A stretch of 55,259 nucleotides of DNA from an uncultured Kiloniellaceae bacterium (GTDB lineage: Bacteria; Actinomycetota; Acidimicrobiia; Spongiisociales; UBA11373). Numbering within the stretch: the first letter of the stretch is position 1; each line of letters starts with the position of its first letter. The notes beneath the pieces are model-generated. The model did no database searches. It worked only from the letters and a program-made list of their open reading frames with translations, and was not told the DNA's origin. Both the position numbers and the translations under genes were made by a program. Location of the stretch: contig CAXMOL010000066.1 of the NCBI GenBank assembly GCA_964194935.1, positions 1 through 55,259 of the forward strand, read 5' to 3'. Shown here one piece after another: positions 1 to 55,259 of the stretch.

Positions 1-6
1 GGCTCC

Positions 7-40
7 TGACTGATGACTGATGACTGATGACTGATGACTG
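7..40. repeat. 7-bp tandem repeat (TGACTGA)x4.9
   Basis: Read directly: TGACTGA at 7, 14, 21 and 28, plus TGACTG at 35. It is the reverse complement of the unit inside dnaE2. Confidence 0.95.
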
Positions 41-79
41 GCTTGTACCCTTTGTGTCAGCGCCTCGAAAGGACTCAGA

Positions 80-985
80 TTGATCGACTTTGCTGATCGA
101 GTAGCCATTGTGACCGGTGCCGGTCGGGGGCTCGGTGCCGAGCACGCCAAGCTGTTGGCTGCCCGCGGCGCTGCGGTGGTCGTAAACGACCCGGGTGTCG
201 CCACCGACGGCACCGCAGGCGAGCAGCGGCCTGCCGATGAGGTCGTCGCTGCGATCAAGGAAGCGGGTGGTGCTGCGGTCGCCGACTACGGCTCCGTCGC
301 CGAACCGGATTCGGCTCAAGCGATAGTCGATCGCGCTCTCGATGAGTACGGACGTCTCGACATCGTGATCAACAACGCCGGCATCCTGCGCGACAAGGCG
401 TTCCACAACTTGGAATGGGACGACTTCCACGCGGTCCTTGACGTGCACCTCAGGGGCGCCTTCTACGTGACCCGCCCGGCCTTTCGCCATATGCGAGAGC
501 AGGGATACGGGCGGGTCGTGATGACTTCGTCGGCTTCTGGCCTGCTCGGCAACTTCGGCCAGGCAAACTACGGAGCCGCCAAGATGGGCCTCGTTGGGCT
601 CATGAACGTGCTTGCCATCGAGGGAGCCAGTAAGGGCATCAAGGTAAATACGATCGCCCCGATCGCTGGCACTCGGATGACCCAGGAACTGCTTGGCCCG
701 ATGGCCGACAAACTCGACCCGGCGTTTGTGGCACCGGTGGTTGCCTACCTCGCTTCGGAGGCCTGCGATCTCACGGGTGAGGTGTTCTCGGTTGCGGGTG
801 GAACGGTGAGTCGGATGTTCGTGGGCCTCAGCCCTGGATGGTTCAAGCACCCCGAAAAGGAGGGTGTCCTGACACCAGAGGACGTCGAGGCGAACCTCGA
901 CACGATCCGCGCCGAAGACGGATACCTCGTGCCTATGACCAGCCAAGACGAGATCCAGAAGGTCGCAAAGCTGCTGTTGGCGTGA
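80..985 (+). CDS. SDR family oxidoreductase (peroxisomal MFE-2-like 3-hydroxyacyl-CoA dehydrogenase type)
   Basis: TGAGRGLG Rossmann motif, NNAGILRD and YGAAK catalytic motif. Confidence 0.9.
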   Translation: MIDFADRVAIVTGAGRGLGAEHAKLLAARGAAVVVNDPGVATDGTAGEQRPADEVVAAIKEAGGAAVADYGSVAEPDSAQAIVDRALDEYGRLDIVINNAGILRDKAFHNLEWDDFHAVLDVHLRGAFYVTRPAFRHMREQGYGRVVMTSSASGLLGNFGQANYGAAKMGLVGLMNVLAIEGASKGIKVNTIAPIAGTRMTQELLGPMADKLDPAFVAPVVAYLASEACDLTGEVFSVAGGTVSRMFVGLSPGWFKHPEKEGVLTPEDVEANLDTIRAEDGYLVPMTSQDEIQKVAKLLLA

Positions 986-1050
986 ACCTCGGCGACGCCG
1001 CGAAGTCGGCCCGGCATGACTGCATCGGGCCTCCGGCCGGTGGGTAGGTT

Positions 1051-2739
1051 GTGGCGATGCAAGAGCTAGAGATCAAGGCCCGCGACTGGATTGAGGGCGA
1101 TCCGGACCCGGATACCCGCTCCGAGTTACAGGCAATAGTCGCCTCCGGCGATATGGATGCGCTCGAATCCCGAATGGGATCATCGCTTCAATTCGGCACG
1201 GCAGGCCTCCGAGGGATGGTTGGTGCTGGATCGGCTCGGATGAACCGTGCAGTGGTGATCAGGACTACGGCCGGACTGGCCCGATACCTTCAAGCGCAGG
1301 GCCACGGTGAGGGTCCGATTGCCCTCGGCTATGACGGGCGAACCTCTAGTCGCCAGTTTGCTGAGGACGCGGCCGGCGTCCTTGTCGCTGCCGGGATGGA
1401 GGTCCGATATTTCGAGGGGACTGCGCCGACTCCGCTCGTGTCCTTCGCTGCCCGAGATCTCGGTGCCGTGGCAGCGGTCGTTGTCACGGCCAGCCACAAC
1501 CCGTCGGCGGACAACGGATACAAGGTCTATGACTCCAACTCCGCCCAGATAATCCCTCCGGTGGATGGGGCCATCGCCGCCGCCATCGCCGCGGTGGGTC
1601 CGGCCAATCAGGTTCCTCGAATCGAGGGAGCGCTTGACGGCTCGTCGGCCTTGGCCACGCCTTTAACGGGATTGGAGGATCGCTATCTCAACGAGGTTCT
1701 GGCGTTCCGCGCCTCGCCGGTCTCGGGCCCGTCGCCGCGAATCGCGTATACCCCCCTTCATGGGGTGGGTGGACCGCTTTGCCTGCGCGCCCTTGCTGTC
1801 GGCGGACACGAATCGGTGGTCGTGGTTTCCGATCAATTTGAGCCAGACGGACGGTTTCCCACGGTTGCGTTCCCGAATCCAGAGGAACCCGGCGCGATGG
1901 ACATGGTCGAGGCCTTGGGTGCTGCGGAAGGGGCCCAATTGGTCGTCGCCAACGATCCCGACGCTGATCGTCTCGCGGTAAGCATCTCGGTCGCGGGAGG
2001 CTGGCGCCGGTTGACCGGGAACGAGATTGGGGTGCTGCTGGCCGACTTCGTTCTACGGCGGGTCGGTGGTGGGTCAAAGGACCTGGTACTCAACAGCATC
2101 GTCTCCTCTCCGATGCTGGCGTCGGTCGCCGCGGCGTACGGTGCTCGATTCGAACAGACGCTCACCGGGTTCAAGTGGATAGCCAACGCAGGCTTGGATC
2201 TCGAACAGGAGGGATATCGCTTCCTGTTCGGTTTCGAGGAGGCGCTCGGCTACACGGTCGGGCCCGTTGTGCGAGACAAGGATGGGATATCTGCAGCGTT
2301 GTGGTTTGCCGATCTGGTCGCTTTTGAGGCCGACGCGGGTCGGACGGTGTTGGATCGGCTGGGTGACCTGTGGGACGAACACGGGTTGTGGATGAGCGCC
2401 CAGCACAGCATCAAGCGGCCTGGAAGTGATGGTGTTGTGGAGATCGCCGCCGCGATGGGTCGGTTGCGGACGGCCACGCCCGATCAAGTGTCAGGACATG
2501 ACGTCTTGGATGTCACCGACTTTGCCGCCGGGGCCGCCGACCGTCCTCGGTGGCTTCCTGCCGCCAATCTCGTTGTGCTCCACTTGGAAGGGGGGAGTCG
2601 AGTTCTAGCCCGGCCGAGCGGTACGGAACCGAAGCTCAAGTTCTACGCCGACGTGTGCGGAGCTGGAGACCCTCATGATGTGGCCGACGAGGCGTCGAGC
2701 CTTGCCGAGGGCCTTGCTGCTGCCATAGGTTTGAGATGA
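1051..2739 (+). CDS. Phospho-sugar mutase (phosphomannomutase/phosphoglucomutase family)
   Basis: FGTAGLRG, TASHNP phosphoserine loop, DPDADR metal loop, FEEALG and RPSGTEPKLKFY. Confidence 0.95.
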   Translation: MAMQELEIKARDWIEGDPDPDTRSELQAIVASGDMDALESRMGSSLQFGTAGLRGMVGAGSARMNRAVVIRTTAGLARYLQAQGHGEGPIALGYDGRTSSRQFAEDAAGVLVAAGMEVRYFEGTAPTPLVSFAARDLGAVAAVVVTASHNPSADNGYKVYDSNSAQIIPPVDGAIAAAIAAVGPANQVPRIEGALDGSSALATPLTGLEDRYLNEVLAFRASPVSGPSPRIAYTPLHGVGGPLCLRALAVGGHESVVVVSDQFEPDGRFPTVAFPNPEEPGAMDMVEALGAAEGAQLVVANDPDADRLAVSISVAGGWRRLTGNEIGVLLADFVLRRVGGGSKDLVLNSIVSSPMLASVAAAYGARFEQTLTGFKWIANAGLDLEQEGYRFLFGFEEALGYTVGPVVRDKDGISAALWFADLVAFEADAGRTVLDRLGDLWDEHGLWMSAQHSIKRPGSDGVVEIAAAMGRLRTATPDQVSGHDVLDVTDFAAGAADRPRWLPAANLVVLHLEGGSRVLARPSGTEPKLKFYADVCGAGDPHDVADEASSLAEGLAAAIGLR

Positions 2740-3338
2740 CGGCACTCGCTGCGGTGTTGCGCCGGGAGAGGCCCGTGGCGATCTTTACGGTCGGATTCAC
2801 CGTCGTGTTTACGATCGTCGGCTTGGTACGGCACCAGAACTTTCTTTGGATCTACCTGCCGGCATTGGTGGCTTCGGTCGGAATCGTCGTCTGGATCGAT
2901 CGCAGATGGGGACCCGTTCCGTCGGCGCTGTTGTGGATGCTGTCGGTTTGGGCGGCAATGCACCTTGCCGGGGGTCTCGCCGCCAATCCGACCGGAAAGA
3001 CCGAGATCCTCTACGGCATGTGGATCGTCGACGGAGTCTTGCGCTGGGATCAATTGGTACACGGCTTCGGGATCGCGGCCGCCACGGCAGTATTCGTGGT
3101 GGCTGCTCGAGAGACCGACCGGCCGCTGCTGTGGGGATTTGTCTGGGGCCAGGTGCCGGGCCTGGTCAATGAGACGGTTGAAAACGTGTTTGCTCACTTC
3201 GTCGAAGGTTCGAACGTCGGTGATGCAGTGAACACGGCGTGGGATCTCGGATGGCATTTGATCGGCGGGGCTATCGCGGTGGTGACGATCGGTGTTCGTG
3301 GTATTCCTGGTGTCGTCGCGTCCGAGAGCGCGTCGTGA
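2736..3338 (+). CDS. Integral membrane protein, DUF2238-like
   Basis: About 5 hydrophobic segments, a WDQLVHGFG motif and NETVE / TAWDL segments. ATGA overlap with the mutase. Confidence 0.6.
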   Translation: MTALAAVLRRERPVAIFTVGFTVVFTIVGLVRHQNFLWIYLPALVASVGIVVWIDRRWGPVPSALLWMLSVWAAMHLAGGLAANPTGKTEILYGMWIVDGVLRWDQLVHGFGIAAATAVFVVAARETDRPLLWGFVWGQVPGLVNETVENVFAHFVEGSNVGDAVNTAWDLGWHLIGGAIAVVTIGVRGIPGVVASESAS

Positions 3339-3811
3339 CGATTCCCGACGCCTCGCTGCGTGTGGTCGAGTCGGGCAAGTCGCTTGGATTCGAGGTCGAC
3401 GTGCATGTGTTTCCAGATGGCACCAAGACATCGCAGGACGCGGCTAATGCCATCGGCTGTGAGCTGTCGGCGATTGCCAAGTCGATCGTCCTGACGCTCG
3501 ATGAGTCAGAGCAGGTTGTGGTGTTTGCCAGCGGTGACACCAGGATCGATCTCGAGCGCCTCGCCGAGGTGGCGAAGGCCGGATCGGCGAGGCGGGCCAC
3601 GCTCGACGAGGCTCGAGCGGCGACCGGTTTCGCCGCCGGTGGCACACCGCCGTTTGGATATTCATCGCCGTTGCGGGTGTTTGCGGATGTGGCGCTGCAG
3701 CGCCACATCGACGTTTGGTCGGCTGGTGGCACTCCGACGACAGTGTTTCCGATCCCGCTGGCAACCCTTGTGCGGCTGACCGGGGCCGAATGGGTGGACG
3801 TCAGCGTCTAG
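3335..3811 (+). CDS. YbaK/EbsC family aminoacyl-tRNA deacylase
   Basis: TKTSQDAANAIGC, IAKSIV and GFAAGGTPPFG. The GTG at 3335 overlaps the upstream stop (GTGA). Confidence 0.9.
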   Translation: MTIPDASLRVVESGKSLGFEVDVHVFPDGTKTSQDAANAIGCELSAIAKSIVLTLDESEQVVVFASGDTRIDLERLAEVAKAGSARRATLDEARAATGFAAGGTPPFGYSSPLRVFADVALQRHIDVWSAGGTPTTVFPIPLATLVRLTGAEWVDVSV

Positions 3812-4791
3812 AGAAGGATGATGTCCTGTTGGTCGATGCCGATCTGGATCTTCTCTCCTTCGGCGATGCGTTGAGGTGCTTCGACTTCAAGAATTGCCGA
3901 TCCGAGTTGAACGCCGGCCACCCAGCCGGGCCCGCGGAAGTGTGAATAGGCGACGGTGACCGGCGTTCCTCCATCCGTCACGATCGTGGCCCGCCGGATG
4001 AGAACGGTGGCTTGACCCTCAGCAACGGCGACAGGCAGAGACACATCACCGACTTCGAGAGAGGTCCCGGTCGAGTGAGCCTCGACAACACAGGTGTGGC
4101 CGAGCATCAGGGCAGCTTCGGTGCTTCCCGGGCTGAGCCACACCGCATCGGGGGATCCCGACACTGCAGAGCGCCCACCGTCGAGGACCATGATCTGGTC
4201 GCCCAAGGCGGACGCCTCCTGTGCGTCATGGGTGACGATGACGGTCGGAATCGCTGTGGCGCGAAGCAGTTGCGAGAGCTCACCTGCCACGCGCCGTCGG
4301 TAGGCAGGATCGAGCGAGCCCAGTGGCTCGTCGAGGAGCAACGCTTTGGGGCGGGTAGCCAGAGTCCGGGCAAGGGCGACGCGTTGTGCCTGACCGCCCG
4401 ACAGCTGATCGACGCTGCGACGTTCCATTCCCTCAAGTCCTACGGCGTCGAGCGCGGCGGCTACCGACGTCTCAGTGTCGACGATACCGGCGGCCCTCAA
4501 TCCGTAGCTCACGTTTCTGCCGACGTCGAGGTGAGGGAAGAGGGCAAAATCCTGGAAGACCAGGCCAATTCCTCGCTCATGCGTCGGGACGCTGGTGAGA
4601 TCTGTGCCTCCGAGCAGGACGCTGCCGCTGACGAGTGGTACCAGACCGGCTATCGCTCTCAGGAGCGAAGTCTTGCCCGATCCGCTTCGGCCGAGGAGGG
4701 CCAGAGTTTCTCCGCTACCGACGGTGACGTCGACGTCGCTGACTGCCACCAGATCGTCGTAGTGCACGGTGATCCCTCGGGCCTCGAGCAT
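3808..4791 (-). CDS. thiQ: ABC transporter ATP-binding subunit of the thiamine uptake system (ThiQ-like)
   Basis: Walker A GRSGSGKT, LSGGQAQRVALAR and LLLDEP. The ATG at 4791 overlaps the permease stop; the longer ORF-track start is unlikely. Confidence 0.85.
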   Translation of the reverse strand: MLEARGITVHYDDLVAVSDVDVTVGSGETLALLGRSGSGKTSLLRAIAGLVPLVSGSVLLGGTDLTSVPTHERGIGLVFQDFALFPHLDVGRNVSYGLRAAGIVDTETSVAAALDAVGLEGMERRSVDQLSGGQAQRVALARTLATRPKALLLDEPLGSLDPAYRRRVAGELSQLLRATAIPTVIVTHDAQEASALGDQIMVLDGGRSAVSGSPDAVWLSPGSTEAALMLGHTCVVEAHSTGTSLEVGDVSLPVAVAEGQATVLIRRATIVTDGGTPVTVAYSHFRGPGWVAGVQLGSAILEVEAPQRIAEGEKIQIGIDQQDIILL

Positions 4792-6380
4792 CAGAACTCG
4801 CCGACTCCCGGTGCCCGTAGTCGCTCCAGCAGGGCGACCGCCGCTGCTGTGATGGCGATGAGGACCAGTGAAAGGGCTAGCGCCGCCGACCGGCTGGCAT
4901 TTCCGGGGCCCAGCAAGCGGAAGATCGCCAGAGTCATGGTTTGGCCACCCGGGCGGGCGATGAAGAGGGTTGCCCCGAATTCTCCGAGGCTGATCACAAA
5001 TGCAAGTGCTGCTGCACCGGCTGCCGCCGGCGTGAGCATTGGCAGATCGATGGTGCGCCAGACGTGGCGGGGTGAGGCTCCCAGCGTTGCAGCTGCTTCG
5101 CGCAGGTGAGATGCCATGGATCGGACGACTGGGACTGTAAGGCGAACCACGAAGGGGATTGCGATCAGGGCGTGGGCAATTGGTACCAGCAACCACCACG
5201 TGCGCAGGTCCACAGGAGCGTCGAGCGCAATAACGAATCCAAATCCGAGCGTCACTGCTGATGATGCGATGGGGAGCATGATCAGGGTGTCCAGCCATCG
5301 GCTCGAACCGGAACGTCGATTGGCGATGAACGTTGCCGCAGGTAATCCGACCGCAAGCGCGATGACGCACGCGACGATGCCGTATCCCAGTGAGTTACCC
5401 ACGGCCCGCAGAGGGTCTACAACGGCGGGGTCGACGGCGGCGAGTGCCCGGAATGCTCCGAATCCGAGGGATCCCCCCGGCGCCAGGGTGCGTACGAGAA
5501 TCGCCCCCAGAGGGAGGGACACCACGGTGAGCGCTGGCGCCAGGGCAATAAAGATCCACAATCGATCACGGCCGCGGGGACGTCGTCGGGCTGCCGTGCC
5601 TGCGACAAGGTGCTGCTGTGTCGCCGATCGGGCCTGGCGGCCGGAATAGACGAGGAGTGCCGCTGTAACCCCGACCAATTGGACCAGAGCCAACGCAGCG
5701 GCGGTGGGAAGATCGAATATCAGGGCGGCGTCTCGATAGATCTCCACTTCGATCGTGGCCAATCTCGGTGCCCCCAGTAGCAACACGATTCCGAATGAGG
5801 TAAACGAGAACAGGAACACGATTGCCCCTGCAGCGGCGAGAGCCGGCCGTAGTAGGGGGAGGGTGACGGTTCGGAATATCCGCCACTGAGATGCGCCAAG
5901 AGTCGCGGCCGCGCCTTCTAGTGCAGGATCGAGGTGGCTCCACAGACCGCCAACGGTTCGGACCACGACGGCGAGGTTGAAGAACACGTGAGCGGCGATG
6001 ATCGCCCAAGTGGTACCTGCAAGGTCGATGCCGAGCGTTCCCTGTGGCCCGATCAACGCCAGGAAGGCGACCGCGACGACGACGGTCGGCAATACGAAGG
6101 GGATTGTGAGCAGGGTGCGCAGAGCACCCCGGCCGCGAAAATCGAACCGAGTAAGGGCGTATGCCGCAGGCACACCGATTACAAGGGCTGCCGCGGTGGA
6201 GGCGAGCGCCTGCCAGACCGTAAACCACACAACCGAGCGCAACCCGTGCTCGCCAAAAAGACTGATGATCCGACCCGGATCCTCTCCGAGGGCGGTACTT
6301 AGGATCGACAGCATCGGCCACACAAAGAATCCGAGACCGATGACCAAGGCCGGGATCGTGAGAAGCCTGGATGGTCTCAT
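4791..6380 (-). CDS. thiP: Thiamine ABC transporter permease (ThiP-like)
   Basis: Two EAAATLGAS (EAA) loops and many TM segments. It lies in the TPP-riboswitch operon. Confidence 0.85.
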   Translation of the reverse strand: MRPSRLLTIPALVIGLGFFVWPMLSILSTALGEDPGRIISLFGEHGLRSVVWFTVWQALASTAAALVIGVPAAYALTRFDFRGRGALRTLLTIPFVLPTVVVAVAFLALIGPQGTLGIDLAGTTWAIIAAHVFFNLAVVVRTVGGLWSHLDPALEGAAATLGASQWRIFRTVTLPLLRPALAAAGAIVFLFSFTSFGIVLLLGAPRLATIEVEIYRDAALIFDLPTAAALALVQLVGVTAALLVYSGRQARSATQQHLVAGTAARRRPRGRDRLWIFIALAPALTVVSLPLGAILVRTLAPGGSLGFGAFRALAAVDPAVVDPLRAVGNSLGYGIVACVIALAVGLPAATFIANRRSGSSRWLDTLIMLPIASSAVTLGFGFVIALDAPVDLRTWWLLVPIAHALIAIPFVVRLTVPVVRSMASHLREAAATLGASPRHVWRTIDLPMLTPAAAGAAALAFVISLGEFGATLFIARPGGQTMTLAIFRLLGPGNASRSAALALSLVLIAITAAAVALLERLRAPGVGEF

Positions 6381-6381
6381 T

Positions 6382-7401
6382 TCAGCGCAGAACCGTCTCG
6401 ACCCACTCGGCCAGCCAACGCTCCCGATTGTCATCGATGGCCTCAGGGTCGATCACAGCCGGTTCGGCCGGTATCCGGGTGTTGGTAACGAATACTTCGG
6501 GGAGGTCGACTCCGGAGCGGACCGGGAACACGAACATCGAGGTGGGGACGGCTTGCTGGAAGGCAGCGGAGAGCATGAAGTCGATCAGGGCGCGGGCGCC
6601 AGCGGGATTCTCTGTGCCCCGCAGCACACCGGCGTATTCCACCTGCCGGAAGCAACCCGCCTCGATGACGCCTGTGGTCGCCCGATCAATCGGCGGATCA
6701 GCGAACAGCACCTCGGCCGGTGGCGAAGATGCGTAGGACACGACGATCGGCCGGTCTCCGCCGCCGGCTCCCGAGAACGAGCCGTAGTAGGCGGTTCCCC
6801 AATCACCGACGATCTGGACATCGTTGGCGCGTAGATCGCCCCAGAAGTCTCGCCAGGTGTAATCACCCGTTTCGCCAAATTCGTGGATCGTTGCGAGGAG
6901 GAAGGCGAGCCCCGGACTTGAGATCGTCGGATCCGGCACGACGAGTAGCCCTGCGTAGGCGCTGGATGTGAGATCGCGCAGTACAGAAGGCGGATCTGTG
7001 AGTAGTTCCTTGTCGTAGTTGAGACAGACGTCGCCTAGGTCGATCGGTGTTGCCGCATCGCGGGCAACGTGGAGTTCTGGTGGAACGAACTCAAGTTGCG
7101 GACTCCGATACGGGTCGAACAGGTCCGCCCCGATCGCTCTGGATAGGAGCGTCGTATCCACGCCGAAGATCACATCGGCGACGGGGTTGCCGGCGGTGAG
7201 AATCGACTGATTCACAACGATGGCGGCGTCCCCACCACGCACGATCTGGACATCAAATCCGGTCTCTGCGGAGAAAGCGTCCAGCAACTCGTCAGAGATT
7301 GCGAAGAAGTCGTGAGTGAGCAGGCGCACGGTGTCGGGGGTCTCTTCACCACATGCCGCAAATACCAGTGTTAGTGCGACAAGGATTGCTATCCGTCTCA
7401 T
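6382..7401 (-). CDS. thiB: Thiamine ABC transporter substrate-binding lipoprotein
   Basis: Lipobox VFAAC, THDFF, GDVCLNYDK, SSPGLAFLLAT, SYASSPPAE and CFRQVEYAG, all typical of ThiB/TbpA. Confidence 0.9.
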   Translation of the reverse strand: MRRIAILVALTLVFAACGEETPDTVRLLTHDFFAISDELLDAFSAETGFDVQIVRGGDAAIVVNQSILTAGNPVADVIFGVDTTLLSRAIGADLFDPYRSPQLEFVPPELHVARDAATPIDLGDVCLNYDKELLTDPPSVLRDLTSSAYAGLLVVPDPTISSPGLAFLLATIHEFGETGDYTWRDFWGDLRANDVQIVGDWGTAYYGSFSGAGGGDRPIVVSYASSPPAEVLFADPPIDRATTGVIEAGCFRQVEYAGVLRGTENPAGARALIDFMLSAAFQQAVPTSMFVFPVRSGVDLPEVFVTNTRIPAEPAVIDPEAIDDNRERWLAEWVETVLR

Positions 7402-8027
7402 GGAGTGCTCCTCGTGTGGGCGAGCAGTACAACTCCACTGTGCACCTGGAGGCGGACAAGCTCGGTGGTGGCCTCATTGCTGATTCCACGGGTCGACCCG
7501 AAGGTAAGAGTCTCTGCCTGGAGTTCCCACCGGGTTCCTTGAAGCGTCACCGCGGCGTCTCCGCCGACCGGGACCAGCGAGACCAGGTCCCCGGGACTGG
7601 TGCCCAGCTCCCTTGAATCTCGTGTCGGATAGATGACGGTGCCGGGGGTGTGCCACTCGATGTTGACATCAGCCCACCGATCGGAAGCAAGCAGCGTGGC
7701 GATGCCAAGGAGGTGGTCGAGCCGACCGCTGCCTCCTCCTGCAACGATGATGCGCCGGGCGCTCCGTTCGACTGCCGCCGTCATCGCCAGGTCGAGATCC
7801 GTGGCGTCTTTGTCGGTGGGGTGGGCTTCAACCACGGCCCCGGCTTGGCGGGCAGCGTCGAGATCTTTCGGGAGTACCGAGTCGAGGTCGCCGACCACGA
7901 CATCGACCGTCAATCCCAGACCTTCTGCCAGGGCGAGGCCGGAGTCGGCGGCGATCACGAGATCTGCCTGGGGAAGTCCGCCGGGGGAGGGTCCACCCCC
8001 GCTGAGAATGATGATGGTTCGTTCCAC
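7398..8027 (-). CDS. thiN: Thiamine pyrophosphokinase
   Basis: IAADSG, VVGDLDS, KDATD, GRLDH and GSTRGISNE. GTG start at 8027 with GGAGG upstream; the ORF-track ATG at 8045 lies inside the riboswitch. Confidence 0.9.
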   Translation of the reverse strand: MERTIIILSGGGPSPGGLPQADLVIAADSGLALAEGLGLTVDVVVGDLDSVLPKDLDAARQAGAVVEAHPTDKDATDLDLAMTAAVERSARRIIVAGGGSGRLDHLLGIATLLASDRWADVNIEWHTPGTVIYPTRDSRELGTSPGDLVSLVPVGGDAAVTLQGTRWELQAETLTFGSTRGISNEATTELVRLQVHSGVVLLAHTRSTP

Positions 8028-8114
8028 GCCTGCCTCCGCTGGCATTACCCAGATCAGGTCGTTCGGGTCGGTGGTGGCTCCACCCTCTCAGTCGCTGGGC
8101 GACTCCCCGGTGTG
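8025..8114 (-). ncRNA. TPP (THI-box) riboswitch
   Basis: The minus strand reads CACACCGGGGAGTC...GACTGAGAG...GACCCGAACGACCTGATCTGGGTAATGCCAGCGGAGGCAGGCGTG, matching the conserved TPP cores. It lies directly upstream of the thiamine genes. Confidence 0.93.
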
Positions 8115-8162
8115 TGTCAACACCATAACCGTGGCCGTCCCTGGCGCCGCAGAAAAACCCCT

Positions 8163-8220
8163 TGACAACGTGACAGCATTATGACATCATAACGACATCA
8201 TTCTTGACACCGAGATGACA
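8163..8220 (+). promoter_or_regulatory. Phased (T/C)GACA direct repeats, a putative operator for the downstream RHH regulator
   Basis: TGACA at 8163, 8171, 8182, 8205 and 8216, and CGACA at 8193. Spacing is 8, 11, 11, 12 and 11 bp. Confidence 0.6.
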
Positions 8221-8230
8221 GGAGGTCATC

Positions 8231-8383
8231 ATGTTGTATTCGACCGAGATGGTTATGGCGCAGAACAACTCCAGATTGGAAGAGGCCGCCACTAGGCGAC
8301 TGAGGAACCGGGCCAAGGCGACACGGAGCCGGCGACGGGCCGATGTGGTGCTGCTGCAAGTGCGACCCATCGCAGTCCACTAG
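8231..8383 (+). CDS. Small 50-aa Arg-rich protein (not in the ORF track)
   Basis: GGAGGT SD at 8221-8226, then ATG. Translation: MLYSTEMVMAQNNSRLEEAATRRLRNRAKATRSRRRADVVLLQVRPIAVH*. Confidence 0.6.
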   Translation: MLYSTEMVMAQNNSRLEEAATRRLRNRAKATRSRRRADVVLLQVRPIAVH

Positions 8384-8401
8384 ATCGAGGAGGCGAGAGG
8401 C

Positions 8402-8851
8402 ATGGATACGAGCATCGCGATGACCCGACTCGAAGCGGCCATCAAACGACACGTTCTGGTCGCGGGAGGCGACAGTGAGATGGAGGCGATGGCGGACACA
8501 CTGGTGGCGACACTCGAACCCGCTGTGCATCAGATTGCCCTCGATCTTGCCGAGCAGGCGGCCGCCGAGGTCTCTGCCCAACTTGCATCGCACGACATCG
8601 ATGTGGTGCTGAGTGAGGGCGAACCGACGTTGCGGGTCCGCTCTGGAGGAGAGGGCGCCGAGGCGTCCACCGAATCTCTCGATGCTCGGATCACGCTTCG
8701 GCTGCCGCCGACCCTCAAGGAGCGGGTCGAGGTGGCTGCCGAAGATGTGGGTGAGTCGGTCAATTCGTGGCTGGTCAAGGCGCTGGCCGCTCAGGCAAAG
8801 GAGCGAGACCGTCGCGGGGGTCGTCGTATCAGCGGGACGATCGAGACATGA
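8402..8851 (+). CDS. Ribbon-helix-helix DNA-binding protein (HicB-family antitoxin-like / Arc-type)
   Basis: C-terminal ARITLRLPPTLKERVEVAAEDVGESVNSWLVKAL RHH motif; GGAGG upstream. Confidence 0.8.
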   Translation: MDTSIAMTRLEAAIKRHVLVAGGDSEMEAMADTLVATLEPAVHQIALDLAEQAAAEVSAQLASHDIDVVLSEGEPTLRVRSGGEGAEASTESLDARITLRLPPTLKERVEVAAEDVGESVNSWLVKALAAQAKERDRRGGRRISGTIET

Positions 8852-9624
8852 GCGAGCGATACGAGAAGTTCGAGAGCACCGGAACTCCCCGAATCGGTCT
8901 ACGCCTTCCCGCCGGAGAAGCTCGAGTCGTCCCAGGACCGGCCGGCATCGTCGAGATTCGGTTGACCGGCAACGAAGCGACGATCGGGCGGTTTCTCGTC
9001 GAGGATCGAGGTGGGGAAATCGTCATCGAACCCGAAAGTGGCGGCGGAGTCGGACGTTGGTCGGGAGCGGCGATCGAAATCCGGGTGGGGTTGCCAGCCG
9101 CGATTCGAGCTCGGCTAGCTGCCGGAGATGTTGTCGTGGCGATGCCGGCGGAGTCGCTGGCGGTCGACGCCGCATCCGGCGATGTCGTCGCAGAAGACAT
9201 CAGCGGCGATGTAAAGGTGAAGACGGCGAGCGGAGATATCAGGCTCGGTGCGGTACAGGGACGCCTCGACGTGGCCGCCGCCTCTGGAGATATTCTTGTT
9301 CGGTCCGTGGCGGGCGATGTGACTGCCAAGTCGGCTTCAGGGGACATCGAGATCGGTGAGGCCGCAGGTGCGGTATCGGCTCATTCAGCGTCCGGTGAGA
9401 TTGCGGTCCGCCGGCTGACGGGCGACTCGTTCAACGCCAAGACGCTCTCCGGCGACGTCCAACTCGGTGTTGCTTCCGGGCGTAGGTTCTCGGTGTCGTT
9501 CCAGTCCCTTTCAGGGGACGTCCGTACCGACTTCCCCGTTTCGTCCGACTCTGCTCAGACGACCACCGCGCGCTTGGTCGTGAAGACGATGTCGGGCGAC
9601 ATTGTGGTGAGGGCCGCCGACTAG
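8848..9624 (+). CDS. DUF4097 family beta-strand repeat protein
   Basis: Repeated (T/A)xSGD(I/V) units. The ATG at 8848 overlaps the RHH stop. Confidence 0.85.
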   Translation: MSERYEKFESTGTPRIGLRLPAGEARVVPGPAGIVEIRLTGNEATIGRFLVEDRGGEIVIEPESGGGVGRWSGAAIEIRVGLPAAIRARLAAGDVVVAMPAESLAVDAASGDVVAEDISGDVKVKTASGDIRLGAVQGRLDVAAASGDILVRSVAGDVTAKSASGDIEIGEAAGAVSAHSASGEIAVRRLTGDSFNAKTLSGDVQLGVASGRRFSVSFQSLSGDVRTDFPVSSDSAQTTTARLVVKTMSGDIVVRAAD

Positions 9625-10391
9625 GAGTCGGTGCGACGCTGCACGATAAGTGCAGCGCGGAAGGCGGGCAGCATCTGATCTGCGAATAGGCGGTGGCCCT
9701 TGTCCCCGGCGTGGAACAGGTCGCCGGCGAAGAGATCGGGGTCGTGCCAAAAAGCGGTAGACATTGGTCCCGTCGTAGGCACCTTTATTGCGTTGGGGAA
9801 CTGCGCCGCGATCGACGCGGCAGCAGAATTGAATCGGGCCGCACGGCGAGTGAATGTCCGTCGCAGTAGCGGCGGCAGCCTTGGGATCGATCCAAGATCG
9901 CCGACGCCGAACACGACGATCGCACCGCTGGTGCGGTCCAACTCGGACACGATGTATTGAATCTCGGCGCGATAGCGATCGGATGGAGTGGCCCGAATCG
10001 CGTCGTTGGCACCCACCGACAAGATCGCGATGTCGGGTTCTAGTCGGACAGCTTCTTCAAGCTGGCTGGCGATCACATCGCGTGCCTTGGAGCCTCCGAC
10101 TGCCACCGACACCAGGTCGACGTGGAACCCGTCGCTGAGAGAGATGGCGATGCGTCGGACCCAGGCGTTGTCGAGGTCTTCGACGCCGGGTGCCGTGATA
10201 GAGGAGTCACCCAGCGCCACAAGCCGTAGCGGCCTCAGCTCGGGGTCTCCGAAAATCCCGTTGGGATCCTGGTTTGGGAAAGAGGGGAGGTCGGGGCGAT
10301 GCGCCGCCCGCAGCACCTGGTAGGCGACGGCACCAGCCATTGCCATCGGAATGGCTGGAAGGGCAGCTAGGACTCGCCTTTTGGTCGACAT
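9621..10391 (-). CDS. SGNH/GDSL hydrolase family protein
   Basis: LGDS block I, GANDA block III and DLFH block V, with an N-terminal hydrophobic anchor. Confidence 0.9.
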   Translation of the reverse strand: MSTKRRVLAALPAIPMAMAGAVAYQVLRAAHRPDLPSFPNQDPNGIFGDPELRPLRLVALGDSSITAPGVEDLDNAWVRRIAISLSDGFHVDLVSVAVGGSKARDVIASQLEEAVRLEPDIAILSVGANDAIRATPSDRYRAEIQYIVSELDRTSGAIVVFGVGDLGSIPRLPPLLRRTFTRRAARFNSAAASIAAQFPNAIKVPTTGPMSTAFWHDPDLFAGDLFHAGDKGHRLFADQMLPAFRAALIVQRRTDS

Positions 10392-10495
10392 GGTCTGGTA
10401 GATGTTATCCGGGGCGTTTGATCTAGCCTTGAGACGATCCGAGGATGGGTGCGGCGCAACAACTCGGTGGACGATGGCATGTGATGGGAGGCTGG

Positions 10496-11527
10496 ATGCG
10501 GCTCGGCTTGGGGGTTGGGTATTCGGCGGTTCGGGTCGAATCGAAGCTCGAACTAGTACAAGAAGCCGATCGGCTCGGCTACCACTCGGTTTGGGCTGCT
10601 GAGGCCTACGGCAGCGATGCCGTCACCATGCTGTCTTGGTACGGAGCCTCCACGAAGCAGATCAAGCTCGGGGCGGGGATTCTGCAGATGCCGGCCCGGA
10701 CTCCGGCCATGACCGCCATGACAGCGGTGACCCTGTCGGAGCTCTCCGGTGGTCGATTCTTGCTCGGACTCGGGTTGTCGGGACCCCAGGTGGTCGAGGG
10801 GTGGCATGGGCGGCCGTACGGAAAGCCGCTCGGCAAGACGCGCGAGTACGTCGAGATAGTGCGCAAGATCATCGAGCGCAAAGAACGGGTCACCCACGAC
10901 GGCGAGCACTACCAACTGCCGTACACCGGACCGGGCTCGACCGGGTTGGGTCGGTCGCTGCGGCTCACCGTCAAGCCATCACATGAAATCCCGATCTATC
11001 TCGCCTCGATCGGGCCGAAGAACGTCGCACTCACCGCTGAGATCGCCGATGGCTGGCTTCCTATCTGGTACAGCCCGCAACACGCACCTGCGGCGTTTGC
11101 GCCTCATTTGGAGGCGGGCTTCGGTCGGTCGGGGGATCCGTCCAAGGCGGCGCGCTTTGACATCGCACCGTCGGTACCGGCAGTCGTCACCGACGATGTC
11201 GACCAGGCGCGGTGGGGGATTCGGCCGATGCTGGCCCTCTATGTGGGCGGCATGGGGGCGAAGGGAAAGAACTTCTACTTCGACTTGGCGTGTCGGTACG
11301 GATACACCGAGCAGGCCACCCGCATCCAAGATCTGTACCTCGACGGAAAGCGGGCCGAGGCCATGGCCGAGATTCCCGACGAGATGGTCGACGAGGTTGC
11401 CCTCATCGGTCCCAAGGAGCGGATTCGTGATTCGCTGGAGATGTGGAAGGAGTCGGGAGTCACCACCCTCGTCGCCATGGTGCAGGACGCCACGACGCTG
11501 CGGACTCTTGCCGAATTGCTGCTCTGA
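10496..11527 (+). CDS. LLM class F420-dependent oxidoreductase
   Basis: [31 protein letters not shown] and [10 protein letters not shown]-like motif. GGGAGG SD lies before the ATG at 10496. Confidence 0.9.
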
Positions 11528-11530
11528 TCC

Positions 11531-11761
11531 CTAAAACGGGCGGTTTGCTTCGGCGATATCCGCCACGTGCCAGGTGATGGCTGCGACCAGGAAGGCGACC
11601 CCACCCCAGACGGCGGCGGCGATGCTGGCAAATGCCGCGGCGGCAAAGAGCAACCCGGCGCCGGTGAACGCAGTGAGTGTGCTGAGCGCCGACATCGGCC
11701 AACCCAGCCAGTGTGGGACCAGATTCGAGATCCGGTCGATGAGGTCGTTGGGGGAGGACAT
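11531..11761 (-). CDS. Small membrane protein
   Basis: 76 aa with two hydrophobic helices; it fills the gap between convergent and divergent genes. Confidence 0.55.
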   Translation of the reverse strand: MSSPNDLIDRISNLVPHWLGWPMSALSTLTAFTGAGLLFAAAAFASIAAAVWGGVAFLVAAITWHVADIAEANRPF

Positions 11762-11808
11762 CTCGACTCAGGCTACCCGCCGATCACGGCTGGCTACGCT
11801 GCCGATCC

Positions 11809-12810
11809 ATGACAGATCTTGCTGCTGCGGTCGCTGATGGCGATCTCGACGCCCTCATCAGACTCGTTGACGGCTTGTGTTCGTCGCGGGACTGGGCCCG
11901 GATCGTTGAGCTGAGAGATAGGTGCCGTCGCGCCCATGAAGAGCGTGGCCTCCAGTTGTGGCCGGCGGCGGAGTATGCGGAGTATCGGCTCGCTTTGGAA
12001 GGTTCGGGTGAGTTTGCGGCCGGTGTTGTCACAGAAGAGGCCGGCCGGTTCGCCCTGGGACCTCTGTGGGAGGTGGCAGCAAGCACGCATGAGTGGAGCG
12101 CTCTGGCGCCTCACCTTCGGCCCGGACCGGCGCGAGCGTTGGCGGCTCACGAGCGGGCGCTACGAGGCGAGGACCTCGAAGCGGAGCCCGACGTGGATCG
12201 GCATGTGCTCGAGATCCCGTTGCGGGTGCTGGATTGGGAGCCGACCTATTCAGTGGCGAGTTTTCGGGCCGACGACGCCGACTTCGACGCCTTGTCCCCG
12301 CCATCCTTTGCGAAGATCACTCTCCCTGAGCCGGGGGTCGAGATCGCTGACGACGAGTCGATCGAGGCGCTTATCGATATTGGCTCCGTATGGGCGCAGC
12401 AGTCGAACGGAACCGCCACAGCTGTGGCCGTTCACGGGAGCTGCGAAGCGGCGGTTGCCGCGCTCGGTCACGGGCGATGTCTGTTGGTCGACACGACCGT
12501 CGCCGACGCTTTTGCCCGGATTGCCTGGGCCGGCGCCAGCGGTGGCGCCTATGGCAAGAGACGAGGCGGTCCGATGGGTCGGTTTGCCGCGTGGTGGCTG
12601 GGGGCGACTCTGACCGATCTCGAGTGGCCGGTCGACCCGCGGGAGATGGAAACCGCAGTAGGGGAACTGCGGTGGGTGCTGTGGGAGCCGTCGGGATTTA
12701 CCGGCGGTTGGAGCGCCTGTATTGCCGTGGAGTCGCCATCGGAGGGAATCGCCTGGGCGTTGGAGGCGGTCGACTCCTACCGCGAAGAGGACGTCCTCGC
12801 CGAGGCCTAG
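11809..12810 (+). CDS. Conserved actinobacterial hypothetical protein (DUF6183-like)
   Basis: 333-aa ORF with typical codon bias and a TACGCT -10-like box 8 nt before the ATG. The family name is from memory of similar sequences. Confidence 0.6.
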   Translation: MTDLAAAVADGDLDALIRLVDGLCSSRDWARIVELRDRCRRAHEERGLQLWPAAEYAEYRLALEGSGEFAAGVVTEEAGRFALGPLWEVAASTHEWSALAPHLRPGPARALAAHERALRGEDLEAEPDVDRHVLEIPLRVLDWEPTYSVASFRADDADFDALSPPSFAKITLPEPGVEIADDESIEALIDIGSVWAQQSNGTATAVAVHGSCEAAVAALGHGRCLLVDTTVADAFARIAWAGASGGAYGKRRGGPMGRFAAWWLGATLTDLEWPVDPREMETAVGELRWVLWEPSGFTGGWSACIAVESPSEGIAWALEAVDSYREEDVLAEA

Positions 12811-12992
12811 GCGGTGATTCCGGCGGTGGTGGTTGTCGTGGTCCCGATAGGAGTCGTCCGTGGGCTGCAGGTCGACATCAGCGTCAGCATGACGAAGGTC
12901 ACGATTACGAAGAGGGTGATGACGCTGCGGACGGCCGGACGGCGCAGAAAAGGCAGTTGGTTTTCGCCCCATCCGGAGTCATATTGATCCAC
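12807..12992 (-). CDS. Small single-pass membrane protein with a Thr-rich tail
   Basis: 61 aa, one TM segment followed by CSPRTTPIGTTTTTT. Confidence 0.5.
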   Translation of the reverse strand: MDQYDSGWGENQLPFLRRPAVRSVITLFVIVTFVMLTLMSTCSPRTTPIGTTTTTTAGITA

Positions 12993-13006
12993 GGCGAGGA
13001 GGGTAG

Positions 13007-13034
13007 GCAGTGGCCAGTAGCCAGTAGCCAGTAA
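13007..13034. repeat. 7-bp tandem repeat (CCAGTAG)
   Basis: GCAGTGG CCAGTAG CCAGTAG CCAGTAA. Confidence 0.85.
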
Positions 13035-13040
13035 AGAACA

Positions 13041-13124
13041 CTCCCCTCAAGGGGGGAGGGTCAGAAGTAGAGATCACTCTCCCCTTTGGGGGGAGTCAAA
13101 CTCCGCAGGAGTTTGGTGGGGGGC
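13041..13124. repeat. REP-like GC hairpin cluster
   Basis: CTCCCC-TCAAGG-GGGGAG (13041-13058), CTCCCC-TTTGG-GGGGAG (13079-13095) and AAACTCC-GCA-GGAGTTT (13098-13114). Confidence 0.7.
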
Positions 13125-13163
13125 AAATCCGTTTCCATTTCTGACTGGGGACCGATGACGCTG

Positions 13164-13179
13164 TCGAACGTATGTTCGA
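13164..13179. promoter_or_regulatory. LexA (SOS) box, actinobacterial type
   Basis: Perfect palindrome TCGAAC-GTAT-GTTCGA, 15 nt before the dnaE2 ATG and abutting a TAGACT -10-like hexamer. Confidence 0.9.
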
Positions 13180-13194
13180 TAGACTCTTCGCCCC

Positions 13195-16100
13195 ATGCCC
13201 CGCTACGCAGAGCTCCATTGCCACACCAACTACTCGTTTCTCGACGGGGCCTCCAACCCCGGTGATCTCGTCGAGCGTGCCATGGAACTGGGATATGAGG
13301 CGTTGGCGGTCACCGATCACAACGGTTTCTACGGAGCCGCCCGATTCCGGATTACCGCAGCCGAGGTGGGACTACCCACCGTGTACGGAGTGGAAATCGG
13401 ATTGCCCAGAGAGTCATCAGTCATCAGTCATCAGTCATCAGTCAAACCAGTTCTGGCCGAGGACCGAGGACCGAGGACTGAAGACCTGAGGCCCCGCAGG
13501 GGCCGAATCCGAAGAATGCATGGCTCCAAACCGACCGTGCTCCCCGAGACAGACCATCTTGTGCTCCTCGCTCCTGATCCGGCGGGATACTCGGTGTTGT
13601 CGCTTTTGGTCACGAAAGCTCAGTTCCGTGGCGAGAAGGATCGCCCGGTGTATGACGAGACCGATCTGATCGAAGCAGCCGAGCGGGGGAGTCTTGTTGC
13701 GCTCAGCGGATGCCGGAGTGGTGCGGTTCCCCGTGCCGCCGAACGGGGAGACTTCAACGGAGCGCTTGCGGCCGCCATGGAGTTGCAGGAGATCTTTGGC
13801 GACCGATTCTTCCTCGAGGTCTTTCATCACGGGATGCCGGAGGATGATCCTCGCAACGATCTCATCGCCGAGGTCGGTGCCAGGCTCCGGATTCCGCTGG
13901 TTGCCACCAATAACGTCCACTATCACGATCGCTCCCAGGCAGACGTCGCCGAAGTACTCGCCGCCGTCGGAGGGCGTCGGGATCTCGATGCCGGGTATGG
14001 CTACTGGCCGGCGACCGACGAGCGCTATCTGCGCTCACCACAGGAGATGGCACGACGAATGGCTCGTTATCCGGGTTCGGTCGAGCTGGCCGCAGATCTG
14101 GGAAGCGACCTCGCATTCGATCTGACTTTGGTGGCTCCCCGGCTGCCGCATTTCCCGATGCCGGGTTCATTCCGGTCCGAGATGGAGTATCTGAGGCACC
14201 TGACCATGGAGGGCGCCCGCAGGTGTTATCCCGGCAATGGGCCTGGGCTGATCGACCAGGTGGCGATCGATCGGCTCGAACACGAACTGGGCGTGATCGA
14301 GGCGCTTGGATTCCCCGGGTACTTCCTGGTGGTTTGGGACATCGTGCAGTTCGCCCGGAGCCGCGATATCTACTGCCAGATCCGTGGCTCCGGTGCCGAT
14401 TCAGCTGTGTGCCGATGTCTCGATCTCACCAGAGTCGATCCGATTCGTCTCGCGCTTCCCTTTGAACGGTTCCTCTCATCAGAGCGGGGGAGGCCGCCCG
14501 ACATCGACATCGATTTCGAAGCAGAGCGGCGCGAAGAGGTGATCCAGTACTGCTACCAGCGATATGGGCGAGAGCGAGCGGCGATGGTGGCGAACGTCAT
14601 CACGTACCGGGCCCGGTCGGTGTTGCAGGATGTGGGCAAGGCTTTTGGGTTTACCCAGGCGCAGGTGAATGGGCTCACCAAGTATCTCGATACCCGCGAC
14701 GCAAAGTCGATTGGAGAGCAACTTGAGCTCCCCGGCGGAGCAACGGCCGACTTCATTGTCGACATGTGCCGTCGGATCGATGGCTTTCCTCGTCACCTCG
14801 GCATCCATTCGGGCGGGATGGTCATCGCCGACCGTCCCCTGCATGAGACGGTCCCGCTGGAGTGGGGTCGAATGGAGGATCGGACCGTCATGCAATGGGA
14901 CAAGAACGATTGCGCCTCGATGGGAATCGTCAAATTCGATCTGCTCGGTCTCGGGATGCTCAACGCGCTCCACCTCACCGTCGACCTGATCGAGGATGTG
15001 CACGGTCTGAAGCTGGACCTGGCGACGATCCCGCAGGAGCCGATTGTCTACGAGATGCTCACTAAGGCCGACACCGTCGGTGTCTTTCAGGTGGAGTCGC
15101 GGGCTCAGATGGCGACGCTTCCCCGGATGAAACCAAGGACCTTCTACGACCTCGCCGTCGAGGTTGCGCTCATCCGTCCCGGGCCCATCCAGGGTCATTC
15201 CGTCCATCCCTATCTGCGTCGCCGTAACGGCGAAGAGCAGGTGAGGTATCCGCATCCGCTGTCCGAGCCGATCCTGGCCAAGACGCTGGGGGTTCCCGTA
15301 TTCCAGGAGCAGTTGATGGAACTCGCCCGGGTATGTGCCGGGTATACGCCGGGACAGTCTGACCGACTGCGGCAGGCGATGACTCATAAGCGCTCCGACG
15401 AGGAGATGGCAAAGCTTCGCCAGGAGACCTTTGACGGCATGGCACGCACCGGAATCACCGGCGAAGCGGCCATCGAGATCTGGGACAAGCTTCAGGGGTT
15501 TGCGTCGTTCGGATTCCCCGAAAGCCACTCGGTGTCGTTCGCCTACATCGTGTACATGTCATCGTGGCTGAAGTACCGCTGGCCGGCCGAGTTCCTCGCC
15601 GGTCTGTTGAACGCACAACCCATGGGGTTCTACAGCCCCAACTCCCTCGTGCAGGATGCGGCTCGCCACGGAGTGGTCACGCTGGAACCCGACGTCAACG
15701 ACTCCGATTACGACTGCACGATCGTTCCGATCGAAGCCGACCCCAAAGATATTGCTACCTATTACGGAATCACTTGGCGTAGGGGCCGTGGTCCACTCGA
15801 CGATCCGGTGCGGATGGCTACAGGGGTGCGGATGGGACTGCGCTACGTACGCAATCTGGGCGATGCCGAGGTAACGAGAATCGAGGCAGCGCGGTCGATT
15901 GATGGACTGTTCACCTCAGTCGTCAACCTTGCCCAGAGAACTGGGCTTTCGGTCGATGCCCTCGAAGGTCTGGCGGCCTCTGGTGCGCTTGCTTCACTGG
16001 GGGTAGAGCGCCGTGAGGGGCTGTGGGCGGCCGGTGCGTTGGCGGGGATGGGGCCCGGTCATCTTCCGCTCGCCGTCGGTGCTGATTCGCCCCAGTTGTT

Positions 16101-16527
16101 CCCCATGTCTGAGGAGGAGCAGGCGCGGGCAGACCTGTGGTCCACCGGCATATCGGTTCGGCACCCTGTCGAATTCATCCGGGAGCGCCTAACTTCCGAG
16201 GGGTGTGTCTCGATTGCCGATGCACTGGGCAGCAACAAACACGGCAGACGGATTCGGGTTGGGGGGGTGGTTACCCACCGGCAACGTCCGATGACGGCAA
16301 AGGGCGTGATCTTTATCAATCTGGAGGACGAGACGGGCTTGCTAAATGTGATCGTGCTGCCAGAAGTGTGGGCGGCTCAACGTCAGATCGCACGACGCAA
16401 TGTTGGTCTTGTCATCGATGGGGTCTTGGAGCATCGCGATGGAGTGACCAACTTGATAGCCAAGCGTTTCTCGGCATGGCCGGTGGAGGGATTAAGGAGT
16501 CGGGACTGGGCGCGCGGGGTACGGTGA
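13195..16527 (+). CDS. dnaE2: Error-prone DNA polymerase DnaE2 (ImuC)
   Basis: PHP domain (HCHTNYSFLDG), RGSGADS, PDIDIDFE, FASFGFPESH, LLNAQPMGFY and an OB-fold RQRPMTAKGVIFINLEDETG. SOS box upstream. Confidence 0.95.
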   Translation: MPRYAELHCHTNYSFLDGASNPGDLVERAMELGYEALAVTDHNGFYGAARFRITAAEVGLPTVYGVEIGLPRESSVISHQSSVKPVLAEDRGPRTEDLRPRRGRIRRMHGSKPTVLPETDHLVLLAPDPAGYSVLSLLVTKAQFRGEKDRPVYDETDLIEAAERGSLVALSGCRSGAVPRAAERGDFNGALAAAMELQEIFGDRFFLEVFHHGMPEDDPRNDLIAEVGARLRIPLVATNNVHYHDRSQADVAEVLAAVGGRRDLDAGYGYWPATDERYLRSPQEMARRMARYPGSVELAADLGSDLAFDLTLVAPRLPHFPMPGSFRSEMEYLRHLTMEGARRCYPGNGPGLIDQVAIDRLEHELGVIEALGFPGYFLVVWDIVQFARSRDIYCQIRGSGADSAVCRCLDLTRVDPIRLALPFERFLSSERGRPPDIDIDFEAERREEVIQYCYQRYGRERAAMVANVITYRARSVLQDVGKAFGFTQAQVNGLTKYLDTRDAKSIGEQLELPGGATADFIVDMCRRIDGFPRHLGIHSGGMVIADRPLHETVPLEWGRMEDRTVMQWDKNDCASMGIVKFDLLGLGMLNALHLTVDLIEDVHGLKLDLATIPQEPIVYEMLTKADTVGVFQVESRAQMATLPRMKPRTFYDLAVEVALIRPGPIQGHSVHPYLRRRNGEEQVRYPHPLSEPILAKTLGVPVFQEQLMELARVCAGYTPGQSDRLRQAMTHKRSDEEMAKLRQETFDGMARTGITGEAAIEIWDKLQGFASFGFPESHSVSFAYIVYMSSWLKYRWPAEFLAGLLNAQPMGFYSPNSLVQDAARHGVVTLEPDVNDSDYDCTIVPIEADPKDIATYYGITWRRGRGPLDDPVRMATGVRMGLRYVRNLGDAEVTRIEAARSIDGLFTSVVNLAQRTGLSVDALEGLAASGALASLGVERREGLWAAGALAGMGPGHLPLAVGADSPQLFPMSEEEQARADLWSTGISVRHPVEFIRERLTSEGCVSIADALGSNKHGRRIRVGGVVTHRQRPMTAKGVIFINLEDETGLLNVIVLPEVWAAQRQIARRNVGLVIDGVLEHRDGVTNLIAKRFSAWPVEGLRSRDWARGVR
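13412..13486. repeat. Two 7-bp tandem arrays inside the dnaE2 reading frame
   Basis: (AGTCATC)x4.7 at 13412-13444 and (CCGAGGA)x3 + CTGAAGA at 13457-13484. Confidence 0.95.
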
Positions 16528-16588
16528 CCGGGTTCCCAGCGTGTACTAGCGCCGCCTGAGCGGATCGCAACTGGGATTGTCGAGCGGG

Positions 16589-16771
16589 CTATCGCTGCAG
16601 GGTGGGGAGAATGGCCAGGTCGATCTTGTCGGATACGGGGGCGTCTATGTACTCCATGCCGTGGTGCTCGTTGAGGTGGGCGACAGCTTTCTCTCGCGCG
16701 CGCTCGGGAGTGTCACCCTGTGTCTTGATAGTGCAACCCGGAACGATGTGATCGCATACGTACTCGAACAT
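16589..16771 (-). CDS. DUF1059 family small metal-binding protein
   Basis: MFEYVCDHIVPGC...EKAVAHLNEHHGM, a C..C..H..H pattern. AGGAG lies upstream of the ATG at 16771. Confidence 0.75.
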   Translation of the reverse strand: MFEYVCDHIVPGCTIKTQGDTPERAREKAVAHLNEHHGMEYIDAPVSDKIDLAILPTLQR

Positions 16772-17013
16772 GGATCTGATGATCTCCTGATGGATTACGT
16801 TATTAACCATACGATCTAGTTGCGATCCGTGCTCCTGCGACAGCGCGGGCCGCCTGCGACTGCAACCGATTTCGCCCGCGGCTGAACTCGACTCGGGCAA
16901 CCAGCCAATCGTCAGTCGTTGCGGGTGTGCGCTTGTACTCTGCCGTCTCACGGTTGGAGAGGATCAGGCTTCTCCCTCGACGCACCGCACCGGGCGGTGC
17001 AAGCAGGTCTTCC

Positions 17014-17622
17014 ATGCAAGAGCTACTCGCCAACATCGCCGTGGCCGCCGCCACCGTGGCCACGTTGTTCTTTCTCGTGCCGCAGATCACCAAGCTGGTG
17101 CGCACCGGGGATTCTGCCGGCGTCTCGACCACCTGGCCGGCGATCGGGTTCATCAGCAACATCGGCTGGTTCGTGTACTTCGTGCACGAGGCCTTGTGGG
17201 CGTCGATTGTGGCGCCTTTTGGAGCCGCCGCCGGATACACGATCACCTTGTGGGCTCTGGCTCGTACGGGGCGGCCGCTCGGTCCGAGCTATCTCCGCGG
17301 CATTGTGTTCGGCGGGATTCTCGTGGCGACTACCGCGGTGGCAGGTTGGACCTCTCTGGGGGTCGCGCTCGGGCTGTCATTCGGAGTGATGATGGTTCCG
17401 TCTCTGTGGACCGCGTATCGAACTGCCAATCCGTCGGGCATCTCTCCTGGAACGTGGTGGCTGGGCGTTGCAGAGGCGGGGCTCTGGGGTTTCTACGGCT
17501 GGCACCACGGCGACGCCGGAATCATCACGTTCGCAGTTACCGCGTTACTCGGGTCGGCGGGAATGTTGGCCAGGCATGCTGCGACGAGTCGAAGGGCCTT
17601 TGTGGATGGCTATCGGGGGTAG
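17014..17622 (+). CDS. PQ-loop (SemiSWEET/SWEET-like) membrane transporter with two repeats
   Basis: Repeat 1: LVPQITKLVRTGDSAGVS. Repeat 2: MVPSLWTAYRTANPSGIS. About 7 TM segments. Confidence 0.7.
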   Translation: MQELLANIAVAAATVATLFFLVPQITKLVRTGDSAGVSTTWPAIGFISNIGWFVYFVHEALWASIVAPFGAAAGYTITLWALARTGRPLGPSYLRGIVFGGILVATTAVAGWTSLGVALGLSFGVMMVPSLWTAYRTANPSGISPGTWWLGVAEAGLWGFYGWHHGDAGIITFAVTALLGSAGMLARHAATSRRAFVDGYRG

Positions 17623-19064
17623 GACACCGGAGTCGGACTGGACTCGATGTCTTCGGAGGCGACTGCGGCTGAGTCGGCGAGCAGCGGGCGAAGCGTGAGT
17701 GTAAATCGGTTACGGCCTGATCTGAAGCTGTAGGTGAGGTCGCCTCCCATGAGACGCGCCAGATCTCGCGAGACCGGGAGTCCAAGTCCGATCGAGTCGG
17801 GCAACGTGGCCTGGTTCGATCCACTTTGATATCGCTCGAAGATCCGCTCCCGTTGGTCGAGTTCGATCTCATCTCCGTCGTCCCACACCGCCACCTGGAC
17901 CGTCGCTTCGTTCTCGCCAAGCTCGATGCCGATGTTGTCGCCCCCATACCTGAAGGCGTTGGAAACCAGATTGCGCAGGATTTGACGCACTCGAGCGGGC
18001 TCGCCGAGTGCACGTGCCGGTCCTCCTTCAACTGTGATGCGGGCCGCGGCAGGATCGGTCCACGACTTGACTATCCAGGTCACCTGTTCGTCGAGACTCA
18101 CCGGCATTTCGGCCACATGAAGAATGCCGGCGCCGGACCGTGCTGCGACGAGGAGATCTTCGAGCAGCTGGGAGAGATCGCGCCCCTGGCTCGACGTCAA
18201 CATCAATAGCTCGGCTCTTTCAGGTTCAGACAGTTGAGATTCTTGATCGGCGAGTAGGTCGATGAAACCGAGCACGGCGGTCAACGGCGTGCGGATTTCA
18301 TGGCTCACCGAAGCCACCAGTTGGGCGTTGGCACTGACCGATTCTTCAAGAATTCCTTGTTCTCGTCGGTGCCCTTCGGATATCGCGCCTTGCAACACCC
18401 AGATCAACCGGAGCAACAGGGCAGAGAAGATAGCGATTGCCAGAAGACCGATGGTCGTGCTTCGCGCTCCGGTCATCGGCGACCAGGTGGTGTTTGTCGA
18501 AGCAGTGATCGCCACGCCGAGAATCATCAGGGCATACCCACCGACCCACACTGCTCGTCTCAGGGGCAGCAGCATCAAAGCGGTGGCGACAGTCGTCAGG
18601 AAGGGGAGTGGCATCGCCAGGAACGGAACTTGGGCGAAGTACACGCCGGCACCGATCAGGGTGGTGTCGAGGAGGATCGAAAGGAACGGAGACCGGTTGT
18701 TCTGACGTAGGCGGAGGCGCGTCTCGAGATACGCCAGAAAGGCGAGTCCGGCAACCACGAACCCAGGCCACCATCCCCACCAGATCCCCAGACCCACACC
18801 GATTGTCGTCACGGCGTATTGCGCAGGGATCCGATATAGGTACCACTCCTTAGTGAGCTTGGCGTACCCGAATTCGGCCTCGACGGAGGCGGACTCGGAA
18901 GCGACTCGATCAGTCGACGATTCGGATGTTCTTGTGTGGTCTTCCGCGAGAAGAGCCACTTTGATCGGGACCGTAGGCAGGCGACGCCCTTCGCCACCGT
19001 TTTGGGACCCGTCGCCGAGCGACCGATCCTCTTTAGTGTTCCCGATTTGGGCACGCGGGCGCAT
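17610..19064 (-). CDS. Membrane sensor histidine kinase (orphan)
   Basis: About 5 TM segments, H-box SVSHEIRTPLT, N-box RNLVSNAFRY and G2 GLGLPVSR. Start placed at ATG 19064 because the ORF-track ATG at 19094 lies in the promoter motif. Confidence 0.88.
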   Translation of the reverse strand: MRPRAQIGNTKEDRSLGDGSQNGGEGRRLPTVPIKVALLAEDHTRTSESSTDRVASESASVEAEFGYAKLTKEWYLYRIPAQYAVTTIGVGLGIWWGWWPGFVVAGLAFLAYLETRLRLRQNNRSPFLSILLDTTLIGAGVYFAQVPFLAMPLPFLTTVATALMLLPLRRAVWVGGYALMILGVAITASTNTTWSPMTGARSTTIGLLAIAIFSALLLRLIWVLQGAISEGHRREQGILEESVSANAQLVASVSHEIRTPLTAVLGFIDLLADQESQLSEPERAELLMLTSSQGRDLSQLLEDLLVAARSGAGILHVAEMPVSLDEQVTWIVKSWTDPAAARITVEGGPARALGEPARVRQILRNLVSNAFRYGGDNIGIELGENEATVQVAVWDDGDEIELDQRERIFERYQSGSNQATLPDSIGLGLPVSRDLARLMGGDLTYSFRSGRNRFTLTLRPLLADSAAVASEDIESSPTPVSYPR

Positions 19065-19092
19065 CACCTTTTCCCTTCGCTTCTGTGGAATC

Positions 19093-19118
19093 ATCGGTGA
19101 CGCGAACCGATTCTTGAG
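19093..19118 (-). promoter_or_regulatory. Putative FliA/WhiG-type promoter (CTCAAG-N14-ACCGAT)
   Basis: Minus strand CTCAAG aatcggttcgcgtc ACCGAT, 28 nt before the kinase ATG. Confidence 0.65.
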
Positions 19119-19184
19119 TCATCGCAGAGGCGGGCGAGTCAGGCTGGCTGGGGTTCAGTCAAGAACAGAGTCTTCCTGGTGCAC

Positions 19185-19455
19185 CTATTGCTCGACCCCG
19201 TAGGAGAGTGCCTCGCCTCCGGAGCCCGTCACAGTGAGACGGCCACCGTCGATCGTGGCGGTGAATCCACCTTCGAGCACGGTGATGACCTGCCCGTCCT
19301 GCCACTTGACGTCGGCACCGCGATCGCCTTGGGCGCCGAACGACGTGAATTGAACCGTGTCGCCAGTGAGGAGGTACTCACCCGAGATCTCACGGCAGCC
19401 CGTGCTGCCGGTAAAGGTCCCGTCGGCGCTGAGACGCAGCGTAAGCAGGGGTGAT
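19185..19455 (-). pseudogene. Truncated META (HslJ-like) domain remnant
   Basis: LTLRLSADGTFTGSTGCREISGEY...QVITVLEGGFTATIDGGRLTVTGSGGEALSY resembles one META domain. It has no signal peptide or credible start, and Arg (CGC) sits where a second Cys is expected. Confidence 0.6.
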
Positions 19456-19502
19456 GGTGAGGTGAGATCCAGGCGCGGATGGCTCGCCGGGCCCATCCGG
19501 CG

Positions 19503-19529
19503 CTCAAGGCGACCGTTTATTCGACCGAT
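19503..19529 (+). promoter_or_regulatory. Putative FliA/WhiG-type promoter (CTCAAG-N15-ACCGAT)
   Basis: CTCAAG gcgaccgtttattcg ACCGAT, 16 nt before the pilin TTG. Confidence 0.65.
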
Positions 19530-19545
19530 TGGGGCCCTACTCGTC

Positions 19546-20025
19546 TTGGAGAGAGCTCTGCGCCGCAACAATCACTCTGACGGTTTCACCCTGATCGAGC
19601 TCATGGTCGTGGTGATGATCATCGCGGTGCTCATCGCGATTGCCATTCCGTCGTTTCTGGGATTCCGAACCAACGCCCAGGACAAGGCAGCCCAAGCGAC
19701 GTTGACGACGGCCGAGAAGGTCACCCACCTGGTCATCCTTGAAGAGGGAAGTGTCCCCTCGAAGGCCACCCTCCTCGTCATGCTTCCGACCATCGAACCC
19801 TCAATCGACTGGATGGACCACGCTGATTCGTCAACGAGTCCGTCGCAGGTCTCAATCGATGATGACAACGGAGGCCAGGAGTTGGCGCTGGCGACCATGT
19901 CTGGGTCCGGGTCCTGCTTCTACCTGAGAGTGATCAACGGGTCGCTACCGGCCCGAAAAGTCGTTCAAGGTGCGGCAACCTGTGCGTCTCACGACTTCCA
20001 GGGCGGAGCCGACACCGGCTGGTAA
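19546..20025 (+). CDS. Type IV pilin / prepilin-like protein
   Basis: Class III signal G|FTLIELMVVVMIIAVLIAIAIP with Glu+5, and a C-terminal Cys pair. The start codon is uncertain. Confidence 0.88.
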   Translation: MERALRRNNHSDGFTLIELMVVVMIIAVLIAIAIPSFLGFRTNAQDKAAQATLTTAEKVTHLVILEEGSVPSKATLLVMLPTIEPSIDWMDHADSSTSPSQVSIDDDNGGQELALATMSGSGSCFYLRVINGSLPARKVVQGAATCASHDFQGGADTGW

Positions 20026-20107
20026 GAGAGTGCGATAGCCTGGGGCATCGGTCGATCACGGCGGATCAACCTATTGCTGTGGGCGACGTACGATCGAACC
20101 AAGCGGG

Positions 20108-20773
20108 GTGATCCTCTTGCCGATCTCAGACATCGAGATGATCTTGCGGGTGTTGCTTGCCGCGGCACTGGGTGCCGCTCTTGGGATCGAGCGCGAAGTG
20201 CAGCACAAGACTGCGGGCCTCCGAACCCACACTCTCGTTGCGGCCGGTGCCGCGCTTTTTTCAGTGGCGGGGGCATCAGTGGCGGTGGACGGTGCAGATC
20301 CCACCCGGGTTGCCGCCCAGGTGGTGACCGGGATCGGGTTTATCGGAGCCGGCGGAATGATCAAAACCGGATTCACCATGACCGGAATCACCACTGCTGC
20401 CACCTTGTGGTTTGCGGCTGCTCTCGGTGTGGCATCCGGGTTCGGTCTCTATTGGGTCGCATCGGCCGCACTTCTGGTTGCTTTGGCCGCCATGGTCGGA
20501 TTTGCCCCTTTTCGCGGATACATCCGCAGAGGCAAGGTCCAACCACTCGAGATCGAGTATCGGGTCGGTCATGGCACGCTTACGCCGTTGTTCGACACCC
20601 TGAATGCCCTCGGGGCGCAGGCGCACCGGATCTCCATGGTGGAGGATGAGGGCACCCGAACCCTGCGCTGCGAACTCGTCGGAGTCGGGAGAGAGGCCAT
20701 GTCGGGAATCATCTCCTCGCTCCGCGCCCGCCAAGAGGTGATCAGCGTGACCGGTCCGCCCGAATACGAATAG
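20108..20773 (+). CDS. MgtC/SapB family protein with a C-terminal ACT-like domain
   Basis: GIERE, AGLRTHTLV, DPTRVAAQVVTGIGFIGAG and GITTAATLW. Confidence 0.92.
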   Translation: MILLPISDIEMILRVLLAAALGAALGIEREVQHKTAGLRTHTLVAAGAALFSVAGASVAVDGADPTRVAAQVVTGIGFIGAGGMIKTGFTMTGITTAATLWFAAALGVASGFGLYWVASAALLVALAAMVGFAPFRGYIRRGKVQPLEIEYRVGHGTLTPLFDTLNALGAQAHRISMVEDEGTRTLRCELVGVGREAMSGIISSLRARQEVISVTGPPEYE

Positions 20774-20831
20774 CGTCCGGCGGGGTCGCCGAATCTACGT
20801 TCTGCGGTTGCGTGGACGACGGTTGCAGCCG

Positions 20832-21674
20832 TCACGCAGCATGAGCCGCCATCACCCCGACGGTGTGTCCGTTGGTTGCTCCGACAAAGGATTGATCAGC
20901 CACCTCGATCCAGGTTTCTCGAGTGATCGGCTCCGATGCGACTGCCACAGCTCGATACCGACTTTCGCCGGGACCGGTGAGGTGAGTGGCGCGACAGACT
21001 TCGCAGTCCGTTCTGCCTGATCTCTCGGTCATGAACAGACTGTTGCCCCACCTGCTTGCAGCCAGGTGGACTCCATCAGACAAGAGAAGGTTGAGGCGAG
21101 CGGGTTCGGGGGTGATCGCAGCTGCGCGGCTGCTCAGTTCGGGTACGGCATCAGCGAGTAGAGAGACGACATCGTCAACCGAATCTGCTCCAGATAGTGA
21201 ATCGAGACCGTGGGCCGGCATCCGACCCAGTAGCCACAGGAAGATCAGTTCGCTGTCGGTCTCTCCGCGGCGCTGTCGGAGTAGGTGATCAGGGATCTCG
21301 GTCTCCAATTCAACCTTGAGCGCTTCGAATCCGGAGAGGGTGCCGTTATGAGCGAACAGCCAGGGTCCATGAGCAAAGGGGTGGGTGTTGTCGAGCCCAC
21401 CCGAACCGATCGTGGCAGCCCGTACATGGGCGATCGCATTGCGCGATGTGACGCGCTCGGCGGTGTTGCGAAACTCGATGTCGTGGGCGGCGGCTCCAGA
21501 GCTCTTGTACACCGCGGGAGAGCCGTGCTCGTATATCCCGATGCCCCAACCGTCGGGATTGGCGATGCCGCGAGAGTCCGAGATGCTCTGGCGCAAAAGG
21601 GCGTTCTGAGCTTCCACTAGAGAGCATTCGACCCGTGCTGATTGGTTTCCGGTGATCCCGTAGAGGCGGCACAT
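20832..21674 (-). CDS. Class II glutamine amidotransferase (EgtC/YafJ-like)
   Basis: N-terminal MCRLYG nucleophile Cys, NPDGWG, HVRAAT, NTHPF, FAHNG and TDSE. Confidence 0.9.
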   Translation of the reverse strand: MCRLYGITGNQSARVECSLVEAQNALLRQSISDSRGIANPDGWGIGIYEHGSPAVYKSSGAAAHDIEFRNTAERVTSRNAIAHVRAATIGSGGLDNTHPFAHGPWLFAHNGTLSGFEALKVELETEIPDHLLRQRRGETDSELIFLWLLGRMPAHGLDSLSGADSVDDVVSLLADAVPELSSRAAAITPEPARLNLLLSDGVHLAASRWGNSLFMTERSGRTDCEVCRATHLTGPGESRYRAVAVASEPITRETWIEVADQSFVGATNGHTVGVMAAHAA

Positions 21675-21831
21675 GAGGGTTCCTTTCGACCTGTTGAGGG
21701 TCAAAACGCTGCGTCGCGCCGGTGGGTTCGCGATGTGTCGGCTTGGTGACCTTCCGCCCAAGAGACCCATATCCCTGGCCCGCTTGCTCCACGTACCCAG
21801 ACCGACAAGGAGTGCATGATTGTGCGGCGAG

Positions 21832-23298
21832 TCAGGAGCTCTCGCAGGCCACGACCACGGAGCGCCCGGAACACGCATCGTCGCCGGTTCCGCCGAAGAG
21901 GAGGTTGATCGGGCCGGTTCCCTTGAGTAGGTCGGCGCCTGCTTCGCCGAAGATGTGGTCGATCCCGTCGCCGCCATCGACCCGATCGTCTCCGGGGCCG
22001 GCACACACGATGTCATCGCCCGAACCCGCTCGGATCACATCATTGCCGTTCCGTCCGACGATTACATCACGGTTGTCGGTTCCGATGAGAACATCGCCGG
22101 CGTTGCTGCCGAGAATGGTTGCCCGCATACCGGTGCACGAGATCTCGGGCCACGGATCGGTGGCAAGCGCGACATTGGTGGCGTCGAGTCGCAGGGTTCG
22201 CTCCATCGTTCGTTCTATCGACCGGGTCAGGGTCCGCTCGGTCTCGATCCCAAGAGTGAGCGCGTCCTGGGCGGCAAAGACCTGAAGATCATCGACTCGC
22301 ACCCAGGTGGGCACCACTTCGATGCTATCCACGACGAGGCCGCTGGGGCCGTCGACGATATGGAAGAAGAGAAGCTGTCCCTCGTTGGTCGCGTAGTACT
22401 TCGGTCCCCATGCCGGATGCTGATTCGAGACATGGTTGCCCATGCTGTATGCCACGTACTTGCCTTCGACCATTCCGATTGGTTCGACGACGTGGGCGTG
22501 GTGTCCGAGGATCAGGTCCACCGCCGGATCGGACAACACCGATTCTGCGATGTCGTATTGGTAGCCGATCGGATTCGATGTGTACTCGACCCCCCAATGA
22601 AGAGAGAGCACCACGAATTCAGCCCCTCGGGCGCGAGCCCAGCGCGCATCCGACAGAATCGTCTCGACATCGATCTGGTTGGCCGCCCAGGGCTCGTCAT
22701 CGGGCGTGGGGATCCCGTTGAAGTGCTGGCTGAAGGAGAGGTGGGCGATCGTGACCCCCTCGACCTCATACAGGCTCGGCAACCTCTCGGTGGCCGAGCG
22801 GGCGGTACCGGAGTGTCCGATGCCGCGGGCGTCCAACTCATTGAGGGTCGCCATTACACCGGTGGGACCGCCATCGAGCGCGTGGTTGCTGGCGGTGGAG
22901 CACGCATCCCACCCGGCCGCCACCAGAGCGTCGGCGATCTGGTTGGGGGCGACGAATCGCGGGTAGTAGGAGAGGTTGATGTTGTCGCTGCTCAACACGC
23001 TCTCGAGGTGGCAGATCGAAAAGTCGGCCGCCGAAACCCACGGTTCGATCGACTGCAGCATCGGCCAGAAATCCCATTGCCCCGGTTCGGCTGCGTTGCG
23101 CGCTGCCAAGTCGGCCAGCCGAGAGTGGATCAACACATCGCCGGCCGCGGCGATGGTCAGCGAGCGCGGCGTCTCATCGGCATGGGCGGGGGGCGCCAAC
23201 ATCGCGACGGCAGTCAGCAGGGCGACCAGGTTGCGACCAGGGCTACGGAACTGGGACAGGCTCCGGCTCCCTTTCTGGTGCCGTGGGCGGGGGCTCAT
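21832..23298 (-). CDS. Secreted CapA (PGA_cap) metallophosphatase-family protein with C-terminal RTX-like Ca-binding repeats
   Basis: Signal peptide ending AHA, AGDV, ASNHALD, SLHWGVEY, GHHAHV and YSMGN. The C-terminus carries GxGDD-type nonapeptide repeats. Confidence 0.88.
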   Translation of the reverse strand: MSPRPRHQKGSRSLSQFRSPGRNLVALLTAVAMLAPPAHADETPRSLTIAAAGDVLIHSRLADLAARNAAEPGQWDFWPMLQSIEPWVSAADFSICHLESVLSSDNINLSYYPRFVAPNQIADALVAAGWDACSTASNHALDGGPTGVMATLNELDARGIGHSGTARSATERLPSLYEVEGVTIAHLSFSQHFNGIPTPDDEPWAANQIDVETILSDARWARARGAEFVVLSLHWGVEYTSNPIGYQYDIAESVLSDPAVDLILGHHAHVVEPIGMVEGKYVAYSMGNHVSNQHPAWGPKYYATNEGQLLFFHIVDGPSGLVVDSIEVVPTWVRVDDLQVFAAQDALTLGIETERTLTRSIERTMERTLRLDATNVALATDPWPEISCTGMRATILGSNAGDVLIGTDNRDVIVGRNGNDVIRAGSGDDIVCAGPGDDRVDGGDGIDHIFGEAGADLLKGTGPINLLFGGTGDDACSGRSVVVACESS

Positions 23299-23327
23299 CG
23301 GGGATGAGTGCCGGTTGGGCGAGTGGC

Positions 23328-24167
23328 TCAGAGCGAGTCGTCGTCGGCTGCCTGGATTAGGAACCGTTCGATCTCGGCACCAATTTCCTCACCCGATGCA
23401 ACCTCACCCTGGGCGTCGTAGAGGGCTTCCAACTGAGACACGACGCCGGCGACGCCGTCCTGCTCTTCGACGGCTTCGTCCAGGTTGTGCCTTTGGTCCG
23501 AAGCATCATCGACCAGGGAGCCAAGCGGAATCCTGACTCCGAGGTGACGTGATAGCCGCTCGACAAGAGTCACGACTGCGGGGTGGTAGATACCTCCGAC
23601 GTAGTGGGGGACACGTGCCCAGAGGCCGACGGTGGGAATCTCTCGATCTGCCAACACGTCGGAGATTGCGCTCACGATCGAAGCAGGAACGCGCAGCACT
23701 CCCTGTGGGTGGTTGGCGTCGTCGCCGAGAAGATCGGGACGCGAAGATGTAGTCACCACGATGGTCGGGCGAGTGTGGGGTGCCGCCCACGGTATTCCGC
23801 CGAGGGAGACGTGTTGCACAACGCCGAGCTCGGCTGCGAGGTCCGCCACTGCAGTAGCAAATGCACGCCACTTCCAGTTTGGCTCCGGCCCGGTGAGGAT
23901 CAGAAGATCGCGTCCCTCGACGCTGCTGTGGCGAATCGTCACCTCGGGCCAGCGGATCTCCTTGGCGATGCCGTCGACGAACTCGAGCGAAGGCCGATTT
24001 ACTCGGTAGTCGAATAGTTCGTCGGGGTCGAAGGTGGCAATGACATCGCCATCGGCGGCGATGTGGTTGGCAGTGGCGGTCCCTGCGGCGCCCGCACTGA
24101 CCCACCCGTCGAATGCCGCGATGAGTGCCGGGGCGGTCAGGTCGGCGTGATCGAGCAGTTCATACAT
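23328..24167 (-). CDS. PAC2 family (proteasome assembly chaperone-like) protein
   Basis: AFDGWVSAG, DELFDYRVNRP, GPEPNWKW, PHTRP and WARVPHY. Confidence 0.88.
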   Translation of the reverse strand: MYELLDHADLTAPALIAAFDGWVSAGAAGTATANHIAADGDVIATFDPDELFDYRVNRPSLEFVDGIAKEIRWPEVTIRHSSVEGRDLLILTGPEPNWKWRAFATAVADLAAELGVVQHVSLGGIPWAAPHTRPTIVVTTSSRPDLLGDDANHPQGVLRVPASIVSAISDVLADREIPTVGLWARVPHYVGGIYHPAVVTLVERLSRHLGVRIPLGSLVDDASDQRHNLDEAVEEQDGVAGVVSQLEALYDAQGEVASGEEIGAEIERFLIQAADDDSL

Positions 24168-24212
24168 CTGGCCGAAGCGTAGGGGTGGAGCCTGACCTGT
24201 GCGGAGATCGGT

Positions 24213-25427
24213 CTAGCTGAAGTCCTCACATCCGTCGGCGCCGGCTCCGATGTACCACGCCTGCCGATCTGTCGCCGTCTCGCCTAGCCCAAACCCGGCG
24301 AGCATTCGCTCCTCGAAGTTGGTGAGTCCACGCAATTCGTCGAAGAAGTCGGCGTCCCCGTACAGGTCCTCAAAGGCTTCGAGCGACGATCCAAGAGTGA
24401 ACTCCTCGTCGGTCCCCAGGCCCCGGGCGAGCGGATCCAGCGAGCCGATGTCGAATGATCGGTAGGCGTACTGCGCAAAGAACGGAGTTCCTCCGAGGTC
24501 GGCGAAGTCGACTTCGAGCACCGCAGGGTGGTTTCCACCGGCATCGGCTGCCTGGATTATCCAGGTCAGGTGGCGGTTGGTTCCGGTGCATCCCGGAATC
24601 CCGGCCTGCCATCCGGTATCGACAAAGGGTGGTCCCAGCACGAGTGCGACGACGGCAATGGTGTTCTCGACGTCATCTCCGATATCGGCGATCGCCAGTC
24701 CTTCGGGTGCGAGTTTCATTGGGCCGAAATCCGACGCCAAGACATTGGGGGAGCGGGTGCTGACCTCGATCGTGAAAGATGTCTCGTTTGCTGCGGAGAT
24801 CTGGATTCTGTATTGCTGGGCTTTGGCTATCTCGGCTTCGAATGGCCCGGCCGCATTGCTGCTGTCGAGCACAGTTCCGTCGACCCCGGTTACGTCGATC
24901 TCGACGAGGCCCTGCGTGGTCTGCAGGCCGAGGACTTGCCCTTCTCTGCCGTCGATGATGAACACCTCTTCGTCGCCCGGTGCGGTGCTTCCGGCGATTT
25001 CGACGCTGGTTGCACCGTCGGCGAACGTGACGGTTCGTTCGTCGCGACAATCACGGGCCAGCGAGGCAAAGGTTGCTTCATCGGGATCACCGGTCGGGAT
25101 TCGTCGCAATTCGGCTTGGTAGTAGGCGACCGCGTCGGCGGTGATGGGGCCGAATGATCCGTCGATCGTGACCGCCCCTCCCTCGGCCGACGGCTGCCCA
25201 TGCCCGGTGCACACCAAGTAGAACTGCAGAGCCTCTACGTACGGCCCCTTCTCGGTTTCCTGGATGAACGCTGGTCCGTTGGCGCTGAGAATGATTCGAC
25301 CGCCCGGTTGAGTGGTCGTGGTAACTGCGGCGGTCGAGGTGGTTGTGGTCGGAATGGCCGAAGTTGTGCATGCCGAGCCGAGCAGGGCAAAGCCTGCGAG
25401 GAGACCAGCAATCCGCTTGTGGCGCAC
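24213..25427 (-). CDS. Lipoprotein with a peptidoglycan-binding domain
   Basis: Lipobox LGSAC, a Thr-rich linker and [17 protein letters not shown]...TG (PG_binding_1-like). Confidence 0.75.
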
Positions 25428-25548
25428 GCCGCAACTCTACGACGGCCGGTGGCCCACGGTCACGCACCGAATAAATAGGGCCCATCCAGAGGTTCTGCAG
25501 TTAACTGAGCAGGCGTATCCTCGGCTCATATCACGGAAGGACACCCCA

Positions 25549-26730
25549 ATGAGGGAAGCAGTCATCGTCTCGACGGCACGCACGCCGATTGGCAAGGCGT
25601 ACCGCGGAGCGTTCAACGACCTCGAGGCTCCGTCGTTGGCCTCACATGCGATCGGAGCAGCACTGGAGAAGGCATCGGTTGAACCGGGCGAGGTCGACGA
25701 TGTGATCATGGGCAATGCTCTTACCCAGGGGAGTAGCGGTCACAACGTGGGGCGCCAAGTCGCACTGCGATCAGGCCTGCCGCCCAGCGTTGCCGGGATG
25801 ACGATGGACAGGCAGTGCTCGTCGGGAATGATGGCGATCGCCACTGCCGCCAAGCAGGTCGTCGTTGACGAGATGCCCATCGTGATCGGCGGCGGTCTCG
25901 AATCGATCAGCCTGGTCCAGAACCAGCACATGAACCTGTACCGGGCCATGGACCCCGCATTGCTGGAGATGCAGCCGGATACCTACATGCCGATGCTGCA
26001 GACCGCCGAGGTTGTTGCGGAGCGGTATGGGGTGTCGCGGGAGAAACAGGACGAGTACGCGCTCGCGAGCCAAACGCGGGTCGCCGCAGCTCAGGAGTCG
26101 GGTTTATTTGCCGACGAGATCGTGCCGACGACCGCCACCAAGGTCGTAACGGATCGTGAAAGTGGTGAGAAGTCACACGAAGAGGTGACCCTCACCCAGG
26201 ACGAGGGAAACCGACCGGGGACTACGGCAGAAGGCCTGGCGATGCTGAAGCCGGTGTTCGACGGAGGGACGATTACGGCAGGCAATGCCAGCCAGTTGTC
26301 CGACGGAGCGTCCGCATGTGTGGTCATGGAGGCGTCCGATGCCGCAAAGCGCGACCTGGAGCCCCTCGGTTACTACCGCGGTCTGGCCGTCGCCGGGTGT
26401 CCGCCCGACGAAATGGGGATCGGTCCGGTGTTTGCGGTGCCCAAGTTGCTGGAGCGATTCAACTTGACGATCGACGACATCGATCTGTGGGAACTAAACG
26501 AGGCGTTTGCCGTCCAGGTCGTGTATTGCCGCGACCAGCTCGGTATCGCCGACGAGATCCTCAACGTGAACGGCGGTTCTATCTCTATTGGGCATCCCTA
26601 CGGGATGTCGGGAAGTCGGATGGTTGGACACGCTCTTCTCGAAGGCAAGCGTCGGGGAGCAAAGTACGTGGTGTCAACCATGTGTGTGGGCGGCGGCATG
26701 GGTGCCGCTGGACTCTTTGAGGTCGCCTAG
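25549..26730 (+). CDS. Acetyl-CoA C-acyltransferase (thiolase)
   Basis: [26 protein letters not shown] and MCVGGGMG. Confidence 0.95.
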
Positions 26731-26771
26731 CCGACACTCAGCAGGCTCCTAGGGCCGAGTGAATTGGAGAG

Positions 26772-26815
26772 CCCTGATGGACTAGTCGGGAACCATGGAG
26801 ATGGTCCCGTCAGGG
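26772..26815. terminator. Inverted repeat between convergent genes (possible bidirectional terminator)
   Basis: CCCTGATGG...CCGTCAGGG with an inner ACCAT-GGAG-ATGGT hairpin; no U-tract. Confidence 0.4.
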
Positions 26816-26818
26816 TGA

Positions 26819-27745
26819 TCAAGCGGTCAGATCGCGTGCCTTCGCCGCCTCGTCGGATGACAGCACCCACGAGGCTGCTGCCGCGTTCGCCGCGATCTGT
26901 TCGACACGGGTGGCACCAGCGATCACGGATGCAACGGCTGGGTTCGACAACAGGTATCCAAAGGCGAGCTCGAGCAGCGTGTGGCCGTGGCTTGCGGCCA
27001 ATGCCTCCAGCTTCAGCGCCTGTGTCACCGTCGAATCGCTGAGGAACCGACCCGCCCGCTCCGGGGATAGGCCGGCGAGTCGGGTTCCGTCGGGAGGTGA
27101 TGAGGCGTCGCGGTACTTGCCGGTCAGCACTCCGCTCGCAAGGGGGAAGAAGGGCAGGAAACCGAGACCCTGCAGCTCGCACTCGGCGAGAACGCCGTCG
27201 GATTCAGGCTGGCGCTGTAGCAGGCTGTACTCGTTCTGAACGCTCACCCATTGCGGCAAGTCTTCGCCATCGGATGTCCCCAGGCCTTGGCGGATCTCGT
27301 CAACGCTGGCGTTGGAACAACCGACGGCGATGACCTTGCCGGCAGTCACCAGCTCGCGCAGCGCCCCGAGCGTCTCGGCGAGAGGCACCTCATCGTCGGG
27401 CTCGTGCATCTGGTAGAGATCTATCCGATCGGTTCCGAGGCGACGCAGACTGGCGTCTGCAGCTTGTCGCACCCAGGCTGGCGATCCACCCGATCCATCG
27501 GGCATCTCCATGCCGAACTTGGATGCCACGACCACCTCGTCGCGGCGTGATCCGAGAGCCTTGCCGAGGTACTCCTCGGACTTCCCTTCGCTGTAGATGT
27601 CGGCTGTGTCGTAGAGCGTGATGCCGGCATCCAGAGCGGCGTTTACGACGGCACCGGTTGCCTTCGAGTCGACTCTGCCACCGAAGTTGTTGCAGCCGAG
27701 GCCAACGACGGAGACCTCAAACGGTCCGAGGGTTCGTGTGTCCAT
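26819..27745 (-). CDS. Aldo/keto reductase
   Basis: GLGCNNFG, DTADIY, SKFG, IDLYQMH, QNEYSLL and VIAGAT. Confidence 0.93.
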   Translation of the reverse strand: MDTRTLGPFEVSVVGLGCNNFGGRVDSKATGAVVNAALDAGITLYDTADIYSEGKSEEYLGKALGSRRDEVVVASKFGMEMPDGSGGSPAWVRQAADASLRRLGTDRIDLYQMHEPDDEVPLAETLGALRELVTAGKVIAVGCSNASVDEIRQGLGTSDGEDLPQWVSVQNEYSLLQRQPESDGVLAECELQGLGFLPFFPLASGVLTGKYRDASSPPDGTRLAGLSPERAGRFLSDSTVTQALKLEALAASHGHTLLELAFGYLLSNPAVASVIAGATRVEQIAANAAAASWVLSSDEAAKARDLTA

Positions 27746-27854
27746 TTTGTGAGGCTACCTGTACAGGGGACCGCTACCGGTGGGCGAGCACGCGCGGAGC
27801 GCGCGAGAAATCCCCTGTTGGAGAGGGGGCAGAGTGTAGATTTGGACCCGTTGG

Positions 27855-28121
27855 ATGAACTACAAACGTGTAGTTCGGAAGGCGGAGGCCATGTACGAAC
27901 TGTCGGATTGGGGTCAACCGGTTGCACCTCCCGAGGCTACGAACCGGGAGAAGCTGACTGCGCAGCTCCCGCACAGCCTGATTCGGGTGCTACGGAGCCG
28001 AGCCCGAGCCCAGGGCGTCTCTCTCAACGTTCTGGTGGATCGACTACTACACGAGGCGATCGCAGTGCCCGCTCGCCACGAGACCGAGCACGCGGCCAGC
28101 ATCATGGTCGCATTCGACTGA
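27855..28121 (+). CDS. Small ribbon-helix-helix protein (HicB/CopG-like)
   Basis: KLTAQLPHSLIRVLRSRARAQGVSLNVLVDRLL. The start may be 27891. Confidence 0.65.
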   Translation: MNYKRVVRKAEAMYELSDWGQPVAPPEATNREKLTAQLPHSLIRVLRSRARAQGVSLNVLVDRLLHEAIAVPARHETEHAASIMVAFD

Positions 28122-28168
28122 TCTGCGGTCGGGCTTGATTCATCGCTGTCGGGCGGACGAGCCGGTCT

Positions 28169-29719
28169 TCAGTGTGGGTCGATGTCGGGGCGTTGCGATT
28201 CGACATCACCCGGCGGGTACCACCAGTCTTGATCGATCGGTCTGGCCTCCCTGACATTCCCGATCTGGCTCACCTGTGCCTCGTCCGAAACTGCCTCCTC
28301 CGGAACAATGGTTGGAGCCCGTGCCGGAAATGGATCGGGCGGAAGGACGAGTTCCTCAGCTTGGGCGAGTTGCAGAGACACTTCGAAAACCGTGAGGTCG
28401 CCGTCTCGCCGATAGCCGATCTTGCCTCCCATCCCGTCTGCGAGGACCTTCGATATCGAGAGCCCAAGACCGACGCTTCCCATGATCAGAGGGTCATCAC
28501 CGCGGTGGACGAACCGTTCGAACATCCGAGATTCGACCTCAGGCGGAACCCCGGGTCCGTTGTCGACGACCTCGATGACGTAGGTCGAGTCCTCGAGTCG
28601 CCCCGAGATCTCGACGCGACCGCCGCCGTACTTCGCCGCGTTGGAGACAAGGTTGCGTAGAAGCTGACGTAACCGGCCGGGGTCGGCCAGTACGAGTTCG
28701 CTGGCCATGTCCAGGTCGATTTGGGCATCCGACCGCTCGAACTCATGCCCGAGGCTGGCAACCAATTCAGCGATCTCGGTCGGCCTGAGGTCAAAGCGGA
28801 GTCTGCCGGCATCGGCTTGGCCCGATACAAGAAGGTCTTCGACCATGCGGGTGAGGTCGGCCGACTGGTCGATGATGACTTCGGTGAGTTCCTTGGTCAG
28901 GTCGAGATCTGCAAATCCCTCGTCCGACATGGCCAGCGCCGAGGTGTATATACCGGTGAGAGGTGTGCGGAGTTCGTGGGAGAGGTTGGCAATGAGTTGG
29001 TCCTTCGACTTGTTGAGCGCCCTTTCTTGCTCCAGTTCGACGGTCATCCACTCGCGTTTTCGTCTCCGACGGGAAACCAGGAATGCGACGACAACGGCCA
29101 CCGAGGGGACGAAGAACGCGACCATGAAGCGACTCGCAGTGGCGATGGTTCCGGACTCTGCCGCCGCACCCGCTATCCCAGCCGCCATTTCGTCGCGCAA
29201 GTCGGCCAGTTGATTTACTAGAGCACCGAACGAGTTGGACGATGCTCCGGTGGCGATACTGCTGGCACTCTCCAGATCGCCGATGGTGATGGCATCCAGC
29301 ACCTGTTCGGAGTCAGCGAGGACGGCCGCAAGGCTCAGCTCGAAGTCGGTTGCTTCAATGCCGTCGGTGGGTTCGGCGGGCTCTTCGGAGTCTGTGAGGG
29401 CGGTGACCACGGCAGTCACCCGTTGCTCCATGGCATCAATAACCGACTGGGCTTCGAATACTGCAGCTGCCGACAGTGAAGGATCGTTGGTGGAGCCTGC
29501 AATCAAAAGAGCCTGGCCGAGCGCGTTTCGGGCCGATGCCGCTGCTCCCAACGCCGATTCGGCCTCTTGTTGAAGGCGGGCATTGTCTGCGACCGCAACC
29601 ACTCCTGTGGCGTTGGTAAAGACGAGTGCGAGCGCGGCGAGCAATCCAGCCGCCGCCACGAGGGCACCGCCAGCAAGAGCGCGTCCCGGCGCGCCCGCCT
29701 GAGCTTGAACGTCTTCCAC
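28169..29719 (-). CDS. Membrane sensor histidine kinase (orphan)
   Basis: Two TM segments flanking an extracytoplasmic region, ANLSHELRTPLT, RNLVSNAAKYGG, DNGPGV and GLGLSISK. Confidence 0.92.
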   Translation of the reverse strand: MEDVQAQAGAPGRALAGGALVAAAGLLAALALVFTNATGVVAVADNARLQQEAESALGAAASARNALGQALLIAGSTNDPSLSAAAVFEAQSVIDAMEQRVTAVVTALTDSEEPAEPTDGIEATDFELSLAAVLADSEQVLDAITIGDLESASSIATGASSNSFGALVNQLADLRDEMAAGIAGAAAESGTIATASRFMVAFFVPSVAVVVAFLVSRRRRKREWMTVELEQERALNKSKDQLIANLSHELRTPLTGIYTSALAMSDEGFADLDLTKELTEVIIDQSADLTRMVEDLLVSGQADAGRLRFDLRPTEIAELVASLGHEFERSDAQIDLDMASELVLADPGRLRQLLRNLVSNAAKYGGGRVEISGRLEDSTYVIEVVDNGPGVPPEVESRMFERFVHRGDDPLIMGSVGLGLSISKVLADGMGGKIGYRRDGDLTVFEVSLQLAQAEELVLPPDPFPARAPTIVPEEAVSDEAQVSQIGNVREARPIDQDWWYPPGDVESQRPDIDPH

Positions 29720-29730
29720 TGACTAGTGAG

Positions 29731-29757
29731 ATCGGTGGAAACGGGGTGATCCTTGAG
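29731..29757 (-). promoter_or_regulatory. Putative FliA/WhiG-type promoter (CTCAAG-N15-ACCGAT)
   Basis: Minus strand CTCAAG gatcaccccgtttcc ACCGAT, 11 nt before the kinase GTG. Confidence 0.65.
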
Positions 29758-29789
29758 TCCTGGTCGCATCTATGCCGATGTTTCTAACG

Positions 29790-30719
29790 ATGACCCTTCT
29801 CAAGCCGCGCCCGGCGCGTATTGCGGCCTGCTTATTGGTGGGCGCACTCGTCATGGTTCCGCTCAGCGCCAATGCTGCGCCTACTGGCGCTGTGCCGAAT
29901 GATGATCTTGCCGCTGCAAGCTACCGAGCCAATAACGAGGACGACCCTGCCAAGAACGCGGAAAAAGAGGCCGTAGCGGCGGCTAAGGAAGCGGAGCGGG
30001 TGGCGGAGGCGGCGGCCAGGGAAGAGGCAAGGGTGGCTGAGGCGGCGGCCAGGGAAGAGGCAAGGGTGGCTGAGGCGGCGGCCAGGGAAGAGGCAAGGGT
30101 GGCTGAGGAGGTGGCCAAGGAAGAGGCAAGGGTGGCTGAGGAGGTGGCCAAGGAAGAGGCAAGGGTGGCTGAGGAGGTGGCCAAGGAAGAGGCAAGGGTG
30201 GCTGAGGCGGCGGCTCGCGAGGAGGAGAAGGCTGCTGAGGAGGATCCAGTCGGAGCAGTCACGGGGCCAGGCGGTGCTTCACCAAGCCCGTCGCCTGTCG
30301 GGGCGACGCCTGCCGAGGGCCCCCCCGACGGCGCGGCCGTATCGATTGATCAAGTGCTTGTCCCCACTCATCTCAGTGCAGCGATGGAGTTGTTCGATCA
30401 ACAGGCTGAGGCTTCGAGCTCGGTTCCGGCTCCGGTGACAACGCCGACGGGGATGGTCTCCGGGAGTCTGGTACGAGAGCTGGCGCCGGTGCTGCCTCCG
30501 TTGCTGACTGACGTAGTAGCGGCTCCATTCGTGGTCATCGAGGCGCTCATCGCCGCGATGGCGGCGAGTGGCCAGGCACTGGTGATTCCGCTCCTTGCCG
30601 GTGCTGCTGGGTTCATGGCACCGGTTGTACGTCGTAAGCATCTTCTGGCTGAAGCGCTTGGCAAGAATTCCGAACCTGTTCCATCGAATGAACCGAGAAC
30701 TGTCTTCATCGGTTGGTGA
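29790..30719 (+). CDS. Exported surface protein A: 11-aa Glu/Ala repeat stalk and C-terminal hydrophobic anchor
   Basis: Signal peptide MTLLKPRPARIAACLLVGALVMVPLSANA|AP, EEARVAE(AAAR/EVAK) repeats and a C-terminal hydrophobic stretch plus RRK. Start set by alignment with the paralog. Confidence 0.8.
   Translation: MTLLKPRPARIAACLLVGALVMVPLSANAAPTGAVPNDDLAAASYRANNEDDPAKNAEKEAVAAAKEAERVAEAAAREEARVAEAAAREEARVAEAAAREEARVAEEVAKEEARVAEEVAKEEARVAEEVAKEEARVAEAAAREEEKAAEEDPVGAVTGPGGASPSPSPVGATPAEGPPDGAAVSIDQVLVPTHLSAAMELFDQQAEASSSVPAPVTTPTGMVSGSLVRELAPVLPPLLTDVVAAPFVVIEALIAAMAASGQALVIPLLAGAAGFMAPVVRRKHLLAEALGKNSEPVPSNEPRTVFIGW
29988..30218 (+). repeat. 33-bp coding tandem repeat x7
   Basis: GAAGAGGCAAGGGTGGCTGAGG(CGGCGGCCAGG/AGGTGGCCAAG); the first copy is degenerate. 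Confidence 0.95.
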
Positions 30720-30831
30720 GCGCCTGCACATTCCAGTGCGGTGCTGCATGGACCATCGTTCCTAACTAGTCACCCTGCCCGACCAGGGTTGATTCTTGAG
30801 TATTGGTAGCCCGGATGTCGATACTTTCCAT

Positions 30832-31773
30832 ATGACTCATGTCAAGCCGCACCTGGCGCGTTTCGCAGCCTTCTTCTTGGTGGGTGCACTCGTTATGGCT
30901 CCACTTGGTGCAAGTGCGGCCCCGCCTGTGGTGGTGCCTGGTGACGATCTCGTCGCGGCGAGCTACACGGAAGAGGATCCCGAGAAGGCGGCCAAGGAAG
31001 ACGAGAAGCCGGTCAAGGAAGACGAGAAGGCGGCCAAGGAAGACGAGAAGGCGGTCAAGGAAGACGAGAAGGCGGCCAAGGAAGACGAGAAGGCGGCCAA
31101 GGAAGACGAGAAGCCGGTCAAGGAAGACGAGAAGCCGGTCAAGGATCCCGAGAAGCCGGTCAAGGATCCCGAGAAGGCGGCCAATAGCGGTAACAGCGGT
31201 AATCCCGGCAACGGCAATAACGGCAATGACGGTGAGAACGGCAATAGTGGCACCGAGAACCCCGGCAACAGTGGCACCAGCGGTAATCCCGGCAATGGCA
31301 ATAACGGCAATGACGGCGAGAACGGCAACAGTGGCAATGCTGGCCGAGCCGGAGTGGCCCCAGGGTTAGGCGCGGCGCCTCCCAGCCTGACACCTTCCGG
31401 GGTAACCCCGACCCAGGGCGGACTCGGATCGATCGATGCTCGCGTCCTACCTGTTCATCTCGGTGCTGCGATCGTGATCTTCGACCAGAACAACGAGACC
31501 GTGACCTCGATCCCAGAGCCTGTGGCACCGCCGATGGGGATGGTTTCGGAGAACTTGATACGAGAACTGGCACCGGTGCTGCCGCCAATGCTGGTCGACG
31601 TAGTCGCGGCGCCCTTCGTGGTGATCGAGGCTCTAATCGACGCGATGGCGTCGAGTGGCCAGGCGTTGGTGATCCCATTCCTCGCCGGTGCGGCCGGGCT
31701 TATGGCGCCGGGTGTACGCCGCAAGAATCTCCTGGCCCAAGCGCTTGGCCAGAATCCCGACTCGGGTTCGTAA
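30832..31773 (+). CDS. Exported surface protein B (paralog of A): 7-aa charged repeats, Gly/Asn repeats and the same C-terminal anchor
   Basis: MTHVKPHLARFAAFFLVGALVMAPLGASA|AP; the C-terminus aligns with protein A. Confidence 0.8.
   Translation: MTHVKPHLARFAAFFLVGALVMAPLGASAAPPVVVPGDDLVAASYTEEDPEKAAKEDEKPVKEDEKAAKEDEKAVKEDEKAAKEDEKAAKEDEKPVKEDEKPVKDPEKPVKDPEKAANSGNSGNPGNGNNGNDGENGNSGTENPGNSGTSGNPGNGNNGNDGENGNSGNAGRAGVAPGLGAAPPSLTPSGVTPTQGGLGSIDARVLPVHLGAAIVIFDQNNETVTSIPEPVAPPMGMVSENLIRELAPVLPPMLVDVVAAPFVVIEALIDAMASSGQALVIPFLAGAAGLMAPGVRRKNLLAQALGQNPDSGS
30973..31182 (+). repeat. 21-bp coding tandem repeat x10
   Basis: Units K(ED/DP)EK(AA/PV/AV), e.g. AAGGAAGACGAGAAGGCGGCC. Confidence 0.95.
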
Positions 31774-31885
31774 CCCGACCGGTCTCGACTGGTGAGCGGA
31801 TAGACCCTCTCGGTGTCTCCTCAGACTGCGACAGCTCCGAGACATGCCGGTGCGATCTTTCGATCCTGCGAACGAGGGGATCAAG

Positions 31886-32083
31886 GTGGGTATCGAGTTG
31901 AGTCGGATGATCAGCGATGTGGTGGCTGCCGCCGGAAGAGGCGCAGAATCGCTCCGGCTTACCGGAACCGACGTCGTGCTCCAGGACTGTTCAATCGAAG
32001 TGATCCTCGATGATGATCCTTCGCCATCCGCCCACGTTCGGGTGACATTTGGGCGGGACCCCGACCGGGATCAACTCCCGTAG
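31886..32083 (+). CDS. Small hypothetical protein
   Basis: GAGGGG upstream of GTG 31886; helix plus beta-strand pattern. The ORF track starts at 31844. Confidence 0.5.
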   Translation: MGIELSRMISDVVAAAGRGAESLRLTGTDVVLQDCSIEVILDDDPSPSAHVRVTFGRDPDRDQLP

Positions 32084-33261
32084 ACAGACCCATCCGGGAA
32101 GAAGGCCGCCCAGGCAAACCAGAACTCGTTGCGATGGACCATCGGGTCGAGAGTGTCTCCCATCAGCGGTCCGTCGATGGCGGTCCCGAGGATGTTCCAC
32201 CGGCTCCCGGTTTGATCGTCGGTGAACAGGGAGTCCTCTGTCGGGAAGAAGGTGAGCGTCGCCCCGTCGACGACCGCGGAATAGGCCACGCCGGTTCCAA
32301 CCGACCGGGAGTCAGAGATCAAACTGCTGTCGAGAGCATCGGCCGTGTCTCCACCCCAGAACACAACGATCTCAGTTCCGGCGATCTCGTCATTCACAGC
32401 TCCGACCGCTGAAATCAAACTGAACGGGTAGGCCTTTTCGAGACCACCGATGCTCACCCCCACCACCCGTTCCAGAGCGGGGAATCGGTCGTCCAGCTCG
32501 TCATTGAAGTAGCCGAGCGGCGTCGACCGGGACGAGTAGCCCTCGTATAGGTTGAGTCCGTATTGCCGGTTGAACCCGGTGTCACGCGACATCGCTTCGC
32601 CCTCGGGGAACGACTCGGCGAAATCACCGTATGAGACGATCGATGACGGGACGACCGTGAGCTGGCCCCCGGCGTGGGTGCCAACTATCCCCTCACCGGT
32701 GATCTGCTGCCACAACGAACCGGTGACGTCGTCCCACATCACAAGATCGCTCTTGCGCAGCAAACCGGAGACACCAAAGCGATGGGTGACTCCATCGACA
32801 CGACGATCGAATGCAACCGCGGTGTTGCACAGTGGGCAATACGTGACCGCAATCGGGACGTCACCGATTTGGTCGTTGACTATCTCGTGCCGGGTGAGGA
32901 TCGCCAGCGGATAGAAGCGGGTTTCGCCTTCGTGGCGAAGGAGTACGCCGGGGTCGCGCTCGCCCAGCCACTCTGCTGCGGCTGCGACCGACTCGAACTT
33001 CGGGTTGTCGATGGGGGCTATGACATCGCGAGGGTCGGAGATGGGGATCCCGATTCGGAGTTCCTCGAAATCAACCGTGCTGCGTGTCCAATCCGTATCC
33101 CAGGCTCCGGTCACCGCAGGCAAATCGCCCGGGAGTTCGCTCGAATCGGACACGCCGAATTCAACGCTGGGCGTAGGCTCGTCGGCTGCAGTCGCTCCAT
33201 TGTCAGTGCAGGCGGCGCTGATCAGAGCGAGCGTGCAAATCAAGGCGATGAAGCGGAACAT
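32071..33261 (-). CDS. DUF3179 domain lipoprotein
   Basis: Lipobox ISAAC, IDNPKF, HEIVND, VTYCPLCNT, FGVSGLL and FWFAWAAFFP. Confidence 0.9.
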   Translation of the reverse strand: MFRFIALICTLALISAACTDNGATAADEPTPSVEFGVSDSSELPGDLPAVTGAWDTDWTRSTVDFEELRIGIPISDPRDVIAPIDNPKFESVAAAAEWLGERDPGVLLRHEGETRFYPLAILTRHEIVNDQIGDVPIAVTYCPLCNTAVAFDRRVDGVTHRFGVSGLLRKSDLVMWDDVTGSLWQQITGEGIVGTHAGGQLTVVPSSIVSYGDFAESFPEGEAMSRDTGFNRQYGLNLYEGYSSRSTPLGYFNDELDDRFPALERVVGVSIGGLEKAYPFSLISAVGAVNDEIAGTEIVVFWGGDTADALDSSLISDSRSVGTGVAYSAVVDGATLTFFPTEDSLFTDDQTGSRWNILGTAIDGPLMGDTLDPMVHRNEFWFAWAAFFPDGSVYGS

Positions 33262-33368
33262 GGTGTGTCCAACAGAAGGCGGCGTATGCCATTCCAGACT
33301 TCAATAGTCGGCGCTGTGACTATTGGCGGTCAGTGTTGCCGCAAATGCAGCGGGAAGCTCAGCTTCGA

Positions 33369-33569
33369 CTAGTAATCGACGAGGCAGGTGGCGCCGCACA
33401 CGGTGCATGCGGCCGTGGAGTCGCATTCGCCGGTCGATGTTGAGCGATGAGCACTGGCGCAGTCGGCGCAAAACGCGGTAGCGCAATTCGGGCAGCGCAG
33501 CCACCCTGTGGCGACATCGGGTACCGGATCGGCGCAATCACGGCAAAGAACGATCGTGGTCGGCGTCAT
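33369..33569 (-). CDS. Small Cys-rich putative zinc-binding protein
   Basis: 66 aa with four CxxC pairs; strong GAGGAGGT SD. Confidence 0.65.
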   Translation of the reverse strand: MTPTTIVLCRDCADPVPDVATGWLRCPNCATAFCADCASAHRSTSTGECDSTAACTVCGATCLVDY

Positions 33570-33638
33570 CTGACCTCCTCAGCACCATCGTGACGGCCGC
33601 GTCGAGGCGGGCCCAGGGCCAAATGGCCCATCGGGCAA

Positions 33639-35060
33639 CTACTCGTCGTGGGGAAGTGATCCCCTTGCGGCTCGCAGGTATGCGAATGGCGTCGCCTCCA
33701 GGAAGTTGGAGACCCGCGACGTATAGACGTCGGCGTAGCGCTCTACCTGTCGCGCAAATAGGCTTTTGTCGTTCCCGGACCGCATCAGCGGTCCCCACAA
33801 TTCGTTTCGTTGCCGGCCGGAGGCCTGGGCGAGTGGGCCGATCTCGGCGTCGATATCCGACAGGGCCTCGCGGAATCCGCTGATTCGATCGTCGCTGGTC
33901 GCCGGATCGCCAGTCGGGTCCGCATGTCCGGACCGGTGGCGCAACTGATCGAGCCTTGCTCCGGCAAGTGCCCTCTCCAGGTCGGACTTGCGGTCCATCA
34001 GGTCGCCGAGTTGGGTCTCGTCGTTTGCGAATGCGTCTGCTGCCTCGATCTCTGACTCCAGTTCTCGCAAGATCAGGGCGGTGCGCCAACGGAGCAGCGC
34101 TTTTGATACAGAGACGTCGGAGTAAAGGTGATCGCCGACATAGAGGATCTCATCCCCGTGGAGTCCGAGGTGGTTTTCGAGGTCGGGAGCGCAACCACCG
34201 ACGAAGACACCCCCCGGCTCGAAGGGACCAATCTGCGGCCGCAGATAACCGGCAGCCTCGTCGACGATTCGAAAGAGGGGGCGGGTGGCCGTAAAGAAGT
34301 CCGGCTTGTCAGCCGAGACCACGACTGCATCGAACAGATCTCGCCAGGTTGATCCCGATGGGAGATGGGGATCGAACGAGTAATGCATGATCTGGTCGGT
34401 GTACTCCCACTCGGAATTGGTGATGATGAAGAGTCGCTTGCCGGCCTCGCGTTGATCTTGCAGTGCCAGCACTACGTCGGGATCGGGCACAACAAACCGT
34501 TGCGGGTCAGCCAGGATGTCGGCTTTGAGGCGTCCGGGCATGTGGGCCTGATTGATGGTCTCTCGCACGGCCTCGTAGAGATCCGCATATGACATACGTC
34601 CCGGCAATTCGTTGCGATCGAGACGCTCGACGAGTTGGGCGAACAGGGAAGCTTCGCTCAGGGAGAAGAGCGTATTGAGGAACTCCCAGCGGCCGTCGGC
34701 AAGGTCGACCAAGGTGCCCTCGTAAGCGGTGCGTAGTTCGTCGTAGTCCAGATGCCGTGTGCCGTGGGCCCCCCTGATCACATACCCGAAACGGGTCGGC
34801 TTGACCAAGTTCCCCAGTTCGGAGTCGATCGTGAGCCCGCGTATCACGGCAACTGCATCGAATTCGAGGTCTGCCACCGGCCACCCCGTCTCGACCAGGC
34901 GATCCCGGGTGTAATTGAAGGCAGTGCGCTCCCATTCCTCGACCTTGTAATGGATCAGCGTGTAATCCATGTCGTAGCCAATGGCCTTGATGGACCGCAG
35001 GTTCAGAGTTCGGTTTCCGAAGATGCGATGAGCGCGCGACGGTTGCTCAGGGATTTCCAC
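33639..35060 (-). CDS. HAD-IG family 5'-nucleotidase (cN-II type)
   Basis: GYDMDYTL, FIITNS, A-KP-FF and YVGDHLYSD. Confidence 0.92.
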   Translation of the reverse strand: MEIPEQPSRAHRIFGNRTLNLRSIKAIGYDMDYTLIHYKVEEWERTAFNYTRDRLVETGWPVADLEFDAVAVIRGLTIDSELGNLVKPTRFGYVIRGAHGTRHLDYDELRTAYEGTLVDLADGRWEFLNTLFSLSEASLFAQLVERLDRNELPGRMSYADLYEAVRETINQAHMPGRLKADILADPQRFVVPDPDVVLALQDQREAGKRLFIITNSEWEYTDQIMHYSFDPHLPSGSTWRDLFDAVVVSADKPDFFTATRPLFRIVDEAAGYLRPQIGPFEPGGVFVGGCAPDLENHLGLHGDEILYVGDHLYSDVSVSKALLRWRTALILRELESEIEAADAFANDETQLGDLMDRKSDLERALAGARLDQLRHRSGHADPTGDPATSDDRISGFREALSDIDAEIGPLAQASGRQRNELWGPLMRSGNDKSLFARQVERYADVYTSRVSNFLEATPFAYLRAARGSLPHDE

Positions 35061-35152
35061 ACCGCTGAATCTAGAAGGAAGTCGACACCACGCCCACCGG
35101 TAGGGTCGCCTCGGGCCAAACCGGATCGCTCATGGGAGTGGCTATGTGGCTG

Positions 35153-36211
35153 CTAGTCGTCGGTGGGCTCTGCCGAGTCGACACTGTGCATCCACACTGT
35201 GCGTTGCGGAAACGGGATCTCGATACCTTGTTCGTCGAAGGCATCTTTGAGGCGTCGCCGCATCTCTCGGCCGGTGGCATATTGCTCGCCGGGTTCGGTC
35301 TTGAGTACTACTCGGATGGCGATCGCGGAGGCGCCTAACTCCTGAACCCCCCAGATCTCCGGCTCCTCTAGGACCGTTGCCTGTTCGAGCTGGTCGTTCC
35401 ACAGCGAGTCGGCGACTTGCTTGATGACGGTCGAAGCTTTGCCGATATCGGTGTCATAGGCGACCTCGACATCGAGGACGGTACGCGCCCAGATTTGTGA
35501 CATGTTGCCGATCCTGCGGATTTCACCGTTGGGGATGAACCACACGGTTCCCTTGACGTCGCGAATCTGTGTGGTGCGCAGGTTGACTTCTTCGACCGTT
35601 CCCGTCGCATCTCCGACATCGATCACATCGCCGACACCGTATTGGTCTTCGATCAGCATGAAGATGCCGCTCAGGAAATCCTTTACCAACGTCTGGGCGC
35701 CAAACCCGATCGCCACCCCGACGATCCCGGCTCCGGCGACTAATGGTCCAAGGCTGATTCCGAACTCGGCCATGGCGATGATTCCGGCCATCGAGTAGAT
35801 GACCAGCGACGAGATCGAACGCAGCACGGTTCCGAGCGACTCGGCCCGCTGCTTGGATCGGTCCGACTGGAAGGCCAGGAATTGGGCCTTATCTCGAGCA
35901 CGGTCCTTGAAGGCGGCAAACCGACCGTCATCGATTTCTTCACGTTGCCGCGACTCGGCCTTCGAGGCACGATCTTCCACCAGTCGATCGACGAGCTTGC
36001 GAATACCTCGTCGTGCCAATCGATTGGCGATAAGCGCCAGCAGCAGTATGAGCAGAACCTTCGCCGGCTTGGCGATGATCCACTCTGAGACCCGGGCAAT
36101 GGTTCCGTTGTCGGTCAGGTCAAAAACCCACTCGCAGGCAAAGCCGGGGTCGAGACCGCAGGCTTCGGCAAGGTCGCCGGTGGCTTGTGCGATGAGTAGT
36201 GGTCCGAGCAT
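35153..36211 (-). CDS. Small-conductance mechanosensitive channel (MscS/YbiO-like)
   Basis: AGAGIVGVAIGFGAQTLVKD, EDQYGVGD, LRTT and FIPNG. Start is approximate. Confidence 0.9.
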   Translation of the reverse strand: MLGPLLIAQATGDLAEACGLDPGFACEWVFDLTDNGTIARVSEWIIAKPAKVLLILLLALIANRLARRGIRKLVDRLVEDRASKAESRQREEIDDGRFAAFKDRARDKAQFLAFQSDRSKQRAESLGTVLRSISSLVIYSMAGIIAMAEFGISLGPLVAGAGIVGVAIGFGAQTLVKDFLSGIFMLIEDQYGVGDVIDVGDATGTVEEVNLRTTQIRDVKGTVWFIPNGEIRRIGNMSQIWARTVLDVEVAYDTDIGKASTVIKQVADSLWNDQLEQATVLEEPEIWGVQELGASAIAIRVVLKTEPGEQYATGREMRRRLKDAFDEQGIEIPFPQRTVWMHSVDSAEPTDD

Positions 36212-36275
36212 GCATCTCTCCGGGTCGTAGCAAGATGGACGGTACTTCGTTGGCCGACCGGTACGCTCCCCGGCC

Positions 36276-37115
36276 ATGGAACTCGACAAATACGGCACGG
36301 CTAACCGCGCCAATTGGAGTGAGCGGGTCGCGGGTCATTGGGAGCCTGATGCCTACGACGCCCCGGGGTTTATCGCCGATCCCGCCAGAGTCAGCGGAGT
36401 TGTGCAGTTCGATCATCAGTACCTGGGCGACGTGACCGGAAAGACGCTGCTGCACCTGCAGTGTCACTTCGGGATGGACACGTTGTCCTGGGCCCGGCTG
36501 GGTGCCGAGGTCACCGGTATCGACTTCTCCCTAGAGGCGGTCACGGCCGCGCAGCGGATGAGTCGGGAGAGTGGAACACCGGGACGTTTCGTCGTCAGCG
36601 AGTTGTATGAAACACCGTCGACCCTCGCCGGTGAACGGTTCGATGTCGTCTACACCGGAGTCGGTGCACTCAATTGGCTCCCCGACATTTCGGCTTGGGG
36701 CGAAGTGGTGGCCGGGATGCTCAAGCCCGGCGGTGCCTTCTACATGCGGGAGGGCCATCCAGTGCTGTGGTCGCTCCGCTTCCCGATCGAAGACCCCCAT
36801 GACGAGTCGCTGGTCGTCGAGTATCCCTACTTCGAGGTAGAGGAGCCACTCGCCTTTGACTTTGAAGAGTCTTACCTCGGCTCTGCCAAGGTCGCCAATG
36901 CCCGTACCTATGAGTGGAATCACGGGATCGGTGAGATCATGACAGCGCTGCTGGACCAGGGGCTGGAGATCGACCTCTTCGAGGAGCACCGGTTCTTGGA
37001 GTGGAAGGGACTCCACCACATGGTCGAAGGCGATGACGGCCGGTGGCGGCTTCCCGAGCGTCAGGCCGAGCTGGTCCCGTTGATGTACTCGCTACGGGCA
37101 AGAAAGAAGTCTTGA
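36276..37115 (+). CDS. Class I SAM-dependent methyltransferase
   Basis: LLHLQCHFG, GIDFS and FDVVYTGVGALNWL. Confidence 0.9.
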   Translation: MELDKYGTANRANWSERVAGHWEPDAYDAPGFIADPARVSGVVQFDHQYLGDVTGKTLLHLQCHFGMDTLSWARLGAEVTGIDFSLEAVTAAQRMSRESGTPGRFVVSELYETPSTLAGERFDVVYTGVGALNWLPDISAWGEVVAGMLKPGGAFYMREGHPVLWSLRFPIEDPHDESLVVEYPYFEVEEPLAFDFEESYLGSAKVANARTYEWNHGIGEIMTALLDQGLEIDLFEEHRFLEWKGLHHMVEGDDGRWRLPERQAELVPLMYSLRARKKS

Positions 37116-37135
37116 GTCTTACTCCCGCCTCCTGA

Positions 37136-38137
37136 CTACTTCAAGAGGAATGACGGCAGCGGGTCGTCGTCTTCCAGGGTGAAGGTGGCCTCTCCGATGT
37201 AATGGGAGCGGCCACCAATCTCGACGATCCACGCATCGCGTTGGCCCGAGGTGGTCGACTGCACGGCCTTGGCGGTGAATTGCGAGCCTGTGACGCTCTC
37301 GAACAGTCGCTCGGTATCCATCTCGATGAGGCCCTTGGACCGCTGGATGGCGATGCGCGCTGTTGCACCCGAACCGGTGGGCGACCGATCCACTTCACGG
37401 GCGGCAAAGACACATATGTTTGCCGTCGGCTCGGGGGTCCAAGCATCGCGACCATCGGTGAGGATGGTTCCGTAGAGGAACGCCAGGTCGTCATCGTCGG
37501 GATGATCGAGAGGTATCGCGGCGGTCACAGCCTCAGTGACGGCCCAGGCAGCATCCACCAGGTCGCGGGTCGGGGAGGTTCGAACGTCGAGACCGAAATG
37601 GGAGGCATCGGCGAACGCATAGAAAGCACCCCCATACGCCACATCGACTGGTACCGGCCCATGGCCCTCGACCACAACGCTCGTGTCGAGTGCGGTGACG
37701 AAGGCTGGGACACTGCGAAATCGCACCCGGCCCGATTGGTCTCCCGCCACGTCGACCTCCAGCCGGAGAAGCCCTGCCGGGACCTGGATGGCGACGGTTG
37801 TCACCGGTTCGGTGCGAGCCACGATGCCACTGTCGACTGCCCAACGGCCGAGAGCGATGGTGGCGTGGCCACACATCGTGGAGTAACCCTCGTTATGGGT
37901 GAAGAGCACCGCGAGGTCGGCATCGGGGTGGTCTGGAGCTACCGGGAGTACCCCATACATGTCGGCATGACCGCGCGGTTCATGCATCAGCATCCGGCGA
38001 AGGTGATCGAGGTTCTCGGTGACGTACCGGCGTTTGGCGAGAATCGTGTCCCCGTCGATCTGCGGGAAGCCATCGGTGATGATGCGCACCGGCTCACCAC
38101 CGGTGTGCATTTCGACGGTGTGTATCCGAAAAGCCAC
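37136..38137 (-). CDS. Proline racemase family protein, likely trans-3-hydroxy-L-proline dehydratase
   Basis: HTGGEP, EPRGH, MCGH (Cys) and DRSPTGSG (Thr in place of the second Cys). Confidence 0.85.
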   Translation of the reverse strand: MAFRIHTVEMHTGGEPVRIITDGFPQIDGDTILAKRRYVTENLDHLRRMLMHEPRGHADMYGVLPVAPDHPDADLAVLFTHNEGYSTMCGHATIALGRWAVDSGIVARTEPVTTVAIQVPAGLLRLEVDVAGDQSGRVRFRSVPAFVTALDTSVVVEGHGPVPVDVAYGGAFYAFADASHFGLDVRTSPTRDLVDAAWAVTEAVTAAIPLDHPDDDDLAFLYGTILTDGRDAWTPEPTANICVFAAREVDRSPTGSGATARIAIQRSKGLIEMDTERLFESVTGSQFTAKAVQSTTSGQRDAWIVEIGGRSHYIGEATFTLEDDDPLPSFLLK

Positions 38138-38181
38138 GATGGACGATTCTACGGATCACCTGCTCGGGTAGCCTCGCTGAG

Positions 38182-39087
38182 ATGCCTGAAATCACCGTGG
38201 TCGGCAGTTTGAATCTCGACACGACCGTGCGGGTACCCCGGCTCCCTTCGCCAGGTGAGACCATCCTCGGCACGGGTCACTTCGTCGATAGTGGTGGCAA
38301 AGGCGCCAACCAAGCAGTTGCCGCTGCCCGACTCGGGCGATCGGTCGCAATGGTCGGCATGGTCGGCGACGACGACGCCGGTCGTCATCTTGTCGAGTCG
38401 CTGGCCGGTGACGGCGTCGATACTTCATCGGTGGCCGTCAGCGATCGCCATGGCAGTGGCATTGCGGTGATCACAGTCGATGCATCCGGCGAGAACATGA
38501 TCGTGGTCGACCCCGGGGCAAACCAAGACCTTGGTCCTCATGTGGTCGACGGATTGGCTGAGCCGATCAGATCGGCATGGGTGGTGCTGATCCAGCTCGA
38601 GATCCCGCTCGAGGCGGTGGCGGCAGCGGCTCACCTGGCGACCGGCACTGTTGTGCTGAATCCGGCACCGGCCGCATTACTGGAACGCCCGCTGCTCGAC
38701 TCCATCGACGTCCTGGTTCCGAATGCGACCGAACTAGCCAGCCTTGTGGGTGGGGCGGCACCCTCCTCGCCGACCGATGCGATATCGATGGCTCGTCGTG
38801 TTCGGGGTCCTGGTGCGGTTGTAGTCACCCTCGGTAGAGACGGCGCTGTCGTTGTCGCAGGTGAATTAGAAGCACATGTTCCGGCTCCCCTAATCGATGC
38901 AGTAGACCCGACCGCGGCCGGCGATGCGTTTTGTGGTGGGCTGGCTGATGCTCTGGTGCGGGGCGACTCGATACATGACGCGGTGCGGTGGGCCGTACGT
39001 TGCGGGGCCGCCACCGCGACCAAATGGGGGGCTCAAGCGGCGTTGCCGACGAGAATCGAGGTCCTGGCGATGGAGGATTCCAGATGA
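38182..39087 (+). CDS. rbsK: Ribokinase
   Basis: GGKGANQAVAAAR, NPAPA, PNATE and DPTAAGDAF. Confidence 0.9.
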   Translation: MPEITVVGSLNLDTTVRVPRLPSPGETILGTGHFVDSGGKGANQAVAAARLGRSVAMVGMVGDDDAGRHLVESLAGDGVDTSSVAVSDRHGSGIAVITVDASGENMIVVDPGANQDLGPHVVDGLAEPIRSAWVVLIQLEIPLEAVAAAAHLATGTVVLNPAPAALLERPLLDSIDVLVPNATELASLVGGAAPSSPTDAISMARRVRGPGAVVVTLGRDGAVVVAGELEAHVPAPLIDAVDPTAAGDAFCGGLADALVRGDSIHDAVRWAVRCGAATATKWGAQAALPTRIEVLAMEDSR

Positions 39088-40025
39088 CCGCTCGCAAGAT
39101 CATCATTGATACGGATCCAGGGCAGGACGACGCTGTCGCGATTCTGTTGGCTCTTGCTTCGCCCGAGGAATTGGATGTTGTGGCGATCACGACGGTGGCG
39201 GGGAATGTTCCACTACCGCTCACCACCCGCAACGCACTCATGATGTGCGAACTGGCCGGCCGGACCGACGTCCCGGTTTATGCGGGGTCGGACGGTCCGA
39301 TGGTTCGCGACCTGGTCACCGCCGAATACGTCCACGGTGCCACCGGTATCGATGGCGCAGGTCTTCCCGAGCCGACGATGGAGGTGAGGCAGCGCCATGC
39401 GGTCGACGCAATAGTCGACATCGTGATGGCGGCCGAACCCGGCGAGATCAGCCTTTGCCCTTTGGGTCCGCTTACCAACGTCGGTCAGGCTCTGGTCAAA
39501 GAACCTCGGATCGCTGATCGGCTCGGCGAAATCATCCTGATGGGTGGTGGGTTCTTTGAGGGAGGCAATACGACACCGGCTGCCGAGTTCAATATCTATG
39601 TGGACCCGCAAGCCGCCGACATCGTGTTTCAAAGCGGTGTCTCGATCACGATGATGCCGCTCGATGTGACTCACAAGGCTCTCACTTCGCCGGAGCGTCT
39701 CGCTCGGTTTGCCGCGATCACCTCGCCGGCGGGCAAGGCCGTGCACGGAATGCTCGACTTCTTCGAGCGCTTCGACATCGAGAAGTACGGGTCTGAGGGA
39801 GGTCCGCTGCATGACCCGTGTGTGATCGCCTACCTTCTTGATCCGGGTCTGTTTGGTGGCAAGAACGTGTCGGTCCGCATCGAGACGAACTCTGAGATGA
39901 CGATGGGGATGACCGTGATCGATTGGTGGGGCGTCACTGCCGAGGCACCGAACGCCATGGTGATGGATCAGATCGACGCCGATGGGTTCTACGAATTACT
40001 CGCCGACAGGATCGCCACGCTCTAG
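39084..40025 (+). CDS. Inosine/uridine-preferring nucleoside hydrolase
   Basis: DTDPGQDD, LGPLTN, AEFNIYVDP and LHDP. ATGA overlap with rbsK. Confidence 0.93.
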   Translation: MTARKIIIDTDPGQDDAVAILLALASPEELDVVAITTVAGNVPLPLTTRNALMMCELAGRTDVPVYAGSDGPMVRDLVTAEYVHGATGIDGAGLPEPTMEVRQRHAVDAIVDIVMAAEPGEISLCPLGPLTNVGQALVKEPRIADRLGEIILMGGGFFEGGNTTPAAEFNIYVDPQAADIVFQSGVSITMMPLDVTHKALTSPERLARFAAITSPAGKAVHGMLDFFERFDIEKYGSEGGPLHDPCVIAYLLDPGLFGGKNVSVRIETNSEMTMGMTVIDWWGVTAEAPNAMVMDQIDADGFYELLADRIATL

Positions 40026-41203
40026 GAGGGCTCTCGGCCTGCCGCGAGAACCACCAATAGCGCCGCGATTGCGCCGGCGGCCGACATGATCGAGTTTGCG
40101 GGCATTCCCTTCCAGGTGAACAGGATTGGGCCGAGTACATCGCCGATGGCCCGACCAATCCCCAGTGCCACCATCAGCAATGCCAGGTACCTGGTGCGCG
40201 CCATCGGGGCCAACTCTGAGGCGAGCGGAATGGCCGACACGATCGTGATCTCGAAGGCGATAAAGGTCAATGCGAGCACGGCCAGCCCGATTCCAAGAGA
40301 GCTGCTGGCGGGGGCCATGGCCAAATAGCCAACGACGGAAACTCCCAGACCCCAGGTGACCATGCGCAGCTTTCCGATGTGGTCCGCAAACGCGAGTACG
40401 GCTCCCTCGCCGGTCATTTCGGCGATTGCGATCAGAATCGAAGCCAGCCCAAGGGCGGCCAGAGAGAGGCTGAACCCATCCTCAAGCCATGCTCCGAACA
40501 CGATGAAGGTGGTTTCAGCCGCAAACGAAAACAGCGCGGCAAAGATGAGCAAAGACCACCTGCGTCGGTCGAGCGTGAGACGAACCCGGTCGGACTCTCC
40601 GTGAGGTGCATCGGCTTCCAGCAAGGCCGGGGTCGCAACCATTGTTGCCGTAAGCAACACCCCGACGACCCAGAAGGGTGCCTCCCATCCGAATGAGTCG
40701 ATGAGCCGGCCAGCCAATGGCGCTCCGACGAGGAGCCCACCCGCCCAAGTGAGTTCCAGGATCGACATGTATCTGGCACGCCGCTCGTATGGCGTCCGGT
40801 CGGCGATGTAGGCCTGGGCAGCCGCGTCGAATGAAGGCTTGCCGAGACCGAGCAATATGAATCCAACGAGAGCTCCTACGTAGAAGCCGGTCGCTGCGGT
40901 GATGAATGCCCCAACAGCCATCATTCCCAGCGCCCAGACCGCCAGGCGAACTCGGCGCTCGCCGCTCCCTGCGCTGGCAACGACGGCTGGAGTGGCGACG
41001 AAAGCGACCGAGCGCGCCGAGACGAGTAGTCCGCCCTGTTCCAACGAGATGCCCAGCCCGCGGCTTATGGCAGGCAGGAACGGGAAAACGAATCTATGTG
41101 CTGTGTTTACAACCAACCTTGTGAACGTGAGGAAGACGATCGCGAGGCGGAGCGAGCGCCCCGTCACTGATCGGTCATCAACAGGCGTGGATGCAGCATC
41201 CAT
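40022..41203 (-). CDS. MFS transporter
   Basis: About 12 TM segments with YIADRTPYERRAR and ADHIGKLR loop motifs. Start is approximate. Confidence 0.85.
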   Translation of the reverse strand: MDAASTPVDDRSVTGRSLRLAIVFLTFTRLVVNTAHRFVFPFLPAISRGLGISLEQGGLLVSARSVAFVATPAVVASAGSGERRVRLAVWALGMMAVGAFITAATGFYVGALVGFILLGLGKPSFDAAAQAYIADRTPYERRARYMSILELTWAGGLLVGAPLAGRLIDSFGWEAPFWVVGVLLTATMVATPALLEADAPHGESDRVRLTLDRRRWSLLIFAALFSFAAETTFIVFGAWLEDGFSLSLAALGLASILIAIAEMTGEGAVLAFADHIGKLRMVTWGLGVSVVGYLAMAPASSSLGIGLAVLALTFIAFEITIVSAIPLASELAPMARTRYLALLMVALGIGRAIGDVLGPILFTWKGMPANSIMSAAGAIAALLVVLAAGREPS

Positions 41204-41646
41204 CGCAGCCAGCCCGACCCGGGAGCGGCCGGCAGGTGAATTTCGACGCAGGCAACGGCTGCGGTGACCATTTGGATGGACCCGCCATTGATGATCGTGG
41301 ACACAGTTGCCGACCAAGTCGGCTCGTGGCCGACGACGAGCATCCGGTGTGCCGTTGCATGTTCCGCCAGCACATCGAGCACTCCGCTTAACCCAGCGCC
41401 ATACAACTCTTCAATGTCGAGAATCGGGACCGACCAACCCCCACCGTCTCGGGCCAGAGCCGCCGTATCCGCTGCTCGACGGGCAGGGGAAGTCAGGATG
41501 ATCTCGGGCTCGGCCCCGAACCCAGCGATGGCACGGCCGATGGCGATCGCCGAGCGTTCGCCCCGTCGCGACAGCGGACGATCCCGGTCGATCAGTCCGG
41601 TTGGGTGATCCGACTTTGCGTGACGCATCAACATGATTTCAGGCAT
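41164..41646 (-). CDS. SixA-like histidine phosphatase
   Basis: MRHAKS, DRPLS-RG, SPARRA and VGHEP. It is the C-terminal part of ORF-track 41164..42336. Confidence 0.9.
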   Translation of the reverse strand: MPEIMLMRHAKSDHPTGLIDRDRPLSRRGERSAIAIGRAIAGFGAEPEIILTSPARRAADTAALARDGGGWSVPILDIEELYGAGLSGVLDVLAEHATAHRMLVVGHEPTWSATVSTIINGGSIQMVTAAVACVEIHLPAAPGSGWLRWMLHPRLLMTDQ

Positions 41647-41670
41647 GAGGCGCGAGCCTATTCTCTTGTT

Positions 41671-42876
41671 GTGAGCACGACGACGACCCCCGGTCTTTCG
41701 CAGCGGCTGACGGCCCTCTCCGGATCGGCGACCATGGCGATCACCTCGCGGGCGAACGCACTGCGGGCGCAAGGTCGACCGGTAATCGGGTTTGGGGCGG
41801 GAGAACCAAACTTTGCGACTCCGTCCCACATCGTCGAGGCGGCGATCCAGGCATGCTCGGATCCGGCGAACCACCGCTATACGCCAGCCATCGGTCTGCC
41901 CGACCTGCGAGAAGCGGTTGCCGCAGCCACCCACAAGCACTCGGGATTCGAGGTGGAACCGGCGAATGTGGTCATCTCCAACGGCGGCAAGGGAGCCCTT
42001 TTCGCCGCCTTTGCGGCACTGATCGATCCAGGGGATGAGGTGTTGATGCCGAGTCCGTATTGGGTCACCTACCCGGAGGCCATCGCTTTCTTCGGTGGTG
42101 TGATGCGGGTCGTGCCGACGACGGTCGATGATGGGTTTCGGGTGTCGATCGAGGCGCTCGATGCTGCGGTCAGCGACCGGACGAAGGCCTTGGTATTCGT
42201 CTCGCCGTCGAATCCCTCGGGTGCCGTCTACCCGCCCGACGAGGTGGCCGCCATCGGACGGTGGGCAGCCGATCGCGGAATATGGGTGATCACCGACGAG
42301 ATCTACGACCAACTCGTCTACGGCGCGGCAAGTCACGTGTCGATGCCCGTGGTGGCCCCAGAGATGGCAGATCGCTGCGTCGTAATAAACGGCACGGCCA
42401 AGACTTTTGCGATGACCGGATGGCGAGTGGGATGGGCGATCGCCCCGGCTCCTATCGCGGCGGCGATGGGTCGGTTCCAGTCACACTCGACGTCAAACGT
42501 TTCGAATGTCTCGCAACGGGCCGCGATAGCGGCGTTGACCGGGCCTATGGAACCGGTTGCCGAGATGAGGGATGCCTTTGATCGCCGTCGCCGCGAGATG
42601 TATCGGCTGCTGTCCGAGATTCCTGGCATAGAGGTTCTAGAGCCTGAAGGCGCCTTCTACGCGTTCCCCTCGGTCGCCGACCAGTTGGGTCGGCCGTTGC
42701 GGGGTCGCACAGCTTCATCGAGTTTCGATCTTGCCGCGTTGCTCCTCGAGGAGATCGAGATCGCAGTTGTCCCCGGCGAGGCCTTTGGTGCTCCTGGATA
42801 CTGCAGGCTGTCGTTTGCCCTCTCCGATGAAGATCTGATCGAGGGACTCGGGCGGTGGCGAGAACTGGCTGGCTAG
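41671..42876 (+). CDS. Class I PLP-dependent aminotransferase (aspartate aminotransferase-like)
   Basis: GEPNF, PSNPSG, DEIY, AKTFAMTGWRVG and PEGAFY. Confidence 0.93.
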   Translation: MSTTTTPGLSQRLTALSGSATMAITSRANALRAQGRPVIGFGAGEPNFATPSHIVEAAIQACSDPANHRYTPAIGLPDLREAVAAATHKHSGFEVEPANVVISNGGKGALFAAFAALIDPGDEVLMPSPYWVTYPEAIAFFGGVMRVVPTTVDDGFRVSIEALDAAVSDRTKALVFVSPSNPSGAVYPPDEVAAIGRWAADRGIWVITDEIYDQLVYGAASHVSMPVVAPEMADRCVVINGTAKTFAMTGWRVGWAIAPAPIAAAMGRFQSHSTSNVSNVSQRAAIAALTGPMEPVAEMRDAFDRRRREMYRLLSEIPGIEVLEPEGAFYAFPSVADQLGRPLRGRTASSSFDLAALLLEEIEIAVVPGEAFGAPGYCRLSFALSDEDLIEGLGRWRELAG

Positions 42877-43295
42877 CCGGCCAGCATTTGCAGCGCCTGG
42901 CGGTAACCGTCGATGCCCTCGCCGCTGATGGTTGCGATGCAGGCGTCGGCAATCACCGAGGTGCGGCGCCACTCCTCCCGGCTGGTGATGTCGGAGATGT
43001 GAACCTCGATAACCGGCAGCCCGATGGCCTTGATGGCGTCGTGGATGGCATATGAGTAGTGGGTGAGAGCGCCTGCATTGAGCACGACCCCACCGAACCG
43101 TCCGATCGTGTTGTGGAGGTGATCGATGAGGTCACCCTCATGGTTCGATTGGGCCGTCGACACCGTGAGATCCAACTCTTGACCCCAGATGCGGCAACGG
43201 TTCTCCAACTCGCGCAGCGTGGCCGTGCCGTAGATGTCGGGCTCTCTCGTGCCGAGCAGATTCAGGTTTGGTCCGTTGAGAACGAGGATTTGCAC
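42873..43295 (-). CDS. aroQ: Type II 3-dehydroquinate dehydratase
   Basis: LNGPNLNLLGTREPDIYG, QSNHEG, NAGALTHYS and EVHISD. Confidence 0.95.
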   Translation of the reverse strand: MQILVLNGPNLNLLGTREPDIYGTATLRELENRCRIWGQELDLTVSTAQSNHEGDLIDHLHNTIGRFGGVVLNAGALTHYSYAIHDAIKAIGLPVIEVHISDITSREEWRRTSVIADACIATISGEGIDGYRQALQMLAG

Positions 43296-43299
43296 GGCG

Positions 43300-44043
43300 T
43301 CACAGTATCTGGGTGCGGTGGCGATCGGAGAGAACCTCGGCCAGAGCGATCGTTTCCGGGTCGATTTCCGATGGCACCAGCGAGTGGCCCGTTGCTTCGA
43401 ATGCTTCGAGCAAGGCGTGAGCTGCTTGCTCGACGCTCGTCGTGTCGCCGATCGATCCGGTTGCTGCCGGATCCCATTCATATCCGAGGGCTTGATAGGC
43501 AGGGATGAGAGGGAGGTTTACCAATTCTGGGGAGTGCACCACCAGGACACCGCCGACGTGGGCAGCGGCCTTGATCAGCCGTTGTCCGACACCCATGACC
43601 TTGCCGCCATTGGCATGGACGGAAAATCTGCCAGGACAATATTCACCAGGCAGCTCACCCACCGAGCCTGACACTCCGAGTCTGCCGAGAGTATCGATGA
43701 TGATCGAAGTGAGAGCCTCGTAGCGCTGCTCGATGCCGGTCTTTGGCTCGGACTCCGGCGTCGACCAGGCGAAGGCGATGGTGCCCTCGTGGAATACAGC
43801 CGCCCTCCCTCCGGCGAGGCGCTCGATGCCTGCATATCCCAACTCGCCGACTGCCGCAATGGCTGCGGGGTAGCCCGATCGGGTGCGGTCCTGGCTGCCG
43901 AATGCCACGATTCGGTCCGGGGTGAAGATTCTCAGCGTTGGCCCGATATCACCCGAAGCCACCTGGCGGAGAAGGGCTGTCGAAATGGCGGTGTCGAGCG
44001 CCGGATCTTGGTCATGGTGTGTGATGAGTCGCAGCTGTGGCAT
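43300..44043 (-). CDS. Lipoate-protein ligase A family protein
   Basis: RLAGGRAAVFHEG, GEYCPG and GKVMGVGQR. The start may be 44103. Confidence 0.85.
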   Translation of the reverse strand: MPQLRLITHHDQDPALDTAISTALLRQVASGDIGPTLRIFTPDRIVAFGSQDRTRSGYPAAIAAVGELGYAGIERLAGGRAAVFHEGTIAFAWSTPESEPKTGIEQRYEALTSIIIDTLGRLGVSGSVGELPGEYCPGRFSVHANGGKVMGVGQRLIKAAAHVGGVLVVHSPELVNLPLIPAYQALGYEWDPAATGSIGDTTSVEQAAHALLEAFEATGHSLVPSEIDPETIALAEVLSDRHRTQIL

Positions 44044-44114
44044 GGGGAGGCGAGCGTAGGCCGACACCGTTCGTTGCACCTCAGAACGCCTATTGGCGAC
44101 CATAATCGATGGGT

Positions 44115-44831
44115 ATGCGGTCTCTCGTTGCCATCCTGGCTCTCGCCATCGCGGTCGCCGCCTGCGGCGACATGCTCGACGGTGTGGGTGACCTTTCGCG
44201 CGGGATCGTGCAGGGCGACGAGATCGCAACGACTACGACCGTGCCGGGCCAACTCGATCTCAGGCTGAACCCGATCACGGCCGCGCTGTGGATCAATGAC
44301 GAGATCGGGTCGGTGACTGCCGGGCTGGAGGTCGATGACCTCCTGCTGGCGGTGTGGCTGCGCGGTCAGCAACCAGGCCAGGTAACCCAATCGGTCGGAG
44401 ACCAATCGGTCCAAGCGAGCAGGCGCGAAATCGCCGAGATGCTTCCGGGGGTCGAATTCCCCCAGTTGGCGCCGGAAGGTGTGTCTCATGTTTCGAGCCA
44501 ACTCGTTTATGACCTCCAAACGGCGTCTCTCGGAGTCGGGACTGCGGCCGCGTTCGGTCTGTGGGTAGGAGAGCCGTACACCGCAGCTCGAAGCGAGGCT
44601 CAGTTGGCAGTGCTCCGGGTCGGTCTCAAGACTTTCGACGATGGGAGTCCGGACAACGAGGTGCTCTCGTTCAGCGTCGATGGCGGGCGCGAGCTGTCCT
44701 GGGTGGACGGTCGGTACGTGTATCAGCTGTTCTGTCGTACCGGCGTCCTGGCCGAAACCTGCGCAGCGATGGCGGACTCGACGATCCCCTTGTCGCTTCT
44801 CGTGTCGCTTCCGTCACCCACCGGAGGCTGA
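44115..44831 (+). CDS. Hypothetical lipoprotein
   Basis: Lipobox AVAAC; no recognised domain. Confidence 0.7.
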   Translation: MRSLVAILALAIAVAACGDMLDGVGDLSRGIVQGDEIATTTTVPGQLDLRLNPITAALWINDEIGSVTAGLEVDDLLLAVWLRGQQPGQVTQSVGDQSVQASRREIAEMLPGVEFPQLAPEGVSHVSSQLVYDLQTASLGVGTAAAFGLWVGEPYTAARSEAQLAVLRVGLKTFDDGSPDNEVLSFSVDGGRELSWVDGRYVYQLFCRTGVLAETCAAMADSTIPLSLLVSLPSPTGG

Positions 44832-44975
44832 CCCGTCTGCTGCGCTTGGGTGTCGAACGTCGATACTCTCTGATCTTCCGACGACAGGGACCTACGCATC
44901 TTCCATTCCGGCGGCTGGTGGTCGTACATCAAATATGACGAGGAGCAGGATCGACCTCGTCTAGATCGTCAACTG

Positions 44976-46799
44976 ATGCGCCGCGTTATGGCGTATGCCG
45001 TTCCGTACCGCCGACTGCTCCTGCTCGTGTTCTTCACCATTGTCGTAATTACGTTCGTCTCGCTCGTTCCCCCCCTTCTCATGCGGGATCTGATCGATAC
45101 CGCTATTCCGGAAGAGAACCTTGGAAGGGTCACCTGGTTGGGGATCGGGATGGTCGCGGTGCCCATCATCAACGGCGTATTCGGTGTCGTGCAGCGATGG
45201 GCGTCGTCGCGCGCCGGCGAGGGAATCATCTTCGACCTGCGCACCGGTCTCTACGGGCACCTGCAGCGGATGTCACTCGGGTTCTTTACGGCCACCCGAC
45301 CCGGAGAGATGATGTCCCGGCTCAACAACGATGTCGTAGGTGCCCAATCCGCAGTGACCGGCACGCTGGTATCGCTGGTATCGAACTCACTGTCGGCTGT
45401 CGCCACTTTGGCTGTCATGATGAGTCTGGAATGGCGGTTGACGCTTGCTGCGGCCGCCATTCTTCCTCTGTTCATCATTCCCAGTCGCCGGGTCGGCAAG
45501 ATCTTGCGAGGCGTCACTCGCGACCAGATGGATGCGAATGCGCGGATGAACGCCACGATGAACGAGACGTTGAACCTGAGCGGGGCGCTGCTCGTAAAGC
45601 TGTTCGGACGGACCGCCGACGAAGACATCAAGTTTGGCGGGCACGCCAGCGAGGTAAGGGACCTCGGCGTGAGGCGGGCTCTTATCGGTCGCTGGTTCTT
45701 CATGGCACTTGGTGTGGTTAGTGCCTTCGGCACTGCCCTGGTGTTCTGGGTCGGCGCCGTTCTGGTTATAAGGGGATCGCTCACCGTCGGGACGATCGTG
45801 GCGCTGTCGGCCTACCTCGTCGGACTGTATGGCCCCCTGTCGGCGCTATCCAACGCTCGGGTCGAGCTGGCGACTTCTCTGGTCTCGTTTGAACGCGTGT
45901 TCGAGGTGCTCGATCTTCCGCGAGACATCGACGAACCCCTGGAGCCAGCGACGATCGGCGACATCGATGGTCGCGTCACTTTCGATGGAGTCGCATTCGA
46001 CTACGGCCGTGCCGCATCTGCCTCGCTCGATCACGTAAAGCGCTTCTCGTGGCGTTCGGCGAGCGAGCCCAATGTCGAGGCGCCGCAAGAAATCATCGGA
46101 AGAGGTCGGGCTCTCGAAGGTCTCGACTTCGACGTCAAGCCGGGGCGCCTGGTCGCGCTGGTAGGCCCCAGCGGCGCCGGGAAAACCACGGTGACTTATC
46201 TGATCCCCCGGCTCTATGACGTCACTGAAGGTCGAGTGCTCATCGACGGAGTCGACGTACGCGAAATGTCCCTTGACTCGCTGGCGGATGCGATCGGGGT
46301 TGTGACTCAGGAGACTTTCCTTTTCCATGACACGATCGCCGCCAACCTGCGATACGCCCGGCCGGATGCAACCCATGCCGAGATGGTGGCTGCGGCGACT
46401 GCAGCGAACATTCACGATTTCGTGTCCGAGCTTCCCGATGGATATGAGACGTTCGTCGGTGAAAGGGGTTATCGCCTATCAGGAGGAGAAAAACAGCGGG
46501 TGGCGATCGCCCGGGTGATCCTGAAGGATCCCAAGATTCTCGTGCTCGATGAAGCGACTTCCCATCTCGATGCGCGGTCCGAGGCGTTGATCCAGGAGGC
46601 CTTGGAGCGGGTGATGGCGGGCCGGACCTCCTTCGTGATCGCTCATCGACTCTCAACCGTGCTGGCCGCCGATCGAATCTTCGTGCTCGATAGAGGTCGG
46701 CTCGTCGAAGAGGGTCGCCATGGCGATCTGCTGGCCAGCGACGGCCTTTACGCCGACTTGTTCAGAACTCAGTTTGCCGCCGCTCCAGAGGTGAGCTGA
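44976..46799 (+). CDS. ABC exporter, fused permease and ATPase
   Basis: 6-TM domain, GPSGAGKT, LSGGEKQR and LDEAT. The true N-terminus may extend to 44898 (see findings). Confidence 0.93.
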   Translation: MRRVMAYAVPYRRLLLLVFFTIVVITFVSLVPPLLMRDLIDTAIPEENLGRVTWLGIGMVAVPIINGVFGVVQRWASSRAGEGIIFDLRTGLYGHLQRMSLGFFTATRPGEMMSRLNNDVVGAQSAVTGTLVSLVSNSLSAVATLAVMMSLEWRLTLAAAAILPLFIIPSRRVGKILRGVTRDQMDANARMNATMNETLNLSGALLVKLFGRTADEDIKFGGHASEVRDLGVRRALIGRWFFMALGVVSAFGTALVFWVGAVLVIRGSLTVGTIVALSAYLVGLYGPLSALSNARVELATSLVSFERVFEVLDLPRDIDEPLEPATIGDIDGRVTFDGVAFDYGRAASASLDHVKRFSWRSASEPNVEAPQEIIGRGRALEGLDFDVKPGRLVALVGPSGAGKTTVTYLIPRLYDVTEGRVLIDGVDVREMSLDSLADAIGVVTQETFLFHDTIAANLRYARPDATHAEMVAAATAANIHDFVSELPDGYETFVGERGYRLSGGEKQRVAIARVILKDPKILVLDEATSHLDARSEALIQEALERVMAGRTSFVIAHRLSTVLAADRIFVLDRGRLVEEGRHGDLLASDGLYADLFRTQFAAAPEVS

Positions 46800-46832
46800 A
46801 GGCCATCTCATCACCCCGGGTATCGTGACGTC

Positions 46833-48110
46833 GTGCTCCGACTAGTCGTCGCCGTCAGCCTCGGTCGCCTTGCGGGGTTCCTGAGTCGCCTTATCGGGCG
46901 GGGTGGTTCCGCGATTCCCGGCCTGGTGGCGGGCAAGATCGACGGCGGTGTCATCGACAAGCTGGTGGCCTCCATCCCCGGCGGTGTCGTGATCATCACC
47001 GGCACCAACGGAAAGACGACGACCACCAAGATGCTGGTGACCGCGCTCGAGAGGAGCGGAAAGCCAGTACTCACCAATCCGACCGGGTCGAATCTGGAGA
47101 GAGGGGTAGCGACGGTTCTCATCTCGGCATCGCGGCGCGGTCGTATCCGGGGTTACGAGATGGCCGTGTTCGAGATAGATGAGGCCGCTGTGAGCGTGTT
47201 GGCCCCGAGGCTCGATCCTCGCCTGGTAGTCGTCACCAACCTGGCGCGCGATCAACTGGACCGTTATGGCGAGTTGGATGCCACGGCAGCTCACCTCGGC
47301 ATCGCAGTGGACGCAGCCAAACGAGCCGTTCTCAATGCTGACGATCCCGCTGTCGCCGCACTGGACGTCGGTCGCACCGCTTGGTTCGGTGCGGTTGGCG
47401 AGATCCGTCGCACCATGCCTCACGATGGCGTGCTCTACGGCACCGATGGTCCCGACGCTCCCGCAGTCGAGGTGGATGGGTTGCTCGAGGCTGCCGAACC
47501 TGAGGATGATGGCCAGCGGATAACCGTTGCCGTGGCCGATACTCGAGTGGAAATCGCCCTGCGGGTGCCCGGTGCCTACAACGGATACAACGCAACTGCG
47601 GCGCTGTTGGCTGCTGCAGAACTCGGCGTCGATCCGATCGCGGCTGCTGCATCCCTCGAGCAGATGTCTCCAGCCTTTGGTCGGGGTCAGGTGATCATCT
47701 TCAAGGATCGCCGTATCAAACTGCTGCTCGTAAAGAACCCGGCCGGGTTCAATCAAGCCCTGAGGCTTCTGGTCGATGCTCCACATCCGGCCCAGGTGCT
47801 CATCGCCATCAACGACAACCACGCCGATGGTCGCGACGTGTCGTGGCTGTGGGACGTCAGTTTCGAAGATCTGCAACACACCGAGCACAGGATCGGTACC
47901 AGCGGCACCCGCGCCGCCGACATGGCGCTCCGCCTCAAGTATGCCGGGATCGAGAGCTGGTCCGAGCCGGGACTCGGCGAAGCGTTGGCCGAGGTAGTCA
48001 CGCTGTCGGCCGATGGCGAGACGATCTACGTCATTCCTACCTACACCGCCATGTTGTCGCTGCTCGACCTGCTCTTGCCGGGAACGGCGCGATCGGCTGC
48101 CTGGACATGA
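46833..48110 (+). CDS. murT: Lipid II isoglutaminyl synthase subunit MurT
   Basis: GTNGKTTT, RDQLDRYGE, KNPAG and DGRDVSWLWD (DUF1727). Confidence 0.92.
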   Translation: MLRLVVAVSLGRLAGFLSRLIGRGGSAIPGLVAGKIDGGVIDKLVASIPGGVVIITGTNGKTTTTKMLVTALERSGKPVLTNPTGSNLERGVATVLISASRRGRIRGYEMAVFEIDEAAVSVLAPRLDPRLVVVTNLARDQLDRYGELDATAAHLGIAVDAAKRAVLNADDPAVAALDVGRTAWFGAVGEIRRTMPHDGVLYGTDGPDAPAVEVDGLLEAAEPEDDGQRITVAVADTRVEIALRVPGAYNGYNATAALLAAAELGVDPIAAAASLEQMSPAFGRGQVIIFKDRRIKLLLVKNPAGFNQALRLLVDAPHPAQVLIAINDNHADGRDVSWLWDVSFEDLQHTEHRIGTSGTRAADMALRLKYAGIESWSEPGLGEALAEVVTLSADGETIYVIPTYTAMLSLLDLLLPGTARSAAWT

Positions 48111-48820
48111 CCGAAATAGTCATCGCCCACTTGTACCCGCGTCGGATGAACATCTACGGCGATACCGGCAACGTGATCGCTCTCAGTCGGCGACTCGAAT
48201 GGCGGTCGATTCCCTTTCGGGTGGATCTTGTCGAGGTCGGAACTGAATATGACCTGCTCAACGCGGACGTGGTGGTGGCAGGTGGGGGAGAGGACACTTC
48301 ACAGATAAGCGTCGCCCATGATCTGGTCGCCAGAGCGGATAACGTTCATGCCGCAGTCGACTCCGGAGTTGCCTTCCTGGTCGTGTGCGGGACCTATCAA
48401 TTGTTCGGGCGCCGGTTTGTGGCATCGGACGGGTCCGAGCTTCAGGGCATCGGGGTCTTCGACGCCGATACGGTCGGCGGAGATGGTCGGATGATTGGCA
48501 ATGCCGTCGTCGCGACCGAGTTCGGTCGCCTCGTCGGTTTCGAGAACCATGGTGGTCGCACGCTGCTCGACATCGGCCAAGCTCCGCTCGGGCAGGTGGT
48601 CAGGGGCAACGGCAACAATGACTCCACAGGCGAAGAGGGAGCAGTGACCAACAACTGCTTCGGAACCTACCTCCACGGTTCGGTGCTACCGAAGAATCCG
48701 ATATTTGCCGATGAGTTGTTGCGTCGCGGGATGGAGCGGCGCCATGGTGGGGTGTCCTTGCAGCAACTGGATGACACGGCAGAACTTGCGGCGGCGGAGT
48801 CTGCTGCTCTGCGACCGTGA
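48107..48820 (+). CDS. gatD: Glutamine amidotransferase subunit GatD (CobQ-like)
   Basis: MNIYGDTGN, VCGTYQLFG, GFENHGG and TYLHGSVLPKNP. ATGA overlap with murT. Confidence 0.92.
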   Translation: MTEIVIAHLYPRRMNIYGDTGNVIALSRRLEWRSIPFRVDLVEVGTEYDLLNADVVVAGGGEDTSQISVAHDLVARADNVHAAVDSGVAFLVVCGTYQLFGRRFVASDGSELQGIGVFDADTVGGDGRMIGNAVVATEFGRLVGFENHGGRTLLDIGQAPLGQVVRGNGNNDSTGEEGAVTNNCFGTYLHGSVLPKNPIFADELLRRGMERRHGGVSLQQLDDTAELAAAESAALRP

Positions 48821-48830
48821 CTCGGCGGAA

Positions 48831-49202
48831 TCAGGAGGCGATGCGCTCCGCCTCGTCGTCGACGGCCACCGCAAACTCCAAGCCGTCGGGTGACGAACGC
48901 AGTAGATACATCGCATCGATGTTCATGCCGGCGTCGGCGAGCTGGCGGGTCATTGCGGCGACAGATCCGGGGCGGTCCGGGAGGATCGTGACGATCACCC
49001 GGCGCTCTTCGAAGCTCATACCGTGATGCTCGAGCACTCGGCGAGTGGTGGGCTCATCGTCGACGATCAGCCGGGCGGTTCCGGAGGCATCCATCCCGAC
49101 GGCGGCGAGGGCTTCGATGTTGACGCCGGCGTCGGCGAGTCGCTCTGCGAGGTCGGCCAGCGACCCCGGGCGGTTGGCGAGGTGGACGGTGAACTCCGTC
49201 AT
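48831..49202 (-). CDS. Tandem ACT domain protein
   Basis: NRPGSLADLAERLADAGVNI and DRPGSVAAMTRQLADAGMNI. Confidence 0.88.
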   Translation of the reverse strand: MTEFTVHLANRPGSLADLAERLADAGVNIEALAAVGMDASGTARLIVDDEPTTRRVLEHHGMSFEERRVIVTILPDRPGSVAAMTRQLADAGMNIDAMYLLRSSPDGLEFAVAVDDEAERIAS

Positions 49203-49235
49203 GGTCTAACGATACGCCGATCCTGGCGTTGGTGG

Positions 49236-49586
49236 GTGCTCGTTCTTGCACTGATCGGCGGGTGCAGCGGTTCGGACACTGCCGCGGTCGAGCAGTGTGC
49301 TGATGTGGTGGCGGTCACCACGTCTGCGGACGGTGACGGGTCCTTGACGTTCTCCGTAACCATCCGATCGGATGACATCGGATGGGACGGATACGCCGAC
49401 CGATGGGAGGTCGTCGTCGATGGGGTCGTGGTTGGCGAACGAGTGTTGACCCATCCTCACGAAACCGAGCAGCCGTTTACTCGCTCGCAGGCAGGCATCG
49501 TTGTGAGCGTCGACGAAGTCGTGGTTCGAGCGCATCACTCGGTTGGCGGCTTCTGTGGCACCGAGATGGCGTTTGTGATCGACTGA
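49236..49586 (+). CDS. Conserved exported protein, probably a lipoprotein
   Basis: LIGGC lipobox-like, GWDGYADRWEV, RVLTHPHETEQPFTRS and RAHHSVGGFCG. The start is uncertain. Confidence 0.65.
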   Translation: MLVLALIGGCSGSDTAAVEQCADVVAVTTSADGDGSLTFSVTIRSDDIGWDGYADRWEVVVDGVVVGERVLTHPHETEQPFTRSQAGIVVSVDEVVVRAHHSVGGFCGTEMAFVID

Positions 49587-50465
49587 TCAGGTTCGATCGA
49601 GGAAGTCGATGATGGCTGTGGCAACCGCCTGCGGTTCGTCCTCCTGGAGAAAGTGCCCGGCTCCCTGGATCGTCTCCAGTGGCCCGGCGCCGGGGACGGC
49701 TGCGGCGAATCGCTCGCCAACCCGAGTCGAAAAGATTGGGTCCTGGTCCGAGAAGAGAACCAGCACCGGGTTCGACCATCCCGCCAGCGCATCCGACACC
49801 GCCAGCATCTCCGCCGCCCCGGGATCGTCGGCGGTCAGGGGGACGATTAGGGGCATCCGCCATGCTCCGACCTTGTGATCCATCGTCGGGAAGGGTGCGG
49901 CATAACCGGCGAGGACCTCGGTCCCCCAATCGCTGCCGGAGGCGTTACGCATGACGACCTCGATCGGGAGATCCGGGGTCTTTTCAACGAACGAACGCCA
50001 GGCTTCGAACGCCGGCGTGACCCGACCTTGTCCGGTGAAGAGCGCTGTGTTCATGATTACGAGACGACGAAAGCGTTCGGGTCGTTCGACCGCGGTGCGA
50101 AGCCCGATAGGACCACCCCAGTCCTGGACGACGGCCGTGGCATCTCGAAGATCGAGAGAGTCACATAGATCGACCATCGCTGCCACCATCTGGTCGTAGG
50201 TGTAGAAACCGGGGTCGGTGGGTTTGTCTGACCGACCAAATCCGGGGTAATCGGGAGCGATTACCCGGAATCCTGCTTCGACCAATGGCGGAATCACCTT
50301 GCGGTAGAGGAACGACCACGTCGGCTCTCCATGAAACAGCACGACGACGGGGCCGGTTCCCTCGTCCAGGTAGTGGATACGCATCCCTTCCCAGTCCGCA
50401 AAGTGGGGATCGAATGGGTAATCGACCAGGTCGGAGAATCGATCGTCTGGAGTTCGCAGCGTCAC
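49587..50465 (-). CDS. Haloalkane dehalogenase-like alpha/beta hydrolase
   Basis: LRTPDDRF, HGEPTWS, GFGRSDKP, VQDWGG and AGHFLQED. Confidence 0.9.
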   Translation of the reverse strand: MTLRTPDDRFSDLVDYPFDPHFADWEGMRIHYLDEGTGPVVVLFHGEPTWSFLYRKVIPPLVEAGFRVIAPDYPGFGRSDKPTDPGFYTYDQMVAAMVDLCDSLDLRDATAVVQDWGGPIGLRTAVERPERFRRLVIMNTALFTGQGRVTPAFEAWRSFVEKTPDLPIEVVMRNASGSDWGTEVLAGYAAPFPTMDHKVGAWRMPLIVPLTADDPGAAEMLAVSDALAGWSNPVLVLFSDQDPIFSTRVGERFAAAVPGAGPLETIQGAGHFLQEDEPQAVATAIIDFLDRT

Positions 50466-50986
50466 GGGACGTCGATCTCGGCGGTCGGAAGATCCACTTC
50501 GCCGGTGTCATCGCGAATCGCTGCGGGAATGACCAGAACCGCACGTCCGCAGTCACGCATGACGCGCGCAGACACGCTCTCCCAATGTGACTCATCGAAC
50601 AGTTGCTTGGTGGCTCCGAGCACGACCAGCTCGGCGTCCAGTTCTTCTGCGGCATGCATGATGGTGGTTGCTGGATCCTCTCCTTCGAGGAACACGGTCT
50701 CGGCCTCGATGCCACGGTTGCGCAGGGCTGCGAGCACCGGCTCGGTGATCCGCGCTCCACGTTCATCCACGTAGCGGGCGATGACCCGGTCCTCCTCAGT
50801 GGCCCACTCCGAAGTGGTATCGGTGAGAGGGTGCCACTCTTCGGATCTGATCTCGTCGAGGAAGCTGCGTGGGACCTCTATGACGGTCACGACAAAGACA
50901 TTGCTATCCGGTCCGACGAGATGTGCGATGAATTCAGCAACTGGCTCGGGTGTGAGTACACCAGCGGTGGCTATGAGGATGCGCAC
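50462..50986 (-). CDS. Universal stress protein
   Basis: ILIAT N-terminus, G-DPATTI, LVVLGAT and SVSARV. The stop overlaps the dehalogenase start. Confidence 0.8.
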   Translation of the reverse strand: MRILIATAGVLTPEPVAEFIAHLVGPDSNVFVVTVIEVPRSFLDEIRSEEWHPLTDTTSEWATEEDRVIARYVDERGARITEPVLAALRNRGIEAETVFLEGEDPATTIMHAAEELDAELVVLGATKQLFDESHWESVSARVMRDCGRAVLVIPAAIRDDTGEVDLPTAEIDVP

Positions 50987-51048
50987 GACCGAGAGGTTAT
51001 CGGCGATGCCCTGGTTACGCTCCGCGCCCCGACCAAAGGCCAATCAGA

Positions 51049-51558
51049 ATGGACCAGATCGCCGAGACGACCAACAAGATTCTGTGGTCGATTCCGAATG
51101 TCTTGTGCCTGGTCGGTTCGCGATCCGGCGACGAGTGGAACGCGATGACCACGTCGTGGGTGACACAGGTGGCGATGGAGCCATTGCTGGTGGCGATAGG
51201 AGTAGACCGCAAGGCGCTGACCCATCGGCTCATAGAAGAAGGACAAGCGTTCTCGATCAACTTGTGGGATCGCAACGACACCAGGCCGTTCGTAAAATTC
51301 TCCAAGCCGGCCACGAAGGATGGGATGACGCTCAATGAGCGTGCGATTCGTGAGGGTACGACCGGTACTCCCGTCTTCGAGGAGGCGGTCGCCTATCTCG
51401 AGTGTTCGCTCTGGCAGGCAATCGATTGCGGCTCACACACCTTGTATATCGGCGAGATTGTCGAGTGCGGGTTCCAAAACGATGGCGAAGACATGCCGAT
51501 CGCCCGGATGGAGGACACCCGCATGAAATACGGTGGGGTTCCCCGCGGCGGTCACTAG
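51049..51558 (+). CDS. Flavin reductase-like protein
   Basis: NAMTTSWVTQV, PLLVAIGV and CGSHTLYIGEI. Confidence 0.88.
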   Translation: MDQIAETTNKILWSIPNVLCLVGSRSGDEWNAMTTSWVTQVAMEPLLVAIGVDRKALTHRLIEEGQAFSINLWDRNDTRPFVKFSKPATKDGMTLNERAIREGTTGTPVFEEAVAYLECSLWQAIDCGSHTLYIGEIVECGFQNDGEDMPIARMEDTRMKYGGVPRGGH

Positions 51559-51601
51559 GCGAACGGCAATTGGCCCGCTGGGGCGGGTCACCGCCGACTG
51601 G

Positions 51602-52099
51602 CTATCGGGTGAGGCTGCGCAGCGTCCAGTTGGTCTCGGTGCGCTGGGAACGGGTCAAGGGTCGCCCGGGATGGTTCCAGATGGCTTCGGCGATCCGCCC
51701 ACCCGGCACGACGCCGAGTCGGTCCAGGCGACTGGTCGAGCCGGTAATGGATGTCACCAGCATCGGGTAGGCGAACAATCGATCGCCTACCTTGCGACGC
51801 AGATCGTGGGCTGCCTTTGTGGCGCTTTTGACGATCGTCGTGACCCGGACTTCGTTTCTGTAGATCCCGTCGTCGCGAAGGTCTGCAGGGAGTGGATCGG
51901 AGTCGATCGAGATCGTAAAGACGCCGTTGGGGCCCACGACGACATGATCGATTTCGACGTCGTTGAGGACGATGCGATCGATCGTCTCCCATTCAGCCGG
52001 CAACCGATGCAGCCCTGCAGAGTCGCCTGCTTCTGCGGGCGAGGTCGCTAGGGCTAGATCTGATGCCCAGCCGTTTCCAAGGGTGATTGTCTCGGCCAT
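51602..52099 (-). CDS. NERD-like domain protein
   Basis: EIDHVVVGPNGVFTI, typical of the NERD core. Confidence 0.65.
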   Translation of the reverse strand: MAETITLGNGWASDLALATSPAEAGDSAGLHRLPAEWETIDRIVLNDVEIDHVVVGPNGVFTISIDSDPLPADLRDDGIYRNEVRVTTIVKSATKAAHDLRRKVGDRLFAYPMLVTSITGSTSRLDRLGVVPGGRIAEAIWNHPGRPLTRSQRTETNWTLRSLTR

Positions 52100-52108
52100 T
52101 GCCCTTGG

Positions 52109-52135
52109 ATCGGCTCACTTGTGCGACGGCTTGAG
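52109..52135 (-). promoter_or_regulatory. Putative FliA/WhiG-type promoter (CTCAAG-N15-GCCGAT)
   Basis: Minus strand CTCAAG ccgtcgcacaagtga GCCGAT, 9 nt before ATG 52099. Confidence 0.65.
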
Positions 52136-52136
52136 G

Positions 52137-53327
52137 TCACTTGATCGGGTAACCCGGTTGGCCACTTTGGACCCAATCGGCGAATGCTTCGACATTGGGG
52201 ACGTCGTATCCGAGTTGGACGCAGTGGACGTAGCGATGGTGGAGGAAATCGCAGAACGCCTGCACCGGGTCGGCAGTACGCCGGTTGTCCAGGCTCCGGA
52301 TCGAGTTCATCAGGGGCTCGAAGGCCTCGGCTCTCCAATGGATTGCGCTGCTGTCGTCGGGGAGATCCCCTCGGTTTGCCCGGTAGCGGGCGAGGTCGGT
52401 GAGGATTTGCCTGGCTTGCTCCTCGGAGGCTTCGACGCCGGTAAGGCTTCGCAGGCGCCGGGTGTGGAATGTCCGGCCGCCGACGGTTACGCCGATAGTG
52501 AGCCGGTGTCCGCCACCTTCTGGATGCAGTCGCAGATCTTCGATCTCGAAACCGAGTTCGTTGATCCGATGGATCTTGTCGGTGATGCGGAATCGTTCGT
52601 CGATGGCGATTACCTCATCGTGAGTGATTTCCCGCCACAGGTTGCGGTATCGATCTGCGATGTCTTCGCCCAGTGCGAGATCGGCGTGGTCGAGGTCTGC
52701 ATCTCCGGCGGCCGCAATATCAGCCATACCCCCGGCGACGTTGTCGATCATGATCACCAGGTCTGCCTCCCGTTGTCCGCTACTCAACTCGGCAAGCAAC
52801 TCGCTGGTCTCGGCATCGACCATTGTCACCGCGATGCGGTCGGCGTCGTATCGGTAGAGAACATTTGAGAGCGAGCAGTCTCCCCAGTAACAGCCGAGCA
52901 AGTGGAGCTCTACAAGGAGGAGTGCGAACGCGTCGAGCATCTGCTCGCGGCGTTCACCAAATCCTGATCCCGAGAGGACCTCCCGGTACGAAAAGGCGTG
53001 GGGAAGGTATGAGGTGATCACGGCACCAGATTGTTCTTCATCGGGGGCCAGCCAGGGCCGTTCGATGACCCCGATCGGAACGACGGCAGGAGCGTCGAGG
53101 TCTTCGAGTCGCCGCAGGATGTCGTATTCGTGTCGTGCCGCGTCGACCGACAGCTCCTTTATGGCGTAGATACCGGTGTCGTATCCGAAGAACTGAACCT
53201 CGTGGCGGGAGATTCCCTTTGGCAGAAGGAGCCGTCGCGGGTGGCCCCATTCCTTCAAGGGTCGATCCCAGGGAAGATCGAGAAAGTCGGGGTGGCCGCC
53301 GCGAATGCGGAGACTCGGGGTATCCAT
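52137..53327 (-). CDS. DUF4032 domain protein (kinase-like fold)
   Basis: FLDLPWDRPL, GISRHEVQF, YAIKE, WGDCSLSNVL and VDAET. Confidence 0.85.
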   Translation of the reverse strand: MDTPSLRIRGGHPDFLDLPWDRPLKEWGHPRRLLLPKGISRHEVQFFGYDTGIYAIKELSVDAARHEYDILRRLEDLDAPAVVPIGVIERPWLAPDEEQSGAVITSYLPHAFSYREVLSGSGFGERREQMLDAFALLLVELHLLGCYWGDCSLSNVLYRYDADRIAVTMVDAETSELLAELSSGQREADLVIMIDNVAGGMADIAAAGDADLDHADLALGEDIADRYRNLWREITHDEVIAIDERFRITDKIHRINELGFEIEDLRLHPEGGGHRLTIGVTVGGRTFHTRRLRSLTGVEASEEQARQILTDLARYRANRGDLPDDSSAIHWRAEAFEPLMNSIRSLDNRRTADPVQAFCDFLHHRYVHCVQLGYDVPNVEAFADWVQSGQPGYPIK

Positions 53328-53416
53328 GGACTCCATTGTGGTGGAAGCTGGATCGGCGAGGTATTCGGGCATGCGGTGCGGATGGGCAGTCGAGACAGCA
53401 GCGGTACTCTCAGCAG

Positions 53417-53716
53417 ATGGACGTGCCCCTTCGCATCGAAGCCGAGGAATCGTCTCTCACGGTGTCGTGGGATGACGGACCGCCGCACGTCATCTCGGCG
53501 GAGACTTTGCGAGAGGCGTGCCCGTGTGCGGCTTGTCGCGAACCTGAGGGGGCCGAACGCATCGCAAGGCTGCTCGGTGGTCTGCTTGCCGTGACGATCG
53601 GAGACGTGTCGATCGTTGGTGATTACGCCCTTTCGATCGGGTTCGGGCCCGATGGCCATGCCACGGGGATCTTTCCGTATCCATTGTTGAGATCACTCGG
53701 AGTGCCGGCAGCGTGA
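53417..53716 (+). CDS. DUF971 (GBBH-like N-terminal) Zn/Fe-binding protein
   Basis: SWDDG, LREACPCAAC, VGDYAL and DGHATGIF. Confidence 0.88.
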   Translation: MDVPLRIEAEESSLTVSWDDGPPHVISAETLREACPCAACREPEGAERIARLLGGLLAVTIGDVSIVGDYALSIGFGPDGHATGIFPYPLLRSLGVPAA

Positions 53717-55259
53717 GTGCACCGGATTCGACCTCGCCTCGGACTGCGTCGACGTCGCAGTACCTGCTTGACCGATCGCTGGCGACATTGCGCAGCACGG
53801 CGATCGACTGGTCGGTGCGGAGTCTGGACGATCGCATTGCCGATTTGGAGGGGATACGGGCGAGGACGATGCAAGCCGCTCCTGATCTTGTCGCAGATGC
53901 AATGCGCGCCAAGGGCATTGACCGTGATCTGGCAGGAGAGGAATGGATCGCAGGGCCCTTGGCGGTGTTGCGCACCACTCGATTCCTCCAGCAGACCCTT
54001 GAAGGGATAGGCCGTCGGGGCGAGGTTCCACTTCCCGACTCGGCGATCAGGGAACTGCCGGATGGCCAAGTGACGGTTGACGTGCTTCCCGGCGACGGTT
54101 GGGATCGACTGCTCTATCCGGGCTGGACCGCATCAGTCAGGATGGACCCCGCCATAAGCCGTGGCCAGGCGCGGCACCATCTCGGCGGTATCTACACGAA
54201 GCCGGAAACGGCCACGTCGGCGGTTGCGGTTGTTCTCGGCGCCGGGAATGTGTCGAGCATCGCCCCTCTCGACCTGGTGCAGAAACTCTTTGTCGAGGGC
54301 CATGTGGCCATGCTCAAGTTCAACCCGATAAACGACTACATGGGCCCGTATGTCGAACACGCCTTTTCGGATCTGATCAGTGCGGGCTTCGTCCGGACGT
54401 CCTACGGGGGTGCGAGTGTCGGTGATCACCTGGTGCGGCACCCCGAGGTTGATGAGGTGCACATCACCGGTTCGGAGTCGTCGCATGACGCCATCGTGTT
54501 CGGTTCCGGAGTCCAAGGTGCCGCCCGCAAGGCAAGAAACGAGACGCTGTTGAAGAAGCCGATCACAAGCGAACTTGGCAATGTGAGTCCTGTGATCGTC
54601 ATGCCCGGGGCATGGGACAGGCGAGCTATGTCGTATCAAGCCGAGAATGTGGCGACCCAATTGCTGCAGAACGCCGGATACAACTGCACCGCAGCCAAGG
54701 TGATCGTGCTCCCGGAGGCGTGGGAGCAGCGGGAGGAGTTCTTGGATTTGGTCGGAGCGAAGCTGGCATCCCGACCGGAGCGCAGCGCCTATTACCCCGG
54801 ATCGATCGAGCGGTATCGCCGCGTCGTGGACGCCGGCGGAGACGTGCGGACCTATGGCACTTCTGCCGACGAACTGCCACCGACCATCGTCGGTCTGGAC
54901 TCGGAGATCGATCATCCGGCCTTTGCCGAGGAGGCGTTCTGTCGTGTGATGGCAGCAGTCAACCTGCCTGGGGCCGACGCTGCCGACTTTCTGGGGCGCG
55001 CCGTCGAGTTCTGCAATGACCGTTTGCGGGGAACGCTCAACGTGACAGTGCTGGTCGATAAGCCGACCCTCAAAGCGAATCGTCGGGCCATAGAACGCGC
55101 TGTTGACGATCTCCGCTACGGCACGGTTGGAGTAAACGTTTGGGCCGCCGCCGGTTTCCCGCTTGGAGTGACCCCATGGGGTGCGTTCCCCGGCCACACC
55201 ATGGATGACATCGGCAGTGGTGTTGGCTTCGTTCACAATGCCCGGTTGGTGGATCGACC
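53713..55259 (+). CDS. Aldehyde dehydrogenase family protein (partial, runs off the window; not in the ORF track)
   Basis: Translated by hand from GTG 53713: VLGAGNVSS, MLKFNP, HITGS, ITSELGNVSP and NAGYNC (catalytic Cys). Confidence 0.9.
   Translation, partial: MSAPDSTSPRTASTSQYLLDRSLATLRSTAIDWSVRSLDDRIADLEGIRARTMQAAPDLVADAMRAKGIDRDLAGEEWIAGPLAVLRTTRFLQQTLEGIGRRGEVPLPDSAIRELPDGQVTVDVLPGDGWDRLLYPGWTASVRMDPAISRGQARHHLGGIYTKPETATSAVAVVLGAGNVSSIAPLDLVQKLFVEGHVAMLKFNPINDYMGPYVEHAFSDLISAGFVRTSYGGASVGDHLVRHPEVDEVHITGSESSHDAIVFGSGVQGAARKARNETLLKKPITSELGNVSPVIVMPGAWDRRAMSYQAENVATQLLQNAGYNCTAAKVIVLPEAWEQREEFLDLVGAKLASRPERSAYYPGSIERYRRVVDAGGDVRTYGTSADELPPTIVGLDSEIDHPAFAEEAFCRVMAAVNLPGADAADFLGRAVEFCNDRLRGTLNVTVLVDKPTLKANRRAIERAVDDLRYGTVGVNVWAAAGFPLGVTPWGAFPGHTMDDIGSGVGFVHNARLVDR

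Follow-up and report, generated by a model that had tools for sequence, protein, structure and literature searches.

The class-3 flagellar promoters of E. coli and Bacillus subtilis, those of FliA/SigD, have the form TAAA-N15-GCCGATAA: their -10 element is the one described below, their -35 element is related to it (cTAAAG as against CTCAAG), and the spacing is the same. (The FliA/SigD consensus is also quoted in PMC8325347.) The regulon is another matter: in the genome considered here (an Acidimicrobiia MAG of 2.29 Mb, 88% complete; G000 below) the flagellar export gene FHIPEP/FlhA is absent, FlgM was found neither in it nor in a complete relative, and it is pili and signalling proteins that are targeted.

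The published consensus for actinobacterial WhiG/FliA comes in two forms, CTCA-N16/17-GCCGA and T(A/C)AA-N16-GCCGA (bioRxiv 10.64898/2026.01.14.699351; PMC8325347). The element that recurs in the window (the whole stretch of 55,259 nt that was analysed), CTCAAG-N14/15-RCCGAT, can be rewritten as CTCA-N16/17-RCCGA or as TCAA-N15/16-RCCGA and so equals that consensus; the query strings of Denis et al. 2026 (bioRxiv 10.64898/2026.01.14.699351) match the window sites exactly. Both of its halves are those of the sigma-28 class: the -10 hexamer is (A/G)CCGAT with its central CGA at all four window sites (extended to the full GCCGATAA at pilA), and CTCA/TCAA is placed 16-17 nt upstream of RCCGA. The same study predicts WhiG1 and WhiG2 regulons across the Actinomycetota, with type IV pili and c-di-GMP metabolism among the functions; Acidimicrobiia, histidine kinases and leaderless transcripts go unmentioned in its main text. 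According to that study, the usual companion of WhiG is a flagellar cluster or RsiG (bioRxiv 10.64898/2026.01.14.699351). Here, in contrast, whiG is present in 58 of 61 genomes of the order and FlhA in two, and the RsiG motif was unseen in the two genomes scanned completely.

In Rubrobacter radiotolerans, a non-flagellated organism of unicellular type, sigma-28-type promoters with experimentally mapped start sites lie within the gene cluster for type IV pili and before diguanylate cyclase/phosphodiesterase genes (Schumacher et al. 2021, PMC8325347). Likewise, pilB, pilA and two GGDEF genes carry sigma-28-type promoters here, although with start sites read from sequence; a pilus/sensor-kinase/c-di-GMP regulon of WhiG is of a kind already known from other Actinobacteria. 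The two systems nevertheless differ. The Rubrobacter -35 element is TAAA, and its WhiG is held by a dimer of single-motif RsiG together with c-di-GMP; here the -35 element is CTCAAG and the RsiG motif was not found (in G000 or in the complete relative G009), the prominent targets include five orphan histidine kinases and a "NERD-like" gene, and most targets look leaderless. The closest solved relative of the sigma factor is that of the Streptomyces venezuelae WhiG-RsiG-c-di-GMP switch (6PFJ/6PFV), but Streptomyces WhiG has whiH, whiI and a few others, which drive sporulation, as its targets, none of them a pilus gene, and RsiG is present.

The motif and its cognate sigma factor

An exact pattern search of the window returned four matches, precisely the set that the first-pass annotation had listed (Table 1). 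Dinucleotide-preserving shuffles yield 0.03 matches on average, the same as its rough estimate, and none of 100 shuffles reaches four. All four sites are in non-coding DNA (12% of the genome according to a rough home-made gene caller), each oriented to a gene start that lies 9, 11, 16 or 25 nt downstream, nearly the 9-28 nt given before. (A technical note: 28 nt would correspond to an ATG of the first kinase gene three bases past the preferred GTG; gene calls come from the home-made caller, and some start codons, notably the pilin TTG, are accordingly uncertain.)

Table 1. Features of the five putative promoter regions and their genes; the first, third, seventh and last rows of the list are promoters recovered by exact search
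Feature	Positions	Strand	Details
WhiG-type promoter of histidine kinase 1 (HK1)	19093..19118	-	CTCAAG-N14-ACCGAT, exact match, intergenic, 25 nt before GTG 19067
Orphan membrane histidine kinase 1	17610..19067	-	Pfam HisKA 1.4e-14, HATPase_c 1.9e-18
WhiG-type promoter of pilin-like gene	19503..19529	+	CTCAAG-N15-ACCGAT, exact match, 16 nt before TTG 19546
Type IV pilin-like protein	19546..20025	+	class III signal peptide, G/FTLIELMVV; Pfam N_methyl 6.6e-09
Orphan membrane histidine kinase 2 (HK2)	28169..29719	-	Pfam HisKA 4.6e-14, HATPase_c 1.2e-20
ACTAGTCA / CTAGTCA box	29720..29727	-	between -10 element and HK2 start codon, conserved
WhiG-type promoter of histidine kinase 2	29731..29757	-	CTCAAG-N15-ACCGAT, exact match, 11 nt before GTG 29719
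Divergent promoter element	29752..29779	+	CTTGAG-N16-GCCGAT, 10 nt before ATG 29790
Secreted low-complexity surface protein, divergent from HK2	29790..30719	+	signal peptide MTLLKPRPARIAACLLVGALVMVPLSANA
NERD-like protein	51602..52099	-	165 aa, weak Pfam NERD match
WhiG-type promoter of NERD-like gene	52109..52135	-	CTCAAG-N15-GCCGAT, exact match, ATG 9 nt after CCGAT

The exact pattern is found only six times in the whole genome, and five of the six matches are intergenic and promoter-oriented; the sixth is a coding site on contig C123. Counting only sites outside the window, which avoids circularity, 8 of 24 occurrences of TCAAG-N15-17-CCGAT are promoter-like, as against 4.2% of positions (p = 3.8e-6) and 2/55 for wrong spacers (Fisher p = 8e-4 versus correct ones): equal frequency inside genes and upstream of them, which the first-pass annotation had named as refuting its reading, is not what is seen. 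The enrichment is limited to sigma-28 -35/-10 spacing both here and in G009, where the same peak falls at N16-17. Allowing one mismatch raises the number of hits to 372, with 51 of them intergenic; most matches at relaxed stringency are noise, so that regulon size can be given only approximately.

Sixty-one related genomes contain 384 motif matches, 4.4-fold more than the 87 of a reversed control (Wilcoxon p = 1e-10). Density follows the sigma gene: 2.53 matches per Mb in whiG-positive genomes and 0.59, which is the control rate, in two near-complete whiG-negative ones (Poisson p = 0.001), the latter being of a single genus and also missing several target genes. Orthologous sites retain CCGA(T/A), and the footprints are clean for HK2, the NERD-like gene and the pilins, hexamers and spacing holding while spacer sequences drift.

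That the window itself contains no sigma factor gene had been stated correctly; the cognate gene lies on another contig (C148:46216-47004). It is the only sigma-28-family gene of the genome and the only one to pass the cut-off of TIGR02479 FliA_WhiG (268 bits against 189.6), so that the genome does not lack such a factor, as had been allowed for. It stands in the order xerC-whiG-rpsB-tsf-pyrH-frr, and whiG is rpsB-proximal in Streptomyces as well. Among PDB entries the protein matches Streptomyces venezuelae WhiG best (6PFJ; 285 bits, full length), and it is ~57% identical to Streptomyces WhiG proteins; judged by these likenesses it is a WhiG orthologue. The same identity and the adjacent rpsB bear on whether it may belong to the WhiG2 clade, the one of Streptomyces-type WhiG without linkage to flagellar genes. 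Sigma70_r2 genes number 13 in all, including two group-1/2/3-like and several ECF-like ones.

Members of the predicted regulon

The predicted regulon comprises approximately 20-25 promoters. They would serve a type IV pilus cluster (the pilB operon, from CTCAAG-N15-GCCGAC, and pilA, from a full CTCAAG-N16-GCCGATAA), two extra pilin-like genes, a Flp-like pilin, a TadE-like gene, a DivIVA-like protein, a SpoIID-like wall enzyme, five orphan histidine kinases, two GGDEF diguanylate cyclases, the NERD-like protein and the surface protein. The four genes originally proposed hold their places, Pfam recognizing a pilin-like gene, two HisKA/HATPase kinases that have no response regulator next to them and, weakly, a NERD-like gene; as an account of the regulon they fall far short, since the pilB-pilA cluster and both GGDEF genes belong to it. 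At many sites an ATG lies exactly 9 nt past CCGAT. With CTCAAG as the -35 element, (G/A)CCGAT(AA) as the -10 element and 14-16 nt between them, transcription would begin ~8-10 nt past CCGAT, which for many targets would be at the A of the start codon; initiation there would make many target mRNAs leaderless or nearly so.

The window pilin, whose start we infer to be TTG 19546, shares 53% identity with a second pilin, on contig C29 (itself preceded by CTCAAG-N14-GCCGAT), and, over residues 2-127, 46% with pilA from the C33 pilus cluster. Of 30 loci examined with an orthologous or paralogous pilin gene, most have a CTCAAG-like -35 and a GCCGA(T/A) -10 element upstream of it. HK1 has only one true orthologue (in G003, 63% identity), where GACTCAAGAATCG...GCCGAA, that is, CTCAAG-N14-GCCGAA, is kept while the flanks diverge. 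Beside HK1 lie a PQ-loop gene and a META-domain gene but no response regulator. GTG 19067 (or ATG 19064), behind the Shine-Dalgarno-like stretch AAGGGAAAAGG, is the likelier start, because ATG 19094 overlaps the -10 element.

The NERD-like gene offers a presence-and-absence comparison: CTCAAG-N15-RCCGAT stands directly after the stop codon of DUF4032, 9-10 nt before an ATG, in 11/11 genomes in which a NERD-like gene follows DUF4032, and is absent after DUF4032 in 11/11 intact loci without one. (In the window the promoter starts 2 nt past that stop codon.) An alignment of 18 sequences has M1 invariant and A2 nearly so, which pins the start of the protein to the ATG 9 nt past the -10 element, and the mRNA is probably leaderless. 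The family is specific to Acidimicrobiia, and its 66 homologue clusters are nearly all of 160-170 aa. The name is kept at "NERD-like" because the Pfam NERD (PF08378) score of 21.0 bits (E = 5e-4, residues 33-65 only) is under the gathering threshold of 22.1; one NCBI homologue bears the name "nuclease-related domain-containing protein".

HK2, which has no response regulator beside it, has orthologues throughout the family, and CTCAAG(GATCA)-N15-NCCGA(T/A) is kept upstream of those of 13 related genomes (41-67% protein identity), again with drifting spacers. Its region also holds what the first-pass annotation overlooked, a fifth element, facing the other way. The -35 hexamer of this element is the reverse complement of the HK2 -35 hexamer, and its -10 GCCGAT is 16 nt away. 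The composite layout (A/T)TCG(G/A)N-N16-CTCAAG-N15-NCCGAN is spacing-invariant in 12/12 HK2 loci with the upstream region present; on their opposite strand NCCGA(T/A)-N6-11-ATG/GTG (N8-11 in 11/12) opens a signal-peptide protein. The divergent CTTGAG, which only the HK2 locus has, differs from the consensus in the two positions that are best conserved. The C-terminal ~110 aa of the surface protein are 33-57% identical to divergent ORFs of 8 relatives, and one further relative matches in the N-terminal region only; no Pfam family was found for it, and its mRNA, too, is probably leaderless.

The core of the box in front of HK2, TAGTCA, recurs 4-6 nt past the -10 hexamer in ~11 HK2 orthologue loci. 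ACTAGT boxes lie in or beside two further WhiG-type promoters, one belonging to a third kinase (C142), the other to a membrane GGDEF gene on C79 with two such boxes, a layout also found in G009. These boxes overlap a subset of WhiG-type promoters.

Reading of the motif and control of WhiG

The motif is non-random; it is specific in position, orientation and spacing, conserved before orthologues, and co-varies with whiG across genomes. What reads it? The four sites and the fifth are very probably promoters read by RNA polymerase with the genome's single sigma-28-family factor, the WhiG orthologue. The FliA/WhiG-type assignment made at first sight is thereby borne out by consensus identity, the whiG gene, enrichment outside the window and conservation at orthologues; that WhiG itself is the reader is argued from consensus identity and from only two whiG-negative genomes of one genus. 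Chance, or a by-product of local composition, has next to nothing left to recommend it: the four sites themselves supplied the pattern, which makes the window statistic alone circular, and the pattern also hits the coding site on C123, but tests outside the window, controls with wrong spacers, the reversed control in 61 genomes and orthologue conservation reject chance.

A promoter it may be, and yet one read by another alternative sigma factor; we consider this improbable. Thirteen sigma-domain genes are at hand, CTCAAG differs from the classical TAAA, and the link between WhiG and the sites is drawn from sequence. Against this, GCCGAT(AA) with its invariant CGA core is the sigma-28 signature, CTCA/TCAA -35 elements are reported actinobacterial WhiG forms, a single gene exceeds the FliA_WhiG cut-off, motif density is at background in whiG-negative relatives, and the pilus and GGDEF targets agree with the experimentally mapped Rubrobacter WhiG regulon. 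More improbable still is that the two boxes are half-sites for a DNA-binding regulator, an operator and no promoter at all. The HK2 locus, as a large imperfect inverted repeat (ATCGGC-N16-CTCAAG-N15-ACCGAT), can indeed be read as a symmetric binding site, and some sites have extra ACTAGT palindromes; but the inverted-repeat layout is confined to that one locus, the boxes elsewhere are non-palindromic and strictly gene-oriented, the fixed and very short 9-25 nt to start codons would not accommodate a separate promoter, and no sigma-70-type consensus promoter was detected at the four sites.

With WhiG as the preferred reader, how is it controlled? A look for an RsiG-like anti-sigma factor had been recommended, and six-frame scans, exact and relaxed, for the motif E(X)3S(X)2R(X)3Q(X)3D turned up no plausible gene in G000 (88% complete) or in G009, complete and of the same family; the scan used the motif only, and a divergent RsiG could escape it. 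We advance as a doubtful but possible proposal that WhiG in this Acidimicrobiia family lies outside both known contexts (FlgM export via the flagellum; sequestration by RsiG and c-di-GMP), drives a leaderless regulon dominated by orphan histidine kinases, diguanylate cyclases and pili, and is gated by undescribed means, the HK2/surface-protein pair being served by back-to-back sigma-28 promoters with one shared, quasi-palindromic -35 hexamer. Gating may come from an unknown anti-sigma factor, from feedback via the WhiG-dependent kinases, or from a factor that binds the ACTAGT boxes.

The story of WhiG, a sigma-28 factor re-used in Actinobacteria for pili, c-di-GMP and development, is extended here to the Acidimicrobiia, a large class that abounds in soil and water and is mostly uncultured, and to a setting in which the known controllers RsiG and FlgM are undetectable in G000 or a complete relative. 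The map of co-regulated pilus genes, sensor kinases and cyclases, many probably leaderless, should improve start-codon and operon annotation in Acidimicrobiia MAGs, and marks conserved targets without assigned function for study: the NERD-like protein, the surface protein and the five orphan kinases. Two flagellated relatives each have a second, lower-scoring sigma paralogue within ~20 kb of flhA.

The window sites and the sigma factor predicted to read them

The first-pass annotation of the window reported four copies of CTCAAG-N14/15-RCCGAT facing start codons. An exact pattern search finds precisely these four, with the same coordinates and strands (see the table); 0.03 matches are expected in dinucleotide-preserving shuffles of the window, and none of 100 shuffles contains four. 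All four lie in short intergenic DNA, oriented toward the start codon, and no competing σ70-type consensus promoter is found at any of them. The proposed gene identities also stand, one with a qualification: Pfam finds HisKA and HATPase_c domains in each of the two kinases and an N-terminal methylation motif in the pilin-like protein, but the match of the 165-aa protein to NERD (21.0 bits) falls below the 22.1 cut-off. The genes adjoining these targets are unrelated housekeeping genes (PQ-loop, MgtC, aldo-keto reductase, flavin reductase, Usp), and there is no response regulator among the window neighbors of either kinase.

Window sites, predicted regulon members and other features (positions without a contig label are in the window; C-numbers, unless tied to a G-number, are other contigs of the same genome; G-numbers are related genomes and L-numbers loci in them)
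Feature	Site	Strand	Gene or location	Detail
Kinase 1	19093-19118	-	17610-19067 (-)	25 nt upstream of GTG
Pilin-like gene (predicted member)	19503-19529	+	19546-20025 (+)	16 nt upstream of TTG
Kinase 2	29731-29757	-	28169-29719 (-)	11 nt upstream of GTG
NERD-like gene, 165 aa	52109-52135	-	51602-52099 (-)	9 nt upstream of ATG
Surface-protein gene, divergent from kinase 2	29752-29792	+	29790-30719 (+)	CTTGAG-N16-GCCGAT-N10-ATG
Second tandem surface-protein gene	30760-30800		30796-31773	ACTAGTCA box upstream
pilB-pilT-pilC, type IV pilus cluster			C33	CTCAAG-N15-GCCGAC
pilA, type IV pilus cluster			C33	CTCAAG-N16-GCCGATAA
Second pilin paralogue			C29:192-2762 region	53% identical to window pilin
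Flp-like gene, 50 aa			C112	labeled by motif alone
TadE-like gene				weaker site upstream
Three further orphan histidine kinases			C68, C142, C79	five with the two in the window
GAF-GGDEF gene			C148	predicted target
Membrane GGDEF gene			C79	predicted target
DivIVA-domain protein gene				predicted target
SpoIID/peptidoglycan-binding protein gene				predicted target
Receiver-like MinD/ParA-type ATPase gene			between rpsA and coaE	predicted target
Small membrane protein genes				predicted targets
whiG			C148:46216-47004
ACTAGT/GACTAGTCA boxes	29720-29727; C142:9722; C79:9219 and 9233; C24:21130; G009:1133930; L047
FlgM-like ORFs			L352-L369	G001, G006, G007, G011, G012, G015, G016, G022, G024 and others
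Second FliA_WhiG paralogue			G037 (C29); G060 (C1:893889-916057)	about 20 kb from flhA

A search for whiG or fliA, as the same annotation proposed, yields a single gene past the curated FliA_WhiG cut-off (268 vs 189.6 bits), flanked by an xerC-like recombinase gene on one side and rpsB-tsf-pyrH-frr on the other. The best solved relative of its product is Streptomyces venezuelae WhiG (6PFJ; 285 bits, full length), E. coli FliA scoring 165 bits; it shares 56-57% identity with many WhiG proteins of Streptomyces, and its nearest named records are uncultured Acidimicrobiia MAGs.

The motif can be rewritten as CTCA-N16/17-RCCGA or as TCAA-N15/16-RCCGA. The published actinobacterial WhiG1 and WhiG2 queries are CTCA-N16-17-GCCGA and T(A/C)AA-N16-GCCGA, with the central CGA as their invariant core (Denis et al. 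2026, bioRxiv 10.64898/2026.01.14.699351). A search with TAAA and GCCGATAA led to 12 Rubrobacter radiotolerans promoters verified by 5'-end mapping, three of them in the type IV pilus cluster and five before DGC/PDE genes (Schumacher et al. 2021, PMC8325347). The σ28-type reading of the four sites holds: the match to the published consensus, the WhiG gene, the tests outside the window and the conservation footprints all bear on it. Judged by sequence, the system is a WhiG regulon of the kind described for Rubrobacter and predicted phylum-wide; the Acidimicrobiia case adds a new member, not a new mechanism. The only flagellated relatives, G037 and G060, carry a second FliA_WhiG paralogue that scores lower than their WhiG-type gene of about 270 bits, a pattern that mirrors the published WhiG1/WhiG2 split.

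Position, spacing and conservation of the motif

Is the motif as common inside genes as upstream of them? The assembly (2.29 Mb, 62% GC, 88% complete; the window is its contig C66) has six exact matches, five of which are intergenic and 9-25 nt ahead of a gene start; the non-coding share is about 12% by our own rough gene caller. The functional tests (spacing, cross-genome, footprints) were designed without reuse of the four window sites. Outside the window, TCAAG-N15-17-CCGAT occurs 24 times, and eight occurrences are promoter-like (non-coding and at most 200 nt from a same-strand gene start) vs 4.2% of positions (binomial p = 3.8e-6): the motif is not equally common within genes. With wrong spacers (12-14, 18-20) the promoter-like fraction outside the window is 2/55 (Fisher p = 8e-4). 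The promoter-like sites of G009, a complete genome of the same family, number 10 at N16, 4 at N17 and 0-2 at each other spacer. A position weight matrix built from 16 hand-picked sites (18 of its 25 matches at >=18 bits are intergenic) is circular, its seeds having been picked as intergenic, and the out-of-window and wrong-spacer tests were used instead.

About 25 sites in 2.29 Mb correspond to 0.6 expected per 55 kb. The four or five in the window are a mild cluster, with a Poisson P of about 0.003 that is subject to selection because the window was flagged on account of those very sites. In the same-genus genome G003, too, one contig carries both the kinase 2 and the DUF4032 locus, about 24 kb from each other, so that their arrangement is syntenic.

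Across 61 genomes of the order, the exact pattern has 384 matches vs 87 for the backwards pattern (Wilcoxon p = 1e-10), and WhiG is found in 58 of the 61. Two near-complete whiG-negative genomes (G045 and G056, genus g23) are at the control rate, with 0.59 matches per Mb vs 2.53 in whiG-positive genomes (Poisson p = 0.001). G045, the one of the two covered by the target-gene searches, has no match for the kinase 2, DUF4032 or pilin query. This suggests joint loss of the sigma factor and its regulon in these genomes.

Individual promoters leave footprints as well. Kinase 2 keeps CTCAAG(GATCA)-N15-NCCGA(T/A) in 13 related genomes at 41-67% protein identity, with a drifting spacer. The NERD-like gene following DUF4032 has CTCAAG-N15-RCCGAT in 11/11 genomes, 9-10 nt ahead of the ATG, the promoter starting at most 25 nt (usually 0-5 nt) past the DUF4032 stop codon; at 11/11 intact loci where something else follows DUF4032, the motif is absent. 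Boxes are present at most of 30 pilin loci examined, cluster pilins having the full CTCAAG-N15/16-GCCGATAA, a leader of about 55 nt and an AGGAGG ribosome-binding site. The sole true orthologue of kinase 1, in G003, retains CTCAAG-N14-GCCGAA; other candidates were rejected as paralogous kinase domains.

The predicted regulon and its putative leaderless design

Two features are distinctive: a CTCAAG -35 box that would be read by a Streptomyces-type WhiG, and a target set dominated by orphan kinases (no response regulator adjoins any of the five). In G009 the predicted targets again include pilB and a pilin, along with four kinases, the Flp-like gene, a CheY-like receiver and an M23 peptidase. 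The 50-aa C112 protein is called Flp-like by motif only because it has no Pfam match at E < 0.001; a Flp pilin call was dropped. Thirty nucleotides beyond the C29 pilin is a gene for a 669-aa glycosyltransferase-2/cellulose-synthase-like protein with a C-terminal PilZ domain, PilZ being a c-di-GMP receptor domain.

Also distinctive is a putative leaderless layout, in which many sites have their start codon exactly 9 nt past CCGAT, among them those of several further genes of this genome; throughout the order, a second group of kinase paralogues has GTCAA(C/T/G)-N16-CCGAT-N8/9-ATG. Nearly all of the 66 clusters of the NERD-like family are 160-170 aa long, and in an alignment of 18 sequences M1 is invariant and A2 nearly so, which places the N-terminus at the ATG 9 nt past CCGAT. 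Sigma-28 promoters start transcription about 8-10 nt downstream of CCGAT. Since the expected start site thus coincides with the start codon, mRNAs with the 9-nt layout are most likely leaderless.

Control of WhiG and the kinase 2 control region

What might restrain WhiG in these bacteria? RsiG has been reported in three Acidimicrobiales isolates (PMC8325347, whose Table S1 lists Ilumatobacter YM304_37910 among the homologues). No real gene of this genome or of the complete G009 carries the RsiG signature, E(X)3S(X)2R(X)3Q(X)3D, exact and relaxed six-frame scans giving candidates in antisense or spurious frames only; here the search for an RsiG-like anti-sigma factor that the first-pass annotation recommended came up empty. 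FlgM-like small ORFs (PF04316) are found in 24/61 relatives, 12 over the Pfam cut-off, with the C-terminus LPLPL..RRR..I..G.Y.VPAE.VADAVL; FlhA is present in 2/61 relatives, and no consistent WhiG-type promoter precedes these ORFs, which may be flagellum-independent anti-sigma-28 factors. Neither tblastn nor motif scanning finds FlgM in this genome or G009. That motif, tblastn and FlhA searches of this genome detect no RsiG, FlgM or flagellum is counted among its distinctive features. Autoregulation of whiG through a weak TGAAG-N15-CCGAT before xerC is not claimed, because about 40 Acidimicrobiia whiG loci have no conserved WhiG-type promoter upstream.

ACTAGT/GACTAGTCA boxes lie in or beside a subset of the WhiG-type promoters (kinase 2, the C142 kinase and the C79 GGDEF gene); intergenic ACTAGT occurs only 26 times in the genome. 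In about 11 loci of kinase 2 orthologues, TAGTCA follows the -10 hexamer at a distance of 4-6 nt. At the C79 gene the -10 element sits between two boxes (TAAA...ACTAGT-GCCGAA-TG-ACTAGT-CAT-ATG), a layout that G009 and a more distant relative (L047) share. A second regulator may use the boxes as its operator; alternatively, they may be a start-site element.

A fifth element lies upstream of kinase 2 on the other strand, and its CTTGAG is the kinase 2 promoter's own CTCAAG in reverse complement. The spacing of (A/T)TCG(G/A)N-N16-CTCAAG-N15-NCCGAN is invariant in all 12 orthologous loci with the region present, the opposite strand reading NCCGA(T/A)-N6-11-ATG/GTG (N8-11 in 11/12). The divergent gene encodes a low-complexity surface protein with a signal peptide, its C-terminal 110 or so residues conserved in eight relatives. 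We moderately favor a back-to-back pair of WhiG-type promoters with one common quasi-palindromic -35 hexamer, which would be a further distinctive feature; this reading is less certain because CTTGAG changes two strong positions of the consensus and no other locus has the layout. Elsewhere CTTGAG shows no enrichment that would make it a general alternative -35, and the divergent element is therefore treated as locus-specific. Before the second tandem surface-protein gene, the minus strand has a CTCAAG hexamer and no CCGAT -10 element; this stretch may be a degenerate copy of the kinase 2/surface-protein control region.

Follow-up and report, generated by a model that had tools for sequence, protein, structure and literature searches.

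Two neighboring genes in this DNA from an uncultured member of the Acidimicrobiia encode proteins, here called A and B, that begin and end alike, and they lie beside a divergently oriented gene for a sensor histidine kinase. What kind of proteins are these, and what is their connection with the kinase? An earlier note, made from the sequence alone, proposed a modular, length-variable surface display or adhesin system, possibly linked to the kinase and to a pilin regulon. Features of the locus are collected in Table 1, where positions are those of the window (the whole stretch of 55,259 bp that was analyzed).

Table 1. Features of the A/B locus, with positions in the window
Feature	Position	Strand	Description
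Small ribbon-helix-helix-like ORF	27855-28121	+	88 aa; convergent with HK1; weak Pfam matches to RHH families
Orphan sensor histidine kinase HK1	28169-29719	-	516 aa; TM1 ~aa 14-36, Ala-rich extracytoplasmic region ~aa 37-190, TM2 ~aa 191-216, HisKA, HATPase_c, unconserved 60-aa tail
HK1 promoter-like element	29731-29757	-	CTCAAG-N15-ACCGAT; ends 11 nt before GTG start
A promoter-like element	29752-29779	+	CTTGAG-N16-GCCGAT; ends 10 nt before ATG 29790
Protein A	29790-30719	+	309 aa; signal peptide aa 1-29 (..SANA/AP), acidic helical stalk, Pro-rich hinge, C-terminal anchor module, A-type cytoplasmic tail ..SNEPRTVFIGW
A stalk	29940-30239	+	~100 residues, modeled as a single uninterrupted alpha-helix; net charge ~ -16; includes the 33-bp x7.2 repeat
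A C-terminal module	30321-30716	+	132 aa; SID..LP.HL.AA..FDQ helix, short helix, PVLPP, 55-residue helix (30498-30662)
Weak terminator-like hairpin	30772-30789	+	between A and B; hairpin count not above chance, low weight
B promoter-like element	30795-30822	+	CTTGAG-N16-GTCGAT; ends 9 nt before ATG 30832
Protein B	30832-31773	+	313 aa; signal peptide aa 1-29 (..GASA/AP), KEDEK(A/P)(A/V) heptad repeats, Gly/Asn-rich repeat, Pro-rich hinge, C-terminal module (31408-31770), short tail ..NPDSGS

Two paralogs with unrelated stalks

Proteins A and B are tandem paralogs that are 45% identical (BLASTP, E 1e-68); most of this identity lies in the N-terminal ~45 and the C-terminal ~120 amino acids, where it is 69%. 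Both ORFs are present in the frames assigned to them, and the alignment bears out the single plan that had been proposed for the two proteins: an N-terminus of the form MT..KP..AR.AA..LVGALVM.PL.A.A/AP (the slash marks the predicted signal peptide cleavage), then DDL.AASY, a Pro-rich hinge and a conserved C-terminus. The likely starts are ATG 29790 for A and ATG 30832 for B; these are preferred because the starts of the longer ORFs are overlapped by the promoter -10 elements discussed below. A scan for terminator-like hairpins, including the one between the two genes, stayed at chance level.

The middles are low in complexity and mutually unrelated, as the earlier note had it. Tandem Repeats Finder reports 7.2 copies of a 33 bp unit in A (94% matches; 29976-30214) that encode the 11-aa sequence AAAREEARVAE, and in B 9.7 copies of a 21 bp unit (92% matches; 30981-31184) that encode the 7-aa sequence KEDEKAA/PV, along with two copies of a Gly/Asn-rich 84 bp unit (31169-31333). 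AlphaFold2 builds the A stalk, a candidate single alpha-helix or coiled coil, as a helix from residue 57 to 156 of the 315-aa ORF with pLDDT 89-97. Ala makes up 32% of the stalk, Glu 25% and Arg+Lys 16%, so that it is less charged than the classic ER/K helices. The mature proteins consist of stalk, hinge and anchor only, and neither has a head or binding domain.

The stalks vary in type and length both between relatives and between co-occurring strains. Middles of the orthologs range from 94 to 148 aa and are of E/A/R, K/D/S, K/E/D or G/N type, and in one co-occurring strain 368 bp of the B repeats have been replaced; the modular, length-variable character suspected earlier is thus quite real. 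Repeats of this kind break metagenome assemblies, and therefore A/B-type genes are systematically under-counted. Low-complexity middles, overlapping ORFs on the opposite strand and a search that turned up no RNA sequencing run containing this DNA might raise the suspicion that A and B are spurious frames over GC-rich repeat DNA. However, in at least 10 genera the N- and C-termini are kept in frame at the protein level although the DNA has diverged, promoter and start context are conserved, and each repeat unit (33, 21 or 84 bp) is a multiple of three in length; this conservation pattern effectively refutes such a reading, to which we give almost no weight.

No named family had been recognized for these proteins, and none emerged when A, B and the C-terminal profile were run against Pfam, NCBIfam and the PDB, where low-complexity noise or nothing came back; apart from such noise no Pfam-A family matched A or B at E ≤ 1, and there was no match to YycH/YycI. 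The C-terminal module is rare, occurring in 60 clusters among 1.84 billion representatives, none of which carries a name. Every genome match falls within one order of the Acidimicrobiia, and a genome has only one to four carriers. Several known classes were tried and rejected. A and B have no Cys lipobox as in lipoproteins and no RR-x-F-L-K as in Tat substrates, and neither matches the Pfam N_methyl family of type IV pilins, which does match the true pilin of the window (19546-20025) and a pilin on contig C29 of the same genome. B is not collagen-like, since its scores are 15.9 bits against Pfam Collagen (cut-off 27.2) and 20.4 against NCBIfam SclB (cut-off 325) and its Gly period of 3 is repeatedly broken. 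On the reading favored below, A and B would be an undescribed family of a known kind. A characterized family, invariant middles and a lack of linkage to the kinase, the three outcomes that the earlier note had set against its own proposal, were all looked for, and none was found.

The C-terminal module

The conserved C-terminus had been described as a region of roughly 110 aa; its presence is confirmed, and its nature is now refined to that of a predicted membrane anchor. AlphaFold2, run with an alignment of 50 sequences, gives two short helices and one long helix of 55 continuous residues (H60-114 of the module; pLDDT 80-92), and in A this long helix takes in the hydrophobic core and the basic cluster RRK and runs on into the cytoplasmic tail. 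The AlphaFold2 models are isolated helices with pTM 0.29-0.33. In the family the helix carries the motif PVLPP..(S/A)P..EAL..SSGQAL.IP..RRR; module residues P69 and P90 are invariant in the alignment, and PP59-60, A79 and R104 are nearly so. It is in this transmembrane helix that A/B-type proteins are most strongly conserved. Membrane anchoring and an extracytoplasmic part are predicted from the signal-type N-terminus with its A-x-A, from the hydrophobic helix followed by RRK and from the modeled 55-residue helix. As modeled, then, the C-terminus is a juxtamembrane segment plus a long anchor helix with an RRK stop-transfer signal, not a globular or soluble domain. The same anchor module is present on a 752-aa multi-domain surface protein (C123/P0054).

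The module also invites comparison with the LPXTG/sortase and PEP-CTERM/exosortase sorting signals. As in these, a motif (PVLPP), a hydrophobic stretch and an Arg/Lys cluster follow one another near the C-terminus, and the whole is portable, being attached to proteins with quite different N-terminal parts; a dedicated enzyme might cleave such a signal and then attach the stalk to the wall or release it. We consider this very unlikely. LPXTG and LAXTG are absent from A, from B and from the 50-sequence alignment, where PVLPP stands in their place about 10 residues before an invariant Pro; the PEP motif is absent as well, and no NCBIfam sorting-domain model matches at E ≤ 1. The hydrophobic core and RRK are indeed present, yet 18 residues (B) to 29 residues (A) follow the basic cluster, 15-30 across the family, and in A-type proteins this tail is conserved (..SNEPRTVFIGW). 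The conserved region, at 70-120 aa, is far longer than known sorting signals, and the one to four carriers per genome would be few substrates for a sorting enzyme. Moreover, the conserved neighbor is a kinase, and the loci whose ORFs were read, and whose products were partly scanned against domain libraries, showed nothing that looked like a transpeptidase or protease gene.

Linkage to an orphan kinase and a common promoter

The sensor kinase said to lie next door is there, divergent from A and 70 bp away; its HisKA and HATPase_c domains match Pfam at 4.6e-14 and 1.2e-20, and its transmembrane segments were placed by hydropathy windows. TM1 (LLAALALV(F/Y)TNATGV) and the membrane-proximal segments are conserved as much as the catalytic core: conservation is 0.67-0.73 in TM1 vs 0.15-0.45 in the middle of the sensor region. 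A search of the sensor region against the PDB gave nothing useful.

The link between kinase and A/B-type genes, which the earlier note had only guessed at, turned out to be much stronger than supposed. Whole-genome searches (a contig pattern scan had found one locus only) for genes of A/B type that carry the C-terminal module, called X genes here, gathered about 24 loci with enough flank, in at least 20 genomes and 2 metagenome contigs from several families of the order. With one exception, every informative locus has the X gene next to an ortholog or paralog of the same two-TM histidine kinase; five loci at contig ends are uninformative on this point. Most pairs are divergent (the window, L001, L002, L008, L010, L012/L032, L013, L014/L034, L015/L033, L017, L018, L020-L023, L025, L026, L028 and L029), and two are co-directional (L027 and contig C146 of the source genome). 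Three further pairs were identified from coordinates (G059:C6, G050:C1 and G057:C10), and G013 has the kinase together with an X-like gene that a contig end cuts short. The exception is L019, an X gene with no kinase within 9 kb. Even distant paralogous pairs stay paired, for example that of C146, whose kinase is 38% identical, and in L028 and L029, the most distant pairs, X and kinase diverge in parallel. No adjacent response regulator is present at any locus; the 55-kb window has no receiver domain, and among ~30 loci there is only one, about 3 kb away. In L027 the kinase is fused to an EAL domain. The small ribbon-helix-helix-like ORF beyond the kinase is loosely syntenic; its orthologs adjoin the module in L001, L002, L018 and L034 and lie 1-5 kb away in six more loci.

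Kinase and X gene have in common a bidirectional promoter-like arrangement, CTCAAG/CTTGAG-N15-16-(G/A)CCGAT, which is conserved in at least seven genera. One -35 hexamer serves both directions, the A hexamer being the reverse complement of that of HK1 on the same six bases, and opposing -10 elements lie 6-13 nt before both start codons. The HK1 element is found at the equal position in L001, L002, L008, L012/L032 and L017, and the A-type element precedes the X genes of L001, L002, L008, L010, L012/L032, L020, L025 and L035; in L018 and L023 one -10 base of each is altered. The B element arose by duplication of the A promoter, and its kinase-facing half has decayed; over the 100 nt that precede each gene, A and B are 68% identical, and a B-type element also precedes B in L002. 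The A/kinase intergenic region gave no promoter in a scan with the sigma-70 consensus.

Promoters of sigma-28 (FliA/WhiG) have a -10 like GCCGATAA and a -35 like (C)TAAA(G), about 15 nt apart. The elements described here, with (G/A)CCGAT at -10, CTCAAG (one base from CTAAAG) at -35 and a spacing of N15-16, resemble them, and the genome has, on contig C148, a gene for a sigma factor of the FliA/WhiG family (268 bits vs a cut-off of 189.6); no flagellin gene was found in the genome. Genome-wide the motif seemed about six-fold enriched over a reversed-sequence control, but its 29 occurrences are a modest two-fold or so over shuffled sequences (9-15 occurrences), and therefore the case for a promoter rests on position and cross-genus conservation, not on the count. 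The same promoter type lies upstream of three type IV pilin genes, and it is in this form, as a common promoter type, that the suggested link to pilins holds; an M23 wall hydrolase has it as well. Elsewhere in the window, a second kinase is divergent from a type IV pilin gene with the same promoter class.

Possible role and comparison with known systems

Conserved linkage to one sensor kinase family is a mark of the auxiliary membrane proteins of kinases, and A/B-type genes have it. The near-constant pairing with an orphan kinase, the lack of a head domain and the conservation of the helix therefore point to kinase partners rather than to the surface display or adhesin system of the earlier note, which is not supported. 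We give about an even chance to the idea that A and B are single-pass partners or co-sensors of HK1 in physical contact with it. They would be type-I membrane proteins whose Sec-type signal peptide is cut after A-x-A and whose acidic low-complexity stalk stands outside the membrane, in A as a rod-like helix of ~100 residues (~15 nm) and in B as a K/E/D segment punctuated by prolines and then a flexible Gly/Asn segment. The Pro-rich hinge and ~45 conserved juxtamembrane residues would lead to the helix PVLPP-(S/A)P..EAL..SSGQAL.IP-hydrophobic-RRR, which with the short cytoplasmic tail should hold the protein in the membrane. This helix may pack against the equally conserved TM1, TM2 and membrane-proximal helices of the two-TM kinase to which A and B appear dedicated, being divergently encoded from the same bidirectional promoter, and kinase output could depend on the partner. 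The stalk might signal some physical property of the envelope, or the kinase might gauge the membrane pool of its partner, in the manner of PilS and PilA. Output would pass to a response regulator encoded elsewhere, the genome having 19 of them, or, where one lineage has an EAL domain fused to the kinase, by way of that domain, and the module would be co-expressed with type IV pilins from a sigma-28-like promoter class, presumably by the FliA/WhiG-type factor. The parallel divergence in L028 and L029 and the conservation of kinase TM1 are indirect signs, read from sequence comparison, of a possible contact between partner and kinase.

Several observations speak against contact. Linkage and co-duplication would be just as likely if the kinase did no more than regulate X; the module is also present far from a kinase (L019) and on C123/P0054, where it has rather the look of a general anchor; having two or three X genes to a kinase, with exposed stalks that diversify fast, is typical of structural proteins of the surface; and the kinase, with its own extracytoplasmic region of ~155 aa, has no obvious need of a co-sensor. 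A and B may instead be exported, membrane-anchored structural, spacer or adhesive proteins of the envelope whose expression the kinase regulates without touching them and whose stalks diversify under pressure from phage, grazers or surfaces, a reading that we hold to be possible but rather unlikely. It accounts well for the signal peptide, hypervariable repeats and hydrophobic C-terminus, for the swapped stalks of close strains, for several copies per genome and for the promoter class common to pilins and the M23 hydrolase. It accounts less well for proteins that have nothing at the end of their stalks, for a most conserved transmembrane helix with residues (E, SSGQ and two invariant Pro) that are needless in a plain anchor, for a pairing with one kinase family that survives paralogous duplications across the whole order, and for the unusual conservation of kinase TM1.

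On any of these readings the locus contains an unannotated protein module that is tied to a single family of orphan histidine kinases and confined to a single order of uncultured Acidimicrobiia from marine sediment. Should the partner helix indeed control the kinase, it would exemplify control by a C-terminally anchored partner with only a hypervariable stalk outside, and would give a handle on what orphan kinases sense. The promoters also suggest that, in this genome, a set of pilus and envelope genes depends on a FliA/WhiG-type sigma factor.

The envelope reading has its nearest known likeness in Erp (Rv3810), a mycobacterial protein with a signal peptide, central PGLTS-type repeats that differ in unit and number by species, and a conserved hydrophobic C-terminus; the actinobacterial A and B have the same order of parts. 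Unlike Erp, which to our knowledge is not paired with a kinase, A/B proteins have this pairing as their defining feature, and no homology to Erp came up through family models (none in Pfam or NCBIfam above cut-off) or among the 60 nameless clusters. Wsc1 and Mid2, the cell-wall integrity sensors of yeast, are mechanical probes of the wall; each has a signal peptide, a single TM and a short cytoplasmic tail, and reaches across the wall with a long stalk of low complexity. A and B resemble them in architecture only; the yeast proteins are eukaryotic, with Ser/Thr-rich glycosylated stalks and no two-component kinase partner. A bolder form of the partner idea, distinctly unlikely in our estimate, would nevertheless make the X-kinase pair an undescribed type of envelope sensor, a bacterial counterpart of the Wsc1 nanospring. 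Its quickly evolving "ruler" stalk, either rod-like (~15 nm in A) or intrinsically unstructured, would probe the cell wall mechanically or gauge distance there and signal through the conserved transmembrane helix to the orphan kinase. A FliA/WhiG-type sigma factor would bring the pair into play along with type IV pili, in a lineage that yielded no flagellin gene.

Kinases that sense a protein within the membrane offer closer parallels for the proposed partnership. PilS, which has six TM segments, senses PilA in the membrane and so takes inventory of pilin in Pseudomonas aeruginosa; by analogy HK1 would sense the conserved hydrophobic helix, with its embedded Glu, of a membrane-stored surface protein. 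However, the N-terminal methylation motif of pilins (G/FTLIE) is missing from A and B, HK1 has two TM segments vs six, and no PilR-like regulator is nearby. Auxiliary single-pass membrane proteins of kinases include YycH/YycI for WalK, which is controlled through TM-helix contacts with them, LiaF for LiaS, MzrA for EnvZ and SaeP/Q for SaeS. A and B differ from auxiliaries of the YycH/YycI type in having no sequence similarity to them, in an anchor that is C-terminal after a cleaved signal peptide instead of N-terminal, in an outside part that is a hypervariable low-complexity stalk and not a folded domain, in a kinase without an adjacent response regulator, and in an interaction with the kinase that is putative. 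Like those auxiliaries, they are encoded beside their kinase, often as two tandem genes, and are predicted to be membrane-anchored with an extracytoplasmic part.

Paralogs A and B and their variable stalks

The earlier note had described tandem paralogs with shared ends and differing repeats, and the ORFs, alignment and repeat arrays bear this out. A and B are 45% identical (E 1e-68) with the matching residues clustered at both termini, and Tandem Repeats Finder called three arrays across the two genes, whose units (33, 21 and 84 bp) are each divisible by three. At the DNA level the two copies share 68% identity ahead of the genes, 74% over the stretch encoding the N-termini and 77% over that encoding the C-termini; thus, the duplication included the upstream region and is not recent.

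Features of the A/B region and of other genes in the window
Feature	Position	Strand or orientation	Details
A	29772/29790-30719	same strand as B	ORF, alternative starts
B	30796/30832-31773	same strand as A	ORF, alternative starts
Orphan kinase HK1	28169-29719	(-), divergent from A and B	ORF, 516 aa; HisKA + HATPase_c
Repeat array in A	29976-30214		33-bp unit x7.2; 94% matches
Repeat array in B	30981-31184		21-bp unit x9.7
Gly/Asn-rich array in B	31169-31333		84-bp unit x2
Promoter-like element for A		+	CTTGAG-N16-GCCGAT, 10 nt upstream of ATG 29790
Promoter-like element for kinase		-	CTCAAG-N15-ACCGAT, 11 nt upstream of kinase GTG
Promoter-like element for B		own copy	CTTGAG-N16-GTCGAT, 9 nt upstream of ATG 30832
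Second orphan kinase	17610-19094	(-)	494 aa, several TM segments
Type IV pilin gene	19546-20025		
488-aa ORF	21832-23298		PGA_cap (poly-gamma-glutamate capsule synthesis) domain + RTX calcium-binding repeats
88-aa ORF	27855-28121	convergent with HK1	ribbon-helix-helix-like

Hydropathy shows two hydrophobic segments apiece in A and B: an N-terminal one of signal type that terminates in A-N-A|A-P or A-S-A|A-P, and a C-terminal one of ~34 residues followed by RRK. In an AlphaFold2 model of full-length A, the E/A/R repeats form a single unbroken helix of ~100 residues (pLDDT 89-97), which, if straight, would make the stalk about 15 nm long. The C-terminal 132 residues, modeled from a 50-sequence alignment, give two short helices and then a continuous 55-residue helix (pLDDT 80-92) that spans PVLPP, the hydrophobic core, RRK and the beginning of the tail; the pTM of 0.33 indicates no globular fold. 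Among the 50 diverse sequences, positions PP59-60, P69, A79, P90 and R104 of this module are invariant or nearly so (consensus L.PVLPP.L.D.V.SP.VV.EAL..A.ASSGQALV.P-x13-RRR). Both stalks are acidic (net charge ~-16 in A and ~-14 in B), and a head domain is absent from both mature proteins.

The middles of A orthologs are 94-129 aa long with differing repeat counts, and those of B orthologs are G/N-only, K/E/D plus G/N, or KKDK(T/S)EKSS. In two runs, from the same study as the best-matching run, contigs with near-identical flanks have 32 other bases in place of window positions 30921-31288 (368 bp, which take in the B heptads and the greater part of the G/N repeat), and this variant corresponds to the B type whose middle is G/N-only. 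In the best-matching run itself, a single 84-bp unit is missing from one contig, perhaps because the assembler collapsed it. After its signal peptide, B (30832-30990) opens with PGDDLVAASY and charged repeats, in the manner of A (29790-29950), whereas B orthologs in other samples start SVTVIGNSLAANGNG; window B therefore resembles an A/B hybrid stalk, possibly generated by recombination between the tandem copies. In X, as we call any gene or protein bearing the C-terminal module, these comparisons show that only the signal peptide, membrane helix and juxtamembrane segment are constrained, and that the outside stalk is free to change in sequence, type and length.

A family restricted to one order

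No Pfam-A or NCBIfam family scored above noise against A or B, and the module profile matched zero PDB chains. Among 5.8 billion proteins searched by word index, 10 close relatives came up, none of them named; among 1.84 billion representatives scanned exhaustively with the profile, 60 clusters did (two of which are spurious repeat proteins). In whole genomes the module is found in all five congeners, in 22 of 61 relatives and, from a class-wide sample of 301 genomes, in 21, and every match falls within one and the same order; the window sequence itself was found in marine-sediment metagenomes. This family is undescribed and confined to its lineage. Its plan of signal peptide, spacer and C-terminal module is invariable; the spacers are E/A/R, K/D/S, K/E/D, G/N, G/Q/D/N, D/G or Thr-rich, and a few members carry true folded domains there (L027, P0049, P0067 and the 752-aa P0054, a fragment of which is present on contig C123 of this genome). 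P0054 and that fragment (L005/L030; G000:C123 3-1208) represent a large type of surface protein in which Ig-like modules recur, linkers are Asp-rich and the helix module comes last; C123 is too short to show presence or absence of a neighboring kinase. MAG contigs often end within or beside X genes (L009, L011, L016, L024, L035), as short-read assemblies are broken by X repeats, and the family is consequently under-counted.

Pairing with an orphan kinase

Adjacency was scored by tblastn and hmmsearch on fetched loci, and in every locus with enough flank, with one exception, a kinase ortholog directly adjoins X. The two genes are divergent in the window and in L001, L002, L008, L010, L012/L032, L013, L014/L034, L015/L033, L017, L018, L020-L023, L025, L026, L028 and L029, and co-directional in L027 and on contig C146 of this genome; coordinates from two independent searches add three pairs (G059:C6, G050:C1, G057:C10). 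Strong sensor-region orthologs (E < 1e-18) occur only in X-bearing genomes, G013 being accounted for by a signal-peptide/Thr-rich ORF that is divergent from its kinase and runs off the contig. Paralogous pairs keep pairing (the C146 kinase is 38% identical), so X and kinase were duplicated together. These loci show a two-gene module that is old within the order and was duplicated as a pair. The C-terminal module of X is a long one that extends well beyond its basic cluster, and no linked enzyme gene was noticed in the loci whose ORFs were read; for these reasons it is improbable that it is a new sorting signal.

The exception, L019, comes from a genome with a regular pair as well; this additional X copy has no kinase within 9 kb. 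Such a stand-alone copy, the occurrence of the module on a large surface protein and the strain-level diversification of the stalks favor the main rival reading, which we consider rather unlikely overall, that X is an exported repetitive protein of the envelope, similar to Erp, and is merely regulated by the kinase.

The genome encodes 19 receiver domains, none of them inside the 55-kb window, and tblastn of all 19 against ~30 loci gave a single match, ~3 kb from X in L032. The L027 kinase carries a fused domain that its sequence motifs mark as EAL-type (c-di-GMP phosphodiesterase-like); in this locus (L027 4265-7449, on G040:C42, from another family of the order), an X with a folded N-terminal domain and Thr-rich stalk lies directly upstream. 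Across 17 kinases, conservation in TM1 (LLAALALV(F/Y)TNATGV) and the membrane-proximal helices matches that of the catalytic core (0.67-0.73), and it drops to a low 0.15-0.45 midway along the outside region; the X helix and kinase TM1 both differ in the pairs that are most distant. This pattern is consistent with contact at the membrane level, and is not proof of it.

The 88-aa ORF is kept beside the kinase in L001, L002, L018 and L034 and, in six further genera, lies within 1-5 kb of it. Next to a third paralog of the kinase sensor family (G000:C79 3-4072), downstream and in the same orientation, comes the gene for a protein of >769 aa that has a hydrophobic (TM-like) segment at its N-terminus and contains many repeat modules; surface proteins tend to adjoin kinases of this family.

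Promoter elements and the likely role of X

In the 70-bp A/kinase spacer the two -35 hexamers occupy the identical six base pairs, and back-to-back elements recur at matching distances from both starts in at least seven genera, which is the main evidence that the element is functional. Kinase and X would be co-transcribed from this single, predicted bidirectional promoter, and the short element-to-start distances imply leaderless or near-leaderless mRNAs. A loose pattern occurs 29 times genome-wide; reversing the sequence as a control gives 5 matches and shuffling it 9-15, and the count by itself is weak evidence. Matches immediately ahead of start codons include those of three type IV pilin genes (two by Pfam N_methyl match, the third by motif; PilB/PilT-type ATPases adjoin one), the second window kinase, an M23 peptidase that also has a PG_binding_1 (peptidoglycan-binding) domain and a NERD-like ORF. 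The -10 element is similar to that of sigma-28/FliA/WhiG (GCCGATAA), and CTCAAG differs from CTAAAG by one base. A FliA/WhiG-family sigma factor is encoded at C148:46315-46986 (above the curated cut-off), and the 88%-complete assembly yielded no flagellin gene. The genes behind the pattern look like a pilus and envelope set controlled by a "flagellar-type" sigma factor. The sigma-28-like promoter matches upstream of the three pilins, M23 peptidase and two kinases include C29:192, C33:8075 and C144:4740 of G000. The 494-aa kinase and the window pilin each lie behind CTCAAG-N14/15-(A/G)ACCGAT; they parallel the HK1/X pair and are reminiscent of PilS/PilA.

The kind of system is already known, be it a sensor kinase joined by an auxiliary membrane protein or an exported repetitive protein. 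The reading that we prefer, and to which we give an even chance, is that X spans the membrane once and partners the kinase; YycH/YycI-WalK and PilA-PilS are precedents for such partners, and the X-kinase pair would parallel both.
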